Source: a virus
Taxonomy: Duplodnaviria > Caudoviricetes
Virus record (IMG/VR): IMGVR_UViG_3300031992_000016
Coordinates: 104,961 to 168,960 of that record
Strand: one strand, 5' to 3'
Length of the DNA stretch: 64,000 nucleotides
Shown here: positions 1 through 64,000 of the stretch, one piece after another
Position numbering within the stretch: the first letter of the stretch is position 1
Layout: the number at the start of each line of letters is the position of its first letter
Translations under genes and position numbers: made by a program
The notes under the pieces: model-generated
Told to the model about the DNA's origin: nothing
Database searches by the model: none
Seen by the model: the letters and a program-made list of their open reading frames with translations, nothing else

Positions 1-475
1 CATCATAGTCGATATAAAGCGCCTTATCAGTGCCAGATAATGTGCCGTTATGCCATTGAATTAAAACTGAACCATGTACGCCGGTATTTTCATCTAAACC
101 AACACAAGCAGCCAAGTCCATTGTATCAAAGTAACGAGGTACTTCAAAGAATACAACTTCTGCGAGGTGGTCGCCAACAACTGCAATACCATTCTTTTGG
201 AAATCAGCTGGGACAGTAATAACACCGCTATTTGTATTAATAACAAAATACTGTTCATCAAATGGAACTCTCACATACAAAGGTAAGCGAGTCTAATCTA
301 TATTAGGCTTATTACGAATAATATCTAATGCTTCGTAATATTGAGACAAAGTTTCTACTTGTTGTAACCCAGAGTCAGCAGCCAATTGTTTTCCAATAGT
401 CATTGGCTCTGCATTTTCATTCTCAAATAGAACTCTGTTTAAACCCCTAGTTAAGGATTCTTGAGTTACTAGCAT
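1..475 (-). CDS. Putative virion structural (baseplate/tail-associated) protein, 3'-truncated by window edge; TAG=Gln
   Basis: ATG at 475 with SD GAAAGGAG. In-frame TAG at 293-295, then the frame stays open to the window edge (TRLPLYVRVPFDEQYFVINTNSGVITVPADFQKNGIAVVGDHLAEVVFFEVPRYFD). Confidence 0.75.
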
Positions 476-500
476 AGCTCCACTACTCCTTTCTCATAAT

Positions 501-530
501 TCGAGGAGTGCATTAAGATGCACTCCTCGA
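501..530 (-). terminator. Perfect 13-bp stem-loop with weak U-tract; terminator, attenuator or processing site
   Basis: tcgaggagtgcat-taag-atgcactcctcga, intergenic, just upstream of the SD of the 475 gene. Confidence 0.55.
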
Positions 531-564
531 TATCTATATACTTATCAAAAAATTATTAAATATA

Positions 565-780
565 TTATACTACTTCGTCCCGCATACTAATTTCATACCA
601 ATTAGTTGCCTCATCTTCTGGCACGGTCACTGTAACCATTTTGCGCGTACCATCTGTTAATAACTTCCCAGCATCTGCGCGCAATCTAATCAAACGTACA
701 TAATATACATCTTCTAAGTGGATAGGAGTTTCTAACACCCCATTAGTTCCAAGATAGCGATAAATAACTTGACGTGTCAT
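565..780 (-). CDS. Small hypothetical protein (71 aa), TAG-free
   Basis: ATG with SD GAAAGGGAG; TAA stop; directly follows the giant 799-8844 gene. Confidence 0.8.
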   Translation of the reverse strand: MTRQVIYRYLGTNGVLETPIHLEDVYYVRLIRLRADAGKLLTDGTRKMVTVTVPEDEATNWYEISMRDEVV

Positions 781-798
781 TTGAGTATCTCCTTTCCA

Positions 799-3700
799 TT
801 AAATATCTCCATTAGGAGTATAAATAATAAAGTCTGGCGCATCGACGCGAGTACCATAGGTAGGATTGCTGCTTGGAGAAGTGTCTCTTAAAGAACCCCA
901 CAACTAGCTACCATAAGAACCAGTCTGTTCATCAATTCCACCGATAATATCATTTCTACTATATTCTGATAAATCTAAGTATAACATAATTGTTTTAGTT
1001 CTAACATCATTAGCAAACCAAGCAACCTGGCCATTATTATCTACAGGTGGATTAACAAAATTCTCACGACCTGCTTCACCAGTAAAGTCACGTCTAAATG
1101 GTGCTTGACTGCCATCTCCACCTTGACCATAACTTACTAATGCTGATGTATTAACTGGATTATCTACTGTACCAAATTCAATAGTTTCGTAGCCAATATT
1201 TTCAAATGCTCTTAATCCAATCTATGAAATATTAACATTGGCAGTTAATACAAGACGTGTATTAGCAATATATCTTGCTCCGCCTTCTTTATTAGCAGCA
1301 TCGTCTCTATTACGTAACAAACCAACTGAGTTCATTTGGATAAATGCTCTTGTGCCAATAACCGATGCATTAATTGGATCATGCAATACTAGGCGTGTAG
1401 CATAAGCAACTGCGCCAGGTCCAATTACATTTAATGACTGTGGTATATCAAGATGACGTAAGTTAGGCATATAAGCAAACGCACATGTACCAAATTCTGT
1501 AATCCGACAAGGATTTTGTTCATCATTCATACCTTCAAAGAAGATGTGAGTAATTTGCGCATTATGTGTCTGGCCATTCTCTACTGTTGCTGTTGGTACA
1601 TTATCTTGGATAATACCATTGGCTGCCATCTTTGTAACAGTATAATTAACTGTTTCACCACCGCCAACATCAACAGTAATTGTTCTTGGGATACAAATCT
1701 TACCGTAAGCTAATGGGCATCCCTTTTTAATACTAATAGAAACTTCAGTACCTTGAGCATTATTAGTAGCGATATTAAAGTTTTCTGTTGTACCAGGGAT
1801 AGGATAATCATATACGCTTACTGTTTTGAATTGTGCGAAGAACGTAATTGGCTTATCTGTTGTTGGAGTACGAGTTGAATTATAAGTATAATATACATCA
1901 TTAGCTTCTGGTACTTCTTTTGTGGTCCATCCTAAGAAATGATAAGTCTGTGCCAATGGCAACATTGAATCATCCTTATATGGATTAACTCTTGAGAATT
2001 GAATTGGCTCGCCTGCATAAGCAGTACCAGTTAATACATTCCCATCAAAATCAGTAGCAGGAGTAGTCGCATTAAACATATACGTAATTAAATATGGTGT
2101 TTTAGAATAAACTGCAACTAATGTATAATTAACTAAATTGCCGCCTGTTGGTTGCAAAGATAAAGAAGACAAATTAACTTCACCCATGCTATTTGCAGGA
2201 AGGATAGTACCAGCATCAATTAAATTTAATGCCTCGGTTTTATCTAATTGAGATGCCTTGGCACGCCATTGCTCAACGGTATATTGATTTTCGCCATCAC
2301 CAGCAATAGCCCAACCCATAAAGTCATAATGCAAACGACGTGGTTTTTCAAAATTCTCTGAATAAGATACCTGTGCATTACCAAATCCATTTGCATACTT
2401 TTGAGTGCCAAACTCATGCATGCTCTTACCTTCATCATCTAAGAATTCAATAAAGCGCGCACGATTAGCTTCTGTTACGTAATTTGCGGTAATATCAAGT
2501 TTATTGAAATTACCAGTAGCCTGATAGTAAGCAAAAATTTCTGCTTCATTTACTGGCGTACTTGAAGTATTATTGATATGTACTTTACCAGTAATAGTAG
2601 GAATTAATTTTTCATTCTTATTTGTAACACTATCTAGCAATGGACGGAAATGATAATTTTCAATGCTGCCTTGACTAATACGGTCTTGGATGAAATTATT
2701 AAACAATGATAAATTAGTGATTGGGCTTTCACCTTTTTCAGTATCATATAGATATAATAAACCATCACGTTTATCTTGTTCAAATTGTGTAATATTAACA
2801 CTAGGATTAATATTACCAGCACCAAAATAACGCACATATTTAATTTGATCTCTATAGTAATAATTTGCTTGCTGTGATTCATCATAGCTTTCATCAACAG
2901 CTACTTGATGATAAGGTGTCCAATCAGCATTTAAAACTTGGATACGCAAATCTGCAGAAGTACCAGTGTGTGCCGTCGTTGGATTAGCAATACGTTCTCT
3001 CTTTAATTTTACCAAATAAGCTAGCATCTTATAAGTATCATAGCCTAATAAAGTATCATCCATTTGATAATATTGAATAATAGAATTGTATTCATCTGGA
3101 ATTGCAGAAGTAGTTAATGCATAATCTAACTTATCAGTTAAATCTTCTATATATAAACCTTCTTGATTATTTCCAGCACTTGTCTATGATTTGCTCGTTA
3201 AAATTCTAGTTAATTTCAATGGTGAAATCAAAGACAAATTACCAATAGTCTTTGGCAAATAAACTGTAGTTAATACATTACCTGCAGGCATTGGCGCCTG
3301 TGCAATTTCAGTACCTAATAGTTTTAAAACTTCTAACTTCGGACAATCTTTAATATCTGGATCACCAGTTAATTGTTTTAAATTACTTAAATCAACTAAG
3401 CGTAATAATCCACGTGGTCCAATAGCAAAGCTGGTTAAATTATTGTTGTAATAACCTTCCCTATCATCACCAACTTTTAGCTCACGAATTCTGTCTGCAG
3501 AACCAAGCACAAATTCATTCAAATATTTAGGAGCTAAATCGCCTAAACTTGAAACATATTGTGGGCCTCTTACATAAGCTAATTGCTGCGTTAAAGCAAC
3601 ACCCAAAGATGCACGCTTACCAATTGAACTTGGTGGCTCAATAGTAACGTTTTCAGCAGTGCCGCCTAATTTAAATTTAACACTTGGTGCAGCAGTTTGG

Positions 3701-6700
3701 TCATATAAGACTGTAACATACTGTGATAAATATGGTGTAATTGTAAATGTTGCGTTAGAATCAAATTGTTCATGGCCAACCATATTGTCATCAGATGTTC
3801 TATCCTTATCATTTAAATTATAACGCATTTTAATTTGAGCACTTGTATTAATTGGGTCATATGCCGCAGCACTCCAGTGAGAATCAAGATAATTAAATCT
3901 ATTACGAATTAAAGACTAACGTTGTAATGAACGGTCACCTTGTAAGCAATAGAAATAATCAGATGTGATAACTGTTGAATGGTCAGGAGCAACATATCCT
4001 AAACCATTAATAGCTGGAGCAATATATTTATAAAATGCATCGTAGTTCTTCATAGATTCAGACCATCTGTTACTACTTGCAGTTTCATAATATTGCGTAA
4101 TCGCTTCTTGTGTTAAAGATTCACGAATTGCTTTATACAAGTTAGCAATTTCACGAGAGAAACACAACTGAACGTTATTCCATAAAACCGAACCATTACC
4201 AGAGAAAATAGAGTCTGTAGTTCCACTGGCAGAATAAACCTCAATATTAGCGACACCATTGTCGTCAAATACGGTTCTTGTTGTTAAAGGAGGAGTTGCA
4301 TCAACATCATAATCCCAATAAACCTGACCAGAGTTATTAATACCTAACTGCGTATCTAAGTCATAGAAAATAGGATACCAGATATAATCTCCGCCCTCAC
4401 GTTCAGGACCCCAAGAAGCAAGCATCATATTCTTTTGACGAGAGTCATATAGTAAGAAGAATTCAGTGAATACAAAATAGAAAAGTACATAAGCCAAATT
4501 TAAATGTTCGCTAAATTCATTGCGGAACTTAGCTAAGCGGTATCTGTCATTATCAATAGTAAATTTCTCATATAATACGCTAGCATCAAAACCATCAATA
4601 TCAATACTTAAATTTAATGTTATATATTTGACCCAATAAGTTGAATCACTATTATTAACATTAACAAAGGTAATACCTAAGTCATTTGCTAAATCAACGA
4701 CATGAGAACCATAATGCCAACGCCAATTTGGTTCTTCATTAGTACCATCGTTACTATAAATAAAGCCTTGCTCACCAACATATTCTTCATTAGTATGTTC
4801 TTTATCATCGGTTTCTAAAGATTTTAAGAAACTCCAAATCTTACTTGAATCAGTAATTTCAAAAGTAATGTCTGCAGAATCTTTTAGGTTACTATTTTTA
4901 ATTTCACCAGTTTTTGGATCAAGAGTTAAATGGTCTGTTAAATACGCACCCTTTTTAGTTACATGATTTGCAACTGTAATGGTAGCAGGAGTGTATTCAT
5001 TTGTATCACTATCATAATGATAATATTCTACACCTGGTTCATACTCAGTAGATAATGTACGATAATATTTTGTACCAATATCACGTACTGGCTGAGAAGC
5101 TTTTCTGCCAATATAAGAAGTAACGTCAGTCTAACGAATCCAATCCCAAAGTCTATGCAAGTTTTCAGTACGATTTACCCATTCAAAGGCATTACCATCG
5201 CCATCTTTACCAGAAACAACACCTGTACCTACCATTTCTGGATAACGCTGTTCAAAATGTTCAGAAATTTCATAATATTGAACTTCTTGTCCATTAATAG
5301 TAGTTGTACTTGTTGCTAACCAGTTATCTGCCACAGAGTCATCTTGGAACTTACCATGACCAGCTTGATTTTGACGGAATTCCCAACATTCACAAACATC
5401 AGCATATGTAGGATTGGTAATTGTTTTCAATGTACCAGTCTTCATATTTTCTTTATAGTTAGGATCATCTTCATCATCATTGACTTTAGTTACTTGCAAT
5501 GTGTGCAAATATTTATGAGTTGCTGGAATTACAGAAGGATTATCATCAGATTCTTCTTGTGTAGGATCAAAATCTGGATTAGCCTTTTCCTCATAAGTAA
5601 AACCAAAAGTGTTTTCACATTCTTTATGAGTATTAATATTGTAACGTCCAACAAACTTAATGTCGCCTGCGCCATTTTCCCAGAATAATAAGATTGGGAA
5701 ACCAAAAACAGTAGTACGATAATTTTCAGTAGCACCTTCTGGATCTAATCTCTTTAATGGGTGCCGCAAATCATAACCAGCACCTGAATAATTACCTGCC
5801 AAATAAGCAACTAAATTTGCGCCGGGAGTATTATGAGAAGAAGCACTATCCATATAATCAGCTTTTAATACTAATGACTTATTTTGCATACTGAATGCGA
5901 AATCTTGTCCATTAATTTTAGTACCAATAACTATTGTACCTTTATTCTTATTTGGGTCAGTAGCATTAGGTTTAAACTTGATATATTTATTTTTTACTTT
6001 TAAATCCGCTTCGGTAATTGCAATATTGGCTTCATCACCATCCCACCAACAAATTTGGAATGGATTTGGTTCTGCTACTTTATCTTTATCATTCCAGTCT
6101 GCTGAACCTTGCTTTAATTTAAGCTAGAAATTACGACGTGGATAACCTTGTGAAGAAGTACCTTGTACGTCAATAGTAACATTTGTAGCTTTCCAACAAC
6201 GTTCTGGATCAAATGGATCATAATAACGAATATTACATCCGTACTTATCGCCCTTTTTATATGGCAATTCATCCATTAATTTTTTAACGCCGTCAATTTT
6301 ATCAGTTTTAATTACCATAATAGGAATTAATTTTTTTGCTTTAGCGTTAGCGTATTCGATAAAGTTTTGCTTAGGATCTAAAATACCCTGGTTTTTATCA
6401 TAACGCTCTTTTTTAATTCTCAATGTTGGGCCATCTGCGGTCCAGTTTTGAGTAATACTACTGAAAGGCAAGTCATTCTCATAAATACGAATATTATAAA
6501 GGTCAATATCGCAATAATCAGAATAAATATATAAACCTTCACGACGTGTATTTGGATCCAAATTCTGCGCAAATGATTGCGTAAATGAAGAGTCTGCTGG
6601 GAAGGTTAAAATATTTGTAATAACGCCATTAATATAAGCAAAAATTACAGGCTTACCTAATGTTTTTGTTGAACCATCTTCCATCTTAAATGCTGGATTT

Positions 6701-8844
6701 TGAGAAACAACAAAAGAAACTTTAACACGAACATCATCTGTATAGCGTGCATTAACCAACAAAGATTTAGATAATGCCAAGAATGCTTCTTGAGTACCTA
6801 AGATTAAACCTTTATCAGAAGCATAATACTGTAAGAACGTGCCGCGGCCGTTAGTAGTAACTGTACGAGCAAGAACTTCACCACCAGTAAGCGGATTTTC
6901 TTGAGGTACTAAATTACCATCTTGATCAACAGCAAGACCTTTCTCATTAGCATGGTATTTACTCTCATCATAAGCAAATGCTTCTTGCAAATCGGAATCA
7001 TAATATTTATATTTTCTTTCGCCATTCTCATCTACTTCAGTTAATTGCTCATAAGTTAAATAAACTGTTCTTGTTTCAATTAATCGTGAATAGTCTGTTG
7101 CATTATGAATAGCAAATTCAAATTCATAAGTTTGGTTACCGCCAGCACTAAAAACTGAGCAAGGAATAAATACAGATGCGCCATTAGATACTCTTAAACA
7201 AGTATTACCATCATCATCTTTCAACCAACCATTATTGTACCAGTTAAAATTATTTAATTCAATTGGTGCATTTTCATATGATTGAGTTGTAAGATTATAT
7301 GTCTTTAATATATTGTTGCTTGCTTTCTTTGCTGTATTATTCCATTGAGCACGCTTAATTTTTGATTCATTATTAGAACGTCCAGTAGCAGATAATTCTA
7401 ATACAGCATCTTTTTCAGGTTCAAGAGTGTATTGTGAATTACGTGTTATTGTTACTTCAGTCGTCCAAGAAGTTTGACCAGCAACAATAGTAAATACGTT
7501 TTGTCCTAATTGATAATTACCAACTTCCCAATAGTTATAATCATTAGGATTATATGCTACATCTAAAGAACTAACTTCTTCACCATTAACATAGAAGAAG
7601 ACTTCTGTAGAAGCATTATTAGAAGGATCAACTACCATATAAGGAATGGTAATTAAAGTATAGTTTTCAAAAGTCGCTTCATGTTGGAAAGGAGACCAAA
7701 TAATTGGTGTTAAATTACCAGTAACGAACCAACCGATTTCATAATGTAAGCCACTTGTAATAGGAATGGTTACACCATTTAATGTCATTGTCGCTTCGAT
7801 GTCTAATGAATGATTACCGTGTGCGGCGTCAATAAACAAATCTGCCAAAGGAACCGCACCACTGGCTGAAGTAACGTCTCTTGTAATAGTGCGTTCTGTC
7901 GTAAGTCCGCGATCAATGGTGGCTGATATTTTCATATTTGACGTATCAATTAAAGCATTAAAATCAGTTTGACTCATAGAAGTATCATAGGTTACAGTAT
8001 ATGCATAATCAAAGTCATCTAAGGATTCTGCATTTTTTAACTCACGAGGCTTCCAGAAAATTTCATTTGCAACCAAATGAATATCAATAACTTGAACATT
8101 TTCCCAACTCTTAGGAGATTTACGTCCATTAACAGTTGCATATAGTTTTAAAATATTAGTACCTACACGCAAATAGTTATAAGGAATTTCAACCGTAGTT
8201 TCACCAGCATTAACATCGCAACGACCAATCATCATGGTTTCACGGAATGGTGCTACTGCTTCTTCGCTAGCATAGAACTCTACATATAAAGTACCATTAT
8301 GACCTTCACGTGTTAAGCTATCTAAGATACGAGCTTTCAAAGTAATGCTTGTACCAGAAACAACCATTGCTAATGGACTTTCAGTAACTAATACGGTAAC
8401 ACCAGAAGATTGCTCGCCTTCTCCACCACCGCCACCAGTACCAGCAACTAAAATTTTTGTAACATAGCAATTTTCATCATCAATATCTATAATACGATAT
8501 AATGAACCATCTTTGTTTAAAATAATATCATTCGCTCCATAGGTCTCCTATTTAACTCCCATTTCTTCATATGCTTCAGCAATACTTGAGCGAGGGAAGA
8601 TATTTGATGCTGCACCGTGACCACTTGGAGCAGGCAATAAACTTTCTACTTGTGAGCCATAGACAAATTTTATCCCAGATGCGCCAACAGAGTGTCTTAA
8701 TCCGTCAGCATCATCAAAATAAAGACGCTCTGTGTCTGTAGTAAAATATACAGCGCCAGGAGTAGTTGGTAATCCATCAATCGCATGTTCAGTACCGCGA
8801 TAAACAGAAAACGCATCTTGGGAAACAGAAGCTTTACTTGCCAT
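799..8844 (-). CDS. Giant multidomain virion/adhesin-like protein (2681 aa): LamG-like, CotH kinase-like, LRR, Listeria-Bacteroides repeats, BspA-type LRR; TAG=Gln
   Basis: Six track ORFs share one frame, joined by TAGs at 8548, 6124, 5131, 3916, 3184, 1222 and 904. SD GGAAAGGAG at the start, TAA at 799. Motifs DVQGTSSQGYPRRNF, LKADYMDS, DSRQKN, WYPIFYDLDT, YDFMGW/YHFLGW, ITEFGTCAFAYMPNL. Confidence 0.8.
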
Positions 8845-8866
8845 ACTTGTACTCCTTTCCTCTAAA

Positions 8867-8904
8867 TATCATAGCCATAAGAATGAATTCTTATGGCTAT
8901 GATA
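8867..8904 (-). terminator. Perfect 18-bp inverted repeat (hairpin) with weak U-tract
   Basis: tatcatagccataagaat-ga-attcttatggctatgata between the 8919 stop and the SD of the 8844 gene. Confidence 0.55.
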
Positions 8905-8918
8905 ATCTATATAATTAA

Positions 8919-10646
8919 TTAAAATGAACCCCAAACTAAATTAATAGCAACACCATTACTATTTGTGCCTGCACTTAATGCCAATGAAGAAGATTCAATA
9001 TAATGTGATGTCTTCTTATTGTTAGAACCATCGGCCAAAGTAAAGGTACTAATTAATTCAGCAGAATTTACATCAAGATCAACACTGTTGGCAATGTTAG
9101 TGATACCGCTACGAGTATCAGTAATAGTCATTGTCTCAGTTGTTAAACCATTAATATGACCAGAAGAATCATAAGTAACTCCAGTAACAAATGTTTTTTG
9201 CATTTGTACAACGCCATTAGTAGCTGTTGCGCCTACCATGGTTGAAGTAGAAGTAACTGGAGTAAATGTACTAGCAGCATGTCCAACACTTACAACTCTA
9301 CCGGCACCAGAGCCAGTTGAAGATACAGTAAATTTATTATCAAAATTAATAGTACCATAAGTATTATTATTACGAATTAATGTAATTTGGTTAGAATCGC
9401 TATCTGCATTGAACATATAAGTTGCAGTAACGTCTTCACCTGATCTTACATGAGTCCATTCAATACCATTCGCTGGTAAATAACCAGTAGTAGCATTTTC
9501 TGAATATCCATCTTTCGCACTCGCAATAACAATATCACCTGGTAAATATTGGTCTGCGCCAATAGTGAAACCTGACTAGACAGCATAAGTATCGCCAATT
9601 GAAATATTAGATGTCGGTAAAGCCGTAGTTGTAGAAGTCAATCCACCTTTAAACGTCATCGCATTAACTGCGCCTAATAAAGAATCAACTTGGCTTGTAC
9701 TATAAACATCTAAATCCCATGTTAAAGTAGTAACACGAGACGTGCCATTACCAGTAGAATTTTCAGTTGCTTTAACAGTCGTTTTACTACCAGCTTGACC
9801 ATACGAAATTTTTGGTGCCAATTTTGCACCAGACATATAAACAGTGCCTTGAGGAGTACCACTAGAAGGTAAAGAAGCATACCATTTACCTTGTAAAATA
9901 CCCTCTTCACCATCATAAGTTAAATACTCATCTTTACCAGTGGTAATAGTAACTGTACCTTTGGTATTTGTTGCATTAGACTCACTTAAACTAACGGCTG
10001 CACCGCCAGCACCTTTAATAGTAATATTACCAAGATTATCTCCACTACGGGTATTAGCTTGACCATTGCCAATTTTATACTCGGTTCCGATACTCAATAA
10101 AGTACCACCAGTTACCGCGGTAGCAGTTAATTTTGCAGTATCTACTTCTGATTCTGCCGTAATTGCAGGAGAAGCAGTAGTGCTACTACTGTCCTAGGTA
10201 AATTTAACAGTACTGCTATCAACTAATCTATAATTAGTGCTTCTTAAAACATCATTACCATTCTTTAATGCTTGAGTAATAGTAATTTGCCCACCATCGG
10301 TATCTAAAGATGTTATAAAAGCACTGACATATTCAGTAAATTCTTTTTGAGCATTAATCTGCTTCCATCTGGTTCCATCCCAAGCGCACAAAATATTTTC
10401 TGCTGCGATATAATAAATTGCATCTTTAGCTTTTGTATTACCTTGTGTATCAGCTTGGAATGTAGCCCATGACTATGTTACTCTGACAGTATCGCCCAAA
10501 CGAATACGTTGGAGACCTTTTGTGCCGCCAAAGTCATGGTCTAAATATATGGCTTGTTCATCAGTAGTAATTAAAATCTAACCATCTACTAGAGCAGCGC
10601 TGCTTAGATTATCTAACAAGCCTTTTTTAAAGACTACATTACTCAT
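8919..10646 (-). CDS. Putative tail fibre protein (575 aa), Thr/Ser/Gly-rich; TAG=Gln
   Basis: Three track ORFs in one frame; TAGs at 10578, 10473, 10194, 9576. Starts MSNVVFKKG with SD AAAGGAG; ends INLVWGSF-TAA. Confidence 0.75.
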
Positions 10647-10663
10647 GTACCATTCATCTCCTT

Positions 10664-11917
10664 TTAATTATTAATCGCTTCCCAGCGAAGCACAACCGCA
10701 TCAACAGCAGTCTATACATATTCTTCTACAGTATTATATTGAATATTGTTAATAGTTAAATCTCCAATACGAGAATCCATACCACCAGCACCGCCAGCAG
10801 TAACCCATTCGCCTAAAGCATTTAATACTAAAGAAGATTTATTGCCATTGCCACTATACACCGGAACAAGACCACTAGCTACGCCATTAAACGTTGGTAA
10901 AGTAACTGTATTATTAGTTTTAATTAAATTAATGTTTCCGACTTTAACATTTGAAATATAATCTGCAAATAATCCTGTCGCAGGTTTCATCTCACCAGAA
11001 ACACTATCTAATTCAGCAGGCTTACCAACTAATGATTCTAAAGTTGTAATTTTAGAATCTACTGCCGCAACCTCGCGGTCAGTTGCATAGCCAGATAATA
11101 CATCAGCAGTTTCAATCCACTCAGTGCCATTCCAAACATAGTTTTTATTATCAACAGTATAAACATCGCCATTAACAGGAGATAATTCATTTAATTCTTC
11201 TGCTTCTCCACGATATGTAAAAATTGAACCAACTGTTGATTCTAACGCAGAAATGCGCTGAGTATTACTAGCATTTAGAACTTGTAAATCTGCAACCTCT
11301 CTCGCAAGGGCCGAAACATCTTCCGCAACTACCCATCCAAAAATTAAATTATTGTTATAGGTAATAATACGAGGAACAAGCCCATCGCGCCAAGGATGAG
11401 TGGCATCTACTGTAACCTTAACGTATTGTTGAGTTGAAGTATTATAAGTATAATACTCAACTTCAAATCCTTTAAGACTTAAAGCATTGTTATGATTGAC
11501 AATAGTTTCATCATCAACGGCACCCAAAGCACTTTCAGAAAGGGCAGTTTCCAGATTTTTACCATTAGAAAGAATAACATTCTAAGCAGCAATTCGCTCA
11601 TTTAAAATAACCCAAGTAGTACCAGTCCATAAACCAGTCATAATTGTATTATTTTTTCGCCATAAAACAATATCACCAACTACTTTTTCTGCATCCGCGC
11701 CAGCTGCTAAAATAAATACATCCGCTGCCGTTGCTGTGCTAGGTACAATCGCAGTATAATTAAATACACGCTATTTCGTTGAAATAAGCGTAGTACCCTT
11801 ATATAATTCACCAGTGTCAGTAATAAAATATAAAATATTATTTAACTTTTCTTCTAATGCATTATAATCCGCTTTTGTACCAACCCGAAATAGAACACGC
11901 TCTTCGTTGTCAGGCAT
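10664..11917 (-). CDS. Putative tail fibre/adaptor protein (417 aa); TAG=Gln
   Basis: ATG 11917 (MPDNEERVLFRVGT) with SD GAAAGGGAG; TAGs at 11771, 11582, 10712; ends VVLRWEAINN-TAA. Has a coiled coil and a GDVYTV..YVWNGTEW module. Confidence 0.75.
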
Positions 11918-11988
11918 AACATTTTTCACTCCCTTTCTATATGGCTTGGTCTTTCTATTATATTCAAAATCACATAAGACAGATTAGT

Positions 11989-13737
11989 TTATCTCGCCCA
12001 CATTGCTCCACGTACTTTATTATTTTCATCCATAGCCACAAACGTATTCCCAACAACAACAGGATAAGCAGTTGCCAATACTCCATTCTCACCAAGAACC
12101 CAATAAGAACTTACTTCTTCTTGCCAGTCTTCTAGCGCTGCCAATCTGTTTAAAATTGTGTCTTCATCTGCGTGTTTTTCTCCACGACCTAATAAAGCAA
12201 TAACAGATGTTAAATCAATGCCTGATAAACTATTATAAATACCCCAAATAGTTGGTTCAGCATTTTCATTCATAGTATCTTGCGGCGTGCCAATTTGTGC
12301 CTATACATCAGCGATATCCTATGATAAAACATTCAACATACCATAAATTGTAGCGGTATCTACATTTTCACTATCATTTTCACCAAGTAATCCTTCAATA
12401 ATTTCTAAATCTTCATTGGCTTTAATTAATGTAGCATCTAAATGATCTAATTGATCAGAAACTTCCATACCTTTTGCTAATAAGCCACGAACAGTTGTTA
12501 AATCATATACTGGTGTCCATCCCTCAGGAGGTATTTGGTCTTTAGGAATGTATTGATCTGCATTATCTAAATCTTTATAATGCCATTCTCCGCGACCATT
12601 TTCTTCACGTTCGTGTCCCTCATAGCCAATTAATTCTAACATAGTATTCGCAATACCACGTAAAGTATAAGTATCTTTACCACCTGGGTCATTATGCGCA
12701 ACCTCATAAGTTGAATTAATAGTAGTATCTCTTGGCGTTCTTCTTGTAACAAATTGACCTGAAGTTGTCTCGGTTGCAACACCCACTCCACTTCCATATA
12801 CTACGTCCCATACCTAAGCAATAGTATTACCTATCTCAGCAAAATTAATATGTATGTCATATACATCTGGTAATGCCCCTGTTGCCGATGGGGAAGCAGA
12901 GCCTGAAGCAGCATTTATGTCGCGTGCATTATAAGGATATGATTTATAATGAGTAGGTTGATAAGTAAGCCCAACATTTAAAAAAGAATTTTCTATTAAA
13001 TTCTTATCACAATGCTCAAAAGGAGAAAATCCTTCCGTATTATATTCTTTAATACTACCAATACGATACAATGGAGTTTGTGACATATGTAATTCATATG
13101 TCAAACCACTTTTAAGTAAATAAGGCGCACGAAGACGCTCATTATTCATATTAACATTAACATAGCCACCAGTGAATGGAGCATCAATAATACATTCTAC
13201 TTGTGGTAAATATTCATTCAAACTAGCGATTTCTCTATAATAATATCCCTAATCTTTAGAATATAATTTAATAAATACTGAGTTATGCGCAGGTTCTAAA
13301 CTATGTGTAATATCTTGAAATATATTATCAAAATATGTATATAAAGGATCAGCTTCATCAATTTCGGCTAAATTAAATTCTGCTCCCTCTTCCATACTAC
13401 ACATATGATAGCCACTATTTGTATAATAATAATATCTTGTTCTCCAAGAACCAGCCAATAAATTTTCATATACAACACCTGGTTTTGGATCAATTACATT
13501 ATCAAATTGCGGACTTACTTGTGTATTCTGTGTATATGTATGATAAAATGTTTTATTGTTATTATTATAATAACCTAAAACAGTTTCTGCTGCACCATAA
13601 GTCACTAAGGCATAACGACCTACTAATACTCCATCATCTTGATGCTGCATCAATTCCCACCGTGATGTATAAACCTTATCAAATACAAAAGTAGGTTGCT
13701 AAGGAGTTGTTAAATTACCATAAAAATTTTCAGGCAT
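11989..13737 (-). CDS. Putative tail/baseplate structural protein (582 aa); TAG=Gln
   Basis: Four track ORFs in one frame; TAGs at 13699, 13249, 12814, 12319, 12301. Starts MPENFYGNLTTP; TAA at 11989. Confidence 0.75.
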
Positions 13738-13738
13738 A

Positions 13739-14086
13739 TTATGATATTCCCTCCCCCGCATACATCATATCAATTATAATTGAAGGCACTGATTGCGCGG
13801 TTATATTTAAGTCAATACTACTATTATCAAATTGTAATAAACGAATTAATGCTCCCGCACTTGCATCAATTTCCCAAATGCCAGATGGACCAATCATAAT
13901 TGGATAGACATCATTATTAACAAAAAAACGTGTGCCTGGCGCAGCCTAAATGCCTAAACGAGTAATTGGATAAAATGGTTCAAATGCGGTGCCATTAACC
14001 AACTGCTCTCTTGTAATACCTGCAGGAACATTAATTAAATTAGAATCTCCACCCCAGGTAATCTGATAAAAATTAATTGCATCCAT
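13739..14086 (-). CDS. Small structural/hypothetical protein (115 aa), absent from ORF track; TAG=Gln
   Basis: ATG 14086 with SD AAAGGAG; one TAG at 13946 (RLGI*AAPGTRF); TAA at 13739. Fills the gap between neighbours exactly. Confidence 0.75.
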
Positions 14087-14104
14087 AAATTTTAAACTCC
14101 TTTA

Positions 14105-16489
14105 TCACAAAATATCATCAGTTACTCGTGTAGCCTAAATCGACATTAAACCATCATGAGTAAAACTATAATTAAATGATTTAATTAAATATTCACCATA
14201 AATTTTAGTTTTTTCATCTTTCACAATTATTTTTGTATTAGGCTCTAAATAATATACTGGTACACACTATAAATTGATTGTTTCTTGATAAAAAGTATGT
14301 TGATATAATAATCCTTCTAATGTATCAACACAACTCTTCCCTCTTGTGCTAGTACGTAGTAAATTTTTAGCCCAATCTGGAATACGCAAAATGACATAAT
14401 TAATAGTATCGTCAGTAGTGGTATAATTCTATATTAAATCTTCTGTATCAGTATCTTTAATATCTTCAAAAATAACATTTGGTACAGAATGATATGAAAT
14501 TGCACGTACCTTATCATCGGTCAGCATTTGCTAACGATGACCAATAACAGAACATTTAAATTTCTACATATCAGGATTGTCTTCCATAAAATCAAACCAA
14601 AATAATAAATTCTATGGATTAACTAATTTAACATATTCTTTACCATTAACTTGACCATACGTAAAAGCATTCGGATTCCATTTACCATTATTTATCCAGT
14701 TATTATATTCTGCCTAAGCATTTTCATATGCACTATAAGCGTTTTGATATTTTTTATCACTAGGATTTGGTGGCAATATATCTACATTATGTACTAAAGG
14801 CCAAAAAGCCAATACATCAGCATAATAGTCTTTATAACCAGTAGTATCTGTTGCTTCCCATCTTTCAACTTCTTTTCTACCAATAGACCATAATGCAGAA
14901 CCAGCATTATTATTTGCCAATTTAGTAATTGTTGATTCTTTAACATGACTATCTTTCTATTGACGATCATAAGCCATAAAATAAATTAAATCACGCCAAT
15001 CATAAGGCGTCTATACAACCTATTCTGTAATAGGTATCGCGCAAGGATCATGTGGGTCCGCAGCAATACGATCAAAATATTCCTAAGTACAATACCATTT
15101 TAAGTCTTCAATAATACCTGCTGTCGTGGGTTTTACTAAACGAAAATATTTTAATGGCTTATCATCAATAGCATAACGCATATGAATTTTTCTTGTGCTA
15201 TAAGAAGTAGTCTATTCTCCCCAAATAGAAAAATCATTTTTAATATTATCTAACTTAGGTGTATTCTAAAAACTACTAATTAAATTTGCAGAAGTAAATT
15301 GATAAGAATACTTACTTACATCCGCTGCGCTAGCATAATAACGCTCTTTCCGCGCTTCACCTGTATTAGTAACTACTTCATTAGTAAAAGCAATATTACT
15401 ATATACTAATTTGCGGCGAAACCGAAAACGACCATATACATCATAAAAATATTCAAACTCACCGAGCATTTTTACAATCATATCTAGTGCTTTTGTTACT
15501 GGGTCACCAACAGATAAAGTTAAATCACCAGCATATGTTAAATCTGTCGGACGATAACCAATGGTTTCACCATATTCAGCACCAACTTCAAAATGATAAC
15601 CAATATGATTATGAATAAAATTACCAGTTAAACTTTCATGATATTTCATCCAAACTAATTTTTCTTCTAGCTTTTGACATTGCGTAAATGGAATTGTTTT
15701 TGCATACGCATATTTTTCATCATCAATCAACATCATTTGTGTTGTTTCACTTGATAAATCAAACATATTGTTGCCGTCTAATAACTCACCATACTCAACC
15801 GTTGAAGTAGTATTTAAAGTATAAATATTAAATACATAAACATTCACATTTTTTGAGTTATTATCTAATAATTCAACAGCTACATCATCTACGTCTTCAA
15901 TGATTATGTTACTATAAGGCTCACCTGCATAATCATGTGCAATACCTTTAACGATAGTACGTATATCTTCTTTTTCTTCTCCTTTATACATACCACCTTC
16001 ATAGATATAAGTAGTGCCAAAATCATGTGCAGCAAAAACTTTCCCGCCAACAGTTCCATCTAATAAACACATTTTATCTTTGCCAGTAATATTAATCGTA
16101 TATGTTTTATCATTTAATGTATGAGCAAAATTGGTAATTACAAATGTGCCTTGCGGGAACCAAATAATATCAGGATATTTATCGTTAATAAAATTCTATA
16201 GTCCTATATAACATTTAAATTTTGTTTGTAATGTCCAATCAATTTCAGTGAAATTAATTTTATCATATTCACAAGTTAATTGAATTTGACAAGTGCGTCG
16301 CATTGCACTTTCACCTGTGACGTTAATAGAACCGCTAACTACCTATCCTTCTAAAATACCTTTCGCTCGTTCATCAAAAGTTAATGCAATTAATCGACAA
16401 TAAATAACTCGTACTGGATATTCGTCTAACTATTTCAAAAACGTTTTATCCAATAGATACATAGAAGGATCATTTAATGCTGCTGTCAT
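14105..16489 (-). CDS. Putative baseplate hub/tail-tip protein (794 aa); TAG=Gln
   Basis: ATGA overlap with the upstream gene, SD AGGAGG. Track ORFs 15266-16072 and 14714-14920 are in frame. Motifs GSINVTGESAMRRTC and CVPVYYLEPN; ends TGA TAA. Confidence 0.7.
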
Positions 16490-19296
16490 AATGAGGTTCC
16501 TCCTATATTTTTACGTGTCGGTTTTTTCCCGCTATCTGCATAAGTTACACCAGTTGTATAAGCATGATTATTTAATATCAAAGTTTCATCTGCTAAAGAA
16601 TTGTCTTTATACGCATCAATATTATAAATATCAATATCTGATAAAGCAGATGTTATATTGCCCCAAATTGCTTTCAAGGCTTTAGAATAATCATATAAAG
16701 CACGATTATATGTAATAATTAATTCATTGTAGTGCGTAACCCACTGATACTGTAAAGCATGCAAACTTTCATCGGTATTCTCCCAACTTTGTGGAGAATG
16801 AATAAAAGTTTGTAATTCTCGTTTTGCGCGAATATAATTATCATAGTAATGTTGAGTATCATCTCTATGAGTTTGGTAAATTGCTTCTTGTGTTTGACAA
16901 GAAATTTCTACCAAAACACCATTACCAGCAGTAATTTTCGTTGGAATTGATTTAAACTATGTAAATAACTAAGTCCCTCTTAAAGAATCTAAATTTAAAT
17001 TAATTACACTGCCATCTTCAAACTAAAGCTAAGCGGTATAATCAATATGGGAACCTGCGCCATATCCATAATAATAATACGTATTTTCATTTTCTTTATC
17101 TGGACCTTTTGTCACAAAAATGTGTGGATCCATTGTGGTTCCTACACTATCTAATACAAAATAAGGTATTAATATATCGCCTCGATAATATACTCCATCA
17201 TGATACTATAATGTAGTATTATCTTTAATATATTCAGTTGCCTAAACTGACTAACCTGTAAAACGTGAAAATTTTAATTTATATAAACGTGAAATTGGCA
17301 ACATGCAATCCAATAAATTGACTTGTGGCCCTAAGCCCCAACGTTGAATACAAAGTTCTTCTACTGGGTTACAATAATTTACGGTATTAAAATCAGATTT
17401 TGTAATTGCGCCTACCGTTACTACTCCATTATATAAAGTATCGTAAATGGAAGCTGGCTCCTAAACACGTCCAATAGTAATCTCTTTAATTAAAGACCCT
17501 GTTGGTAATGTTAAAGCATAATACCCAGTTGCGCCAATAGTAATATGTCGATAATCAGTAGTTATACCATCTACCCCAACGATACGTAAATTAAACATAG
17601 TGCCAGGAACACAATTTTCAATTTTTAAAGAGCCAACACCCTCATATACATTTAAACTTGGTGTTTCTACATTTTGATTTTTAAATACGTCAGTTAATGA
17701 AATAGTATAATATGTAAATGTTTGATGTACCGCGGCACTAGTAGAAGTACCATCATAAGGTGCTTTATATAACCCAAATTTAATTAAATCATTTAAATCA
17801 TCAGCATTACCGCATTCACTAGCTTGTGACTAAAACGTATGTAGCATACGTGAAACACTATCATTAGGTGTTAATGAACTATTCATTAGATATACAATAT
17901 AATTGCCTTCACCTGGGCTTTTTAATAATTTTGGTTTGCCATTACTTAACCACTATAAAGCTGTCATATTAAAGCGTCGTTCAAGTGTAAGATTTTCATC
18001 TGTAATATCTGTTTCATCTTCATGATTACCATAGCCTAGTTCTTCTCTTGAATAAAAATAGCCATCTCTATCCATGAGATAACTTAATAAACCAGATAGC
18101 TAAAATTCTTTATAATCTACAACGCCATTTCTAAAATATTTTGGATATTTAGAACCTATTGTATTTTTTTTCGATTCATTCAAAGTGCGTTTAAATGCAG
18201 TAACTTTAGGATTAAAACGTATATCTAATTGACGTTCTCCATCCCATAAAAATAAATCTTCAAAATATGCAGTTACATCATTTGAAATAGTACGACGTGA
18301 GTAAAGACCACGACTATTATACTGTCGCACTGAATAACGATATGTTACACCATGTTCTACCATAAAATCAGTATAAAAATACTAACCAGTAACCATATCT
18401 TCTGTTAAAGAAAAATTAAATAATTTGGTCCAACTACCAAAATTATCTTTTGAACTAGAACGTGAAAATTCATATCGTCCAGCATTTGTGTCAAAAATAG
18501 CATTATATTTAATTTTGATAAGACCATTGTCATAATCTAAAACTGCTTTTAAAGGTGCGCGAGTATCACTTGGCAATCCTGTCCCGGCAATAATAGTATA
18601 CCAAGGAGAAGATATTTCCTAGAATGAATTAGTCTATACTACATAACGTAAAAGATAGTATTCATCAACAATTAAAATTTTACCAAGAGACCAATGATCT
18701 TCACTACGCCCAGCTTCTGTATCGCCATATTCAGCATGAGGCTACCATCCACTAGATTCTATTAATTCATATGATGATGAATATAAATCAAATTTATATT
18801 GATAAACAACTTCCGTGGTATCACTATTTAAATATTCACCAGTAAATTCTTGGAAGTCATAATTATTACCAAAAGAATCTAAACCAACTATATTGACAGT
18901 AATATCATTTGTACATTTAACAATAGCAACAGTCGAATAATATCCACAAGCGTTATCTTTATCTATAAAAGCAATTTGTATTTTATATGATTGGCCTATT
19001 GATAATCTCTGTCGCCAAGGTAATAAAGAAAATACTGCAACTAATGAATCTTCCGCGGTACTTGTACTAGTAATTGGATATATGTTTGGCGCTTCAGTAT
19101 TAACATTTAAATCTACTTCACATAAAATGGTATCAGTATTTGTTGTACGTAATCTCATACGCAAACCTGTTACTTGTGATGCCGCAACCGCACGATTCAT
19201 TGAAAAAGGGACCCTTAATAAGGGTCCCTTTGAATAAATCATTGAAGGTAAAGTACCAGCTATAACAGGCGGATAAAGCTTTGTTGTAGCCGGCAT
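16486..19296 (-). CDS. Putative tail/baseplate structural protein (936 aa); TAG=Gln
   Basis: Four track ORFs in one frame, separated by TAG (18742, 18382, 18100 and others). SD GAGGAGGAG; TGA at 16486. Confidence 0.75.
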
Positions 19297-19299
19297 CGC

Positions 19300-19689
19300 T
19301 TACTCCTCCTCATCAATTATCAATTCTAAACCTGCAACCTGTTTAGGTGTAAATTCAAATTTTTCAAAGTCCTCAGCTTTAAGTTTCTTCAAATCTACAT
19401 CTACTGTAAAATCATTTAAAGCTTTTCTGGCTTCTTGACATTCTTCAATCATGTCCTCTTTAATTTTGAAAACTCCAGGCGCAGATTCAACAAATTGCTG
19501 CGTCTCAGGATCAATCTCTAAATACTTCATTGCAAATTCACGTTCTTGTTCAGTGAAAAATTCATTTTCCTTTTCTAATAGTTTAATATTCTTAGCAAAT
19601 ACTAAACTAATCTTAAAAGGTAATTTCATCTCTTGCAATTCACGTAAAGTATTAAGTAAATCCATTGTTTGAATACTATTTAAAGTCAT
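19300..19689 (-). CDS. Hypothetical helical protein (129 aa), possibly DUF1617-like; TAG-free
   Basis: Intact ORF with SD AGGAGG and TAA stop. Confidence 0.8.
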   Translation of the reverse strand: MTLNSIQTMDLLNTLRELQEMKLPFKISLVFAKNIKLLEKENEFFTEQEREFAMKYLEIDPETQQFVESAPGVFKIKEDMIEECQEARKALNDFTVDVDLKKLKAEDFEKFEFTPKQVAGLELIIDEEE

Positions 19690-19719
19690 ATCCTTTTCCT
19701 CCTAAAAGTAGTTATAATA

Positions 19720-22700
19720 TTAACCTGCTGCTTCTGCTATACCATTAATTGAACCATTACATGTTCCATGTTCTGGGACAGAAACTGAACATGCACCACT
19801 AACATGATGCGCATGTGATTTATTTGCTTTGTTACTAATATCGCTTTCAGTTTTAGTAACTCGTGTTTCAAGCGATGTTACACCTGATTTTATTTCTTGT
19901 GCAGTTTGAGCCGCGCTGTCTGCGGTTGATTTACTATCTTGCATCATGCTCCAGATGTCATTTTTAGTATGCTCTCCATCAAATGATAAACCTTTGCCTA
20001 TAATTTCATTTAATCCCTCTGGACCACCGGCAAGTGCCTAAATGACTTTTGTTAGATTACCCATACTACCATTTATTTTACTTGCCAATGATGAAATTTG
20101 TCCCGCTAAATCAGCCAATTTTTGATTAACATAATTTAATGATGCATAAATGCCATCTGGTCCATAACAACCTAAACCAGCATAAACTTTCTAAGTAGCA
20201 TTAACCCACTATGCTGCTAAATTCCACTTATATAATAAACCATAAATTTCAGTTGAATAATTAATTAAATTACTAGTTGGTGTTAAAATGATATGCTATT
20301 TACGAGTTTCTTCACTATCACTCGCTGTTTCAGCATAAGAAATAACATTACCTTCATTATCGACATATTCTTTCCATCCTGCTACGGCAGAAAAACCTAA
20401 ATATTGATGGTCATGAGAAAGATTATGCGCTTTCATATATGAATTGTCAGTATTTAAAATAAAACGTAATTCAGAACCATATAATACATAATTACCAGAA
20501 ACAATCTTATCAGCATCAGTTAAAGTTATTTCAACACCTTCCGCGGTCGTACCAAGCCCTTGCTCTGTATCCCATGTTGTTGGTAACTATGTGCGACCTA
20601 AAATTGCCATTAATACATCATTCTCAGAATAATCATATGTATGACTATCAAAACCATTACCTACTTGCTAACGAATTAAACCAGCTGTAACTTTTGTAGT
20701 TCCACTACTATCTGAGGAATATGTCGTACCACTGTAACTACTTGGACCCAACGTTACTGCGCTTTTTTGATTCCATGTAATATATTCAAATGGTCCGCTA
20801 TAGTCCTGACTTGAAATTTTAAATCCGACCAATTCAATTTCACCATTATCATCATATACACCAATAGATACTCTATTTTGTTTACCATCTAATACCACAT
20901 TATTATGATAAAGATTAATAGTACCAGATTGACCATTTAATTCAATAGCAGGATAATAATTCGTATCATAAATAGTTTCGCCCCATTCATCTTTTGCAGG
21001 CACCATTACTGGCTAATCATTTTCATCTACCATAGGCTGATTATTATCATCAACAGCCTATACCATATGCACTTCACGTTTCATACATTCGCCTAAACGA
21101 ATTGTACCTTTTGTACCGTCAATTGCTATGTTATATCCACCGGTCTATACATAAGTCGGTCCATTAACATGTGGTTCAATATCAACGACATACGACTCTA
21201 ATAAACCATTATGATAATACTCAAGAGGAATTTGTGTAGCATATACAATGTGTCCAGTTTCAGCATGTATCTCATATGGAATATCTGGTAAATCAATACG
21301 CCGAAGCATACGATCGGCATAATGAAGAGTTGGATCATAATAAAATCCCATACGCGCAAATGTATTTTCTGCTCCACCAGCACCACTTTCTAACAAAATA
21401 GATTTATTAAGTAAAGCAAAATAAGGGTATTTAACGCCTGCGCTGCCGTTAATCATGCCTACATCTAATTCTGCAACAAATGAATTAGATTCTGTACGAA
21501 TATATTGTCCTAAAGAATTCTTTTTACGACGACCAGTTTCATCATAAACATAATCCTACAATCTTATTGTACTGTATAATTTTGTATCTGTAAAACCCCA
21601 GCCACCAATAGTACCACTTTCAGCATATAAATCACCGTTATAATCTACACTAAAAGTGCCTCGATTCTATTTAGACATTGGTTGTCCTGCTGGACCACTC
21701 CAAATATAATAATTACCTACATCATCTGCATTATTTAAACTACTACTTGAATTTAAAGAAGCATAAACTAAATCAATTTCTTTTTCATGTTCTTTTAAAT
21801 TGATAATTTCTCCATTATTTATATAAATAAACTTATATCTGTATTGCTCAATATAACCATCAGTATATAATATTTTATGTAAAGGAATCATTGTATTTAA
21901 ATAATAGAAAATATTTGTTAAATTTTCTGGCTAGACCCATCTGCCTTCTTCTACTTGTACTTGCGCAACATCATCTCTAAATAGTAGATAATTAGATTTT
22001 ATTTCACCCTCAGCCTAGTGTGTTGCAATGGCAGGGAAGAAATGCTCTAATAATGTTGGTATTTCAGGATATTCATTTCGTAATATAATTAATAAATATT
22101 TATGAACATACTATAAAATTGACTCATATGTAATACCAATCTAAATACCACTAGTTAAAACTTGCGTCGTAGATCCATCTTGTAATGTAATAGAAGAAGT
22201 TAATAATTTATTAATTTCTGTTAATAAACTATGATCCTCACAAATCATGCCAAATTTACTTAAATTATCAGGCGCTAAATAGATTTCTTTAATAAGATAT
22301 AAATATAATTCTTCGGCAAATTCTCTATTAGTAGAAGTCTTATTTCCAACTCCTAGATATATTTTACTATTATTTTTTTTCTTTGTCAAGCCTGCGTCAG
22401 TAATCTACCAGCCGCCGATATCACCCCAACCAGCACGAATACCGCCGCTCATAAATACACCACGATGTGGATCAACAGCGAATACATCTTTAGTTTCTGC
22501 TATTGACAATAAATCATTCCAATTTACATTCGCTGCATTTATGTCGCTCTTTTCACTTTCAGTGTATAAAAAATAAGGGCTATATCCTTTTGATTTAATA
22601 TCATATAAATTATCAGTAATTATATCAGTCTTTTTAGGATTTAAATTAATATAAGACGTCATGTTAGCGTTGCTAATAATGCCAGCATGCTTATTAATAT

Positions 22701-25700
22701 AAATACGTCCTGCGCCAGCAGCACCAAAAAATGCTTCACCGCTAGTTAATAATCCATATGTTTGTGCGCCAGCCTTAAAACCATAAATACCAGGAGTATC
22801 AATACTACCATCGTTAATATCACTAGACCAATCACCCATCAACATACCAGTAAAGGCATTATTTGAATCTTTAGAGCCAACGACAATACGTTTAGACAAA
22901 GATGTATTGTTATTATTATCAATGGTAATTTCTGTACCGCCCCAAGCATTTACTAATGAAGAACAATAAACTTGCCGTTCAAATACAATTGCTTGAGTAA
23001 CCCAAGTACCATCACGCAATTTTACACTTAAATAAGCGTGTGCATCTCGTAATTTGTCTTCCCACTAAGTATTTTCACCATCTACTAATAATAAAGAATA
23101 GGTAGTGCCCAATTCAGAATCATTAGCTTTAATGCGAATCCAATTATCTACATTTAAAGCATTCTCATAACTGCCAGTATCTAAATTTATAAAATAATTA
23201 GTACCGATATTATTTACGATCATACCAACGCTTGTATTTAAAGCATCTGCAATACTATCTGCATCGCGATATTTGAAAGTTAAAGACCATACTGGAGCCA
23301 TATCTAAAGTGACAGGAATATAACCTGTTTTCAATGATGCTTGATATTCATCAACAATTGCTTCTTTTACTTCACACTCATGATCAATCAATGCACGTTG
23401 TTCAGTTACATAATTAAATCTTTGATCATTTTCTTCTGGTATTAACTCCGCATTTGCATCAATAACAGCATAACGCTAACGCCGCCATGTCCAATTTGCA
23501 TATTCTAAAGATGGATCAAATTCAGTGGCATATTCTGCGTCAGGCAAACGAATTGCTCTACGCAATTCAATTAAATTAGTAATAAACCCACGTGCATCAT
23601 AAATAATTTGCTTACCAATAGATGCCGCCATCTCTTCTATATTAATATAAATATATCTATTATTATGATCTACAACTTCAAATGCACTTTTATCATAAGC
23701 TGGATTTGTACCAGATGAATTAAAAGCGATACGATTTGGACAAGAAATACTATAACTATTCACCTATAAATTATCTAATGCATCTACTGCTTTCCATACC
23801 TAAAATGGTACAGAATAATATAAGCTATAATTTTCTAATCCATCAACTCGCAATGTAATAATAGGCGGTACAATTGGCTAATCTACTGTAAAGAAGTCCA
23901 TTGATAATGGCTAAATATATAAAACACCAGAAGCATCAATATTAATCATATAATAATTGTCTTCTGTATTAGCATTTAAACCAGAATTTAAATACCAATA
24001 AATCTAACACTTTGCACGTTCTTCATCAGATAGCGGTAATCCATTTTTCTTTCTGATATTAGCAATTAAATCATAATAATAAGTACCTAACGAATCTTCT
24101 GCAGTGCCTTCTAAAGTAATCATATGATATTTATCTAATTTTAAAATTGGCGCATTAGTTAATTCATTACTATGATCTCTTACCATAATAGAGATATTAT
24201 AATTACTACCCATCGTACTGGCATTACCAAAATGGAATTCGCGTTCGGCTATATAATTAACATTCCCATAATTGATATTTAATGCTAATCTATCTATTGG
24301 TCGCGCACTACTTAAAGAATACGAATCTTTAATTCTAAACTCTAATACAAATACTGTAGTTTCAGGCGCAAAATGAAATCCAAAACGTTCATTCACTTGC
24401 TCAGTAGTCATACGATGTAAATAATTAAACATCGTTGGTGAATCAGGATTAACTTCATTCGCAGTAATATCCATATTCCAACTGATTGCATACGCTGCCG
24501 TTAAGTCATCAGCAATTTGCTAACGTACTGATGCAGTTAATTGTGTAATTAATTCTTCTTTCCCCAATGTAGCATAAGCATCATCAAATGAAGTAATATT
24601 TAAATAAGCAGCTATAACTTTTTTATCCCAATCGTTTAAATAGCCTTGTGCTACTTCATCTGTTATTGTTGGATCATATGCTTTTAATTTTTCTAAGTAA
24701 CTTGATTCTGTTGCAATTGCTTCACGAATAGGCTAATTATATTGTACAATACTATAATTAGCTTCTTCTTCAGAATCATCAGACCGCATCATCAAAAACG
24801 CATAATATGTAACGCTGTCATATGGGATTCCATCTGGATTTTCTATTGCGTGCCCGCGTTCATCAAAAACAAAAAATTCAGATATACTATCATCAGCTAT
24901 AAATGATCCACCAAATAAATTTTCTGATGGTACTTTTTCATTTAAACTTTCGTATCGTGGTCTTACTAATTGTACTTTAAATTTAGAATTTATGTCAGAA
25001 AATTGTTCTACTAAGTAATCAGTAGATTGATTTGTAAAAGTAACTTCATTACTAGTAATAAAAGTATTATCATATGAAGCAATCGCTTTAAATGTTTGTT
25101 TTGATTTTTTAGGATTTAAATCGACTTCTGCCAATGTAAATAATTCTTCTGGTTCATCTAATACATATTTAGCTGGTTCATTAGTTTGTTCTTCAACAGT
25201 ATAAATTTCTGATAAATACTAAAATTCTACTGCATTTAATGGTATAGCAGTATTACGATCTGCAGTGAATGGTAATGTATCGCTTTCAATTAATACTAAT
25301 TCATTACTATCGTTTCGTGTTACTAATTGATAATCAACTAAATTAATCCAATAGCCGTAAGGGTTATTGTTATCCAATTTATCAGCAAAGTCTTGTATCT
25401 CTACTGCATTACCAAAATTTAACGTCCAACCTGCTATTTCATCATTCCAAGGCTATAAAATAGTCGGCGCATTACCAGTTCCGCCAGAAGTCAATGGTAT
25501 ATAATAATAAGCACCTACTTTTGGTTGTACAGAATGATCAAAACCATACATATTAGTTAATGTATAAATCATTGAATCAAACTTCCAATAAGTAGGTAAA
25601 TAACCAGGAGCTTCCACCGTAGAATCGTCACATTCAAAAATTGTCTGACCTAATTTAAATTGATATAATGGATGCAATACCCAAGCATCAATATCTTTTA

Positions 25701-26673
25701 CTGGATCAACTATATGCTCCTATCGTTCTATATGGCCAATATACTATACAACTGGCGCCCATTTTTCATTATCATTAATTAAAATTGATTTTAATTGTGC
25801 ATAAGTCACAACTTTTGTAGCAGTTTTATCAATACTACCATCAGGTCGTATCGTATCATTTAATGGTTCCCATCCTAACCCAGCCTATTTATCAATAGTG
25901 CCGGTATAATCGGTATTTTTTCTGAACCATTTAATTTTATAACGCTAATTTAATAAATCTTTATATTGATTAATTAAATTATATAAATCTTCCTACTACT
26001 AAATAGTTGTAATATCATCAAATAAATTCTCTGGATCATATAACATCTAATTAAAAATGTCTTTAAAAGCATTGCCATCCGCCCAATCTTCTTCAGTCAT
26101 ATCATCAAATAAAGTTAAACCATATTGATTATATAGGGCTTCCATACGATTATATAAATAAGTTAAATAATTCTTATTAACTAAAATGCGCTCAGTGCGC
26201 TAAACTGCTTGAGCTTCTATTAATAATGCTTCTTCCATCATACGAGTTAGCTCTTGCAATTCATATGTTATTGCTTCTAAGCGAGCGATATAAGCTGCTA
26301 ATTGTTCATTTGCATCTTCAATTTCTTCTTCTACATCTTGTCGTATTGCAGTAATGAAATCATTAAGCATTTGCGTACAATTCTTTTTAAATTCTTCTTC
26401 TATATAAGTATATACATCTTTATCCTGTTGTTTAGCTTCTTCTTCTAAAACTTCACGCTCTTTGCCTTTTGTTCTATCATAAATAACATATGCAGCATAA
26501 CGAGCCGCTTGCTCTTTTGCTTCACGTATTGCACGATCGCGCGCCAAAGCCTAAGCAGACAATGACACTGACGAATAAATAGTTTTTGCAGTTTTTTCAA
26601 AAGCGGTAGTATTAATACTTAAACCACCGCCACCAGCTTCTAACGGTACAGTAACAAAACTCAATAATCTCAC
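19720..26673 (-). CDS. Large tail-tip/central fibre protein, C-terminal part (2317 aa from GTG 26673); TAG=Gln
   Basis: Twelve track ORFs share one frame, separated only by TAG (including TAG-TAG-TAG at 25993-26001); TAA at 19720. The start is uncertain: GTGA overlap with the upstream stop and no clear SD. Confidence 0.7.
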
Positions 26674-29600
26674 CCCAATCTAGAGATGTCCCAAGACAAC
26701 TTAATTTTTGCAGGTTGCCAAGCACTAAAAGTAAAATGTCGTTCTTCTTTTATTGGTTTTTGCATATACTCTGCTGCTTTTTGTCGTACTAATTCAGCAG
26801 CCAACTATTCTTGCATTTTACCATACTAATAAAAATCACGTGAGGTCGGTTTTTTTACTGTTGTCGTTGTAGTTTCATTCCCATCTGGATCAGTAGTAGT
26901 AACGGTAGTTGTGCTTTGTTGTTGCAATTTTTTTTCTTGTAATGCTATCTAATAATAGCAATATAATATCTATCGAATTAAAGTATTTACTAAAGAATCG
27001 CCTGTTCCAGTAATCATATAACCAGAAGCTACTGATGCGTGCTCTGCATCTTTGATAATTGATTTTCCTGGACATAAAGCATATAATCTTAAAAAATGTA
27101 AATGCGCCGTACTATCAGGGTTAATTACCATATTAGGAGAAGTTTCATAAGAGCGCATTAAATAAGGATTTGCAATTTTATTACAAAAAACATCATCAGT
27201 AGCAAACATGTCTTCTGTAAAAATAATTTCGTCTTCAAACTACATTAATTCATTAACAACCGCAGTGGATAAAATATCTAAATTATATTTTAATAATAAA
27301 GGATTATTAGTCTAATCAATCATAATTAACTGTTGTAATTTATCACTTAATTTTGAACGAGCTTCATCAATTTCTCTTTGTGTATATAATGTGATATTAT
27401 TTAATACACTTAAATCAGCAATTGAGTCAATAGTTGCTAACTAATTTTCTAAGCTCGCTAATTTAGCATTTAAAGCATCAACCGCAACAGTTATATTGTC
27501 TTGCTCTTCTGTTAATTCATTTTGTCTTGCGGTAATTTTTTCACGTTCTAACTAAATTGCTCTACGTTCATAAATAAGCCATCTATTTACAACGTCAATA
27601 ATAACTTTTTGTTTATTCGCGCGCGTAGCATCAAATGGAGTATTATATAACTCACGATAGCCTTCAATTAAAGCACTTAAATCTTTTTCATCATCACGGC
27701 TATAAAATAATGCACGTTCAGTTGGCTATAATTCAATTAATGTTTGCGTTTCAGCATCCATCTCCCAAGAAGGGTAAATATAAATACCGTTATTTACATC
27801 TGCTTTTACCCAAATAGCTTTTAAGTTACGAGTTTCAACTTGGTCTCTTAATTCTGCCCCACCTAAGCCATATTCAAGAGGTTCTTCAGTATATAAAATT
27901 AATTTTCCTTCTGCTAATTCCTAAACTGCAAAACCTAAACCTAAATATGGATTATGTAATGCTAATGTCTCTGGTACCGCAGCCTCGCAGCCTTCAATTA
28001 AGTCATCATAAGATTCATTACTTCTGACATATAAAATTGTTTCATCTACTCCAGGTAAAGCATATTTATATTCTACTGTCATATTGCCTTCGGCAGACCA
28101 TCCAGGAATTAAATTATTTGCTAAATCATAACTATCAAAATTCTAAAAAACAAATAATGTAATTTTACTAATTGAAATATAGTCTTCAATATTTAATAAT
28201 TTCTATTGAGAGTATGGAATAGTATAAGCATAACTATTACCAATAAATTCCGCATTTGTAAATTCGTCATCAAAAATAATATTATTTTCTTCATTAATAA
28301 TGCCATATTCATTAGAACCGGTATCAATCAAATGAGCATCTAATTTACGCCATAAATCATCATAATGAATATCTAAACGAGTTAAAGCTAACTATTTATT
28401 ATATTCATCATTGGCATATTGTTCTGTAATCGCCGCAACGTCAGCCGCATATTGTGCTTCTAATGCAGCTTTACGTTTATTATATTCATCCGCAGTGTAA
28501 GTGCTTGTAGAAGATTCTTCATCAGTTGTTTTTTTAACGCCTTCGACCACAATTTTTACACCATAAGTACCTTTTAATCCAGGATATTGATTTAAGAATG
28601 ATTCTACATCTATCTATAAACCAGCTTTAGTAAAACCTTCTATTGTTGCCGCGCCATTAGCAGGAACAAAAGAACATAATTTAGTAAATAATTTACTGTA
28701 ATGACCAGTTAAAACATCATAAAATTTTCTATTAGCCCAAAATTTATATGATACTTCTGGTCCGCCGCAAATAGGTGTTATACGATATTCATTATAAATC
28801 TATTCTAAAGTACGTGTTTTTGCATATTTGGCTTTAAATTGTAGCCAAGCCTAAATGATATTATCACGTACTTCATCACTTACTCCTTCTGTTGTGACCA
28901 TAGCAAGCATATCTGGATAAGCTAAGTCTCTCGTTAATTTTTTCCAATCAAACACTTTAGTATTTAATGATTCCCATTTAGAAGTTAAATTTGTAATAAA
29001 ATTATTAATGCTAGCATACTAATGTGCAGCATTTTTAATTGTATGTAATGTGCCATTTTCTAAATAGTTATAATCAGCATTATCATCTATATTCGTTGTA
29101 TCAGAAAATTTTGCATATTCTTGTTGATAGTATGCGGATAATCTAGCATTATCTTCCTATAACCAAGCAATACATTGCTCGCGAGTGTTTTCTGTATAAG
29201 CCGGATCGGCTTCAATTGCACGTCCAACTTGCGCGACCAATATTTGTAATTCTGATAACGTATAATATGGTGCATGATTCTAACTCAAATTATTAACAGC
29301 ATTAGTTAAAGCAGCATATTCGTGGTGTATGCAATCATAAATCGTATTCACATTATCAAAAGCGATAAAATTATTCATACGCTATTGAATAATAGCAATT
29401 TTTTCTTCACGCATAGTTTCGATTATACGAGTACATTCATATGGAGTTATACCCCATACATATTCTTTATCTTGATTCTACTCATAACGATGCTATTTTT
29501 TTAATTCAATATCTTCTTCTGCGTTGCCTAAAGCCGCTAAATCAGCAATATAAACAGGAACACAACCAGTTAATAAGCTATATAAATCTTCAACCTCAAG

Positions 29601-29939
29601 CGCAGCAACCTAAACGAAATCATCAAAAGGCCATTTAAAATTATACGCCGCACTGCTACCTGTCATTAAACGACTTACAATGCGTTTCTAATTGTCCCAA
29701 TTATTCTATGGAACTAAAACTTGTACCTATTCGCCCGCGAAAAATGACTATTCTGAGTATGCTTCAAAACGAGTATTTTCATATTCACAAGTGTAAATAT
29801 TTTTATCCTCTTCCGAACGCGAAATGATAGTACAAGGCGAATAAGTTTTATCAAATTTTAAATCACTTAATGCTTTTTTAGTCAATAAATCAACTGCACT
29901 TAAAACGCCATTTGCAACACTATCATTAAAATTAGCCAT
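26670..29939 (-). CDS. Large tail protein, N-terminal part (1089 aa); TAG=Gln
   Basis: ATG 29939 with SD AAAGGAG. The frame stays open through many TAGs, includes track ORF 26970-27209, and stops at TGA 26670-26672. Confidence 0.72.
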
Positions 29940-29981
29940 ATCTTCACACTCCTTTTACTCTATAACTCTATAACATAATGT

Positions 29982-30015
29982 AAAAAGGGCCGGATTCTTT
30001 AATAGAATCCGGCCC
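29982..30015 (-). terminator. Rho-independent terminator after tape measure gene
   Basis: gggccggattct-ttaat-agaatccggccc followed by TTTTT on the minus strand. Confidence 0.8.
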
Positions 30016-30022
30016 TATATTT

Positions 30023-33000
30023 TTATCTATAATTATTAATATATTGTGACGCACGATTATTAAGTTCATCAAACGCCGCAATAATTTCGTTTCTATCAGT
30101 TGCATTCGGGAACTCAGCGGAAATATGAACATTCTATTCTAGCCCGCCTAGACCAGAGAAAATGCTAGCACCATTGGCTGAAACTCCACTACTTGACATA
30201 GCGGCAGCCAAACCACCAATAAATCCTAACAAATTTTGAACAGCAGATGTATCAATAGAATGTAACAGATCAATCGTATTTAGCAAATTAGGCGTGTCTG
30301 CCGCATTAAGCATAAGCTCTGGTTTATTTGGTGTGCCATCAACCCAAGCAGGTCCAGTATAATCAACCAAACCGCCAGAAGCATACCCACTTAATTTTGA
30401 ATTATATCTCATTGCAGCAGCCTTTGCCGCTTCAATTTTTGATTGCCAATCACTTGAAACCTTTTTACTTTTAGTAGATGATACTGTTGTACCGTTAGAA
30501 CTAGCAACCGTACCATCAGTATAACCAACCATATTATTTTGTACTGGTACTAAACGATATTGAATAAAACCAGTAGCATTAGGTGTTGCAATGTCTCCTT
30601 CGGTACCACCAATCTGCCATAATAATTCTAAATTTTTTGTATTTGCTGCTTCAATAGTAGCAAAAATATCTGAAATAACTTGTTTTTGTCTATACCAAGC
30701 ATCAGTCACTGCATCAACTTTAGCCGCTTCATCGCCCAATTCCTCATTTAAAAGACTGACTTGCGATGCAGCTAATGATGTAGTAGAACCAATGATTTCA
30801 TCAAAATTGGTCATGTCTGCTAACCCAGTACGATAAAGAGATGTATCTAAAGCATCACTGAATTCTTTTAATTTAGGTAATAACCAATCAATCTATTCTG
30901 CTAAACTCATTGCCATACTATCTTGTAATTCAATAGCAGCTTGAATAGTAGGATTGATACCTTCTGTTGGGTCTTTAAAAGCACTATAATAAGCATCGCT
31001 ATATGCATCCATACAAGCTTCATTATTAGTGGTTAAATTAGCATATGCTTCTTTCATTTGATCGACAAAATATTTATCGTCTTGTTGAGCCATTTCATGT
31101 AATTCACGTAATTTTGCTGCTTTTTCTTCTTCATTCAATAAATCATCAAGAGCAATAGCTTTCGCCTATTCCACATACCATTTGCGCTTTTCTAACATTT
31201 GTTCTTCTAATTCCCGCACTCTGTCTAATGATAATTCATTAATTTCAATTAATACATCATTATATTCCTGCGTTGCTTCATCAACTTTTTCTTGGTCTGC
31301 AGTATATTGATACATATAATTACCATTTTCATCTCTTGTTAATCGTACAGTATCTTTTGCGTTCTATGCATCACGTAACGCTGTCTGTTTTTCTAATAGT
31401 TCATACTATTTTTGCATCATATCAACATCATATTGAGTTAATTGACCACTTTTAGCTTTTTGATTAATAACATTCTATAGCTCTTCATATTGATTCTTTA
31501 AAGCCTTATCCATAGTATCTGCCATCGCTTGTTCAATTTGTCTATTTAATTTATTAATATTATATAACTAATGAGCTGTATTTAAATATCTATCTTGTAC
31601 TTCAATGTCACGATCATATTTACCTTGTAAGTAATCTAATGTCGTTTCTCCCATCGCCAATGCTCTATCTAATTCAGTGCCCATTTCTTCAACATCGGCT
31701 TCCCAACGTTGTCTAGCTAAATCCGCCATACTTGTTAAATTTTCATAATAAGTATTTTGTGTATCTTTTAAGCGAGCTAATAAACTATAATAATCTGCCT
31801 ATTGCTGTGCGTCTAAATTTTCTAGACCATCAGCTTCAATAATTTTTTGATCAAATAATTCTTTTTGAGCTAAAACAGTTTCATATACATCTTTATAAAT
31901 ATTTGCCAATGCCTAAGTTTGATTATATTGTTCTGTCAAATTTGCTCTTGTTGTTGTAAATGTTTTATGAACTCCTATTAAATCACTAATATCTTTAATA
32001 GTCTATAAAGCAGTAATATTCTTATCTAATAAATCAGTATTTCTTGATAATTCGTCATCGTATTTAGACCACATATCTTCAAATAATTCCTATATTTCTT
32101 GACCTTTATCAAAGATGTCTGACATATCATCATTTAAAGCTTCCATAATATCCTATGAATGTTCTGCCATAGTTGCACCATCAATTTCGCCTGCTTTAAA
32201 TGCTTGCTATAATTCATTTAATTTAGTCATTTCTTCATTAAGTTTAATAAAACTCGCACCATCTAAATTTACTCCATCACTACCAAATAGTGCCTCTGCT
32301 ATTAAACTTGCTCTTGTGCTAAGATTAGTTAATATATCTTCGGTACGATCAAGTTGCCCTTCTAATGCATTTAATTCTAAATCTGCTAATTCAATTTTCC
32401 ATTCGTGCGCAGTTTCTACGGTTTCAGCAGTTTTTTCAGAAATTTCATGTTGCTATTCAAGAATTTTTTCTTGATATTCTTCTATTTGAGCTAATGAATC
32501 TTCATAATCTTCAATGACTTTCAACATACGTTGATAGGCATCATCAGGTCCTTCCATCCCGCTTTCTGCTTCATCATCTTTATGTTCATTATACCAATCT
32601 ATTAATTTTTCCTAAAGAGCTTCCCAATTTTTAATAGTTCCATCTTCATCAAAATCAAGAGTAATACCAAGCTATGCTGCTAAGCCTTCAACATTTGATC
32701 TATCTTTGCTAGCATATGCCGCAGCTTCATTTAATCGTTCTTGATAATTGTCCATTTGTTTATTTAATTTTTCAATTTCTTCACGCATCAATTTAACTTT
32801 AGTTACACCAAATGCCATTTCTTCTTTTTTAGCGACCTAGCCTAATTTGGAATCATATCGTTTAATTGTTTCATCAACTTCATGGTAGCGTTTAAGATCG
32901 GCTTTGGATTTACCTTTCTTCTTCTTTTTGCCTCCACCGCCGCCGCCTCCGCCGCCACCACCAGGTGCAGAAGGTGCTCCGGCGCCAGGTCTTGCTCCAG

Positions 33001-36000
33001 TAGTACCAAAATCTGGTACGGCAAGACTAGTTGTACCTGAACCTTGTAATTGACCTTCAGCAGTAGCAGTCATAGAGCCGCCACCTGGCATAGTAACTGT
33101 CATTGTTGAAGATGCAGGTACATCAATTTCGTTTTCTCCTGTAACTGTCTTTAAACTAGGAGGAGGAGGAGCTTGTACAGTATATGTGATTGTGCCATCT
33201 TGATTTAATACTGCGGTTATAGCATCTGCATTTTGAATTAAGTATTCTACAGGTATCTATACAGCCTAGCCTGTTTGTTCGCTTAAAGTTGCACTTAACT
33301 AATCTGCTAAACCTTGCATATCAGTTCCCATCATTGCCGCAGCGCCTTGGGCATTTGTTGCTACATACTAAAAACCATCACCAACTTGCTAAACTGCAAG
33401 TCCCATATCATTTAATACTTCATTTGCTTCATCTAAGTTATCAAACTAACTAACAAATTCTTCAGCAGTTTGTTGAGTTTTTTCTCCCCACTTTGAAGCT
33501 AGACCCATTGTATCCATTAACTATCGCATTTGTTTATTGGTTAAGTTTAAATCTTTTTGCAATTGTCGTAATGCTTTGCTATCTTCTTTTCCAAGTTTTT
33601 CACCAAATTTTAACCCGTTACCAATTTTGTTAAATTCTGCTAACTGTTCTGTACAATCTTCTATAGATTGACCTGTTTCTTGGAACATCTCATCTAATTG
33701 TTTAGTTAAAATTTTTGCTTCTAACTATTCCATTGCTTCAACAGAACCATTAGCCCATTGTGAAATTAAATCTTTATTGTCTTTGATAAAATCCATGCCA
33801 ACTTCTGCATCTTTAAAGAAATTATTAACTATATCTACTAAATCTTGATAAGCTGCCATTTGTTCTTTAATAGATTTTGTTTGATCATCAATAGTAGCTA
33901 AAGACCCATTTTCTTCTCTAGCTTTTTGTAATGCATCTAATGCTTCTGTCGCTTTATTATATTCAACAGCTGCTTCAGACATTAATAACTTGTCATCAGC
34001 TTCTAAATCTTGCCATTCAAGCATTACTCCTTCATAAGCTGCAATACTTTCAACATAATTTTCCATTTCTTGTGCTTCAATACCAAGCTATTGCGCATAA
34101 TTAGATAATAAATCTGTTAATGCTTGTACATCACCATGTAATGCCGCAGTCACTTTGTCTCCTGCAAATGCTTCATTAGCTAAATCTGTACCCAATTCTA
34201 CTTCATCAGTATTAAATAAAATTGGATGTTCTAATAGATATTGATCTACAGCTTCTTGTTGTGCTTGCTGAATTGCAGCAGCTCTTTTATTCATATATGC
34301 AAGTTCACTTTTTGTAACTGCATTACCATTATCATCTAAAAGTAATAAATCAGGTTTATTCGGGTTACTTATTGGTTTAGGATTAGTTTTATCAAATTCT
34401 GCACCTGCTTGTCTTGCTGCATCTGCTTGTATTCTTGCGATTTGGTCCATCTAGGCCTAATTTACTGCAGTATAACCCTTTTCCTAAAATTGCTTTAATT
34501 CCTCTGCGCTATTAGCGTAATCCTAGTTTTTAACAGTAACTTTTCCAGTCTTTTGATCAATTTCAAAACTACTTGCAGTACCATCTTGTAACATTTTCAT
34601 TGCTGCCATAATCTGTGCCGCTGCAGCAGCCATAGCGGCGGCTAACTGCATGGTTGCACTTTCCAATTGCACTAAACCGATAGAAGCAACTGTGGCATCT
34701 TCACCAACAATTCCCATGTCCTATAAAGTTTTTAGTACCGCTGCCTAATCTGCTTCTGACATACCTGCGAGAGTGCCTTTTTCAATCATTTGCTATTGAG
34801 CAGTCTATAATAATGTCATTTTTTGCTATTGACTATCTATATATTGCTCACCTTCTTGTCGAGCTTTGTCAGCCATATTAGTTCGTTTGGTTTCTACTTC
34901 TGTAAATGCTGCCGCTAAGATTTCAGCCAATTCAGAATCAGAATGTACATACATTGAGTCTTTTATCAAAGATAATACCGCCTCGAAATCCTCTTGTTTA
35001 AGTGTATAACCTTGCGCAGCTTCACTAACATGATAATTACCAGTCTAATCTGCAAAAACAAGACCATGACGTTCTAATCCTGCCAAAATTGCTATACTAT
35101 TTGCGTCTCCGGCTTTAGCTTTATCATTATATTCCCCAATTAATTTAGGATTTAATGATTTTCCAATAACATCACGCAATTCACCGGCTAAATATTTATC
35201 TACATATTTTCTAACATTTTCATTATATTGATCTTTTGTAGTATCTAAATATTCACCATTTTCACTATTTAAAAATCTTTGTCGCCCTGATTTATTATAA
35301 GTATCAAAATCAAATGGTCTATAATCAACTCTTGCATCAGGATTGTTTATATGTTCTTTAATTTCTTGTAATGTTTTACCTGCTTCTAATAATGTTTGCA
35401 CATATGCTGCTAATTCATCAGGACTACCGAACATTGATTCTAAGATACTTTTTCCTTCTGCTAATCCTGCTCTCATATCAGCAATTGCTTGGAATGTTTG
35501 CTCCCATAATTCTAGTACTGCTTGTGCAGTAGCTTGTTCCTAAGCATATATCGCCTGTAAACCACTTGCCCATACATCTTTAATAGTATTCCATGCTTCT
35601 TCAACGGCAAATTCAATTTCCGTTCCGCTATGATTTAAAGCTTGTTGTACGGCAGCTATAAATTCTTCGTTATGATTATTAATTGCATCTGCTAAATCTG
35701 TTGCTCCAACTGTAGCAATTGCAGAATTAACTGCAGCGTCTATATAAGATTTTTGAGCATCAGACAATTTATCACTTTGAGCATATTCTTTATTACGATA
35801 ATAATCTTTTTCACGTTCAGCAATTGCTTTTTGCATTTCTTCATTGAAGTTCTCATTCATTTTTACCAAAGCATCAGCCCGAGCTTGTGCAATATCTTTT
35901 GGACGTTTAGAATCTTTTTCTGCCTACGCTTTTAATGCTTTTAAAGCTGATTGATATTCATGTTCAAATTCTGCTGTCCATTCTCTTCCAGGCATTTCTT

Positions 36001-39000
36001 GTGAAACCAATTGTTTTGCTTTTTGTTGCAATTTTTGTTCTTCATCTTTCCATTTAGCTTCTGCATCATCTTGAACTTTTTGTTCATAAGCCTTCCAAAT
36101 TTCCTAATCAGTTAATTTATCTTTATTATCTGGATTGGCAATATAATTATCTCTAAAAGCTGCGTAATCATATAATGTACTATACTTTTGATGATCCGCA
36201 TCAGTACCACCTAACAAGCTATCTAAAACATCTGTAATAGATGTATCTTCAGAAATTTTTCCAATAGCATTTTGAATTTCATCTAAAATACTTCGTGCAA
36301 TTTTATCTCCTAAACCATCAACATTTGGCTCCCAACCAGCAATAGACTATGACAAACCAACTTGTAGACCTTGGATTAAGAATGGAGCCAAAGCCATAGT
36401 TAGTTTTGATGGTGATGCAATACCAAGAGCATGAGCAAATGCTGCAATAATTTCATTACCAATTGGCGCAAAATACGCTGCCCAATCTACATCTGTATTT
36501 TGTAATCCAACAATTAAGCCATCCATTAAATGCATAGCTAATGACGCCGTTGCGGAATCAGAAGATTGAGATGCTTCATCTAATGCTCTAAAATAATTAT
36601 TTAAAACATCAGGTGCCAAATCTTTAAAATCATCTGGAGACATGGCTAAAATTTTATTATACATAAGTTGAGCCTTATATTTTTGTTCATTTGACCAAGT
36701 ATTATGGCTACCTTCAGCATTAAATTCGAACATAGCACTTTGTATATCTTGTATACTCTATAAATTATTATGTCGCTATCTAAAGTTTGTCACATGCTAT
36801 TTTTCATTATTAGCAATAAATGGTATATCAATTCCACCTAAATAAGAATACATTTTATCAAGATCTTCTGCGCCCTTTTGCTATAAATTGCTTTTATCCA
36901 TCAAAGCTTTAACTTTAACAAAATATTCTTGTCCTTGTAACTGTTGTTGAATAGTGTTATTTCCAAGACTCGCATCAGCTTTAACATGATATTCATTTGG
37001 TTTATCTTCTGCTCCATCAATTGCTCCCTATAATTCTGCAGCTAAAGTTACTTCTGTACCATTTGCTAATCTTACTTTAATTTCTTTGCCTTTTCCATCT
37101 GCTCCTTGTAATATTTGAGAAATTTGCGATTCAATAATACCAACATCTGTTTGAATTTTTAGTTTTCGTGGTTGACCATTTTCATCTGTTTCCATTTCCC
37201 ATGCGCTTATTTTAGATGCTAAATTAAATTCTTCGCCTTTATCATCAACGCAATTAATTTTAATATTATGACCAGTTGCATCAGTTTCATAACTTTTAAT
37301 CGTTGCCGCAAAATCTTCGTCATCTTTTCGAATTAAAATAGTTTTAGTGCCTGGAAGCATTAAAGCTGCGACCGTTACCGTAAAACCTAATGTATTACCT
37401 GCATTAATTGCAATTTTCTTTTCCTCTGGAACACTATCTAATAAAGTAGTATAAGTTACTTCAAAAGTGCCATTTTCGCCATCAAACATAATAGTTTTAT
37501 GGTCTGTAGTAATTGCTGTATTATATTTTGCAGTATAAGTACCAAATTCACCTTGGAAAGTAATAGTTTTATCTTCTCCTGCAATTGCTGTATCATATGT
37601 TGCAGTATAGGTACCAAATTCACCTTGGAAAGTAATAGTTTTATTTTCTGTAGCGGTTGCTTCTTTAACTGCAAAAGTATAAGTGCCACCATCACCTAAA
37701 AACGTAATCGTTTTATTCTCATTCATTATAGCTTCTTTTACTGTATCTGTATAAGTTCCAAATTCGCCCTAAAATATAATTGTTTTATTGTCATCTAAAG
37801 TTGCAGATGTATAAGCCGCCTAATAAGTTCCATCTTTAGCATAAAAAACAATATTCTTTTCTCCATCAATCTGTACAGCTTCTAATGAAGAAGTATATTC
37901 ACTACCTGTTTCACCAACAAATGTAATTATTTTTGAACCAGGATGACTTTCAATAGCAGCAATTGTATCACTGTATTCTTTATCATCAACAGAAAAAGTT
38001 ACTTGTCCATCAGGATGTAAATTAAAATTCTCAACTGCCTAAACTACTTCTTTACCATCAACGGTATAATAAACTTGACCATCTTGATAAAGCCAAGTCT
38101 AAATTTCATCTTCATTTTCCATCTCGGCTTCAACTTCAATTACACTATGGTCAACTGGAGTTGTATCTAATTCTGTTACTAATCCAACATATTCTTGTTG
38201 CCGTTTTTCTAAAGTACTTAATTGCATTAATGCTGCTTCTGTTGCGGCTACCATGCCAGCCTTAATTTGCTCTTTATCTCCATCAGCATTTTGAATATCT
38301 TCAATAATTTCTTTAACTCTTTCAGCTGCAACACCAGCTCTAATTAAAGATTGTTCTAATTCACCAATTGAAGAAAAAGATAAATTATCTAATGAAGTTA
38401 AATTTGATTGAATGAACTAAATCGCACTTTTAGCCGCGTTAATTTTTTCATCGTCCTAACTAGTTTGACTATCAACTCGAGACTATATTTGTTCCATACG
38501 CTAGTCATTTAATGCACGCTCTTGAGCTTCGATTTTTCTCTACTAAATTTGAACCTGAGTATCATCATATCCTTTTTCATCGCGCATGTTCTATAATTCT
38601 TCTAGCTTTTGTTTCATTTGTTCCAATCTATATGTTTCTCGTTCTAGATCAGACATTCCTAGCCATTCCTCAAATGAGGGAGTATCAGCCTTATTTAAGC
38701 CCAATAATAATTGATTCATTGCTAATTCAGTATCTTTCCATTTTGTCGGGTCTAATTCTGCACCAGATAACCATTCTAACTATTGCGATTTACCAGACGC
38801 AGTTTCAATAAATTTAGTTGCAGTTTGTAACGCCGTAGTAATATTAGTATATTCTGCTTCTTCATCACTTAAACTTGTTAATAATCCTCTAAAATCACTA
38901 TTGTTATTTACTGTACCTTTATAAGATATACCCCAATCATTCATATATGTACGTAAAATATCACTTGCAGAACCTGCAGTAGCATATTTGTCACCAAACA

Positions 39001-42000
39001 TAGCAAGCATAGTATTACGTGTATCTTCGTTGTTTAATAATTTTCCATTTTCATCTATGTTTTCTGATAAAAAACGCTAAAAAGTACGCTAATGCTCCCA
39101 TTGCTATTTAGCCTAATCAACATCTTCTACACCCATTCGTTCTTGCATAAAAGCATTCTATGAATCTGTAATAATAGTATTTAAATCTACCATTCCATCT
39201 TCATATTGTTGCCACCAATTATCATAACCTGTGCTTATTTGCTCCATTAAAGTCGCCATTTGTGCGGCTTTTTCAGAAGAAGACATTTTATTCCATTCTT
39301 GAGTATTAAAAATTTCTCCTAATCCTAATAAATCACTTACTATTGGTAGCTATGCCGCAAAACTATCTATATCAAATTCACCAGAATATCTATTACCCCA
39401 TTGAGCCAATAAGCCTGTTGCAGTTTGTGCTTTTGCTTGTTGCTATAATAATTGAGGAACTCGTTTGTCCATTAAATCACCATTATTATCTAAAAATGGT
39501 GCTATATTAGCCATATAAGACCAATCTTTATCAGTAAAACCCCACTGCTCTAATTTTTTCTACGCTTCTTCTTTTGTCATTTTTTTATTACGAGTTGTCA
39601 TTGCAGTTACAGCAGATTCTTTATTAGCAACCGTTGCATCTGCCGCAGCTATATCACTTTCTGATACACCGACTAATCCTCTGGCATAAGTAGTTACTAA
39701 TTGACTAGCTTGTTTTTTAGCTGCTCGAGTAATAGCATCATTTTTATTACTATCTATGCCCCAGTCTGCTAATAAACCTTCAACTAAACTCTCCTATACA
39801 TCAGAACTCCATCCTTCAACATTTTGTTGTTTTAGCCAATCCTAGCCTTTTAATTCTCTCATACTCTTAATAGCATTAAGATATGGAGAAATCATTTCAG
39901 TGATCATGTAATCAATATCTTCAAATGATTGATCATGTACTAAAGCTTCTAACTATGATTTCATTCCAGGGTCTTCAATAGTTTTTGCTGCTTCTTTAAT
40001 TGCTTGTAGCTAATTATAATAATGTAACAATGAATCTAAATCAGATTCAATAACTAAGTCATCGGCAGTTCGTGCCATCCCTGTTCCACCCGCGCGCGCA
40101 CTACCGCCTAAGAATGATTGAATCAAATTATTTTCTTGATCGCCTGTTGCATTACCACTAAGCCAATAATCATATTTTCGACTACCAGCATAATCAATAT
40201 TAATACCATATTGATTAGCTAACATATCTCTTATATTTGCATTCTATAAACTTTTTAATAAACCAGATTGTTTCATATTAGTATTAAATGAACTTAATAT
40301 GTCATTATAAACAACTCCGGTTTTATTCCCTTCATTATTATCTCTATATTTGTCTCCCATATTTTCTTTTGCTATTTTAGTAACCTAATTTTCTAAACCA
40401 TGTTCTGCGCGTCTAACATCAGATTCTGCAGTTTCAATTTGTTGTTCACGTGCAGCCTCAATAGATTCTTGAATAGCTGCAGTTAATCCTTGATAATTAC
40501 CAGTAAGTGCCATAACTGCAGCACCCTAAATGCCTAAACTAGATGCGATATCAGCTAAAGCACTACTATATTCTTGAACAGATAATGCACCTTCTGCAAA
40601 CTATTTGTTTAATGAGTCAAAAGCATTACTATTAGTCATTAATTCTTGATTTGATTGTTGATGTTCTTCTAAAATTTTATTTGTAGTTTCTGCCATTTTA
40701 ACCATTTCTTGTTCACGTTTTTCTTGCTAATCTTTCATATACGTAAATACACCAGCAATTGCCATACCAGCCGCTTGAATGCCTGCCATCAATGGTCCTT
40801 GTGTTGCAAATGTATTAAGTAATGAACCACCTGCACTAACAATAGAAGTTACACCTGCTAATGTATCACCACTTTCAAATGACTTCATAATACCTTGCAT
40901 AGAAGTAAAACCTTGAACTGCAGCCATGGCTCCTTCTGCAACTGTTGCCAAACCCTTAGACAATTTTTGAGCTGCAGCTTCACGAGCATTCAATGCTTGC
41001 TCTTCTTCATCTTCCATATCAAAGCCTGCAGTAATCTCTTCTTGGCCTACCTAACGACCATATTCCTAAGCTCTATGAGCAGAATCTTCACCAACAATGC
41101 TACGCATTTCCTGATAAGCTTCATCTAAGTCATCATCAATTTGATCACGTAAATGCTCTGCAATAACTCTTCCACGATCAGCTTTAGTAGCTTGATTTTG
41201 TTCATTAAAACCAGCACTTTCAAGCCAATCATTCATTTCATTTTCGTCTTGCGGTAAAAAATCACGTACTGCTTGAGCCATTGGATTATTCTCATCCATC
41301 ATAACAGACTCAAAACGCTCTGCAGCCGCTGTACTATCTGTGTCCTCATTAAAAATTTGATCTATCTATTGATTTACTGCACCACGTAAAGCATTTCCTC
41401 TAGCTTCTTCTTGTACTCTATTACCTAATCCACGTATCGCTGTATTTTGTACATTCTTATCATCTGATTTAAAATCTGCTACCATGTCATCAAGATCACT
41501 ACCACTATAACCCTGATCAGCATAATAATTTAAAGCATTAATATAAGCATCATCACGTAATTTATCAGCAGTACCTGTACCTTCTAATTCAACTAAAGAA
41601 CCAATTGATAATTCTCTACGAGCTTCATCTGTAATATTGGCTAAATTAGTTTCATGACCTGCCATGGTTTGCTAACGCTAATTTAAATAATCAATATGCT
41701 ATTGTAAACGCGCAGCTTCTTGTCCACTCATATGCCCTTGTCGTAATAATAATTCTTGTTTAGCTATCGCACTTTCACTTCTTGCGTCTGCACTTAATAA
41801 ACGCATTGTATTTGCAGTATTTGCACTTGTATCTGGTGTTAATTCACTTTCTCGTCTATCTAAAGCGCTATTATATTCCATATCTGCCGATCTACGTAAA
41901 GTTGTTAGATTATCAAATAAATTTCGCTATTGAGTGCCTTGTGCAAATTTTTGAGCACCATACTAAGAAATTGCTTGCATCCTTCCGCCATAATTATTTG

Positions 42001-43681
42001 AATTATTTTGCATATAAGCATTAAATTTTCTATAAGTAGGAATACCACCAATTGGATGCCCTTCTGAGCCTTTTGCTGCTTTCATGTTGCCCCATGCAGT
42101 CCGCAACGTACCACCTTTGCCAAAGAAATTTCCAAATGCCATGCTAATACCTGTTAATTTATCTAACATCTATGGTTTAAATGCAGTCATCATCATCTAA
42201 GAAATTTTTGCTAATATACCAGGGATACCTCCAAGACCATTAACTAAACCTCTAACTGCAGATAACGCTGTTGCCAATGCATTATTAAATCCAACAAGGA
42301 ATTTATCATTAATTAAATCACCGAAAATAGCTTCTTTACTTGCTTGTACTCTTTGTTTAGATGCTTTAACAGAATCTTCATAAATTTTCTGCATTTTTTC
42401 TAAGCTGCCAGCTGAATTTTGAGCATTTTGCAAATCTTTTTGATACGTATCCCAGTTTTCAAATAATGCCATTAATTGCGTATATTGACGTTTACCAGCA
42501 ACAACCTGCGCGATAGCAGTTTTTTGCGCACTGCCCATGGTCTACCATTTATTACCAAGATCAGTAATAACATCGCCCATATCACGCATATTACCAGTAG
42601 CATCTAAAACCTATACACCAATAGAATTTAATGAGCTTGAAACTTTACCTAAATTAACACCGTCTTCTAATGTTTCACCTAATTTTAAGTCACCCATACG
42701 TGCTAAAATAGTTTTAAAAGATGTACCAATTGATTCAGCACTTTCACGAGTAACAGAAGATACAGTTGCAACAATAGAAGACATTTGTTCCATACCGACA
42801 CCAACAGTACTAGCAGTCGCGGCAACTTTCTATAAAGCTGTTGCAATTTCTTCCATGCTAGTAGCAGTAGTAGAACCTAATTTTGCCATTACATCTACAT
42901 AACCTTCAAGCTAATCACCGCCTGCTTTATAAGAATTCCAAACGGCGGTTAGCATTTCTGACATTTCCGCAGCATTAGCTTTGAATGCAGTATTTGCAGC
43001 CTTTAAAGTAATTTGTGCTTTCTTTTGTACATCTCTATCATTATCACCCTATTGATAATAAATTAATGCTGCATCAGCATATGCTTTTGTTGATGTACTT
43101 AAACTTTTTGCCATTACATTTGCTTCTTTTGCAAAATTGCTCATATCAGAAATAGATTTGCCAGTAACAACACGAATATTATTTAATGAAGTATTTAAAT
43201 TTTCAATATAGCTAACTGCTCCACTCATAGCAGACTATAAGCCATGAACCATTTGACTAGCTGCTTGCCATTTCACAGTATTCATTAAAGTTGTGCCAAA
43301 CTATGCAATAAGACCAGTCGCTTTTTGCGCGGGAATAGTTGCCTAAGTTAGAACAGAAGACAACTATGAAATTGCCTATTGTCCAGTTGTACCGGCGCGC
43401 TAGAAACTGGCAATTAACGTTTGAACATTTGTATTAGCACTCGCCAAGCTATTACTTAATGCACTAAAATTAATTTGCCCAGTATTAACATTAACTGCCT
43501 ATTGTAATGCCTACTATAATTTTGCTGCTTGCTACGCGGCATCTGCCATATTTGTATCAATTTTTAAATTTAATCTACTGTTTTGCTGCAATCTTTGTAA
43601 TGAAGAACTTAATTGTTCAACCTACCGCTATGCAGCACTGGCATCAGCCTAAATATTAATTTTATACTATACACCAGCCAC
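30023..43681 (-). CDS. Tail tape measure protein (4552 aa); TAG=Gln
   Basis: About 19 track ORFs lie in one frame. GTG start with SD GAAAGGAG; TAA at 30023. Tape-measure core motifs (ESAESIGTSFKTILARM, VAGKRQYTQLMAL), LGIASPSK, and C-terminal GYASGGLVDYTGPAWVDG and LE*NVHISAEFPNA. Confidence 0.88.
37450..37935 (-). repeat. About 7 tandem 24-aa (72-bp) repeats inside the tape measure gene, consensus KTITFQGEFGTYTA
   Basis: gtaccaaattcaccttggaaagtaatagtttta occurs at 37539 and 37611, with degenerate copies on both sides. Confidence 0.8.
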
Positions 43682-43711
43682 GTTGCAAACTCCTTTCTCT
43701 CTTTATATAAT

Positions 43712-43746
43712 AAAAAAATCGTCTAATATTATGTATTAGACGATTT
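43712..43746 (-). terminator. Rho-independent terminator immediately upstream of tape measure gene
   Basis: aaatcgtctaata-ttatg-tattagacgattt with a T-run on the minus strand. Confidence 0.7.
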
Positions 43747-43755
43747 CATTTTTTC

Positions 43756-44280
43756 TTAACCTATTTTATCTAAAATTTCTTTAACCGTAGTTAATTTTTC
43801 TGGGTCTTCAATTTTTTCAATTGTTTTATCAATATCATCTTTTGCAATCGCATAATCTGCATTAATCATATTAATCATACCAGCTAATGAATTATTATAA
43901 GAAACAATATTATTCGCACATTTCTAAGCAGCGTCCCATAATAATTCATGTTCTCTTGTGGGAATTGCTTTAATTACACTATCATAAACATGATTAAGTT
44001 CTAATGCATCAAATACTTTACTAATATTTTCTAATTGCTTATCAGTAATATTAATATTAGTATAATAACGAATTAATAAAACTTTAAACCAAATTTCTAA
44101 TCGCATTGGGTTATAAGCACCAGTAGAATCAATAGTATATGATAATAATTCACTAATCAACTGTGCTTTATCATCTACTGATAAATACTAAATTACATTA
44201 ATTTCTGTATCTCCTATTTTTATAATCACAGGTTCAACTGATTTAATGGGTGTTACTTTTGAAAAAGCAACTTTCGCCAT
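43756..44280 (-). CDS. Hypothetical protein upstream of tape measure (174 aa), possible tail assembly chaperone; TAG=Gln
   Basis: ATG 44280 with SD AAAGGAG; TAGs at 44188 (NVI*YLS) and 43924; TAA at 43756. Confidence 0.75.
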
Positions 44281-44313
44281 AATAACATCTCCTTTATCTC
44301 AATACTTATTTAT

Positions 44314-44342
44314 AATATACCATATTTTTTTTATTTTGTCAA
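44314..44342 (-). promoter_or_regulatory. Sigma-A type promoter inside the late region
   Basis: TTGACA (44337-44342), 17-bp spacer ending TGG, TATATT (44314-44319). Confidence 0.7.
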
Positions 44343-45584
44343 TTATGAATCTGCGATAGACGCTAAAGTAGATTTTGAAATTTCAGTTATCCAATCTCCT
44401 TTTTGTTTATGTATCATTTCATTAACTTGAGTATAGATTTTGCTAATAATTTCTGCTGTACTAATAACATAAATGTTTGCACTACCAGGATCATTATATA
44501 CTAAATAATTAGCACCTAAATCACCAATACCATCTTTCTTTAATTCATTTCTAATAATTTCGTCTACATAAGTTTGACCTCGACCTGTTAATTCATAAAT
44601 AACACGTAACTACTATAAAGCTAATCGTACATCTTCACGATGAGTATTACGAGCATAATAAAAAATACTAATTGAAACACCATAAGGAAATCGAGTATTA
44701 AGCAGATCTAAATAAACACGTTTACTTTTTGTCTAACCAAAATGAACTGAACGTACTCTTGACTAAATGGCATTTGTAATACCTGTCGCGGCGTCTTTAA
44801 TATATGATAAACTATTATAGTTTTTTGCAGTAAAATAAGCTTTATGCAATAATTTAGCAATATGCATTAATTTAGATCCGGCGGTTGCAGTAATTGTTAA
44901 TTCAACTGCATGTCCATTCACATCGACTTTACCATTAACAGTAGTTGTTACAAAATCATCGGCAGATGTTCGTTCATCAAACAGGCGTTTAATTTTATCT
45001 GCTTCCTCTTGTACTGCAGCATTAGCAAGATCACTTATTGCTCCATCAATCATACTACGCAATGGAGTATGCGCACCTTTCGTACTTACTGAATGCCCCA
45101 TAACATTTACTTTTGCGGCACCAAAAATAACATCATTTAAATTGGCATTTTTTGCTCCTCCAAACTACTAAGTCGCCATACTGATAGCCGCCAATTCGCC
45201 TTCTAAAACATCACCTTGCGTCCAACCTTTAGACTTCAAACCAGTGCGAGTAAAAAAACCTCTGCCACTAGCGCCAATAACAGAACCCGCTTCTTGTAAA
45301 ATCTAACTTAAAGCTTGTTGCTAAATACCACTTTTTAATGATATATTCTCAAAACCCTTATTACCTTTATTAGATAAATTTTTTAAATCACGAAAAAAAT
45401 CTTGCAATTCTCTTGCTTCAGCAGCACTACCTGCTCCTTCAACTGCTCCGTGACTATTACCAAGACCATTCATAATATTATTATACTCGCTCATTAATTC
45501 ATCACGCATCGCAGTTAATGCTTGATAAGGATCTAATCCTTCATATGCTTTATATCGTTCACCTAAGTGTAATAATCTTGGCAT
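44343..45584 (-). CDS. Hypothetical protein (413 aa); TAG=Gln
   Basis: Track ORFs 45321-45584 and 44763-45101 are in frame; reading continues through further TAGs to TAA at 44343. Confidence 0.72.
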
Positions 45585-45602
45585 TTATGTCACCCGCTTA
45601 AT

Positions 45603-45641
45603 AAAAAAAATGGGGACGAGCTTTTTTGCTCGTCCCCATTT
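45603..45641 (-). terminator. Rho-independent terminator after tail tube gene
   Basis: aaatggggacgagc-tttttt-gctcgtccccattt followed by a long T-run on the minus strand. Confidence 0.85.
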
Positions 45642-45656
45642 GTATTATATCAATAA

Positions 45657-46739
45657 TTATTCACCAAAACGCTTTGGAGGTTCCTTACCAGAATCTTCAT
45701 AAATGTCGCCTGGGAATTTAGTATCACCCTCAACTGCGCCACGAGTTGAACCATCATAAAGTGCAGTATCTTCAACAATCTGAAGAGCAGCAATTACTTT
45801 CTTGGTCTTATCAAACTTAGTATAGTCTGGGAAAGCATCCATTGTGAAAGTAAAGGTAGAAGGATCACCAGTAGGTGCCATTGTGAAGGTAAAGTTAGAC
45901 TGAACCTTGCAGTTAGGAATGATAAATTCAGCAGGATAGTCTTCACCAGTTGCTTCATCACGGAACAAAGTAGAAGCTTCAAGATAATAAGAACCACCGA
46001 ACTTACCAGCTTCAATATCAATCTGCTTTACATACTGAGTGCTCTTTACATAATAGTCAATATAAAGAACAGAACCTGGATCATCGCCCATGCCATTAAC
46101 GTAGTCATATACTTCCTGTGGATTCTTAGCATCCTTATAAGCATCTACGTTTGCTTGGAACTCAGTGCCAATAGGAGCATGAGCATCCATGATCTTACCA
46201 GCGACCAATAATTCATTATGAGCAGCATTATAAGCAGCAGCCCAATGAGCAAAGATTTCTTCAACGTTCATTTCCTTAGCAATATCATCACGTTGAATTT
46301 CCATAGGAATACGATTGGTATTAATAGAACCATCAGCATTCTTCAACATAATATACATGCTACCACCCTTGGCTGGCTCATGAGCAAGAGTAATCTTACC
46401 TGCTTTAATCTGAACCTGCTCAGTAGTATGTACATAAATAGGATGATCTTCATCAGCATCCATGAAACCAGCACCAGAAAGAATTGAGAAGCTTTCTGGA
46501 CTAATCAAAGCATCTTCCATTGTAAATGTTACAGTACGGTCGCCTTCCCAAGCTACCAAGCGAGGATTACCTTTACCGCCCTGAGCATAAACAGTTGTGC
46601 TCTGGCCTTCCAAAGAAGAAGTCTTCAATGTTTCAAAATATAACACAGGCATATCCTTGTCAAGATACAACTTACCGAAGAAACCTGCTGCCTTACGACG
46701 AAGTACAACATCGCAAATTTCGCGTACGCCAAATCTCAT
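45657..46739 (-). CDS. Major tail (tube) protein (360 aa); TAG-free
   Basis: The true start is MRFGVREICDVV after SD AAGGAGG. Motifs VYAQGGKGNPRLVAWEG and FTMAPTGDPSTFTFTMDA; followed by a strong terminator. Confidence 0.75.
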   Translation of the reverse strand: MRFGVREICDVVLRRKAAGFFGKLYLDKDMPVLYFETLKTSSLEGQSTTVYAQGGKGNPRLVAWEGDRTVTFTMEDALISPESFSILSGAGFMDADEDHPIYVHTTEQVQIKAGKITLAHEPAKGGSMYIMLKNADGSINTNRIPMEIQRDDIAKEMNVEEIFAHWAAAYNAAHNELLVAGKIMDAHAPIGTEFQANVDAYKDAKNPQEVYDYVNGMGDDPGSVLYIDYYVKSTQYVKQIDIEAGKFGGSYYLEASTLFRDEATGEDYPAEFIIPNCKVQSNFTFTMAPTGDPSTFTFTMDAFPDYTKFDKTKKVIAALQIVEDTALYDGSTRGAVEGDTKFPGDIYEDSGKEPPKRFGE

Positions 46740-46756
46740 ATGCGTTTCCTCCTTAA

Positions 46757-47515
46757 TTAATGTAAACTTTTCATCCAATCGTCTGGTTTACTGTCGGGTT
46801 TTCCGCCAGCCAAACGTGATCTTATATCTAAATCCCACCCGACATATAAGCCGTATCTCTCAATCAAATCATAGAGCTGATAGACCGTAAGATTAAGGCA
46901 ATCATCCAGACTCATGGATTCCAGAGCAATGGTGAGAATAGAAACATATCTAGATAAAACACCATCATTACCACCCGAGCCTCTACGCCGAGCAGCTTCA
47001 CTACGACCCTTCATTAATTTCGCCGCAATTGCAGCAGCTTTATTACCTTTTGGATTATAATTTGAGTTCTAACCACCAGTCGCATTATTTAATCCACACA
47101 CTTCTGTTAGAATTGCTTGCACAGTATCAAAATTATTTTCATCAAGAGTAAAAGAATGTTTTGTCGTAGCGTTATTAAAAAAAACTCCCATAGGTAAAAA
47201 CTATGCAGTATATCCTGGGAAAAACAACATAAACAGTTGTTCGATGGTATTTTTCCGCTTCCCCGAATCCTAAATATTCGGGTTAGCTACTAATGTCATA
47301 AATATCTAAAAATTATTAAGGGCGGCTAAACTAGAAGCGCCCTATCCTGTCTAAGATGCTAAAAGCACTTTTCGATTAAAACACACTAACTATAAGGCTA
47401 AAAAATATTCTTCTTCACCAATTAATGCAATTTCCGCGATTTTAGGCTAGTGGATTGTAGTCTATAACTCAACTACTGGGATATTAGTCCCAGCCATTAA
47501 AGCTAATGAATTCAT
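46757..47515 (-). CDS. Hypothetical tail-module protein (252 aa); TAG=Gln
   Basis: ATGA overlap with the upstream gene; MNSLALMAGTNIPVVEL*TTIH*PKIAEIALIGE; in frame with track ORF 46757-47014. Confidence 0.75.
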
Positions 47516-48045
47516 AATAATGGGTTCCGCTAATCTTCTTCTCCGTGAATAGCTTCATAAGTTAAACATAAACCCATCAACTAATCATTAAGTAAAAGAT
47601 TGCGCCCAGTTAAGAATTGAGTTTCCCCAATTCCAGTTAATTTTTTCTTATTGAAAAGACTATCAATTTCACCAGCAATCTTATAAGGACGTAACTAAAA
47701 ATTGCCTAAATTCCAATGATCAGGATGACAAAGAATGTCAAATTCAATAATACAATCTCGATACACTGGATTCTTTTTATTTGGCTAAAAATTATCCATT
47801 GAAATTAATACGTAATTAGGACACTCAGTAGAAACTTCTAGCTAAGGAACTATACGTATCTACTTATGAATCATAGAATATTTTTGTTCTTGTGTTAAAT
47901 CATTTGCTTTTAAACAATCTTTTTCAGTATAATAAAGTAATTTCATTAAACGTTGATCTTCCATCATTTTTTGAATAATCAACGCCAAATCTTTATCGAC
48001 CGCCAAGAAACTTGATTTAGGAAAATAATCTTGCCCAACAATCAT
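47512..48045 (-). CDS. Putative tail terminator/completion protein (177 aa); TAG=Gln
   Basis: SD AAAGGAGGAG; reads through six TAGs to TGA at 47512; lies between neck and tail tube genes. Confidence 0.65.
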
Positions 48046-48062
48046 ATTAACTCCTCCTTTAA

Positions 48063-49028
48063 TTAAAACAATGATTCAACAACAATAGTTTTATGTAAAT
48101 CTTCAATTAGCATATCATTATGAAATACAATTTCAAATTCACCACTAACCATTGGCAACCATTTTACAATTAAACCATTATCTTGTTCATCTACTCGCCA
48201 TTCAACTACATCATCAATATCTTTATTCTAAGATGTTGATACTACTGACCAGTCACCGCGAATACGACGATTTACATTATATTTAACTTCCTATCTTGGC
48301 TTAATAAATACTTCACCATCAATAGAAACATCAAATATATTCTGCTTAGGAGGATTAGGATCGGTAGGCTCAATTATATATTCATCTCCATGACATTCAT
48401 AATCTTCTTCTGCGACTATTTCTAAAATACCGGGTGTACTAATACTGTCAGGAGCCTGAACTTTCCAATATCTACCTTCAAATTCAAAGCGTTGATAACG
48501 TTCTAGCGCACGTATTGTTTCCTCAGTGCGTTTTACATATATGTCAAGAGTTAAATTAGGTACATCAGCAGCAATACCGTGCTTTTGAATTGTATTAATT
48601 TTAGTTTCAACAGGCCCGCGCACAGCCATCCATAAACCAAATTTTTCTTTAGTTTCTGGATCAGTAACTTCAACCCACTAGGCTCTGCGGCAATTTCCTC
48701 TAAAATATGCCAATTCAGTTAATTCTTGTTTGAGTATTAGCCAATGAATACCAGACTCTTTTGGCCATTCAAAACTATCTCCTGGCTTAAAATCATATCG
48801 CCAATCAACAGAGATAATCTTTTCATCATAGTCAAATTTTACTTTATCAGGATTAATTAATGCTAATACCCATTCACTGTCTTCTTCATCTTTTTTAATC
48901 CAAGCATGTTGATAAGAATAAAGAAGCGCACGATGGAATGAACGTCTTTTATCTCGAACCATGCGGTCATGTTGGCGGTCATTAACCGCGGCACGTGCGC
49001 GAGCGCGCAAATTATCTAGTGCGTCCAT
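48063..49028 (-). CDS. Putative head-closure/head-tail joining protein (321 aa); TAG=Gln
   Basis: Two track ORFs in frame; ends KTIVVESLF-TAA; product inferred from gene order. Confidence 0.65.
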
Positions 49029-49341
49029 CTAACTAATTCGCTAAATCAGTTAATAGTGAAATTGCACTAAAAACTGTTTTGCGATATATCATAAAATCGG
49101 CTTCGTCAAGCAGACCATACAATTCAGTAACAAATACTAAAAAGTCTAATTCACCGCCAAATATTTTGTCTAACCCACGAAGTTCAAGTAATACAGTTTT
49201 AATCTATCCTTGCCAATCCTCTTGATTTTCACGCATCGGCAATAATTTCCAAATCTGATTGACCAGACGACGCAAATCGGTCACTACAACACCTGGTTCA
49301 AATTTGAACTCAGTTGTTTCTGATTGCTTCCCACTTGCCAT
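49012..49341 (-). CDS. Hypothetical neck-region protein (about 109 aa), absent from ORF track; TAG=Gln
   Basis: RLVNQIWKLLPMRENQEDWQG*IKTVLLELRGL; fills the gap between neighbours; start uncertain because the SD is weak. Confidence 0.65.
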
Positions 49342-49891
49342 AATCAATACCATTATCGCTATCTGCGTCGCCAGATCCTTCATGAATAATCTTAACAGTA
49401 CCAGCTAATGCAGCTTCTTCTTGCTTTGGAATAGCACTATCATTAAGCATATGCCAATTAGACATAACATGTCCAGTTTCTGGTACAATTTTACGCCGCT
49501 TATATAAACGTTGTGCGTGAATATTCTCGCGCCACACCTCAGTCTTTAAATTTAAAAGCTTCGCAAGATGATTAGCTTGCGAAGTAAATTTAAAATCTGA
49601 ACCGCTATATTTCATGCGTGTATTTTCAATAGAAGAAATCTGTCGGTCCAACCATACGACTTTCATTAAAATAGCGAAAATATTAATTTCTTCTCTGGTT
49701 AAATCAACATTGTATTGCTCTTGATCTGCGTCATAATCATATAGAGCAAATCTTGGAAATTCAAAGTAGGATATGGCATCTAATAGAATCTATTTACAAT
49801 CACGAATAGTATCTTCCTCAGTCAATTCCAAATACTAATCATCTGTAATTTTACCAAGGAAGGCATTATAAATAGTTTCAAATGATGTCAT
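49310..49891 (-). CDS. Putative head-tail adaptor (193 aa); TAG=Gln
   Basis: ATG 49891 with SD AAGGGGGAG; MTSFETIYNAFLGKITDD*YLELT; DFKFTSQANHLAKL; TGA stop. Confidence 0.68.
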
Positions 49892-49892
49892 A

Positions 49893-50492
49893 TTACTCCC
49901 CCTTTGCCTCTTCTTTCTGCACTACTTTATACTGAGGAGTAGTGCGGCGACCACTAGTTTTAGTTTCGGCCTATACTCTACGGGTAGGTGCAGCCTTTAC
50001 TTCCATACCACTATCAGTAGTATTTGCTTCTTCAGCCTGCGCAGCTTCAACTTCTGCCTTATGCTGCAAAGCAAGCGTTATATCAAAACCAGTCTTTGCT
50101 TTAAGAGCTTCGCGCTTACGCGCATCATTGCAAGGCAATTCATAAGAATATTTCTTGATTAAATCTATTACACCATCAGGCGCAAAATCAAGGCAATCAA
50201 GGAATGCTTCAACGCTACCATTTTGAATTAAATCAATAACGCCTTTTTCATCCAAATAATATTCAGGTTCAATCCGAATAGGCATTTCCTTCACTACTTC
50301 TGTATCTTCAATAAATAGACTATCACGAAGCATTACAGTACCACCTGGAACAAAACTTAAAGCATCCAACTCTTCACGAGTAAGATTTTTTACTTCGCCA
50401 GGCTACCATTCGCGGCGAATGCCCATATCTGGAATCGTATAAATAAGCATTCTACTACTGCGATTACGCACTTTAATTTTATTGTCTGCCAT
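49893..50492 (-). CDS. Hypothetical protein after major capsid gene (199 aa); TAG=Gln
   Basis: ATG 50492 with SD AAAGGAG; TAGs at 50403 (RREW*PGE) and 49971; TAA at 49893. Confidence 0.78.
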
Positions 50493-50520
50493 ATTTTTTT
50501 ACTCCTTTTTCTCTTAAATT

Positions 50521-50545
50521 AGGACCGCCGCACTGGCGGCGGCCC
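50521..50545 (-). terminator. GC-rich hairpin after major capsid gene (weak U-tract)
   Basis: Minus strand reads agggccgccgc-cagt-gcggcggtcct, then aattt. Confidence 0.6.
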
Positions 50546-50558
50546 TTATATATGATTA

Positions 50559-51614
50559 TTAATCGCCCGTTTCATTTGCAGAACGTGTAACATTCAATTG
50601 ACCTTTAAGAGCATCGTCGATATATACGCAGATGTCTGGAGTCATAACAACACCAACGCCTACTTTCTTATAGACCTGAATTTCACGGCTGCGATCCTTA
50701 TTGACATATTCATCAACAATAGTGCTACCTTCCATAACAACCTTGGCAGGCTTTACAGCACCTGGAAGAATATAGCAATAACCTGGGTCAATAACCTTTG
50801 TCTGATGAGTTGCATCAGTGAAGCCCTGTGGAAGAATAGTAATAGGATGATTCTTATAAGAAGCAAAACGACCATTATTCCAAATAGTATCCTTCATATT
50901 GTCAGAATACATAGCAGCATTAGCAGGACGAATCTTAGAAGCAAATTCTTCAGTGCAATAAATGGTAGGAGTACCATAAGCTGCAGCGATAGAAATTAAA
51001 CGATCAAATGCTGCTTCATCCCAACCAGTAACTTCAGCAGTATTAAGAGCTGGAAGCTGATTCAAACCAGTCTTCAAAGCCTGACCGATTTCCCAATAAA
51101 TGAGTTCGTCAAGACCTTCCATAACAATACGAGTTACCTCAGCAAAATCAGCACGACCATCAAGGAACTCTTCCAAACCAATCTGAGCGGCACCGCCGAT
51201 AGCACTGGTCTGTACTTCGATAGGCGTATCTTTACCAAGCTTAAATACTTCGTAAATACCAGCCAAACCGACCTTGGTGATGAACTGCTTTGCACGCTGA
51301 CGATCATGCCAACGCATAAAGATAGCCTTGTCACCCTGAGCCATGGTCTTTACTTCGGCAAACTTGCCATATTCCTGCTCAACTTTACGAGGAAGAACAT
51401 CATCCATGGTCTGTTCGATTAATTCAAAGATAGTATTCTTATTTTCACGATAAAGAGCAAAAGTGCCTGCATACTCATTGAGTTCTTTACGAAGGGTCTC
51501 ATTGAGTGCATCATAGGTGAGATTCTCACCATTAAATGAATATGCAACAGGAGCAGAGCGATCGGCCTTAGCTGTTGCCTTCATCAATTGAAGAAGTTCT
51601 TTCTTATCCAACAT
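50559..51614 (-). CDS. Major capsid protein (351 aa); TAG-free
   Basis: Size and position after the protease and head protein genes. Motifs ALYRENKNTIFELIE and AIGGAAQIGLEEFLDG; strongly biased codons; SD AAAGGAG. Confidence 0.8.
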   Translation of the reverse strand: MLDKKELLQLMKATAKADRSAPVAYSFNGENLTYDALNETLRKELNEYAGTFALYRENKNTIFELIEQTMDDVLPRKVEQEYGKFAEVKTMAQGDKAIFMRWHDRQRAKQFITKVGLAGIYEVFKLGKDTPIEVQTSAIGGAAQIGLEEFLDGRADFAEVTRIVMEGLDELIYWEIGQALKTGLNQLPALNTAEVTGWDEAAFDRLISIAAAYGTPTIYCTEEFASKIRPANAAMYSDNMKDTIWNNGRFASYKNHPITILPQGFTDATHQTKVIDPGYCYILPGAVKPAKVVMEGSTIVDEYVNKDRSREIQVYKKVGVGVVMTPDICVYIDDALKGQLNVTRSANETGD

Positions 51615-51634
51615 TGTCAATCTCTCCTTTCCTA

Positions 51635-52384
51635 TTACTGAAGTCTCATAATTTTAACAGCTGGTTGCATATCGCCAAGATTATAAACCTTAACTACCTG
51701 CCATACCATACCAGCAGGAAGAGCAGGAGCATTTTCACCACTAGGAGCGGTAACCTTAACAAGATAACCATCTTCGCCTGGGGCCAAAAGATCACCACGA
51801 GCTAAAGAACCTGGATCTGCTTTAATGCAGTTAGTAGTAAAAATATCACCCTCATGAGTCTTAAAGAGACGAGGTACCATAATACCCTGGGTATCAGTAA
51901 AGAGCTGTGGCTGATTTAATACTTCAACTTCATACTTGTTACCAATAGCAAAATGATTACGACCAAAATCTTCACCAGGATAGGTTTCGGTATGTCCATC
52001 TGGATAAATCTCACTATTAGCACCAATAGTCTTCATCAAAGGATTAAGATCAACATTATTAGCACCGGTTACACCAACTGGGCTATAAACAGAGCCGGTA
52101 TAGTCACGACGGATCATTGCGAAGTCCTGATCGGTTTCGCCCTTGGCATAAACCTTTACTTCGTTATAAACTAACATCCACTCGCCCTTGCCGGTAAAAT
52201 TGACTACATTATTAGCATAGTCATACTTTGCAAACTGACCATTCTCAAGAATCTTAATATTCTTAGCTGCTGGCAACTGTGCATAAATCTCGCCAGTGCG
52301 CTGTGCAGACAAATGGTTAGGTTCAACCTGACCGAAGCCATAAGTTACATAAGTGGCTACCGGTGAAAGTCTTTTAAAAGCCAT
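51635..52384 (-). CDS. Head structural/decoration protein (249 aa); TAG-free
   Basis: Intact ORF between protease and major capsid genes; GQVEPNHLSAQRTG motif; SD AAAGGAGG. Confidence 0.65.
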   Translation of the reverse strand: MAFKRLSPVATYVTYGFGQVEPNHLSAQRTGEIYAQLPAAKNIKILENGQFAKYDYANNVVNFTGKGEWMLVYNEVKVYAKGETDQDFAMIRRDYTGSVYSPVGVTGANNVDLNPLMKTIGANSEIYPDGHTETYPGEDFGRNHFAIGNKYEVEVLNQPQLFTDTQGIMVPRLFKTHEGDIFTTNCIKADPGSLARGDLLAPGEDGYLVKVTAPSGENAPALPAGMVWQVVKVYNLGDMQPAVKIMRLQ

Positions 52385-52405
52385 TGTAGCTTCCTCCTTT
52401 ATTTA

Positions 52406-53743
52406 TTACATATTTTTGGCGGTTTCGCGCACGGCCTTAATCCAGGCAGGAGCGTTATCTGACTCGCCCGTTTCATCTAAATTGAAAGTGAAGTCTTTTT
52501 CAGGCTTCTTTTCAGTATCAAGGTCGAAACTTACCTTGTTACGAACACAAAGAATACATAATTTAGCTTCAATATCGTCCAAAGAATATTCATCAATCTT
52601 TGAAACTACATCAGCCTTATCGGCATCTGTAAGCATATAGAAACTATCAATCATGTCTTGCTTAGCCTTGCGATCGGCATCAGCCTTGAACTTGCGCAAT
52701 GGCTCAAGTTCAGCAGTAAGAGAATTTACCTGCTCTTGAAGAGAAGCGAACTGTGATTGAAGATCCTTGTAAAGTTCAGACTCAGTAATCTCTTCATCAG
52801 AAAGAGAATGCTTGGTCTTTTTCTTCTTTTTATCTTCGTCTTCATCATCTTCTGGTTCAGACTTGTCATCCTCACCATCGCCTTTATCAGATGCGGGCTT
52901 GTCTTCTTCCTTCTTCTTTTCATCAGAAGGATCTTCGCCTTTATCTTCTGGCTTGTCCTCGTTTTCTTCCTCGTCCTTGGGCTTCTTCTTAAATTCAGTA
53001 TCATCGTCCAAGGGGAGGTTCTCTTCAACAGGAGGATTTAATTTTTCATTCTCATTGTCCATGTGAGCATTTCCTCCTTTTTCCAGCATTGCTTTAATTT
53101 CCCCGACCATAGCATACATTGTCTGCTTAAAGTCATCATCTAGGGAGAATGTTGCAGCAATTCCGGCGCCTTCAAAGCAAGGTTCGCAATCCTCACCGAG
53201 AATGCAAAGTTTGGAAATTACTGCCTCATTGATTATAAAAAATTCAGGCCATCCATTATCGTCAAATGACCAATCTCCGTTAGTAAGACTTTCATCTAAC
53301 TCCATTGATTGATTATTCCCATTTGTTAAAATACGCTTAGATTCTGGATATGCCCCAGTCCAAATCCACCCTTCGGTCATTAGATACTCATGATCTACGC
53401 CATCATCAGTGAATGTTTGAAACCATACTTTTGCGTTCATATCTACAAATCCATAAGGACGTGTAGTATCAACAATTCTTATGCCATCGCCACGAATTTC
53501 TAAGTTCTTATTATGCTGCTCAAAATCATCTTTGTTTTCATTATAAAAACCAACGATTGGGCAGCCCGGCAAAGACTTAGCCATTTCAGTCGCAACAGCC
53601 TTGGTGATAACACTACCATTGCGGTTAGGTTCATCACCCACATAACATACTTTAATTTCACAATGTGAAATTAAAGGATTAACGGGAGTAAAATTCAATA
53701 ATGAAATTGTATTTTCCCGCGGTATGCTTATATGACGAGCCAT
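52406..53743 (-). CDS. Prohead protease/scaffold fusion (445 aa); TAG-free
   Basis: N-terminal NRNGSVI..H..QSMEL..LCILG..EPCFEGA protease-like motifs, then an acidic linker and a C-terminal coiled coil. Confidence 0.72.
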   Translation of the reverse strand: MARHISIPRENTISLLNFTPVNPLISHCEIKVCYVGDEPNRNGSVITKAVATEMAKSLPGCPIVGFYNENKDDFEQHNKNLEIRGDGIRIVDTTRPYGFVDMNAKVWFQTFTDDGVDHEYLMTEGWIWTGAYPESKRILTNGNNQSMELDESLTNGDWSFDDNGWPEFFIINEAVISKLCILGEDCEPCFEGAGIAATFSLDDDFKQTMYAMVGEIKAMLEKGGNAHMDNENEKLNPPVEENLPLDDDTEFKKKPKDEEENEDKPEDKGEDPSDEKKKEEDKPASDKGDGEDDKSEPEDDEDEDKKKKKTKHSLSDEEITESELYKDLQSQFASLQEQVNSLTAELEPLRKFKADADRKAKQDMIDSFYMLTDADKADVVSKIDEYSLDDIEAKLCILCVRNKVSFDLDTEKKPEKDFTFNLDETGESDNAPAWIKAVRETAKNM

Positions 53744-53755
53744 TTTACTCCCTCC

Positions 53756-55357
53756 TTAACCTTGTGAATTCTTATTAGCGATAGTTTTATCTGATTTTTC
53801 ACTATCAGCTTTTTCTGGTCGCCCACCTGTATTACTATCAGATTTGGCCGTTTTACTCTAACTTACTTCGCCCGCAGTTTTACCACTAGAACCAACTGCT
53901 TTACCAGACATAGTAGAAGACATCATTGGCGGTATCATAATATCAGACAAATGAAGTATCTCATTCTCGAAATGAGCAGTAGCTAAAATAGAACTCTGCC
54001 GTTGTCCCATAGCAACAAGAGGTAACATTTTAGAATAACCAATCTGCACTAATTCTTTATAGAATTTCGCAACTTCTTGGTAATTATAAATGGTAGTTTC
54101 TAACATATAGCTGCGGAAACTATACCGTTTATTTGGGGGACACTTTTTAGTTATCATTTTATTAAGGAAGGCTTCATACTGTAACAATAAGTTACGCATA
54201 GTGGCTTCATCGTTTAAAATAGATGATTGCAAAGCGATGTTTCCATCACTATTGAATAAATTTTGTGAAACACCAAATTCATTATAGACTTGTCTCTCAA
54301 TCTTCTCCAAACCATCCGCCGCGGCAGCAGTGCTATTTGAGTCAGCCATATCTGCAACATCAACGTCCGCAAAGGTAGTTAATACATCAACACCGACCGC
54401 ACGTTTTAACATACTAACTGCATTATTATGAATATCACGTGCTTCATCAACGTCGAATATTAAATCACCATTTTTATCAAGAGGCAATTTCTAAATCAAT
54501 ACTTTTAATAACTATTGCATGGTCTTACGACGGTCTAAATCCTGCGCCTAGTCTAAATCAATTAATGTAGGAATAGAATTAACCAAAATTGGCATATCCG
54601 ACCCATTTAAATTAAATTTAAACGCGGCAGCTGTATCCAACAAATACCAACCTTCACTATCACCAATGCCATCGCCCATTAGCTTATGCCGCTTATATAA
54701 TAAATATCCTTCTTGGAAATCTTCTGGGAACATTTTCAAAATCTTCATACGATAAACCGCATCAGGAAATTTATCATCAAAGAAGCGCATATTAAATTCA
54801 ATAGCCGGCATCCCAGCTTTAAAATAGCGACTGCGGCAATAATCAGTTGGTAGCTCTTGAATTGTCATACAGTCTTTGGTATCAACCCAATAACCATAAT
54901 AACAACCATCTCGAATAACCTTTAATGCAATATCGCCAAATACTTTTTTGAGATTAGAATTATCTAAATAAGTAAGTATTCGCGCAAATTCTGTCAGCAC
55001 TTTATCTTCTTTTAATTTATCATCTTCGATAATATATGGCGTAACATAATAATCATAACGATAAAGGAAGGCGAAGTATTTACATAAACGTTCATAAATA
55101 CCAGATATATCATAGAAATATTGTGATACTAAACGTTGAGTTGCATAATCTTTTTGCGCGAGTGCTTTTAAAATAAAATTCTTATCTGCATAAGTACGAT
55201 TGTTTTTCTTTAATGAGCCAAGGTCCAATATAGCATCTTCCAAATTTTGTAAGCCGACTTTAATTTTACGGAAGTCTATACTGTCATAATGAGGTGCGAC
55301 AACTGGCTCAGACATAGAAAATCCTTTGGCTTTAATTTCATCCTAATTTCTTGGCAA
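53756..55357 (-). CDS. Portal protein (533 aa); TAG=Gln
   Basis: TTG start after SD AAGGAGGTG; TAGs at 55343, 54548, 54512, 54491, 53858. C-terminal GGRPEK motif; size and position between terminase and protease genes. Confidence 0.8.
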
Positions 55358-55370
55358 TCATCTCACCTCC

Positions 55371-55727
55371 TTAGTATCCAGCTTTTTTCATAATATAATC
55401 ATAACTTAACAAATGTTCTTCTGTATAAGGAATTTCTATTAATTTATATCCATTCAAAGCACAAAAACGTCGTTTTAAATTATCATTATACTACTGTTGG
55501 AAAAATCCTTTTTTACCACCATATTTGGCAGAAGGCTAATAATGCTATTTTCCTTGATACTCTATTAAAAAATCTATTTCTCCATCATCATCAAATACAC
55601 AAAAATCAAATTTTAATGGTCTTCCACTTGTACTTACTAATCCTGCAAATTGCTGCTCCATAGTAAAATTAGCATCAGCTGCTTCTAGGATTTCGCGGAT
55701 AGTAATTTCTCCTCTACTTGCATTCAT
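55371..55727 (-). CDS. PD-(D/E)XK (Vsr/DUF559-like) endonuclease (118 aa); TAG=Gln
   Basis: LKFDF..LIEYQGK*HY..DNLKRRFC..LIEIPY; TAGs at 55545, 55536, 55491; TAA at 55371. Confidence 0.72.
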
Positions 55728-55731
55728 ATCT

Positions 55732-57468
55732 TTAACTCCCCTCAGTAAAAAACATCATATCACTAAGTCGCCCACGCTTACGTTTTTTACTATCCTCTTC
55801 CTACTTAATGTAGTATAATCCGTATTCAAATGCTGAAAACTTATCCTTGCGGATAGTATTATTTGCACGCTTTAAAATGATATTAACACCTTCATTTTCT
55901 TCGCGCAAATTCATCATTTCTTCTTTCAATATGGAAGTCAAAGTAAATGGTTTAAGATATTCTGCCCTTTCTTCGGGTTTCATCTCTTGTCCGCGTTTTG
56001 TTCCCATTAATTTATTTTTAGCAGCTCGCTCACTAATTAACATTTTTACACGCCCTGATGATAACTGAGTTTGTGCATTTGCGTGAGCCTCAGTGTTAAT
56101 AGGCGCATTTGCTTTAATTAAATAAAGTGCATCATACTCGCAATTATTAGTTTGATACTTTTTATAATAATTATCTTCATCATTATAAACACCAAAATCT
56201 GGGTATGTATCATTTGTGTCTGGATCTACTTGACCTTTAATCATATAATCGACTAGACCAATACCCAAACCGTTAGCATCAATTACTATACGCTTAGCTT
56301 TAAATTTATAATATAATTTCTTTAAATAAATTGCCTAATCTTCAAAGTGTTCATCTGACATTGTAAAAATATTTACTAATGTTTTAATAGATGCGCCAGC
56401 ACTTTGCGGCGTTACTTTAAATACACAAACAACAGAATCACAACCTTTGCGGCCAACATCAACAGAGAGTACATAATATGCTGTACTACGAGAACGTCCA
56501 GAATACTCATACTCTGGCTAATTTAATTTACGATTACGTTCAAATTGTTCGCTATTGAAGAAAGCATCTTCAACTGTGCCAGACCATTTAGACTCATACT
56601 CTCTATCAAAAGATGACTCATTAAATGTACCATCCATTTTTAAGTCTTTAATAAATGACTTAGAAAGCAAGCCCATGATAACTGGGATGCGCCAGGTTCC
56701 GCCCATAATAAATGCTTTATCTGGGTCGATAATCTATTGTACCAATAGCGTCATCAACTTATCGTAAGCAAATGTATTCTTCCATCCTGCTGTTGTAATA
56801 TATAATTGTGATTTATTTAAAGTTTCCTCTTCGCGCACCTCGCCGCTAGCGCAACGTCGCGCAACGTTCATTGTAGGAATTATAACTTCGTTTAAGATTG
56901 TACCATCAACACCAACGCACTCTTCAACAACACCGGCATGACGACGCTTACCACGCGAGGTATCTCTTGCCGCAATATTGTCAAACCAAGAGCCATTGTA
57001 AAAAACGTATTTACAGTAGTCTTTGCCTTCCATTGTTTTTCCTCGGCGGAAATCAATTTCGTGCGCGAAAGCTGGTATTAATGTACAAATTTCAGAAACT
57101 TTTTCTTTCATAATGCCGCTGGCCTGCTCTTTACCGCCAGAGGTAACGAATAAATGCGCACCTGGGTACAAGATACAACGAATAATAAGTATCATAACGG
57201 CTAAGAATGATTTAGAATAAGCACGAGGGAATACTGCATACACGTATTTTTTACGCATCGCCGCACGCATGAACACTCTTTGGTAATAAAATAACTAAAA
57301 ATTATTAGGATTACCAAATTGTAGCATAAAATCTACAAATAAATCTGGGTATTCACGCCAAAAAGCAACATATTGGCGCGCGATGGGTATAATAGCCCTT
57401 ACGCGCTCCTCAGATAATCCTATTTTATTTAAATCATTGCGCAAATTGAGTAAATCACTTAATGCCAT
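55732..57468 (-). CDS. terL: Terminase large subunit (578 aa); TAG=Gln
   Basis: Walker-A-like FPRAYSKSF, RGKRRH, Walker-B-like VVEE, YITTAG, nuclease SVDVGR and VIDANGLG, KDKFSA. TAGs at 57295, 56734, 56518, 56335, 55801. Confidence 0.88.
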
Positions 57469-58649
57469 TAGACCACCTCTTATTCATCTGTAAGAGATTG
57501 CATCCACTCTGCATCCTCTTCCTCTTGTTCTTCAAGGAAGTCGAAGTGATTTTCAAAATCTTCGTCCTTTAATTCTTCCAAATCTTCAATATCAAGTTCT
57601 TCATCGTCATCATCATCAGTCGTTAAGTCGGCTTCATTAGCATTAGATTTCTAAATTTCAATAATAGCCTGCTCAATACGGTCGCCTAAGTGCATCTCTT
57701 CGCGCACCAAGGTATCTGTATATTTTTGCATGTCCTTTAATGTTTCATCAACGTGGTCTTTTGGACTATCAACATAATATTTTGGAATAAAACCTTCCTG
57801 CTCGCAAATACGCACAAGCTCACCGACCGCATTTACATACTCGCCATTTTCATTTTTATTTTGCGCAGCAGTAAATTTAGCGGATTTCATTAACATGTCG
57901 TAGGTGCGCATTAGCTTTTGGAAGCCTTCAACATCGCCTAAGTCCAAAAGCTGATGCCCTTTAAGAGAGGTTTTACAAATAAACTTTAATTGGTCGATGT
58001 GCGCTGGTGTCTAAATGTCGAACGCTTCCATCATATCAGAGTAGAATTGTTCTAACTACACCCACTCATGTGGTCGATATGTTTTACCCCATTTAATAGA
58101 TAGATATTTCTTATCTTCTTCTGTTAAATCATCCTAAAAATCATCTGGTGTTAATAAATCAATTGGGGCTGGCGCAGCTTCTTCTTGTTTCGCCTACGGG
58201 TTGGCCCACTCAGGCTTCTCAGGCTTAAAATCTTTTTTAAGTTCATCGTCGATTTGTAATCCATCATAGCCCTATTCTTTCATGGCCGCAATTTTTTGCT
58301 ATTCCAGTTCGGCCTAAATCCTCTCAGTATCCGCCCAACGATAATCCTTAAATTGTTTGAGTTTCATCTTGGACAAATAACGGCCCAAAATTGTAACACC
58401 GGTTACTTTATTGCGGTCTTTGCCATATTTTTCTAGTAGTGAGTTCCACTCTTGCGGGATATATGGAACGTCGCATTCTTCTAATATCCATAAGTAAGTC
58501 TATGGATCCCAGTTATCAACATGTCGTGTAATACACTTTTTACACTCAAAAAGCTTACCATCTTTCGGGTATTTATCTAAACGGTATGATTGATAAAACT
58601 AATTGCCGTCCATGGTGCGGCCGCACGTTTTGCAATAATAATCTGCCAT
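57468..58649 (-). CDS. Zn-finger protein, putative terminase small subunit (393 aa); TAG=Gln
   Basis: CKTC..CKKC N-terminus and acidic C-terminus; TAATG coupling to terL; multiple in-frame TAGs. Confidence 0.62.
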
Positions 58650-58651
58650 AA

Positions 58652-59722
58652 TTAAGTCGCCTTCTTTCGGTTCTTAGCGTTGCGGCACTCCTTGCAGATA
58701 GAATACCATCCATCTTTTGAAGTGTTATTTACCGAAAAATAACGTTGATGTGCTAACTTAATTTGCCCACAGCGACTACACCGCTTCCACTTGCCCTTTT
58801 CCACGAACGTATAGTGCCACATCAAAAATTCATCTTGGGCGTATTGCGCGATGAGTTTAGGGATTTTATTGCGCCATAAAGACGAGATATATTCAACTGA
58901 GTGGGTGGTGCCGAATTCTTTTTCTAGTTGCGCCTTAATTTCTTCATTGGAGAAGTAAGACATTTTACATTCAGCGATGCGGCGATACATAGGAAATTTA
59001 TCAAGAGCCGCCGCATAATAGCGGTCGAAATCCTAGATGGTCGCCCACAGGTCAGTTTGCATATGATCCCAAACTTTATCTTTAATTTTGTGATAGTTGC
59101 ACATAATTGCGGAAATAACTTTGTAGTCACATAAAGAAATACCGCTCCAGCGCACCCCTTTTGTCTAAGGGTCAATCCACTCATCAAAGGGCAGCGTAAT
59201 TGGGAACCGAGTGCCACTATTCACATTCGTAAATTTAATGGGCGTCTTGTATGCGTTTTTGATTAAATACTAATCTTTCCGCATCTCGATCAATGTGCGC
59301 TTAATGATGTAAGCGTCACGCCCAGTTGCGACTTTCTACTTGGCTTCCCAGCGCTTTATTCCTTCTCTAAGTTCGCGCAAGAACGGTATTGTATCTACGT
59401 CTTCCTGAGTTATCATTACTTTTGGTTGAAAAATTACATTTTTATTATTTTCTACTAATAAATTATATACACCATCTTCGCCGTTCTCAAATTGCCCGAC
59501 CAACCCCTCAAATGAGGTTTCGCGTTTAGTTATAGTTGCCATGCGGTTCTCGGTGAGGAGGCGGCGCTATTTGCGTTCTTCTTTTTCCATACAGAGAACT
59601 AGGTAATCGGCCAATGCTTCAAGATACTGCGGAGTTGGGTCTTCCACTTCGGAGAGTATCTATTCAACTAATTTTAAACGCTCTTCTGGAGCTTCAATAG
59701 TATAGTCTAATTTTGTTGCCAT
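58652..59722 (-). CDS. Putative DNA-binding protein with HTH-like region and C-terminal Zn finger (356 aa); TAG=Gln
   Basis: ATG 59722 with SD GAAAGGAG; TAGs at 59660, 59567, 59336, 59270, 59033; CSRC..CKEC; TAA at 58652. Confidence 0.72.
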
Positions 59723-59747
59723 CCTATCAAACTCCTTTCATAGCTAC

Positions 59748-59776
59748 ATTATAGCAAAAATTTTTTGTAAAGTCAA
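59748..59776 (-). promoter_or_regulatory. Sigma-A promoter heading the packaging/structural operon
   Basis: TTGACT, 17-bp spacer ending TGC, TATAAT on the minus strand. Confidence 0.8.
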
Positions 59777-59784
59777 GTCCAGTA

Positions 59785-59813
59785 TTGACAGAACAAAAAA
59801 AATATGTTAAAAT
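59785..59813 (+). promoter_or_regulatory. Divergent sigma-A promoter
   Basis: TTGACA, 17-bp spacer ending TGT, TAAAAT. Confidence 0.75.
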
Positions 59814-59825
59814 AATATAAAGGAG

Positions 59826-60107
59826 ATGATAGCATTGGTTTGGTTATTTGTAATAATTGTCGCGCTGTTACTGCCGATTTGGTATAATACAATTCCTATA
59901 CCGGATATGAATGAAGTGAATGTTGTATGGCATCAAAAATATATAGGCTGGACATGGTGCGACAAGGATAAAAATGAACACCGCATTGGCCGATTGACTG
60001 CGTGGAAAATGTTATTAGATTATCCTGCTCGTTTGGTTGTATATACTTGGAACACAGACGATGATGATGAAGAAGATGAGGATGATAGGAATACTATTGA
60101 ATTATAA
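59826..60107 (+). CDS. Small membrane-anchored protein (93 aa)
   Basis: N-terminal hydrophobic helix, acidic tail, own promoter, TAA stop. Confidence 0.65.
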   Translation: MIALVWLFVIIVALLLPIWYNTIPIPDMNEVNVVWHQKYIGWTWCDKDKNEHRIGRLTAWKMLLDYPARLVVYTWNTDDDDEEDEDDRNTIEL

Positions 60108-60491
60108 GGAATGCTTTTTCTATTGTTTTCCCAAAAATATGGGGTGGTAAGAGGTTCCAGGCAAAAAAAATTTTTCACTTTAAAACCAATTAATTCCTGA
60201 AACATACGCCCCCCATTTCATTCTCACGCCGGCGCGCCAGCGGCCATGGCGCGCCGAGTTTGCCTGTATTTTTACCCCACAAAAAATTAATTGTCTATTG
60301 TCGCCTTTCTGGTAAATAGCGACGGTGCCCGAAACTTTGACCCCGAGAAAATGTATAAGTAGTGCATACTTATACATTTATTTTGTATATAAAAAAAATT
60401 ATGATACCCCAGAAAAATTTTTAAAAAAAGTATTGACAATAGTAAATTGGTGTGCTATAATAAGTACATCAAGAGAAAGGAGCTAACCGCT

Positions 60492-60821
60492 ATGAAGAAC
60501 AACGACTGGTGGTCCATCGCGTGCATTATTACATTAGTTATCATCACTGTTATTGTGAGCCTGGGTGTGGGCATGTCAATCCAGAAAAGAGACATGGTAA
60601 ATCGGCTTTACCCCAATGTGGCTTATGTGGTTGAGATAGACCGCGCAACAGATACCCTAACAGTGGAAGACTCAATAGGCCATCTGTGGAGCGTGCAAGG
60701 TGTAGAAGACTACATACTGGGCGACTTGGTAGGCATGGTCATGGACAGTATGGGCACAGACTTAGTGTATGATGATGAAGTGGTCAAGATGCACTATTGT
60801 GGAGGATGGAACGAAGTATAA
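60492..60821 (+). CDS. Early small membrane-anchored protein (109 aa)
   Basis: ATG after SD GAAAGGAG; N-terminal transmembrane helix; TAA stop. Confidence 0.78.
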   Translation: MKNNDWWSIACIITLVIITVIVSLGVGMSIQKRDMVNRLYPNVAYVVEIDRATDTLTVEDSIGHLWSVQGVEDYILGDLVGMVMDSMGTDLVYDDEVVKMHYCGGWNEV

Positions 60822-60926
60822 TAAAAAAATTTTTAAAAAAGTATTGACATTAATATTCATTTGTGATATACTTTAATCAAGGTAAGGGAAGTGCTTACCG
60901 GAAACAGTTAAGAGGAGGACATTACA

Positions 60927-61133
60927 ATGACAGTTTATCGCATGTTCGCTACCGAATACAATCATCGCTCCTGTGTCCGCATCTTCAAGCCCGAACAGCT
61001 TCCAACTGTTAAGCCCTTCCTGCGTCGGTATTGTGCTGAAAGCGCACCAAATACCATTGTTGAACTTGTCAAGTATGTCAATGGCAAAGCCGAAAAGTGT
61101 GTTTATAAGGTACAGAAACCTGGCAATAAATAA
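60927..61133 (+). CDS. Early hypothetical protein (68 aa)
   Basis: Own promoter, SD GAGGAGG, TAA stop. Confidence 0.78.
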   Translation: MTVYRMFATEYNHRSCVRIFKPEQLPTVKPFLRRYCAESAPNTIVELVKYVNGKAEKCVYKVQKPGNK

Positions 61134-61215
61134 AAAAAATTAAAAAAACCTATTGACAAATCCCGAAACCCGTGTTATAATGAGCATGTAAAAAGGAAAC
61201 AGGGAGGACAAACAA

Positions 61216-61401
61216 ATGACTAACATCTTGACAATCATCTTCGTCGCTATCATCGCTTTTGAAGTCTTTGCGGTATCACCCTTTGGATTATACTTTGCAT
61301 CAAAAGATTATGACAATGGCAAGCCGATGCGTGTGTTGATTGCGGCGTTTGTCCTTGCCATTCCAGCGATAGTCATTGCAGAAATTTTAGGAATAGCGTA
61401 A
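61216..61401 (+). CDS. Early small two-helix membrane protein (61 aa)
   Basis: Own promoter, SD GGGAGG, two hydrophobic segments, TAA stop. Confidence 0.78.
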   Translation: MTNILTIIFVAIIAFEVFAVSPFGLYFASKDYDNGKPMRVLIAAFVLAIPAIVIAEILGIA

Positions 61402-61468
61402 AAAAAGTATTGACAAAAAGAACGTTGTGTGTTATAATAAGACCATCAAGAGAGAGGAGACTAAGACA

Positions 61469-61669
61469 ATGATGTACGAACTGGTTCTCACCTATGACGA
61501 TGGAGCGATGAAGAAAGAAACTGCCAAACTGCCGAACCTGATGAGCGCATTGGGCATCTACATGGAGGACGACAGCTGGTGCTACGCACAGATAACGAAC
61601 TGCCAGACTGGCGAGGTCATCGCCATCTGGGAGAACAACAGCGAGTATGGTGTCACAACTGCGGGCTGA
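61469..61669 (+). CDS. Early hypothetical protein (66 aa)
   Basis: Own promoter, SD GAGGAG, TGA stop. Confidence 0.75.
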   Translation: MMYELVLTYDDGAMKKETAKLPNLMSALGIYMEDDSWCYAQITNCQTGEVIAIWENNSEYGVTTAG

Positions 61670-61688
61670 CCGAAAGGCCAGCCTTTTT
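61664..61688 (+). terminator. Rho-independent terminator
   Basis: ggctgacc-gaaa-ggccagcc-ttttt. Confidence 0.65.
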
Positions 61689-61861
61689 CCTTTCGCCGGC
61701 GCGCGCACGAACGTTTGCGCGCCGAATTCGCGCACAACTATACCCAGCACAATTCACGCGCCAAAAAGTGCAGAAAAAAAATTGCAAAAAATTTTCCTAA
61801 AACTATTGACAAGCTCGGCACGGTATGCTATAATAAGTACAACAAAGCAAGGGAGGACACG

Positions 61862-62173
61862 ATGATGATTAACATCCGCACTATCCGCAAGCTGAGCAAC
61901 AACGATGGGCTGACACTCAAAGCAGGTAAGGCTATCACATACAAAACAGGTTATCAGGTAGCAACAGAAGGCATGGAATGCACCACAGCAGAGCAGGCTA
62001 TCAAAGCGGTTAAGCAGTACGGCGGAAACTGTGGCGTGTGGTTCTCTGATGGTGTGTATTACATTGACAAGAGCCACAGAGTAAGCACCAAGCGCGAAGC
62101 GCTCACAGTGGGCAAGGCACACAATCAAATCTCTGTGCTTAAATGGTCTAACATGAGTTTGATTTATTGCTAA
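61862..62173 (+). CDS. Early hypothetical protein (103 aa)
   Basis: Own promoter, SD GGGAGG; the true start is the ATG at 61862; TAA stop. Confidence 0.78.
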   Translation: MMINIRTIRKLSNNDGLTLKAGKAITYKTGYQVATEGMECTTAEQAIKAVKQYGGNCGVWFSDGVYYIDKSHRVSTKREALTVGKAHNQISVLKWSNMSLIYC

Positions 62174-62250
62174 AAAAGTTTTAAAAAGTGCTTGACAACA
62201 ACAGCCAAACGTGATATAATTAAGCCATCAAAGAGAGGGAGGACGACACC

Positions 62251-62436
62251 ATGATGAAGCACAGCAGAGAGATGACCGCAGAACAGCACCTGATGATTCT
62301 GGAAGAGCGCTATGAGGTCAAGGTCAAGGGCACAACTATTATCGTTTATACTGATGAAGATGGAGAGACCACGCAGGTAGTGAAAGATTACATGGTGCAT
62401 TTTTCGCGCAAGGGTTATAAAATAATTTACAAATAA
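62251..62436 (+). CDS. Early hypothetical protein (61 aa)
   Basis: Own promoter, SD GGGAGG, TAA stop. Confidence 0.78.
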   Translation: MMKHSREMTAEQHLMILEERYEVKVKGTTIIVYTDEDGETTQVVKDYMVHFSRKGYKIIYK

Positions 62437-62498
62437 CCCTTGACAAATAGAACCAACGGTGCTATAATAGAGACATCAAAAGACAGGGAGGCGAAACG

Positions 62499-62663
62499 AT
62501 GGCAAAGCGGTACGTAACTCGGCAGTATCTCTGGAATACATTCTACACTTGGGGAGTGTGGGATAAAAAAGAATGTAAATGGATTGTTAATGATAGATTG
62601 TACAGAAGAAACGTCATAGAAATCGCTGACAAATTAAACAAAGAAGAACAAAAAAAGTATTGA
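62499..62663 (+). CDS. Early hypothetical protein (54 aa), below track cutoff
   Basis: Own promoter, SD GGGAGG; MAKRYVTRQYLW; its TGA stop lies inside the next TTGACA. Confidence 0.72.
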   Translation: MAKRYVTRQYLWNTFYTWGVWDKKECKWIVNDRLYRRNVIEIADKLNKEEQKKY

Positions 62664-62717
62664 CAAATAACCGCGCGTATGTTATAATTGAGCCATCAAA
62701 TGAAGGAGGTCATGCAG

Positions 62718-62927
62718 ATGACTGTTAAGGAACTGATGAAGAAGCTGGCAAAGATGGATCCTGAAATGAAAGTGTGCTTCCCTGATACTTATGAACAAAA
62801 CGAAGGTTGGGGCCAATATCCTGAGTATTGCATTGTCGGCGGTGCCGAAGTGGAAGATGGGCGCGTGATGTTGTGGGCAGGTGAAGACACTGCACGCGAA
62901 GAAAAAGATAATGATGAAATCGAATAA
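62718..62927 (+). CDS. Early hypothetical protein (69 aa), MTVKEL-type
   Basis: Own promoter, SD AAGGAGG, TAA stop. Confidence 0.75.
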   Translation: MTVKELMKKLAKMDPEMKVCFPDTYEQNEGWGQYPEYCIVGGAEVEDGRVMLWAGEDTAREEKDNDEIE

Positions 62928-62991
62928 AAAGTATTGACAAATCCTAAAACCCGTGCTATAATAAAAACATCAAATGAAGGGAGCCACAACA

Positions 62992-63162
62992 ATGAAGAAA
63001 GAAATCACTTACACTGAGCAGGAGCTAAAAAAGTGGTTCGAAGAAATGAAAAAGAAATATCCGCACTCGATGGCCGAAGAACATTTTAGTTTTGTTGAAA
63101 TGAACATGTTTGACCATCAATGGCACGAAGAAAATAATTTGAAAATAGTGCTTGACAAATAA
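62992..63162 (+). CDS. Early hypothetical protein (56 aa)
   Basis: Own promoter, SD AAGGGAG; the C-terminal LDK is encoded by the next -35 box. Confidence 0.72.
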   Translation: MKKEITYTEQELKKWFEEMKKKYPHSMAEEHFSFVEMNMFDHQWHEENNLKIVLDK

Positions 63163-63209
63163 TCAAACGTGTGCTATAATTAAACTATCAAATGAGGGAG
63201 GGCAAGGCA

Positions 63210-63434
63210 ATGAAGTTTTGGAAGAAAGAAAACAAAAAGGAAGAGGGATACAAAATTGCTTTTTGTGACACGCCTGATCTTTCAACTAAGTTTGGTGAAT
63301 GGAAAGGAACTTTTGATAGTTATTCTTCGGCCGACCATTGCATCAGAATGGGATGGGGAAAAGCTATCAAATCAAAAGCAACTGACGCATACGAAATTGA
63401 TAGTGCATGGCTTGTTATCGAAAAAATTTCTTGA
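63210..63434 (+). CDS. Early hypothetical protein (74 aa)
   Basis: Own promoter, SD GGGAGG, TGA stop. Confidence 0.75.
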   Translation: MKFWKKENKKEEGYKIAFCDTPDLSTKFGEWKGTFDSYSSADHCIRMGWGKAIKSKATDAYEIDSAWLVIEKIS

Positions 63435-63532
63435 AAATTTTTTCAAAAAAGGATTGACAAACCCACCAGACCGTGTTATAATAGAGACACAAAAGGGAAA
63501 GGAAAATCCCCAACACCAGAAAGGAAACTACA

Positions 63533-63751
63533 ATGACGAAGATCTACACCGTGGCTGTGATGAACCGCTTTGAGAATGACCACACTGAAACCAAGTATTT
63601 CACCACCAAAGAAAAAGCCATCAAGTATGCGGAAAAGATCAACGCCAAATACGAAGAAGCAAGAGCTAACAAAAATTATTTCGAGATGGTCTATCATGTG
63701 GCGATGGACTGGGGCATCAAAGAGGTTATGGCCGATGAAGAAGAGGAATAA
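63533..63751 (+). CDS. Early hypothetical protein (72 aa)
   Basis: Own promoter, SD GAAAGGA; FTTKEKA motif; TAA stop. Confidence 0.75.
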   Translation: MTKIYTVAVMNRFENDHTETKYFTTKEKAIKYAEKINAKYEEARANKNYFEMVYHVAMDWGIKEVMADEEEE

Positions 63752-63837
63752 AAATCCTCTTCTTTTTTTCAAAAACCTATTGACAAATCCCGAAACGTAT
63801 GTTATAATTAAGCCATCAAATGAAGGAGGACGAAACG

Positions 63838-63990
63838 ATGATGAAGGTTTATCTGGTCTGGTATTTCAACCCTGAGGTGAGCGAAAATCAGGCGATGCTG
63901 TGGGGACTTTACACCACGAAAGAGAAGGCCGAGAAAGCGCTGACTGAGTGCGGATTTCATGGATGGATTAATGAAGAGGTCGCGGAGTAA
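63838..63990 (+). CDS. Early hypothetical protein (50 aa), below track cutoff
   Basis: Own promoter, SD AAGGAGG; YTTKEKA motif; TAA stop. Confidence 0.72.
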   Translation: MMKVYLVWYFNPEVSENQAMLWGLYTTKEKAEKALTECGFHGWINEEVAE

Positions 63991-64000
63991 TCCGCGGCCC

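Follow-up and report, generated by a model that had tools for sequence, protein, structure and literature searches.

TAG is read as a sense codon, with support for glutamine, in the late operon of a complete 169-kb tailed phage whose amber tRNA carries a putative spare anticodon arm

Introduction

TAG-to-glutamine (Gln) recoding has already been described in the phAss-1 group of phages (Babkin et al. 2023, PMC10607447). phAss-1/Phassvirus, EF1 and Enterocloster phage PMBT10 have large, siphovirus-type genomes of 130-140 kb with many tRNAs. In this group TAG occurs inside TerL, the portal and the tape measure, which exceeds 3000 aa; a tRNA-Sup(CUA) is encoded with no synthetase, and the predicted hosts are Clostridia (PMC10607447). 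The phage studied here shares these features and encodes homologous proteins, with identities to phAss-1 of 40% for the portal, 43% for TerL and 50% for the capsid. It differs in its larger genome (169 kb), its single amber tRNA (theirs have two or three) and its 4552-aa tape measure. A 138,252-bp Phassvirus genome carries the same long-arm type of amber tRNA plus a short one; the spare anticodon arm described below is unmentioned in the phAss-1 paper (PMC10607447).

Other code-15 gut phages (crAss-like, Lak, Agate, Garnet and Topaz, among others; 10.1101/2021.08.26.457843, PMC9523058) likewise read TAG as Gln in structural and lysis genes, and have standard-code early genes, a phage-encoded suppressor tRNA and a proposed late-gene timer. 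Compared with them, our phage probably belongs to another lineage, has a Bacillota-type host and encodes no RF2. Borges et al. (10.1101/2021.08.26.457843) observed only TAG-to-Gln and TGA-to-Trp, whereas the family of our phage also has TAG-to-Glu members.

The phage amber tRNA also resembles that of E. coli supE (glnV44), sharing a tRNA-Gln body, G73, a weak 1:72 position and the anticodon change from CUG to CUA. The supE tRNA is a weak suppressor with a normal short variable loop, while the phage tRNA adds an arm of 21-24 nt displaying the triplet that the anticodon has lost, CUG or UUG. A stem-loop likewise separates the anticodon arm from the T arm in class II tRNAs (Ser, Leu and bacterial Tyr), where the ribosome tolerates it and SerRS and TyrRS use it as an identity element. 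Unlike in class II tRNAs, the loop of the phage arm is conserved in sequence and matches the anticodon loop of the inserted amino acid, and Gln, rather than Ser, Leu or Tyr, is the residue at the TAG columns.

Here we analyzed a window of 64,000 nucleotides, the right-hand part of a 168,960-bp virus record that is complete, with terminal repeats. Very probably, the window holds the late operon for virion construction of a tailed Bacillota phage with a complete 169-kb genome, and TAG in these genes is an ordinary Gln codon decoded by one phage tRNA(CUA).

Results

We compared the coverage of the window by stop-to-stop ORFs at thresholds of at least 100 aa and at least 400 aa. Under table 11 the two classes covered 57% and 10.9% of the window, and with TAG as a sense codon they covered 97.7% and 74.9%. 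Making TGA a sense codon gave 63% and 10.9%, and TAA gave 91% and 16.6%. Coding density rose with TAG as sense and not with TGA or TAA.

With TAG read as Gln, 29 ORFs on the minus strand tile positions 2-59722 at a coding density of 98.4%. The gaps among them range from -25 to +83 nt, except for one 323-nt gap and one overlap that reflects a miscalled start. Their 19,694 codons contain 285 in-frame TAGs and not a single internal TAA or TGA, all 29 genes end at TAA or TGA, and a Shine-Dalgarno-like motif lies upstream of 21 of them. Across the minus-strand frames TAA and TGA together average 5.5% per codon; at that rate a frame of 4552 codons with neither has an ln P of about -257 and is not a product of chance. 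Table 11 breaks TerL, the portal and the tape measure into 6, 6 and 104 pieces, in agreement with the preliminary description, which had these genes intact only on readthrough. Its central observation, that TAG is a sense codon across the late genes of the window, is confirmed. TAG makes up 30% of all Gln-like codons in the late genes and largely replaces CAG, which is almost absent from TAG-bearing genes; the CAG:CAA ratios of zero-TAG genes are 9:2, 12:2 and 10:1.

The first operon gene has its start codon at position 59722, whereas position 1 is a mere window edge: leftward, the operon continues for another 23 kb, as far as genome position 82,405, and the whole minus-strand operon (genome 82.4-164.7 kb) is recoded. 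The replication genes at genome 43.6-75.6 kb are almost free of TAG, including a 1292-aa gene with none. The split between early and late genes is not clean, because TAGs also occur in some plus-strand genes right of the tRNA array, at genome 40-43.5 kb and 75-81 kb. Outside the operon, the right end of the genome (59723-64000) has short ORFs on both strands without family matches, those at 59.8-63.9 kb finding nothing in a PHROGs search, and shares a terminal repeat (about 127 bp) with the genome start.

All operon genes given below lie on the minus strand. The first (58652-59722; 356 aa, 6 TAGs) matches PHROG 5767 'sigma factor' (E 1.9e-47), has a C-terminal HNH/zinc-ribbon-like end and found no match in a Pfam search. 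It is followed by a 389-aa protein with 10 TAGs (57480-58649) of PHROG 3314, function unknown, and by TerL (55732-57468; 578 aa, 5 TAGs), 47.8% identical to the annotated TerL of Enterococcus phage H1. An HNH homing endonuclease gene (55371-55727; 118 aa, 3 TAGs) lies between TerL and the portal (53756-55357; 533 aa, 5 TAGs; PHROG 2739, E 7e-89).

Next come three genes with zero TAG: a 445-aa head-module protein (52406-53743; PHROG 3313), a 249-aa head-module protein in a scaffold-like position (51635-52384), with ten CAG codons and one CAA, and a putative major capsid protein of 353 aa (50559-51620), which is YonB-like (PF27364) and had no match in a PDB sequence search. None of 36 distinct near-full-length capsid homologues (loci, recoded lineages included) has a recoded stop in this gene. 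Six small head-tail connector/virion genes (46757-50492) have 2 to 9 TAGs each. A 373-aa virion structural protein without TAG (45657-46778; PHROG 2729) is probably the major tail protein. The tape measure (30023-43681; PF10145, 94.5 bits) contains 103 TAGs. Beyond it, a tail/baseplate/fibre block (799-29939) comprises eleven genes with almost no family matches; their products measure between 115 and 2681 aa (among them 1089, 2324, 129, 936, 794, 115, 590, 421, 575 and 2681 aa), and each gene carries 0-38 TAGs. At the left edge, the N-terminal 158 codons of a 661-aa gene that crosses the window start occupy 2-475, with 1 TAG. Pfam had no match for 12 of the 13 late proteins searched.

By protein comparison, the phage branches deeply within the large siphoviruses of the phAss-1 / Enterococcus EF1 / SPbeta-like group, with identities of 43-48% for TerL, 31-40% for the portal and 36-50% for the capsid. 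It forms a separate deep branch in a portal tree, at most 59% identical to the 63 other distinct portals, with phAss-1 itself (40%) outside the tree. A megablast of 20 kb gave no match in 50,697 phage records, and thus neither a near relative nor nucleotide similarity to phAss-1/Phassvirus. Contigs whose amber tRNA is the same or almost the same are distant as well: one (G016) has a portal of only 30% identity, and another (G017), a fragment of 52 kb, gave no match to the portal. A crAss or Lak affinity was considered and rejected: among the tblastn portal and TerL matches listed, all named hosts are Bacillota and there is no crAss or Lak record. The host of our phage is probably a gut or rumen Clostridia member. 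The suggestion that the lineage may be new thus holds in part: TAG-to-Gln was already published for the related phAss-1 group (PMC10607447), and the phage is a distant member of it. This one Bacillota phage family carries the same late genes in four codes (standard, TGA=Trp, TAG=Gln and TAG=Glu).

For the amino acid inserted at TAG, we used a Codetta-like likelihood over 57 TAG columns, with standard-code relatives only. Q had a log-likelihood of -147.9 and E of -168.0, so Q led by 20 nats, and it won 2000 of 2000 bootstraps. Of the 13 conserved TAG columns, 8 had Q as their consensus; M, L, P, K and E were the consensus in the other five. The TAG at 49835-49837, in the connector/virion block, is an exception in a conserved Met column (44/44). 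Four TAGs, in the portal, TerL, the HNH gene and the first operon gene, occupy invariant Gln columns. The five TAG motifs that had been quoted as fitting Gln were all present. Four of these TAGs fall in Gln columns, at 55545-55547 in the HNH gene (76/76), 54491-54493 in the portal (80/80), 56335-56337 in TerL (72/72) and 47447-47449 in the connector/virion block (23/30), and the fifth is without an aligned relative. The Gln assignment, which we infer by comparison, is supported.

A CUA tRNA had been predicted outside the window, and one is present at genome 37,355-37,447, 67.5 kb left of the window (Rfam tRNA, 55.8 bits), within a 33-tRNA array that lies in the left arm and shares its strand with the TAG-free replication genes. 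Its acceptor end is of Gln type (G73, unpaired 1:72, A1.C72), and its body resembles the phage's own tRNA-Gln(CUG). It aligns along the full length of the Rfam tRNA model; its 20 extra bases are inserted in the variable region. The GlnRS identity elements G73, A1.C72, G2-C71 and U35 are present; G36 is absent from the anticodon and present in the loop of the spare arm.

This long variable arm forms a conserved hairpin that displays the anticodon loop of a tRNA-Gln (CUG or UUG). Across 22 distinct long-arm amber tRNAs, its loop of 7 nt always reads C/U-U-[C/U]UG-A/C-A, and the stem covaries, with both sides changing at 3 of 3 pairs and 98% of cells paired. The opal tRNAs of TGA-to-Trp relatives have CUCCAAA, the Trp (CCA) loop, at the same position. 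We discarded two other models. A single-sequence MFE fold, with a CCUCU/GGAGG stem and a GAA triloop in the variable arm, is not kept in relatives, while the 7-nt loop model covaries; and excision of the segment between two CU-C motifs to yield a normal tRNA-Gln would, by inspection, leave the remaining stems unpaired. We found no description in the literature searched of a spare anticodon arm in suppressor tRNAs, or of TAG=Glu in sister lineages.

A synthetase or release-factor modulator had also been suggested, which the complete genome does not bear out: it gave no match to the RF-1 domain (PF00472), the GluRS/GlnRS catalytic domain (PF00749) or PylS (TIGR02367). Because the phage has no synthetase, a host enzyme must charge tRNA(CUA). 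Two Oscillospirales MAGs containing long-arm tRNA contigs have a true GlnRS gene (741 and 711 bits; cut-off, 425.8), with MAG binning as the weak link. A scan of bacterial genomes for long-arm amber tRNAs returned MAG contigs only, probably binned phage DNA, along with unrelated matches, and is weak as host evidence.

Many Bacillota lack GlnRS and make Gln-tRNA via GluRS and GatCAB. Gln might accordingly be inserted indirectly, if a non-discriminating GluRS charged the amber tRNA with Glu and GatCAB amidated it, with no GlnRS charging. Cultured relatives of the phage infect Enterococcus, Lactococcus and Bacillus, which are without GlnRS, and the mix of Gln and Glu at TAG within the family would be easily explained if both tRNAs were glutamylated and one type amidated. 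We nevertheless consider this route unlikely: position 1:72 is mismatched in 12 of the 22 long-arm amber tRNAs, which suits GlnRS, whereas GatCAB reportedly needs U1-A72, and the two candidate host MAGs encode GlnRS.

It is far less probable that TAG means Glu in the window, as it does in the sister lineages G006 and G008. Glu ranks second in fit for the window and is frequent in the variable TAG columns; both the likelihoods and the bootstraps nonetheless favor Q, and the Gln-type tRNA(CUA), which also has a small D-loop, contrasts with that of a Glu-reading relative (C1-G72, A73 and a Glu-like large D-loop). Slightly less credible still is that TAG stands for Ser, Leu, Tyr or pyrrolysine. 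In favor, the 93-nt tRNA has a class II-sized variable region of 21-24 nt, G73, G2-C71 and a CUA anticodon like that of tRNA-Pyl, and ARAGORN labels it 'Pyl'. Against these residues, Ser and Tyr are absent from the conserved TAG columns and Leu occupies a single one, the six best-fitting residues exclude S, L and Y, the genome is without PylS, and the loop of the arm is that of a conserved Gln anticodon rather than of Ser type. That the TAGs are damage or assembly errors in a defective phage, for which the fragmented table-11 ORFs are the sole support, is the least plausible idea of all and is refuted because TAG alone interrupts the frames (285 against no TAA or TGA), while starts, tiling and homology are kept across TAGs, the record is complete with terminal repeats, and relatives show the same TAG pattern at other positions.

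Discussion

Recoding has been proposed as a gate on late genes in other recoded phages (Borges et al., 10.1101/2021.08.26.457843). In our phage, before tRNA(CUA) builds up, each TAG-bearing late gene would terminate early, often in the first few codons, including the sigma factor-like first gene, TerL, the portal and the tape measure. Recoding would thereby gate late translation. The most abundant virion proteins have zero TAG; their yield would therefore be independent of suppression efficiency.

We are less sure of the role of the spare arm. Its copy of the Gln anticodon loop would supply host GlnRS with the G36 determinant missing from CUA. We tentatively propose, at slightly less than even confidence, a 'two-legged' suppressor tRNA, both in our phage and in many others of 80-200 kb: one hairpin would offer the stop anticodon to the ribosome, and the variable-arm hairpin would offer a sense anticodon loop (CUG/UUG for Gln, CCA for Trp) as a surrogate identity element for a host class I synthetase that reads the anticodon. 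A point against this proposal is that class I synthetases reach the tRNA from the side opposite the variable arm, whereas the arm loop would have to contact the anticodon-binding domain.

For annotation, the consequence is that standard pipelines break the 82-kb operon into hundreds of fragments and would lose the 4552-aa tape measure, TerL and the portal. The recoding itself adds only one deep-branching member to a phage family already known for TAG recoding. The context is more valuable: four codes in one family, with the triplet in the spare arm following the inserted amino acid. The spare arm is a directly testable answer to a question left open by Borges et al., namely how host synthetases charge phage suppressor tRNAs, and spare-arm tRNAs are natural parts for genetic-code engineering. 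If the two-legged tRNA is real, it would explain how these phages take over host GlnRS or TrpRS without enzymes of their own, and how one family could switch between its four codes.

TAG as a sense codon in the late operon

The window has a G+C content of 34.9%. Its coverage by stop-to-stop open reading frames (ORFs) under genetic code 11 is 57%, 29% and 11% at minimum lengths of 100, 200 and 400 aa, respectively, and reading TAG as a sense codon raised these values to 97.7%, 87.7% and 74.9%. Reading TGA as sense brought no gain (63%, 32% and 11%), while reading TAA as sense gave 91%, 41% and 17%, a gain confined to short ORFs, the DNA being A+T-rich. Among the alternative codes compared, only TAG as sense restored the ORFs.

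With TAG read as glutamine, positions 2-59722 are tiled at 98.4% density by 29 minus-strand ORFs, separated by small gaps or joined by ATGA-type overlaps. All 29 end in TAA or TGA, 21 have a Shine-Dalgarno-like motif, and their 19,694 codons include 285 in-frame TAGs. The preliminary description had proposed that TAG is reassigned to glutamine (genetic code 15), that the joined genes tile the region, and that essential genes are intact only on readthrough. The tiling was borne out, and so was the dependence on readthrough: code 11 splits the TerL, portal and tape measure genes into 6, 6 and 104 fragments, respectively. The tape measure frame (minus strand, 30023-43681) comprises 4552 codons, of which 103 are TAG and none is TAA or TGA. 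Because TAA and TGA together amount to 5.5% per codon on the minus strand, an open frame of this length cannot be attributed to chance (ln P of about -257).

Virion genes and relatives of the phage

The genes of the late operon discussed here all lie on the minus strand. The TerL proteins annotated in Enterococcus phage H1 and Geobacillus virus E3 are 47.8% and 47.6% identical, respectively, to that of the window (55732-57468), and the portal protein (53756-55357) matches PHROG 2739 (E 7e-89). Between the TerL and portal genes lies an HNH homing endonuclease gene (55371-55727) that has three TAGs and is thus recoded itself. In Enterococcus phages EF1 and EF5, the TerL match comes in three pieces, split by an HNH endonuclease. 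The putative capsid protein, encoded at 50559-51620, is YonB-like and of the SPbeta type. The operon opens with a gene (58652-59722, six TAGs) that matches PHROG 5767, annotated as "sigma factor". The tape measure protein carries domain PF10145 and, at 4552 aa, is far longer than those of the phAss-1 group (3149-3209 aa), implying a very long tail.

The portal of phAss-1 is 40% identical to that of the window, compared with 31% identity for the 140-kb Enterococcus phages EF1, H1 and VRE9. Further relatives are Lactococcus 949-type phages, SPbeta-like phages and Bacillus phages; with relatives of these kinds, a crAss-like or Lak affinity was ruled out. Megablast found no close nucleotide relative.

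The residue inserted at TAG

To assign the residue, we used 80 IMG/VR loci around portal homologues 51-58% identical to that of the window, together with seven near-complete relative genomes and most of an eighth. In a star alignment, 9 of the 13 conserved columns holding a window TAG are Gln columns, and Gln is invariant at window TAGs in the portal (80/80), the HNH gene (76/76), TerL (72/72) and the operon's first gene (43/43). When the references were restricted to standard-code sequences (4 genomes and 35 loci, 57 TAG columns), Gln was found at 8 of 13 conserved TAG columns. A Codetta-like likelihood, for which the sense codons of the same genome served as calibration, favored Gln (log-likelihood -147.9) over Glu (-168.0) and Lys (-173.9), and Gln was best in 2000 of 2000 bootstraps. 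Four of the five motifs that the preliminary description had quoted as fitting Gln fall on Gln columns.

As an exception, the TAG at 49835-49837, in a small virion protein gene, lies in a conserved Met column (44/44); the true start codon of this gene is not the listed GTG but an ATG 21 codons further downstream (49889-49891). Judged from these alignments, TAG is read as sense and aligns with Gln, and the earlier observation was both real and rightly interpreted.

Codon usage and reach of the recoding

TAG makes up 30% of the Gln-like codons in the operon. Five late genes are free of it (19300-19689, 45657-46778, 50559-51620, 51635-52384 and 52406-53743), three of which strongly prefer CAG over CAA; in the TAG-bearing genes, CAA is used and CAG is nearly absent. 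Moreover, none of 36 distinct near-full-length homologues of the capsid gene among the loci, recoded lineages included, contains a recoded stop. TAG was likely derived mainly from CAG and is likely excluded from the proteins of highest abundance.

The single IMG/VR record is 168,960 bp long, has direct terminal repeats and is rated 100% complete by CheckV, and the window corresponds to its positions 104,961-168,960. In genome coordinates, which count from the start of the record, the recoded minus-strand operon extends from 164,682 to 82,405, with 23 kb of it beyond the left edge of the window. Between about 43.6 and 75.6 kb, the plus-strand replication genes are essentially TAG-free, including a 1292-aa gene with no TAG at all. 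A few plus-strand genes at 39,978-43,524 and 75,446-81,678 have one to five in-frame TAGs each, so the recoding, though concentrated in the late operon, is not strictly confined to the virion module.

The amber tRNA

No tRNA gene was found within the 64-kb window. A glutamine tRNA with a CUA anticodon had been predicted outside it, and ARAGORN located 33 tRNAs at 26-39 kb of the genome, all on the plus strand, exactly one of which has the anticodon CUA. This tRNA(CUA) is 93 nt long (genome 37,355-37,447, 67.5 kb left of the window; positions 11856-11948 of L081, a stretch of the same record), scores 55.8 bits against the Rfam tRNA model and has 20 extra bases in its variable region relative to that model. 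It shows A1.C72, G2-C71, G73 and an encoded CCA, and its D arm and anticodon stem resemble those of the phage's own tRNA-Gln(CUG). By these features, the phage carries an amber tRNA of the Gln type. Directly downstream, L081:11967-12073 (genome about 37,466-37,572) gave a weak match to the Y-RNA-like Rfam family YrlA (32.4 bits against a gathering score of 69, E 4.9e-5).

The helper suggested as an optional partner, a synthetase or release-factor modulator, did not appear: searches of the complete genome for an RF-1 domain, a GluRS/GlnRS catalytic domain and PylS gave no hit. Charging of tRNA(CUA) would have to come from a host enzyme. In many late genes, the first TAG occurs within 4-60 codons of the start. 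Following Borges et al. (10.1101/2021.08.26.457843), tRNA(CUA) may first be made from the left arm, with the late genes becoming translatable only afterwards.

Several phages, including one of the Phassvirus type, carry two adjacent amber tRNAs, one with a long and one with a short variable arm (contigs L097, L107, L111, L114, L116, L118, L119 and L121); G73 and a weak 1:72 pair occur in both. ARAGORN also reported ochre-reading tRNAs (anticodon UUA) in a relative classed as standard-code (G015, L153:3226-3296) and in one that carries a Glu-type amber tRNA (L098:2898-2972).

Other codes among the relatives

In about 22 relative loci, TGA occurs at invariant Trp columns. TAG occurs at conserved Glu columns in L040 (the locus of genome G006), L044, L054, L057, L059, L076, L079 and L080, and is also read as glutamate in the sister phage G008. 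For the complete 139,781-bp genome G006 (L082-L088, the contig of L040), 18 of 20 conserved TAG columns have a Glu consensus, and the likelihood favored Glu (-121.8) over Gln (-170.9) in 2000 of 2000 bootstraps. Its 74-nt amber tRNA (84243-84316) lacks a long variable-arm hairpin and combines C1-G72 and A73 with a large Glu-like D-loop. Borges et al. (10.1101/2021.08.26.457843) state that, in phages differing in code from their host, they saw no reassignment other than TAG-to-Gln and TGA-to-Trp.

A quick portal tree gave at least two origins of TAG as Glu. In the portal tree, the window sits on a long, deep branch near other TAG-as-Gln lineages, outside a crown clade mixing all four codes, a placement that is unsure because the branches are long.

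A spare anticodon arm in the suppressor tRNAs

The variable arm of tRNA(CUA) forms a hairpin whose 7-nt loop, CUCUGAA, is a Gln(CUG) anticodon loop. The 90-nt amber tRNA of a TAG-as-Gln relative (G001) has the same loop, with a compensating stem change from UCC/GGA to UGC/GCA. We scanned IMG/VR with the amber loop and T loop fixed and the spare-loop triplet left free (CTNNNAA). The scan returned 38 stretches, and in every long-arm amber tRNA among them the triplet is CUG or UUG, both Gln anticodons. Another amber scan yielded 21 long-arm and 7 short-arm amber tRNAs. Across 22 distinct long-arm amber tRNAs, the loop triplet is without exception CUG or UUG, each of the three loop-adjacent pairs varies on both sides of the stem, and pairing holds in 98% of cells; their 1:72 pair is U-A in nine, A-U in one and mismatched in 12, and never G-C or C-G.

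The same scan with an opal loop gave 13 tRNA(UCA) genes of 93-97 nt on IMG/VR contigs (L200, L202-L207, L209-L212, L214 and L215), several from TGA-to-Trp relatives. Their spare loop is CUCCAAA, the Trp anticodon loop, in 12 of 13 and CUUCCAA in L211, and the stem covaries in all ten aligned tRNA(UCA). The D arm and anticodon stem are nearly identical to those of some amber tRNAs, and three opal tRNAs lie on contigs whose late genes have TGA at conserved Trp columns. With CUG or UUG in amber and CCA in opal tRNAs, the spare-arm triplet follows the inserted amino acid. We infer that GlnRS or TrpRS may use the arm as a surrogate identity element. Two Oscillospirales metagenome-assembled genomes holding such tRNA contigs encode a true GlnRS, binning being a weak link to the host. 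We found no description of this design in the literature consulted.

TAG-to-Gln recoding as such is not new and has been published for this broad phage group (PMC10607447); the suppressor tRNA carrying out the recoding and the surrounding four-code family lift the case above routine. If the product of 58652-59722 drives late transcription, its own synthesis would hang on the suppressor tRNA.

Follow-up and report, generated by a model that had tools for sequence, protein, structure and literature searches.

The stretch of DNA analysed here (64,000 nucleotides; hereafter the window) corresponds to the late arm of a complete, gut-type, SPbeta-like siphophage genome of 168,960 bp, and its minus-strand reading frames are repeatedly interrupted by TAG. 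The question that it raises is how such genes are read: whether TAG encodes an amino acid, which one, and how the tRNA that inserts it would be charged. Our best explanation, to which we assign a probability of about 0.65, is a phage-driven late switch to TAG=Gln by means of a two-arm tRNA. The function of this tRNA is inferred, without biochemical or expression data.

A preliminary description, made from the sequence alone, had claimed that minus-strand fragments ending in TAG continue in the same frame, and had proposed comparing coding density under tables 11, 15 and 4. We ran this check, counting minus-strand cover from frames that run for 150 codons or more between stops. Cover rose from 0.365 (table 11) to 0.918 with TAG read and only to 0.385 with TGA read. 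The claim therefore held, the gain is specific to TAG, and reassignment of TGA in this genome can be rejected. Based on this cover and on homologue alignment, positions 1..59722 (-) are a late arm with TAG=Gln that includes 28 whole genes; these joined genes tile 799-59722 and contain 284 in-frame TAGs, spread over 23 of them. As had been claimed, the joined genes end at TAA (23) or TGA (5), and none ends at TAG. The claim of Shine-Dalgarno-led starts is supported by a GGAGG/AAGGAG/GAGG-like sequence upstream of seven of the eight starts inspected. Tiling by ATGA/TAATG overlaps mostly failed, as the majority of junctions are gaps of 1-83 nt, with only two 4-nt overlaps and no 1-nt overlap among the gene calls. 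All five TAG-containing motifs that had been listed are present: IEYQGK*HY in the gene at 55371-55727, LI*KLP in the portal gene, HFED*AI in the large terminase (TerL) gene, IH*PKI in the gene at 46757-47515 and LE*NVHI in the tape measure gene. Past the window, the recoded arm extends to genome position ~82 kb, with tail-fibre-like and lysis genes.

The order of the head-tail genes matches the SPbeta type (YonG, YonF, portal, YonD, YonB, YomX/W/V/U), and their Pfam names were read off a relative whose TerL is 92% identical and whose genes agree in order and size. All genes described here are on the minus strand. The first late-arm gene (58652..59722, 356 aa, 6 TAG) has its own sigma-A-type promoter at 59776-59748. 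Its product matches PHROG 5767 (sigma factor; E 2e-47), yet has no Pfam match, and a fold search gave no clear match that would confirm a sigma fold: the best sigma match (Z 6.5, rmsd 3.2, 76 residues) lay amid unrelated helical rows. There follow a gene for a YonG-like protein (57480..58649, 10 TAG; its counterpart by position in a close relative matches Pfam YonG_N), the SPbeta YonF-like TerL (55732..57468, 578 aa), an HNH/endonuclease-like ORF (55371..55727, 118 aa, 3 TAG) and the portal (53756..55357, 533 aa). Further along lie the tape measure protein (30023..43681, 4552 aa) and a tail-region protein of unknown family (19720..26694, 2324 aa, 38 TAG), whose codons 232-234 are three consecutive TAGs. 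TerL, portal and tape measure contain 5, 5 and 103 in-frame TAGs, respectively, consistent with the claim that they are intact only on read-through.

The same description had extended recoding to the whole morphogenesis module, which is overstated, as high-copy virion genes lack TAG. Five late genes in the window are TAG-free, including those for the YonD-like scaffold/protease candidate (52406..53743), a probable head decoration protein inferred from position (51635..52384, 10 CAG), the YonB-like major capsid protein (50559..51620, 12 CAG) and the YomU-like tail tube protein (45657..46778, 9 CAG). Among recoded relatives, the major capsid gene is TAG-free in 37 of 39 and the tail tube gene in 13 of 14, while TAG makes up 16% of Gln codons in the YonD-like gene. 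A TAG-free major capsid gene has likewise been noted in one crAss-like phage (10.64898/2026.08.21.746148). Under the proposed switch, the capacity to read TAG would be limited, and the most abundant virion proteins would shun TAG and use CAG.

Recoding is concentrated in late and lysis genes (the lysin has 6 TAGs). It might be supposed that TAG already means Gln in the host's own code, in which case no switch takes place and the tRNA of the phage is a mere supplement. In favor of this idea, no credible gene terminates in TAG. Moreover, one gene has 103 TAGs and another has three consecutive ones, so that read-through at each codon must reach 97.8% or more if 10% of the product is to be full-length, and no release-factor modulator was found in this genome. 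However, TAG is nearly restricted to late genes, where it accounts for 346 of 1163 Gln codons (30%), as against 7 of 437 (1.6%) in replication genes. In addition, close relatives are split over codes 11, 15 and 4, with at least five forced changes on the TerL tree, and Borges et al. reported standard-code hosts. We therefore regard a recoded host as very improbable. The host of this phage is likely a member of the Firmicutes, probably of the Clostridia.

That TAG is read as Gln in the late arm is shown by alignment to homologues, including the alignment of TerL and portal that had been proposed as a check. At TAG columns, Gln has a share of 43% among all relatives and of 50% among standard-code relatives only, which equals its share at CAA columns, and 13 of 19 near-invariant TAG columns are Gln. 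The TAG at TerL residue 378 aligns with Gln at 94/94 non-TAG homologue loci, that at portal residue 289 with Gln at 121/121, and two of the three TAGs in the 55371-55727 ORF are at invariant-Gln columns. Readings of TAG as Ser, Trp or Tyr each have something in their favor. A long arm with G73 is a signature for SerRS (PMC7609411, PMC5389517), the D and anticodon arms of the phage's tRNA-CUA look like tRNA-Trp, and the genome has no tRNA-Tyr. However, at TAG columns Ser reaches 3% and Trp and Tyr less than about 2%, as compared with 58-76% at their own codons, and the tRNA-CUA acceptor lacks the G1:C72 and A3:U70 found in Ser tRNAs of the same loci. These readings are thus all but excluded, and pyrrolysine at TAG was rejected as well. 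Separately, low-level misincorporation of Ser at TAG is not excluded.

A CUA-anticodon Gln tRNA had been predicted outside the window, and the genome indeed has one tRNA-CUA that we could find, of 93 nt, at genome 37355-37447 on the plus strand (G000:C1; L001:13356-13448). Among complete relatives, tRNA-CUA is present in 6/6 recoded and 0/4 standard-code genomes. The copy in this genome has a 7/5 build with a 4-bp D stem and a 23-nt variable region, and a Gln-type acceptor (A1.C72 mismatch, G2:C71, G73). Its extra arm carries the loop CU-CUG-AA, a copy of the Gln anticodon loop. ARAGORN's label of tRNA-Pyl was rejected, given the 23-nt variable region rather than a 3-nt loop. An origin from tRNA-Trp, suggested by the D and anticodon arms, was rejected because acceptor stems of the tRNA family are Gln-like; a CUA-trained model also scores the genome's tRNA-Gln(CUG) above its tRNA-Trp. 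Nor is it a class II Ser tRNA or allo-tRNA, as it has no G1:C72, A3:U70 or 8/4 or 9/3 branch, and the codon is not Ser.

In scans that left the extra arm unspecified, the triplet in the second loop tracks the amino acid: it is YUG in 31/32 CUA tRNAs, CCA in 13/13 UCA tRNAs and GAU in 10/11 Ile-UAU tRNAs. Off-diagonal combinations are at background, and ordinary Ser/Leu/Tyr arms gave 13, 9 and 9 of 149. The UCA/CCA version occurs in a relative whose TerL gene contains TGA. The second triplet lies 18-20 nt ahead of T54 (19 nt in 28/32), and the true anticodon 19-20 nt. Closing pairs of the second arm covary (paired in 30/32 and 31/32, with CG/GC/TA/AT swaps), and in a further 71 Ile-UAU arms, stem positions unspecified by the scan are paired in 70-71/71. 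It is important to consider that the two-arm sequences share descent, so counts from shuffles are not probabilities. When this genome's arm is folded alone, the lowest-energy fold hides part of CUG (-5.0 vs -2.0 kcal/mol for the open form); the triplet is left open in 60 of 83 CUA arms. The second loop often lacks U33 (in 7/32, and in most Ile arms), and therefore suits recognition better than decoding.

A synthetase or release-factor modulator had been suggested outside the window, and was not found in this genome: the complete sequence has no match to PF00749, PF00579, PF02934 or PF00472, i.e., to a phage synthetase, GatB or release factor. GlnRS/GluRS likewise had no match across 36 phage genomes. 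As to an inhibitor of RF1, no protein is common to all six recoded relatives and absent from the standard-code ones. The closest candidate is a DNA ligase (5/6 recoded vs 0/4 standard-code relatives), followed by two uncharacterized proteins encoded at genome 21169-21987 (4/6) and 14000-14605 (3/6).

In the mechanism that we propose, the phage would make the cell, which starts out with the standard code, read TAG as Gln in the late genes. The CUA arm is inferred to decode UAG, which has not been assayed, and a host enzyme would charge the tRNA. GlnRS is likelier than GluRS plus GatCAB because the 1:72 pair is mismatched; known Gln identity elements are U35, G36, G73 and the 1:72 pair (PMC9976931). 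The second arm could stand in for the anticodon arm, since its Gln loop is as far from the T-arm as an anticodon loop normally is. We infer, without a 3D model, that this normal Gln anticodon loop would replace the anticodon arm on the bound synthetase, so that decoding and identity would be divided between two arms. However, the second arm is not obligatory for recoding, as recoded relatives G025, G027 and G028 carry a short tRNA-CUA only. The idea that such relatives own a GlnRS was rejected, as none was found among 35 genomes. Since these three manage with a short tRNA, and since U35 is what lets E. coli GlnRS charge ordinary amber suppressors (PMC9976931), the second arm is at most an enhancer.

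An alternative accepts TAG=Gln and takes the second arm to be a decoy or handle whose target is not the synthetase but, e.g., an anticodon nuclease or an enzyme of modification or quality control. The CUA arm would then be what the host enzyme reads, as in ordinary amber suppressors. The sufficiency of a short tRNA-CUA in some relatives agrees with this alternative, as do genes for RNA ligase, RlaP-type and DUF2828/DUF7788 (Ro60-like) proteins near the tRNA cluster, which point to attack on host tRNAs. However, it is not clear why a decoy should mirror the anticodon of the carried amino acid, in three classes and in the exact anticodon register, and the tRNA would be broken even if the cut fell in the decoy arm. 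We therefore consider it unlikely. Another alternative is that the arm is a neutral relic of the anticodon-arm duplication that gave rise to the suppressor. The second arm likely did begin in this way, and duplication accounts for both triplet and register. However, triplet and register stay constant although the stems differ greatly in length and sequence, with compensatory changes, in both SPbeta-like phages and a crAss-like phage, making a mere relic very unlikely.

The preliminary description had suggested that the lineage may be new, which is not wholly so: code 15 in this phage group is already in print with phAss-1 (proposed Phassvirus; OQ749652; PMC10607447). That phage is also an SPbeta-like siphophage with TAG=Gln in structural genes, a tRNA-Sup-CTA, no synthetase of its own and a predicted Clostridia host. 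It differs in TerL (43% identity), major capsid (50%) and genome size (136 kb vs 169 kb here). Judged by these two proteins and not by whole-genome identity, our phage falls short of the Phassvirus genus criterion (>80% nucleotide identity). The phAss-1 paper reports three Sup tRNAs without mentioning an arm; we find that the second Sup-CTA gene bears the same CU-CUG-AA arm. Code 15 in this group was probably also covered by the Agate clade of Borges et al. (bioRxiv 10.1101/2021.08.26.457843). Agate has members recoded at TAG and others at TGA, alongside relatives that keep the standard code; late genes are recoded and replication genes are not, GC skew shows two replichores, and RF2 occurs in a few TAG-recoded members (among our relatives, G013 and G010, with the SPF motif). 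Membership of our phage is likely, although inferred from shared properties, with no Agate sequence compared. In contrast to the Jade code-change module (tRNA, synthetase and release factor), neither of the latter two was found here.

Code-15 crAss-like and Lak phages share late-gene TAG read as Gln, with proteomic proof (PMC9523058), but have an unrelated virion module. A pattern scan found no long-arm tRNA-CUA in Lak-B1, IAS virus, cr85_1 or cr111_1; one is present in the recoded IAS-like phage G050. Matches from a scan of prokaryote genomes for the two-arm tRNA looked like chance and are uninformative. The nearest engineered parallel is an amber suppressor in which the cognate anticodon at the V-arm tip recruits the synthetase, increasing charging modestly (Mukai 2020; PMC7590224). 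However, it is synthetic, with a 9/3 allo-tRNA body, His identity and the need for an added anticodon-binding domain. Allo-tRNAs and class II tRNAs (PMC5389517, PMC7609411) also combine a long variable arm with an unexpected anticodon; allo-tRNAs have 8/4 or 9/3 branches and mostly Ser or Ala identity, in contrast to 7/5 and a Gln-aligned codon here.

The recoding is therefore a further case of a known phenomenon, and the two-arm tRNA design is the part for which we found no published natural example, in a search that left out most subscription journals. Borges et al. did not describe tRNA structure and left the charging route open; the two-arm tRNA addresses this question of phage suppressor tRNAs without a phage synthetase. 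That a genome lacking RF2 has a tape measure gene with 103 TAGs suggests some unknown means of beating RF1. If true, our reading would represent a new tRNA architecture, with identity apart from decoding, and a general route to suppressor tRNAs accepted by native synthetases; the second loop would reveal, from the tRNA by itself, which amino acid a reassigned codon stands for. In a bolder reading, which we lean towards without firm confidence, there is a natural phage class of two-anticodon tRNAs. One arm would decode UAG, UGA or AUA, using anticodons poorly accepted by the host synthetase, and the other would show the cognate YUG, CCA or GAU to that unmodified enzyme. If this is true, the code would be rewritten without the phage's own synthetase across unrelated phage groups.

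The phage genome is complete (168,960 bp with a 127-nt terminal repeat; the window is genome 104961-168960), and its head-tail module is SPbeta-like. Under table 11, open frames of 150 codons or longer cover 0.365 of the minus strand; with TAG read as a sense codon the share is 0.918, and with TGA so read it is 0.385. Positions 799-59722 (-) are tiled by 28 joined genes that end in TAA (23) or TGA (5), with 284 in-frame TAG codons spread over 23 of them; these genes include the large terminase (TerL), the portal and a tape measure of 4552 aa with 103 TAG codons. No credible gene ending in TAG was found anywhere in the genome. The preliminary description had proposed that TAG encodes Gln in these genes; the gain in coding density that it set as a check was found, and all five TAG motifs that it quoted are present in the window.

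Proteins of the window, translated with X for TAG, were compared by alignment with 166 related loci (119 TAG-recoded, 2 TGA-recoded and 44 neither). Across all loci, the 45 TAG columns contain 43% Gln, 14% Lys, 12% Glu and 3% Ser, while the Gln share is 45% at CAA columns and 59% at CAG columns. Among standard-code loci alone, Gln makes up 50% at both TAG and CAA, and it occurs in 13 of 19 near-invariant TAG columns. We therefore regard the Gln assignment as well supported, without protein-level proof for this phage; such proof exists for two crAss-like phages (PMC9523058). Serine, which the long arm and G73 of the decoding tRNA would suggest, is rejected by the alignments.

The recoding is restricted to late genes: TAG's share of Gln codons is 30% across the late arm, compared with 1.6% for the replication region. 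Four genes, those for the major capsid, decoration, scaffold and tail-tube proteins, contain 45 Gln codons, none of them TAG (Fisher p 1e-7 versus other window genes), and in the capsid, decoration and tube genes of recoded relatives TAG represents 0-1% and CAG 79-88% of Gln codons. The capsid gene of one crAss-like phage is likewise TAG-free. We infer that TAG decoding would be of limited capacity and disfavoured by selection in high-copy proteins. For the 103-TAG gene, at least 97.8% read-through per codon is needed for 10% full-length protein. Three TAG codons occur in succession at codons 232-234 of 19720-26694 (-), and double TAGs are seen in 30023-43681 and 44343-45584. Elsewhere in the genome, TAG occurs in a lysin with SpoIID, NlpC/P60 and SH3 domains at the far end of the late arm (6 TAG; L005:405-1823, genome 82405-83823) and in a xanthine/uracil permease gene 3' of a 186-aa gene (2 TAG; L003:238-1524, genome 42238-43524).

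The first late-arm gene, which together with its promoter spans 58652-59776 (-), combines a host-type promoter with 6 TAG codons, so its transcription could be early, with translation delayed until the code has been switched; its assignment as a "sigma factor" lacks confirmation. Beside it, 59785-63808 (+) contains thirteen near-perfect sigma-A promoters (TTGACA-17-TATAAT, extended TG), mostly 200-400 nt apart amid small ORFs. This region resembles an early host-takeover region of Firmicutes type.

A CUA-anticodon tRNA had been predicted outside the window, and exactly one of the genome's 33 tRNA genes has this anticodon (genome 37355-37447). It has 93 nt, A1.C72, G2:C71, G73 and a variable region of 23 nt. 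Among complete relatives, tRNA-CUA is present in 6/6 recoded and 0/4 standard-code genomes. The accompanying guess of a phage synthetase or release-factor modulator was not borne out: models for GlnRS/GluRS, TrpRS/TyrRS, GatB and release factors, including RF2, had zero matches in this genome, and no RF1-inhibitor candidate common to the recoded complete relatives was found. The 33 tRNAs (L001, genome 26226-39270) cover all amino acids except Tyr, with two tRNA-Trp and a short-armed Ile-UAU tRNA. Weak YrlA (Y-RNA-like) matches lie directly behind tRNA-CUA (L001:13467-13573, genome 37.5 kb), and a DUF2828/DUF7788 protein, an RlaP-type nucleotidyltransferase and an RNA ligase are encoded near it (L003:1627-6652, genome 43.6-48.7 kb). 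The T-loop, GGUCGGCACC, is atypical in the short tRNA-CUA of two recoded relatives (G025:186653-186727 and G027:176451-176525).

TerL shares 48% identity with its counterparts in Enterococcus phage H1 and Geobacillus virus E3, and 43% with that of phAss-1. A relative with 92% TerL identity has Pfam matches to YonG, YonD, YonB and YomX/W/V/U in the gene order found here. On a TerL tree, phages with codes 11, 15 and 4 are intermixed, and no fewer than 5 changes of code are forced; this tree was quick, and three long outgroup rows are placed uncertainly. RF2-type release factors with SPF and GGQ motifs are present in two TAG-recoded genomes (L933 of G010 and L934 of G013). The mixed codes and these RF2 genes fit the description of the Agate clade (Borges et al.), with no comparison to reference sequences.

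The variable-region hairpin of tRNA-CUA has a 7-nt loop, CU-CUG-AA, that copies the anticodon loop of tRNA-Gln(CUG), and this second loop is conserved. In a viral scan for long-arm CUA tRNAs that left the arm unspecified, 32 of 33 distinct tRNAs carry YUG at a distance of 18-20 nt ahead of T54; for an ordinary anticodon this distance is 19-20 nt. In shuffles the count averages 4.9 and never exceeds 12, and for other long-arm tRNAs it is 8/182. The closing pairs of the arm form in 30/32 and 31/32 sequences, with compensatory changes. Were the second loop to signal identity, tRNAs with other unusual anticodons would be expected to show their own cognate triplets. A second scan, likewise without specifying the arm, found CCA (Trp) in 13/13 long-arm UCA tRNAs and GAU in 10/11 long-arm Ile-UAU tRNAs from the same loci; CUA-YUG stood at 31/32 on a stricter recount, and cross-combinations at background level. 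A third scan, which required GAU and left stem positions unspecified, added 71 Ile arms, in which these positions are paired in 70-71 of 71. Because the tRNAs share ancestry, the counts are not independent trials; the three-way match of triplet and amino acid is the stronger argument. The CUA form is shared by this clade, phAss-1 and a recoded crAss-like relative of IAS virus, and the UCA/CCA form is seen in a relative whose TerL contains TGA. Long-arm tRNA-Ile(UAU) with GAU in the loop of its extra arm was seen in more than 70 viral contigs (L225, L229, L248, L276, L715-L834).

Gln identity bases include G36 and U35, and CUA lacks G36 (PMC9976931). We propose that UAG would be decoded by the CUA arm, and that the second arm may occupy the anticodon position during binding by the host synthetase. 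The second arm is correctly placed relative to the T-arm, and U33 is often absent. Some evidence counts against this proposal: three recoded relatives have only a short tRNA-CUA, E. coli glutaminylates ordinary amber suppressors, and the arm of this copy has a competing fold of lower energy. For these reasons, we infer that the second arm is more likely an enhancer than a requirement.

The only counterpart of the two-arm tRNA that we found is an engineered one (PMC7590224); there was no report of a natural one in the literature searched, which mostly did not reach subscription journals. Code-15 phages of this group are already in print (PMC10607447; Borges et al.), and TAG recoding alone is a further case of a known phenomenon. 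The decoding tRNA adds a proposed mechanism that is directly testable, and the tRNA-Ile(UAU)/GAU form carries the two-anticodon design over to a sense codon.

Follow-up and report, generated by a model that had tools for sequence, protein, structure and literature searches.

Absence of TAG from four late virion genes of a siphophage that appears to read TAG as glutamine, most likely a product of ordinary translational selection

The DNA analyzed here is a window of 64,000 nucleotides that forms the late half of the genome of a gut siphophage. The complete genome is 169 kb, was circularly assembled, and is related to phAss-1; for the phAss-1 group, host prediction returned only Clostridia/Eubacteriales. 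The late block comprises 38 genes, and the following four virion genes contain no TAG codon (Gln codons are counted with TAG read as Gln).

52406..53743, minus strand: probable prohead protease, 445 aa, whose C-terminal part is helical and scaffold-like; 9 Gln codons, none of them TAG; phrog_3313
51635..52384, minus strand: predicted capsid decoration/cement protein, 249 aa; 11 Gln codons, all CAG (10) or CAA (1); phrog_35301
50559..51620, minus strand: major capsid protein, 353 aa; 14 Gln codons, all CAG (12) or CAA (2); phrog_4088
45657..46739, minus strand: major tail (tube) protein, 360 aa; 0 TAG among 11 Gln codons; phrog_2729 virion structural protein

In tblastn, the capsid protein matched proteins annotated as major capsid protein in Bacillus phages PJN02 and Kirov, and that of phAss-1 at 50% identity; synteny also backs the assignment. 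The tube protein has a match in the protein named "major tail protein" in Bacillus phage Thrax5 and lies at the position of the "tail tube protein" of PJN02. Its open reading frame (45657–46778) would encode 373 aa, and the likely start is the ATG at 46739, behind AAGGAGG, which gives 360 aa. The label "head protein" given to the 249-aa product in the initial annotation can be refined, because its structure model (pTM 0.69) is predicted to have a capsid decoration/cement fold. Each of the top 13 VIA-align matches was an auxiliary capsid protein; the TW1 capsid-stabilising protein ranked first (Z 8.4, 3.5 Å rmsd over 127 residues), ahead of those of Borrelia phage BB1, Sf11, FCWL1, and others. 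The protease is a probable assignment based on synteny, weak fold matches, and architecture: the gene has the same position as the "putative prohead protease" of PJN02, the low-confidence model (pLDDT 54) begins with a beta domain, continues through a disordered linker, and ends in long helices, and its best Foldseek matches, the HCMV protease and T4 gp21, were weak (E 0.02–0.1). When the protease and decoration models were compared with the PDB by Foldseek, no match had E ≤ 0.001, and a profile search of solved structures with the protease alignment returned coiled-coil or acidic low-complexity matches only. Pfam gave nothing above threshold for the four TAG-free genes or for the "sigma factor" gene listed below, even with E up to 5.

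As the initial annotation had stated, the portal, terminase, neck, and tape measure genes around the four all carry TAG.

53756..55357, minus strand: portal protein; 5 TAG among 22 Gln codons; phrog_2739, E 7e-89; ends 12 nt before the protease start
55732..57468, minus strand: terminase large subunit (TerL); 5 TAG among 18 Gln codons; phrog_15503/24618/5909; 33% identity to the PJN02 terminase ATPase subunit
46757..50492, minus strand: six head-completion/neck genes in the capsid-to-tube interval; 2–9 TAG each
30023..43681, minus strand: tape measure protein, 4552 aa; 103 TAG among 351 Gln codons
58652..59722, minus strand: gene labelled "sigma factor" in PHROG; 6 TAG; phrog_5767, E 2e-47

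The N-terminus of the tape measure protein has 29% identity to that of Enterococcus phage VRE9_2. A homing endonuclease gene contains 3 TAG, and the two genes past the tube gene contain 8 and 2.

The portal, protease, decoration, and capsid genes form one run in a single direction with spacers of 12–21 nt, and each TAG-free gene has its own ribosome-binding site. No convincing promoter match of their own was found for genes in the portal-to-capsid run. The scan detected 79 sigma-70-like sites versus 65 by chance, and is therefore uninformative either way on promoters of the protease, capsid, and tube genes. The following signals were recorded.

59776–59748, minus strand: sigma-70-like promoter TTGACT-17-TATAAT, near the "sigma factor" gene
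50527..50543, minus strand: G+C-rich hairpin in the 66-nt gap past the capsid gene, with no clear T run on the minus strand
45608..45641, minus strand: strong terminator-like hairpin, 14-bp stem with 8 G-C pairs and a T run, 16 nt past the tube gene

Judged from its sequence, the phage reads TAG as Gln (code 15). The coding density of the whole genome is 75% under code 11 versus 94% with TAG as a sense codon, and whole portal, TerL, and tape measure proteins require read-through of TAG. In standard-code orthologues, 24.5% of the residues aligned to TAG are Gln (a 5.7-fold enrichment), followed by Glu (2.2-fold). ARAGORN located a tRNA(cta) at genome positions 37355–37447 (55.8 bits with the Rfam tRNA model). 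Its variable arm is long, which is unusual, and it has G73 and an A1/C72 mismatch, two features that we take to be Gln-like. This gene lies in a tRNA array among plus-strand, largely TAG-free genes, distant from the late block. Insertion of Gln at TAG has been demonstrated for crAss-like phages only (Peters et al., 2022, PMC9523058).

The absence of TAG from the four late genes, which the initial annotation had pointed out, was confirmed. None of their 45 Gln-type codons is TAG, versus 355 of 1,134 (31%) in the other 34 late genes. On codon counts, 19.6 TAG codons would be expected, and the depletion is significant (binomial P(0) 4.6e-8; Fisher 1.2e-7); the P values refer to genes chosen post hoc, yet the four belong to the class for which the highest production would have been predicted in advance. 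The G+C content of the four genes is 0.40–0.41 versus 0.30–0.36 in their neighbours, and their GC3 is also higher. Neither GC3 nor Gln count explains the depletion, since TAG itself ends in G, the Gln codons of these GC3-rich genes are mostly CAG (78%), and 45 Gln codons are present.

The avoidance of TAG is accompanied by a general codon bias. For 14 of 18 amino acids, codon usage in the four genes differed from that in the other late genes at p < 0.05, with the strongest shifts for Lys, Leu, Gln, Ala, Thr, and Ile. Lys is encoded by AAG in 75% of cases versus 19% in the other late genes (p 4e-40), and CTT and TTG replace TTA for Leu (p 2e-30). Ala GCT, Thr ACC, Ile ATC, and Cys TGC are also more frequent, ATA, AGA, and GGA are less frequent, and GCG falls to 1%. 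Because the favoured codons include the T-ending GCT, CGT, CTT, and TCT, while GCG is avoided along with CGA, this bias is not a plain shift in GC3. Among 28 other late genes, a Gln-independent codon score was negatively correlated with the TAG share (Spearman −0.64, p 3e-4). A logistic fit of TAG share against bias (slope chi2 19.8) lowered the number of TAG codons expected in the four genes from about 14 to 4.0; zero is still somewhat below this value (P 0.015), on a trend extrapolated beyond the range of the fitted genes, and there may be a small extra effect beyond the codon-bias trend.

Using the capsid protein, we retrieved 79 IMG/VR loci, and 18 dereplicated recoded loci were analyzed. 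In the pooled data, TAG accounted for 7 of 569 (1.2%) Gln-type codons in the decoration, capsid, and tube genes, 25 of 192 (13%) in the protease gene, and 785 of 2,720 (29%) in the other late genes, a gradient that may follow copy number as presumed from protein roles. Per-locus Fisher tests gave p < 0.05 in 15 of the 18 loci. The pattern first noted in the present phage holds in its recoded relatives for the decoration, capsid, and tube genes, but not for the protease gene, which is TAG-free in the present phage and TAG-bearing in most of them. An exception is L050, whose capsid, decoration, and tube genes all carry TAG; it is the sole lineage with TAG in the capsid gene, and the codon bias of that gene is weak. 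When 18 gene families were pooled across the recoded relatives, TAG share was again negatively correlated with a Gln-independent bias index (Spearman −0.83, p 2e-5), and families c46757 and c47512 had above-average TAG shares (40–51%). In the capsid tree, a quick tree with SH-aLRT support in which the join of phAss-1 and L075 is a long-branch pair, recoding falls on at least four separate branches.

The relatives also separate the avoidance of TAG from the choice of a particular alternative codon. In locus L035, the counterparts of the TAG-free genes prefer CAA and contain 0 TAG among 17 Gln codons versus 16 of 27 in its other late genes, which indicates that TAG avoidance is no by-product of a CAG preference. 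In standard-code relatives, these counterparts are codon-optimised too, in some toward AAG/CAG and in others toward AAA/CAA/TTA, and in the latter type they are more extreme than their neighbours. In Enterococcus phage VRE9_2, AAG accounts for 0–4% of Lys codons in the capsid and tube genes. TAG positions in the portal and TerL genes are mostly lineage-specific and alternate with CAA/CAG; in the portal gene, 33 of the 62 TAG-bearing alignment columns are singletons, and the gene has just 0–2 TAG in the recoded relatives L021, L031, L034, and L056.

A bias of phage head and tail genes toward host-preferred codons, beyond GC3, has been reported previously (Lucks et al., 2008, PMC2266997). Our results agree in that codon bias is stronger in the high-copy head and tail genes than elsewhere in the genome; in the present phage, a reassigned stop is among the disfavoured codons, hence the total absence of TAG, and the favoured codons would match those of the host. 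For a Crassvirales phage of Segatella copri with reassigned amber codons, the gene of the major capsid protein was said to show "no alternative codon usage," which the authors attributed to pressure on capsid genes to match host translation (bioRxiv 10.64898/2026.08.21.746148). That phage is podovirus-like and the remark concerns a single genome, without statistics, whereas in the present siphophage the pattern covers the capsid, decoration, and tube genes, forms a graded relation, and extends over several lineages. Gut phages have been described that use TAG as Gln in structural and lysis genes, encode a suppressor tRNA(CUA), and have largely TAG-free replication genes (Borges et al., bioRxiv 10.1101/2021.08.26.457843; Yutin et al., 2021, PMC7886860), and the present phage shares these features. 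These two studies sought families enriched in recoded stops (lysis and some tail genes) and proposed a control of timing; depletion in the most abundant virion proteins is not described in them, and one Zeta-group capsid gene without alternative coding is reported by Yutin et al. (2021). The related phAss-1, from the proposed Phassvirus group, is a large siphophage of the gut that was placed in the "Caudoviricetes code 15 clade" (Babkin et al., 2023, PMC10607447). Like the present phage, it has a tRNA array, tRNA-Sup(CTA), TAG in the TerL, portal, and tape measure genes, and the gene order portal, protease, small head protein, capsid, connectors, and tube. We found that its capsid and decoration-position genes are also TAG-free; Babkin et al. 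(2023) made no comment on TAG avoidance. The two phages are only distant kin, with genomes of 169 kb and 136 kb, and the present phage falls outside the proposed genus, in a different capsid-tree clade together with IMG/VR contigs at 80–85% capsid identity.

Based on these results, we consider it highly probable that the capsid, decoration, and tube genes, and in the present phage also the protease/scaffold gene, lack TAG through ordinary translational selection on the most strongly translated genes, of which this is the Gln-codon side. These proteins would be needed at hundreds to about a thousand copies per virion, so that selection would keep preferred codons for almost all amino acids. The bias is consistent and has a clear direction, from which we infer that it marks expression level and host-preferred codons. 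Reassigned TAG would not be among the preferred Gln codons, since its decoding relies on a single suppressor tRNA of the phage and presumably faces competition from host release factor 1, and its cost would consist of termination or slow decoding. In low-copy late genes, TAG would be gained and lost through changes between CAG or CAA and TAG under A+T pressure, and in high-copy genes it would be purged. The first suggestion of the initial annotation, a disadvantage of TAG as a codon in highly expressed genes, is supported by the general bias, the correlations with TAG share, and the graded depletion. Since a tape measure protein with 103 TAG must be made, late suppression must be efficient, and the cost per TAG would accordingly be small and relevant at very high expression only.

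Chance or composition without selection, through few Gln codons or a GC3 effect, has a practically negligible probability. Two further small late genes are also TAG-free (P(0) 0.07–0.15), as chance would allow, but the four genes have 45 Gln codons and a joint P of about 5e-8, their higher GC3 would favour the G-ending TAG, and the pattern is repeated in independent lineages; the depletion statistics and this replication refute the explanation. If the head and tube genes had been acquired horizontally in recent time, from a donor phage with the standard code and higher G+C, TAG would have yet to accumulate in them; this scenario would fit their elevated G+C and GC3 and is nevertheless very improbable. 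The TAG-free state extends across relatives with capsid identities of 49–85%, while TAG positions in the neighbouring genes have turned over, and the shift affects specific codons (T-ending GCT, CGT, and CTT up; GCG avoided) and so is not a compositional offset. Recent transfer was rejected on the basis of the capsid divergence and the turnover of TAG in the neighbouring genes.

It is also unlikely that TAG content is a selected control device, in which the yield or timing of assembly initiators is tied to the suppressor-tRNA level as a rheostat or checkpoint for virion stoichiometry. The initial annotation had raised an assembly checkpoint, in which TAG-free bulk subunits are translated before the suppressor tRNA appears and the TAG-bearing portal and terminase stay locked until the code switch. 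The distribution of TAG between the shell and tube genes and the portal, TerL, neck, and tape measure genes fits this idea, as does the proposal of Borges et al. that recoding times late-gene expression, and with their own ribosome-binding sites the TAG-free genes could in principle be translated independently of the TAG-bearing upstream portal gene. However, these genes lie in one closely spaced, co-directional run behind the portal gene, with promoter matches not above chance, so their mRNA should appear together with the portal and TerL mRNA, and the suppressor tRNA lies far from the late block, among largely TAG-free plus-strand genes. The same codon optimisation is found in relatives that use the standard code and have no switch, the TAG positions in the portal and TerL genes turn over between lineages instead of being conserved as locks, some relatives have almost no TAG in the portal gene, and L050 carries TAG in its capsid, decoration, and tube genes. 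In tailed-phage assembly, capsid protein without portal tends toward dead-end, portal-less shells, so there would be no obvious benefit from early capsid accumulation. The checkpoint thus found no positive support, and we regard it as quite improbable. Similarly improbable is a stoichiometry rheostat, in which TAG is positively selected as an attenuator in low-copy genes and each TAG costs yield. The increase in TAG share from 1.2% through 13% to 29% as presumed copy number drops, and the families with 40–51% TAG, are consistent with it, but the gradient is predicted equally by purifying selection that scales with expression. Furthermore, the lineage-specific TAG positions alternate with CAA/CAG as under drift, and the share of TAG in the gene for the 4552-aa tape measure protein is average, although strong attenuation by each of its 103 TAG would be ruinous.

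Ordinary selection, rather than a special assembly switch or any other new mechanism, is most likely what the TAG-free genes reveal. Both inside single genomes and between lineages, a reassigned stop does not behave as the full equal of a sense codon: TAG is removed where the translation load is highest, and this suggests that amber suppression has a small but real cost, even late in infection. The finding bears on models of recoding as late-gene regulation because TAG density differs predictably between genes. For annotation, genes of a recoded block that lack TAG and are strongly biased point to the major virion proteins, and the codons they prefer give a clue to the host.

The sequence analyzed covers bases 104961–168960 of a single 168,960-bp contig, whose ends share a 127-bp overlap, indicating a circular assembly. 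Coding density was 75% with the standard code and 94% when TAG was treated as a sense codon. In-frame TAG was abundant in the minus-strand block at 82–165 kb, where the morphogenesis genes lie, and almost absent from the plus-strand genes at ∼40–81 kb. The reading of TAG as Gln in this phage appears well supported, because Gln was the commonest residue opposite its TAG codons in standard-code orthologues (24.5%, 5.7-fold enriched), followed by Glu. Several in-frame TAG codons were also found outside the late block, at genome positions 14000–14671 (−; 8 TAG), 39978–41120 (+; 5 TAG), and 61470–62477 (+; 3 TAG), and therefore recoding is not strictly limited to the morphogenesis module.

The 33 tRNA genes arrayed at 26–39 kb include tRNA(CUA), tRNA-Gln(CUG), and tRNA-Gln(UUG). 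The amber suppressor tRNA(CUA) (93 nt) lies outside the window at genome positions 37355–37447 (17355–17447 of L005, a further stretch of this genome). Its A1/C72 is unpaired and it carries G73, features that we take to be Gln-like, and its anticodon stem is like that of the phage tRNA-Gln(CUG); its variable region carries a long hairpin, which is odd for a Gln tRNA. Directly after it is a weak YrlA (Y RNA-like) match (L005:17466–17572; 32 bits, E = 3e-4, under the gathering score), and farther past it, at 3627–5159 of another stretch of the same genome (L006), is a TAG-free, strongly codon-optimized gene with DUF2828 and DUF7788 domains.

The late genes relevant to this analysis are as follows.

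58652–59722, minus strand: gene with a "sigma factor" PHROG match (E = 2e-47), 6 TAG
55732–57468, minus strand: TerL, PHROG matches, 33% identity with the PJN02 terminase
55371–55727, minus strand: homing endonuclease between TerL and portal (phrog_9084/559, 118 aa), 3 TAG
53756–55357, minus strand: portal (phrog_2739, E = 7e-89)
52406–53743, minus strand: putative protease/scaffold, in the prohead-protease position
51635–52384, minus strand: predicted decoration protein, predicted beta structure (pTM 0.69)
50559–51620, minus strand: major capsid protein, matches to annotated major capsid proteins
45657–46739, minus strand: major tail (tube) protein, phrog_2729, "major tail protein" matches, "tail tube" position
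30023–43681, minus strand: tape measure (4552 aa), N-terminus matching a tape measure

The model of the 51635–52384 product identifies it as a decoration protein rather than a scaffold: its best 13 VIA-align matches were all capsid decoration, cement, or stabilizing proteins (top match TW1; Z 8.4, 3.5 Å rmsd, 127 residues). In the low-confidence model of the 52406–53743 product, a disordered linker connects an N-terminal beta domain to long C-terminal helices, and the model's best, albeit weak, matches are the HCMV and T4 gp21 capsid proteases; a putative protease with a scaffold-like tail is plausible. The tube gene starts at an ATG preceded by AAGGAGG, giving 360 aa. Tail length is about 1.5 Å per tape-measure residue, and the 4552-aa tape measure predicts a tail of ∼0.7 micrometre built from roughly a thousand tube subunits in each virion. 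The homing-endonuclease insertion is common to nearly all relatives, including the standard-code Enterococcus phage VRE9_2. No Pfam support was found for the "sigma factor" gene, ahead of which lies a near-consensus sigma-70-type promoter (59748–59776); if it encodes a late sigma factor, its translation would hinge on the suppressor tRNA.

The initial annotation claimed that the highest-copy virion genes avoid TAG while their neighbors use it, and our counts confirmed this. The protease/scaffold, decoration, capsid, and tube genes contained no TAG, whereas TAG was present in all other genes of ≥ 100 codons from TerL to the tape measure. Across 38 late genes, TAG accounted for 0 of the 45 Gln-type codons in these four genes and 355 of 1134 (31%) in the rest (binomial P = 4.6e-8; Fisher 1.2e-7). 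Gln is not rare in the four genes (35 CAG and 10 CAA), so Gln count fails as an explanation; the neighbors spell Gln as CAA (60%), TAG (31%), and CAG (9%). Two other late genes, 799–8844 (−) and the gene ending at 475, had low TAG shares (7/98 and 1/26), relatively frequent CAG, and intermediate codon scores.

For most amino acids, codon use in the four genes was unlike that in the remaining late genes. AAG accounted for 75% of Lys codons vs. 19% (p = 4e-40), and TTA for 18% of Leu codons vs. 67%, with CTT and TTG increased (p = 2e-30); for Ala, GCT was 62% vs. 37% and GCG 1% vs. 15%. Thr ACC, Ile ATC, and Cys TGC were also increased, and ATA, AGA, GGA, and CGA were avoided. Because several preferred codons end in T and the G+C-rich GCG is avoided, this bias is codon selection rather than a compositional offset, and GC3 does not account for the missing TAG. 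By a log-odds codon score that left out Gln codons, the highest values in the genome belonged to the four genes and a few plus-strand genes lacking TAG and rich in CAG, and the score was negatively correlated with TAG share in the 28 other late genes (Spearman −0.64, p = 3e-4). A logistic fit of TAG on a simpler index that averages the Lys AAG share and the Leu non-TTA share (slope chi2 = 19.8) predicted that 8–11% of the Gln-type codons in the four genes would be TAG, an expectation of 4.0 TAG rather than ∼14; against this extrapolation past the fitted range, zero is mildly low (P = 0.015).

With the capsid protein as the query, 79 IMG/VR loci were collected (49–85% identity, flanks of up to 10 kb each; L-numbers below), stop-to-stop frames were searched with blastp for orthologues of 18 window genes, and only TAG within aligned segments was counted. 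Many of these relatives use the standard code. In a quick capsid tree, the recoded ones occupied at least four branches: the window's own clade (L029, L033/L034, L035, and L050), phAss-1 with L075, L071 with L086, and L056. The nearest named relative is phAss-1 (PMC10607447), which NCBI labels "Caudoviricetes code 15 clade" and whose capsid protein is 50% identical; more distant ones are standard-code siphophages of Enterococcus (EF1, VRE9), Bacillus, and Lactococcus.

The pattern is conserved across the recoded relatives. Pooled over 18 dereplicated recoded loci, the TAG share was 1.2% (7/569) in the high-copy group (decoration, capsid, and tube), 13% (25/192) in the protease, and 29% (785/2720) in other late genes, and in 15 of these loci the depletion of the high-copy group reached p < 0.05. 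The phAss-1 capsid gene likewise has no TAG, with CAG at 15/15 Gln codons. By family, with the window included, the share was 0.5% for decoration, 1.3% for capsid, 2.2% for tube, 4.6% for the gene 3′ of capsid, 12.5% for protease, and 13–51% for the remaining families, and it was negatively correlated with the Gln-independent index (Spearman −0.83, p = 2e-5). The exception was L050, with three TAG in capsid, which align with Gln of other sequences, one each in decoration and tube, and four in protease. Codon bias in its high-copy genes is only weak (AAG 30%, TTA 64%). Even so, the TAG share of its high-copy genes stays below that of its other genes (5/30 vs. 71/181, p = 0.02). In L035, CAA is preferred in the high-copy genes, yet TAG was 0/17 there vs. 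16/27 in its other late genes; therefore, TAG avoidance as a by-product of CAG preference is excluded. Barely recoded lineages were also seen (L030/L031 beside the TAG-free L032, sister of L031; and L021), L031 having 9 TAG among 170 Gln codons in low-copy late genes; in these, recoding seems to be either at an early stage or in retreat.

In the standard-code relatives, the decoration, capsid, and tube genes were codon-optimized in one of two directions, which presumably follows the host. Some are AAG/CAG-rich (e.g., L043, L051, L055, L063, and L065), and in others (L036–L049, L053, L058, and more) AAA, CAA, and TTA are near 100%, beyond the neighbors' level. For example, the L039 high-copy genes have 2% AAG and 97% TTA, and AAG is 0–4% of Lys in the VRE9_2 capsid and tube genes. 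Strong codon selection thus acts on these genes independently of recoding, in line with what has been described more generally for the head and tail genes of phages (PMC2266997).

Of the two explanations proposed initially, a translational assembly checkpoint, in which bulk subunits are made before the code switch while TAG-bearing initiators stay locked, is unsupported. The spacers are short (12 nt portal–protease, 21 nt protease–decoration, and 14 nt decoration–capsid) and no promoter match exceeded chance level in the portal–capsid gene run; therefore, the mRNA should be common with the TAG-bearing portal and TerL. The strong terminator-like hairpin 3′ of the tube gene and the G+C-rich hairpin 3′ of the capsid gene are the usual layout at heavily expressed structural genes. 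For portal, TerL, and one of the neck genes, most TAG sites are lineage-specific and alternate with CAA/CAG; 33 of the 62 TAG-bearing portal columns are singletons, which do not look like conserved locks, and portal is nearly TAG-free in some recoded relatives. Moreover, the tape measure contains 103 TAG, so suppression must be efficient while late proteins are made, which fits a small per-codon cost telling only at very high output. Nothing found here requires a checkpoint. The other proposal, in which TAG is poorly suited to highly expressed genes, is supported when widened to translational selection in general.

Borges et al. (bioRxiv 10.1101/2021.08.26.457843) sought families enriched in recoded stops and proposed that the timing of lysis- and late-gene expression is controlled in this way; that preprint does not report major virion proteins as depleted of such codons. 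Yutin et al. (PMC7886860) noted that one capsid gene in the Zeta group lacks alternative coding, and took TAG in the capsid, TerL, and portal genes of others as evidence of recoding. For a crAss-like phage of Segatella copri, a 2026 preprint (bioRxiv 10.64898/2026.08.21.746148) describes a capsid gene that "shows no alternative codon usage" and suggests pressure for matching host translation. To these reports, the present case adds another phage group and three to four gene families, among them the tail tube; the gradient is quantitative, and the pattern recurs on several recoded branches. The two opposite codon regimes are probably usable as a host signature, and we consider the present case a well-documented example of a type of pattern already known.
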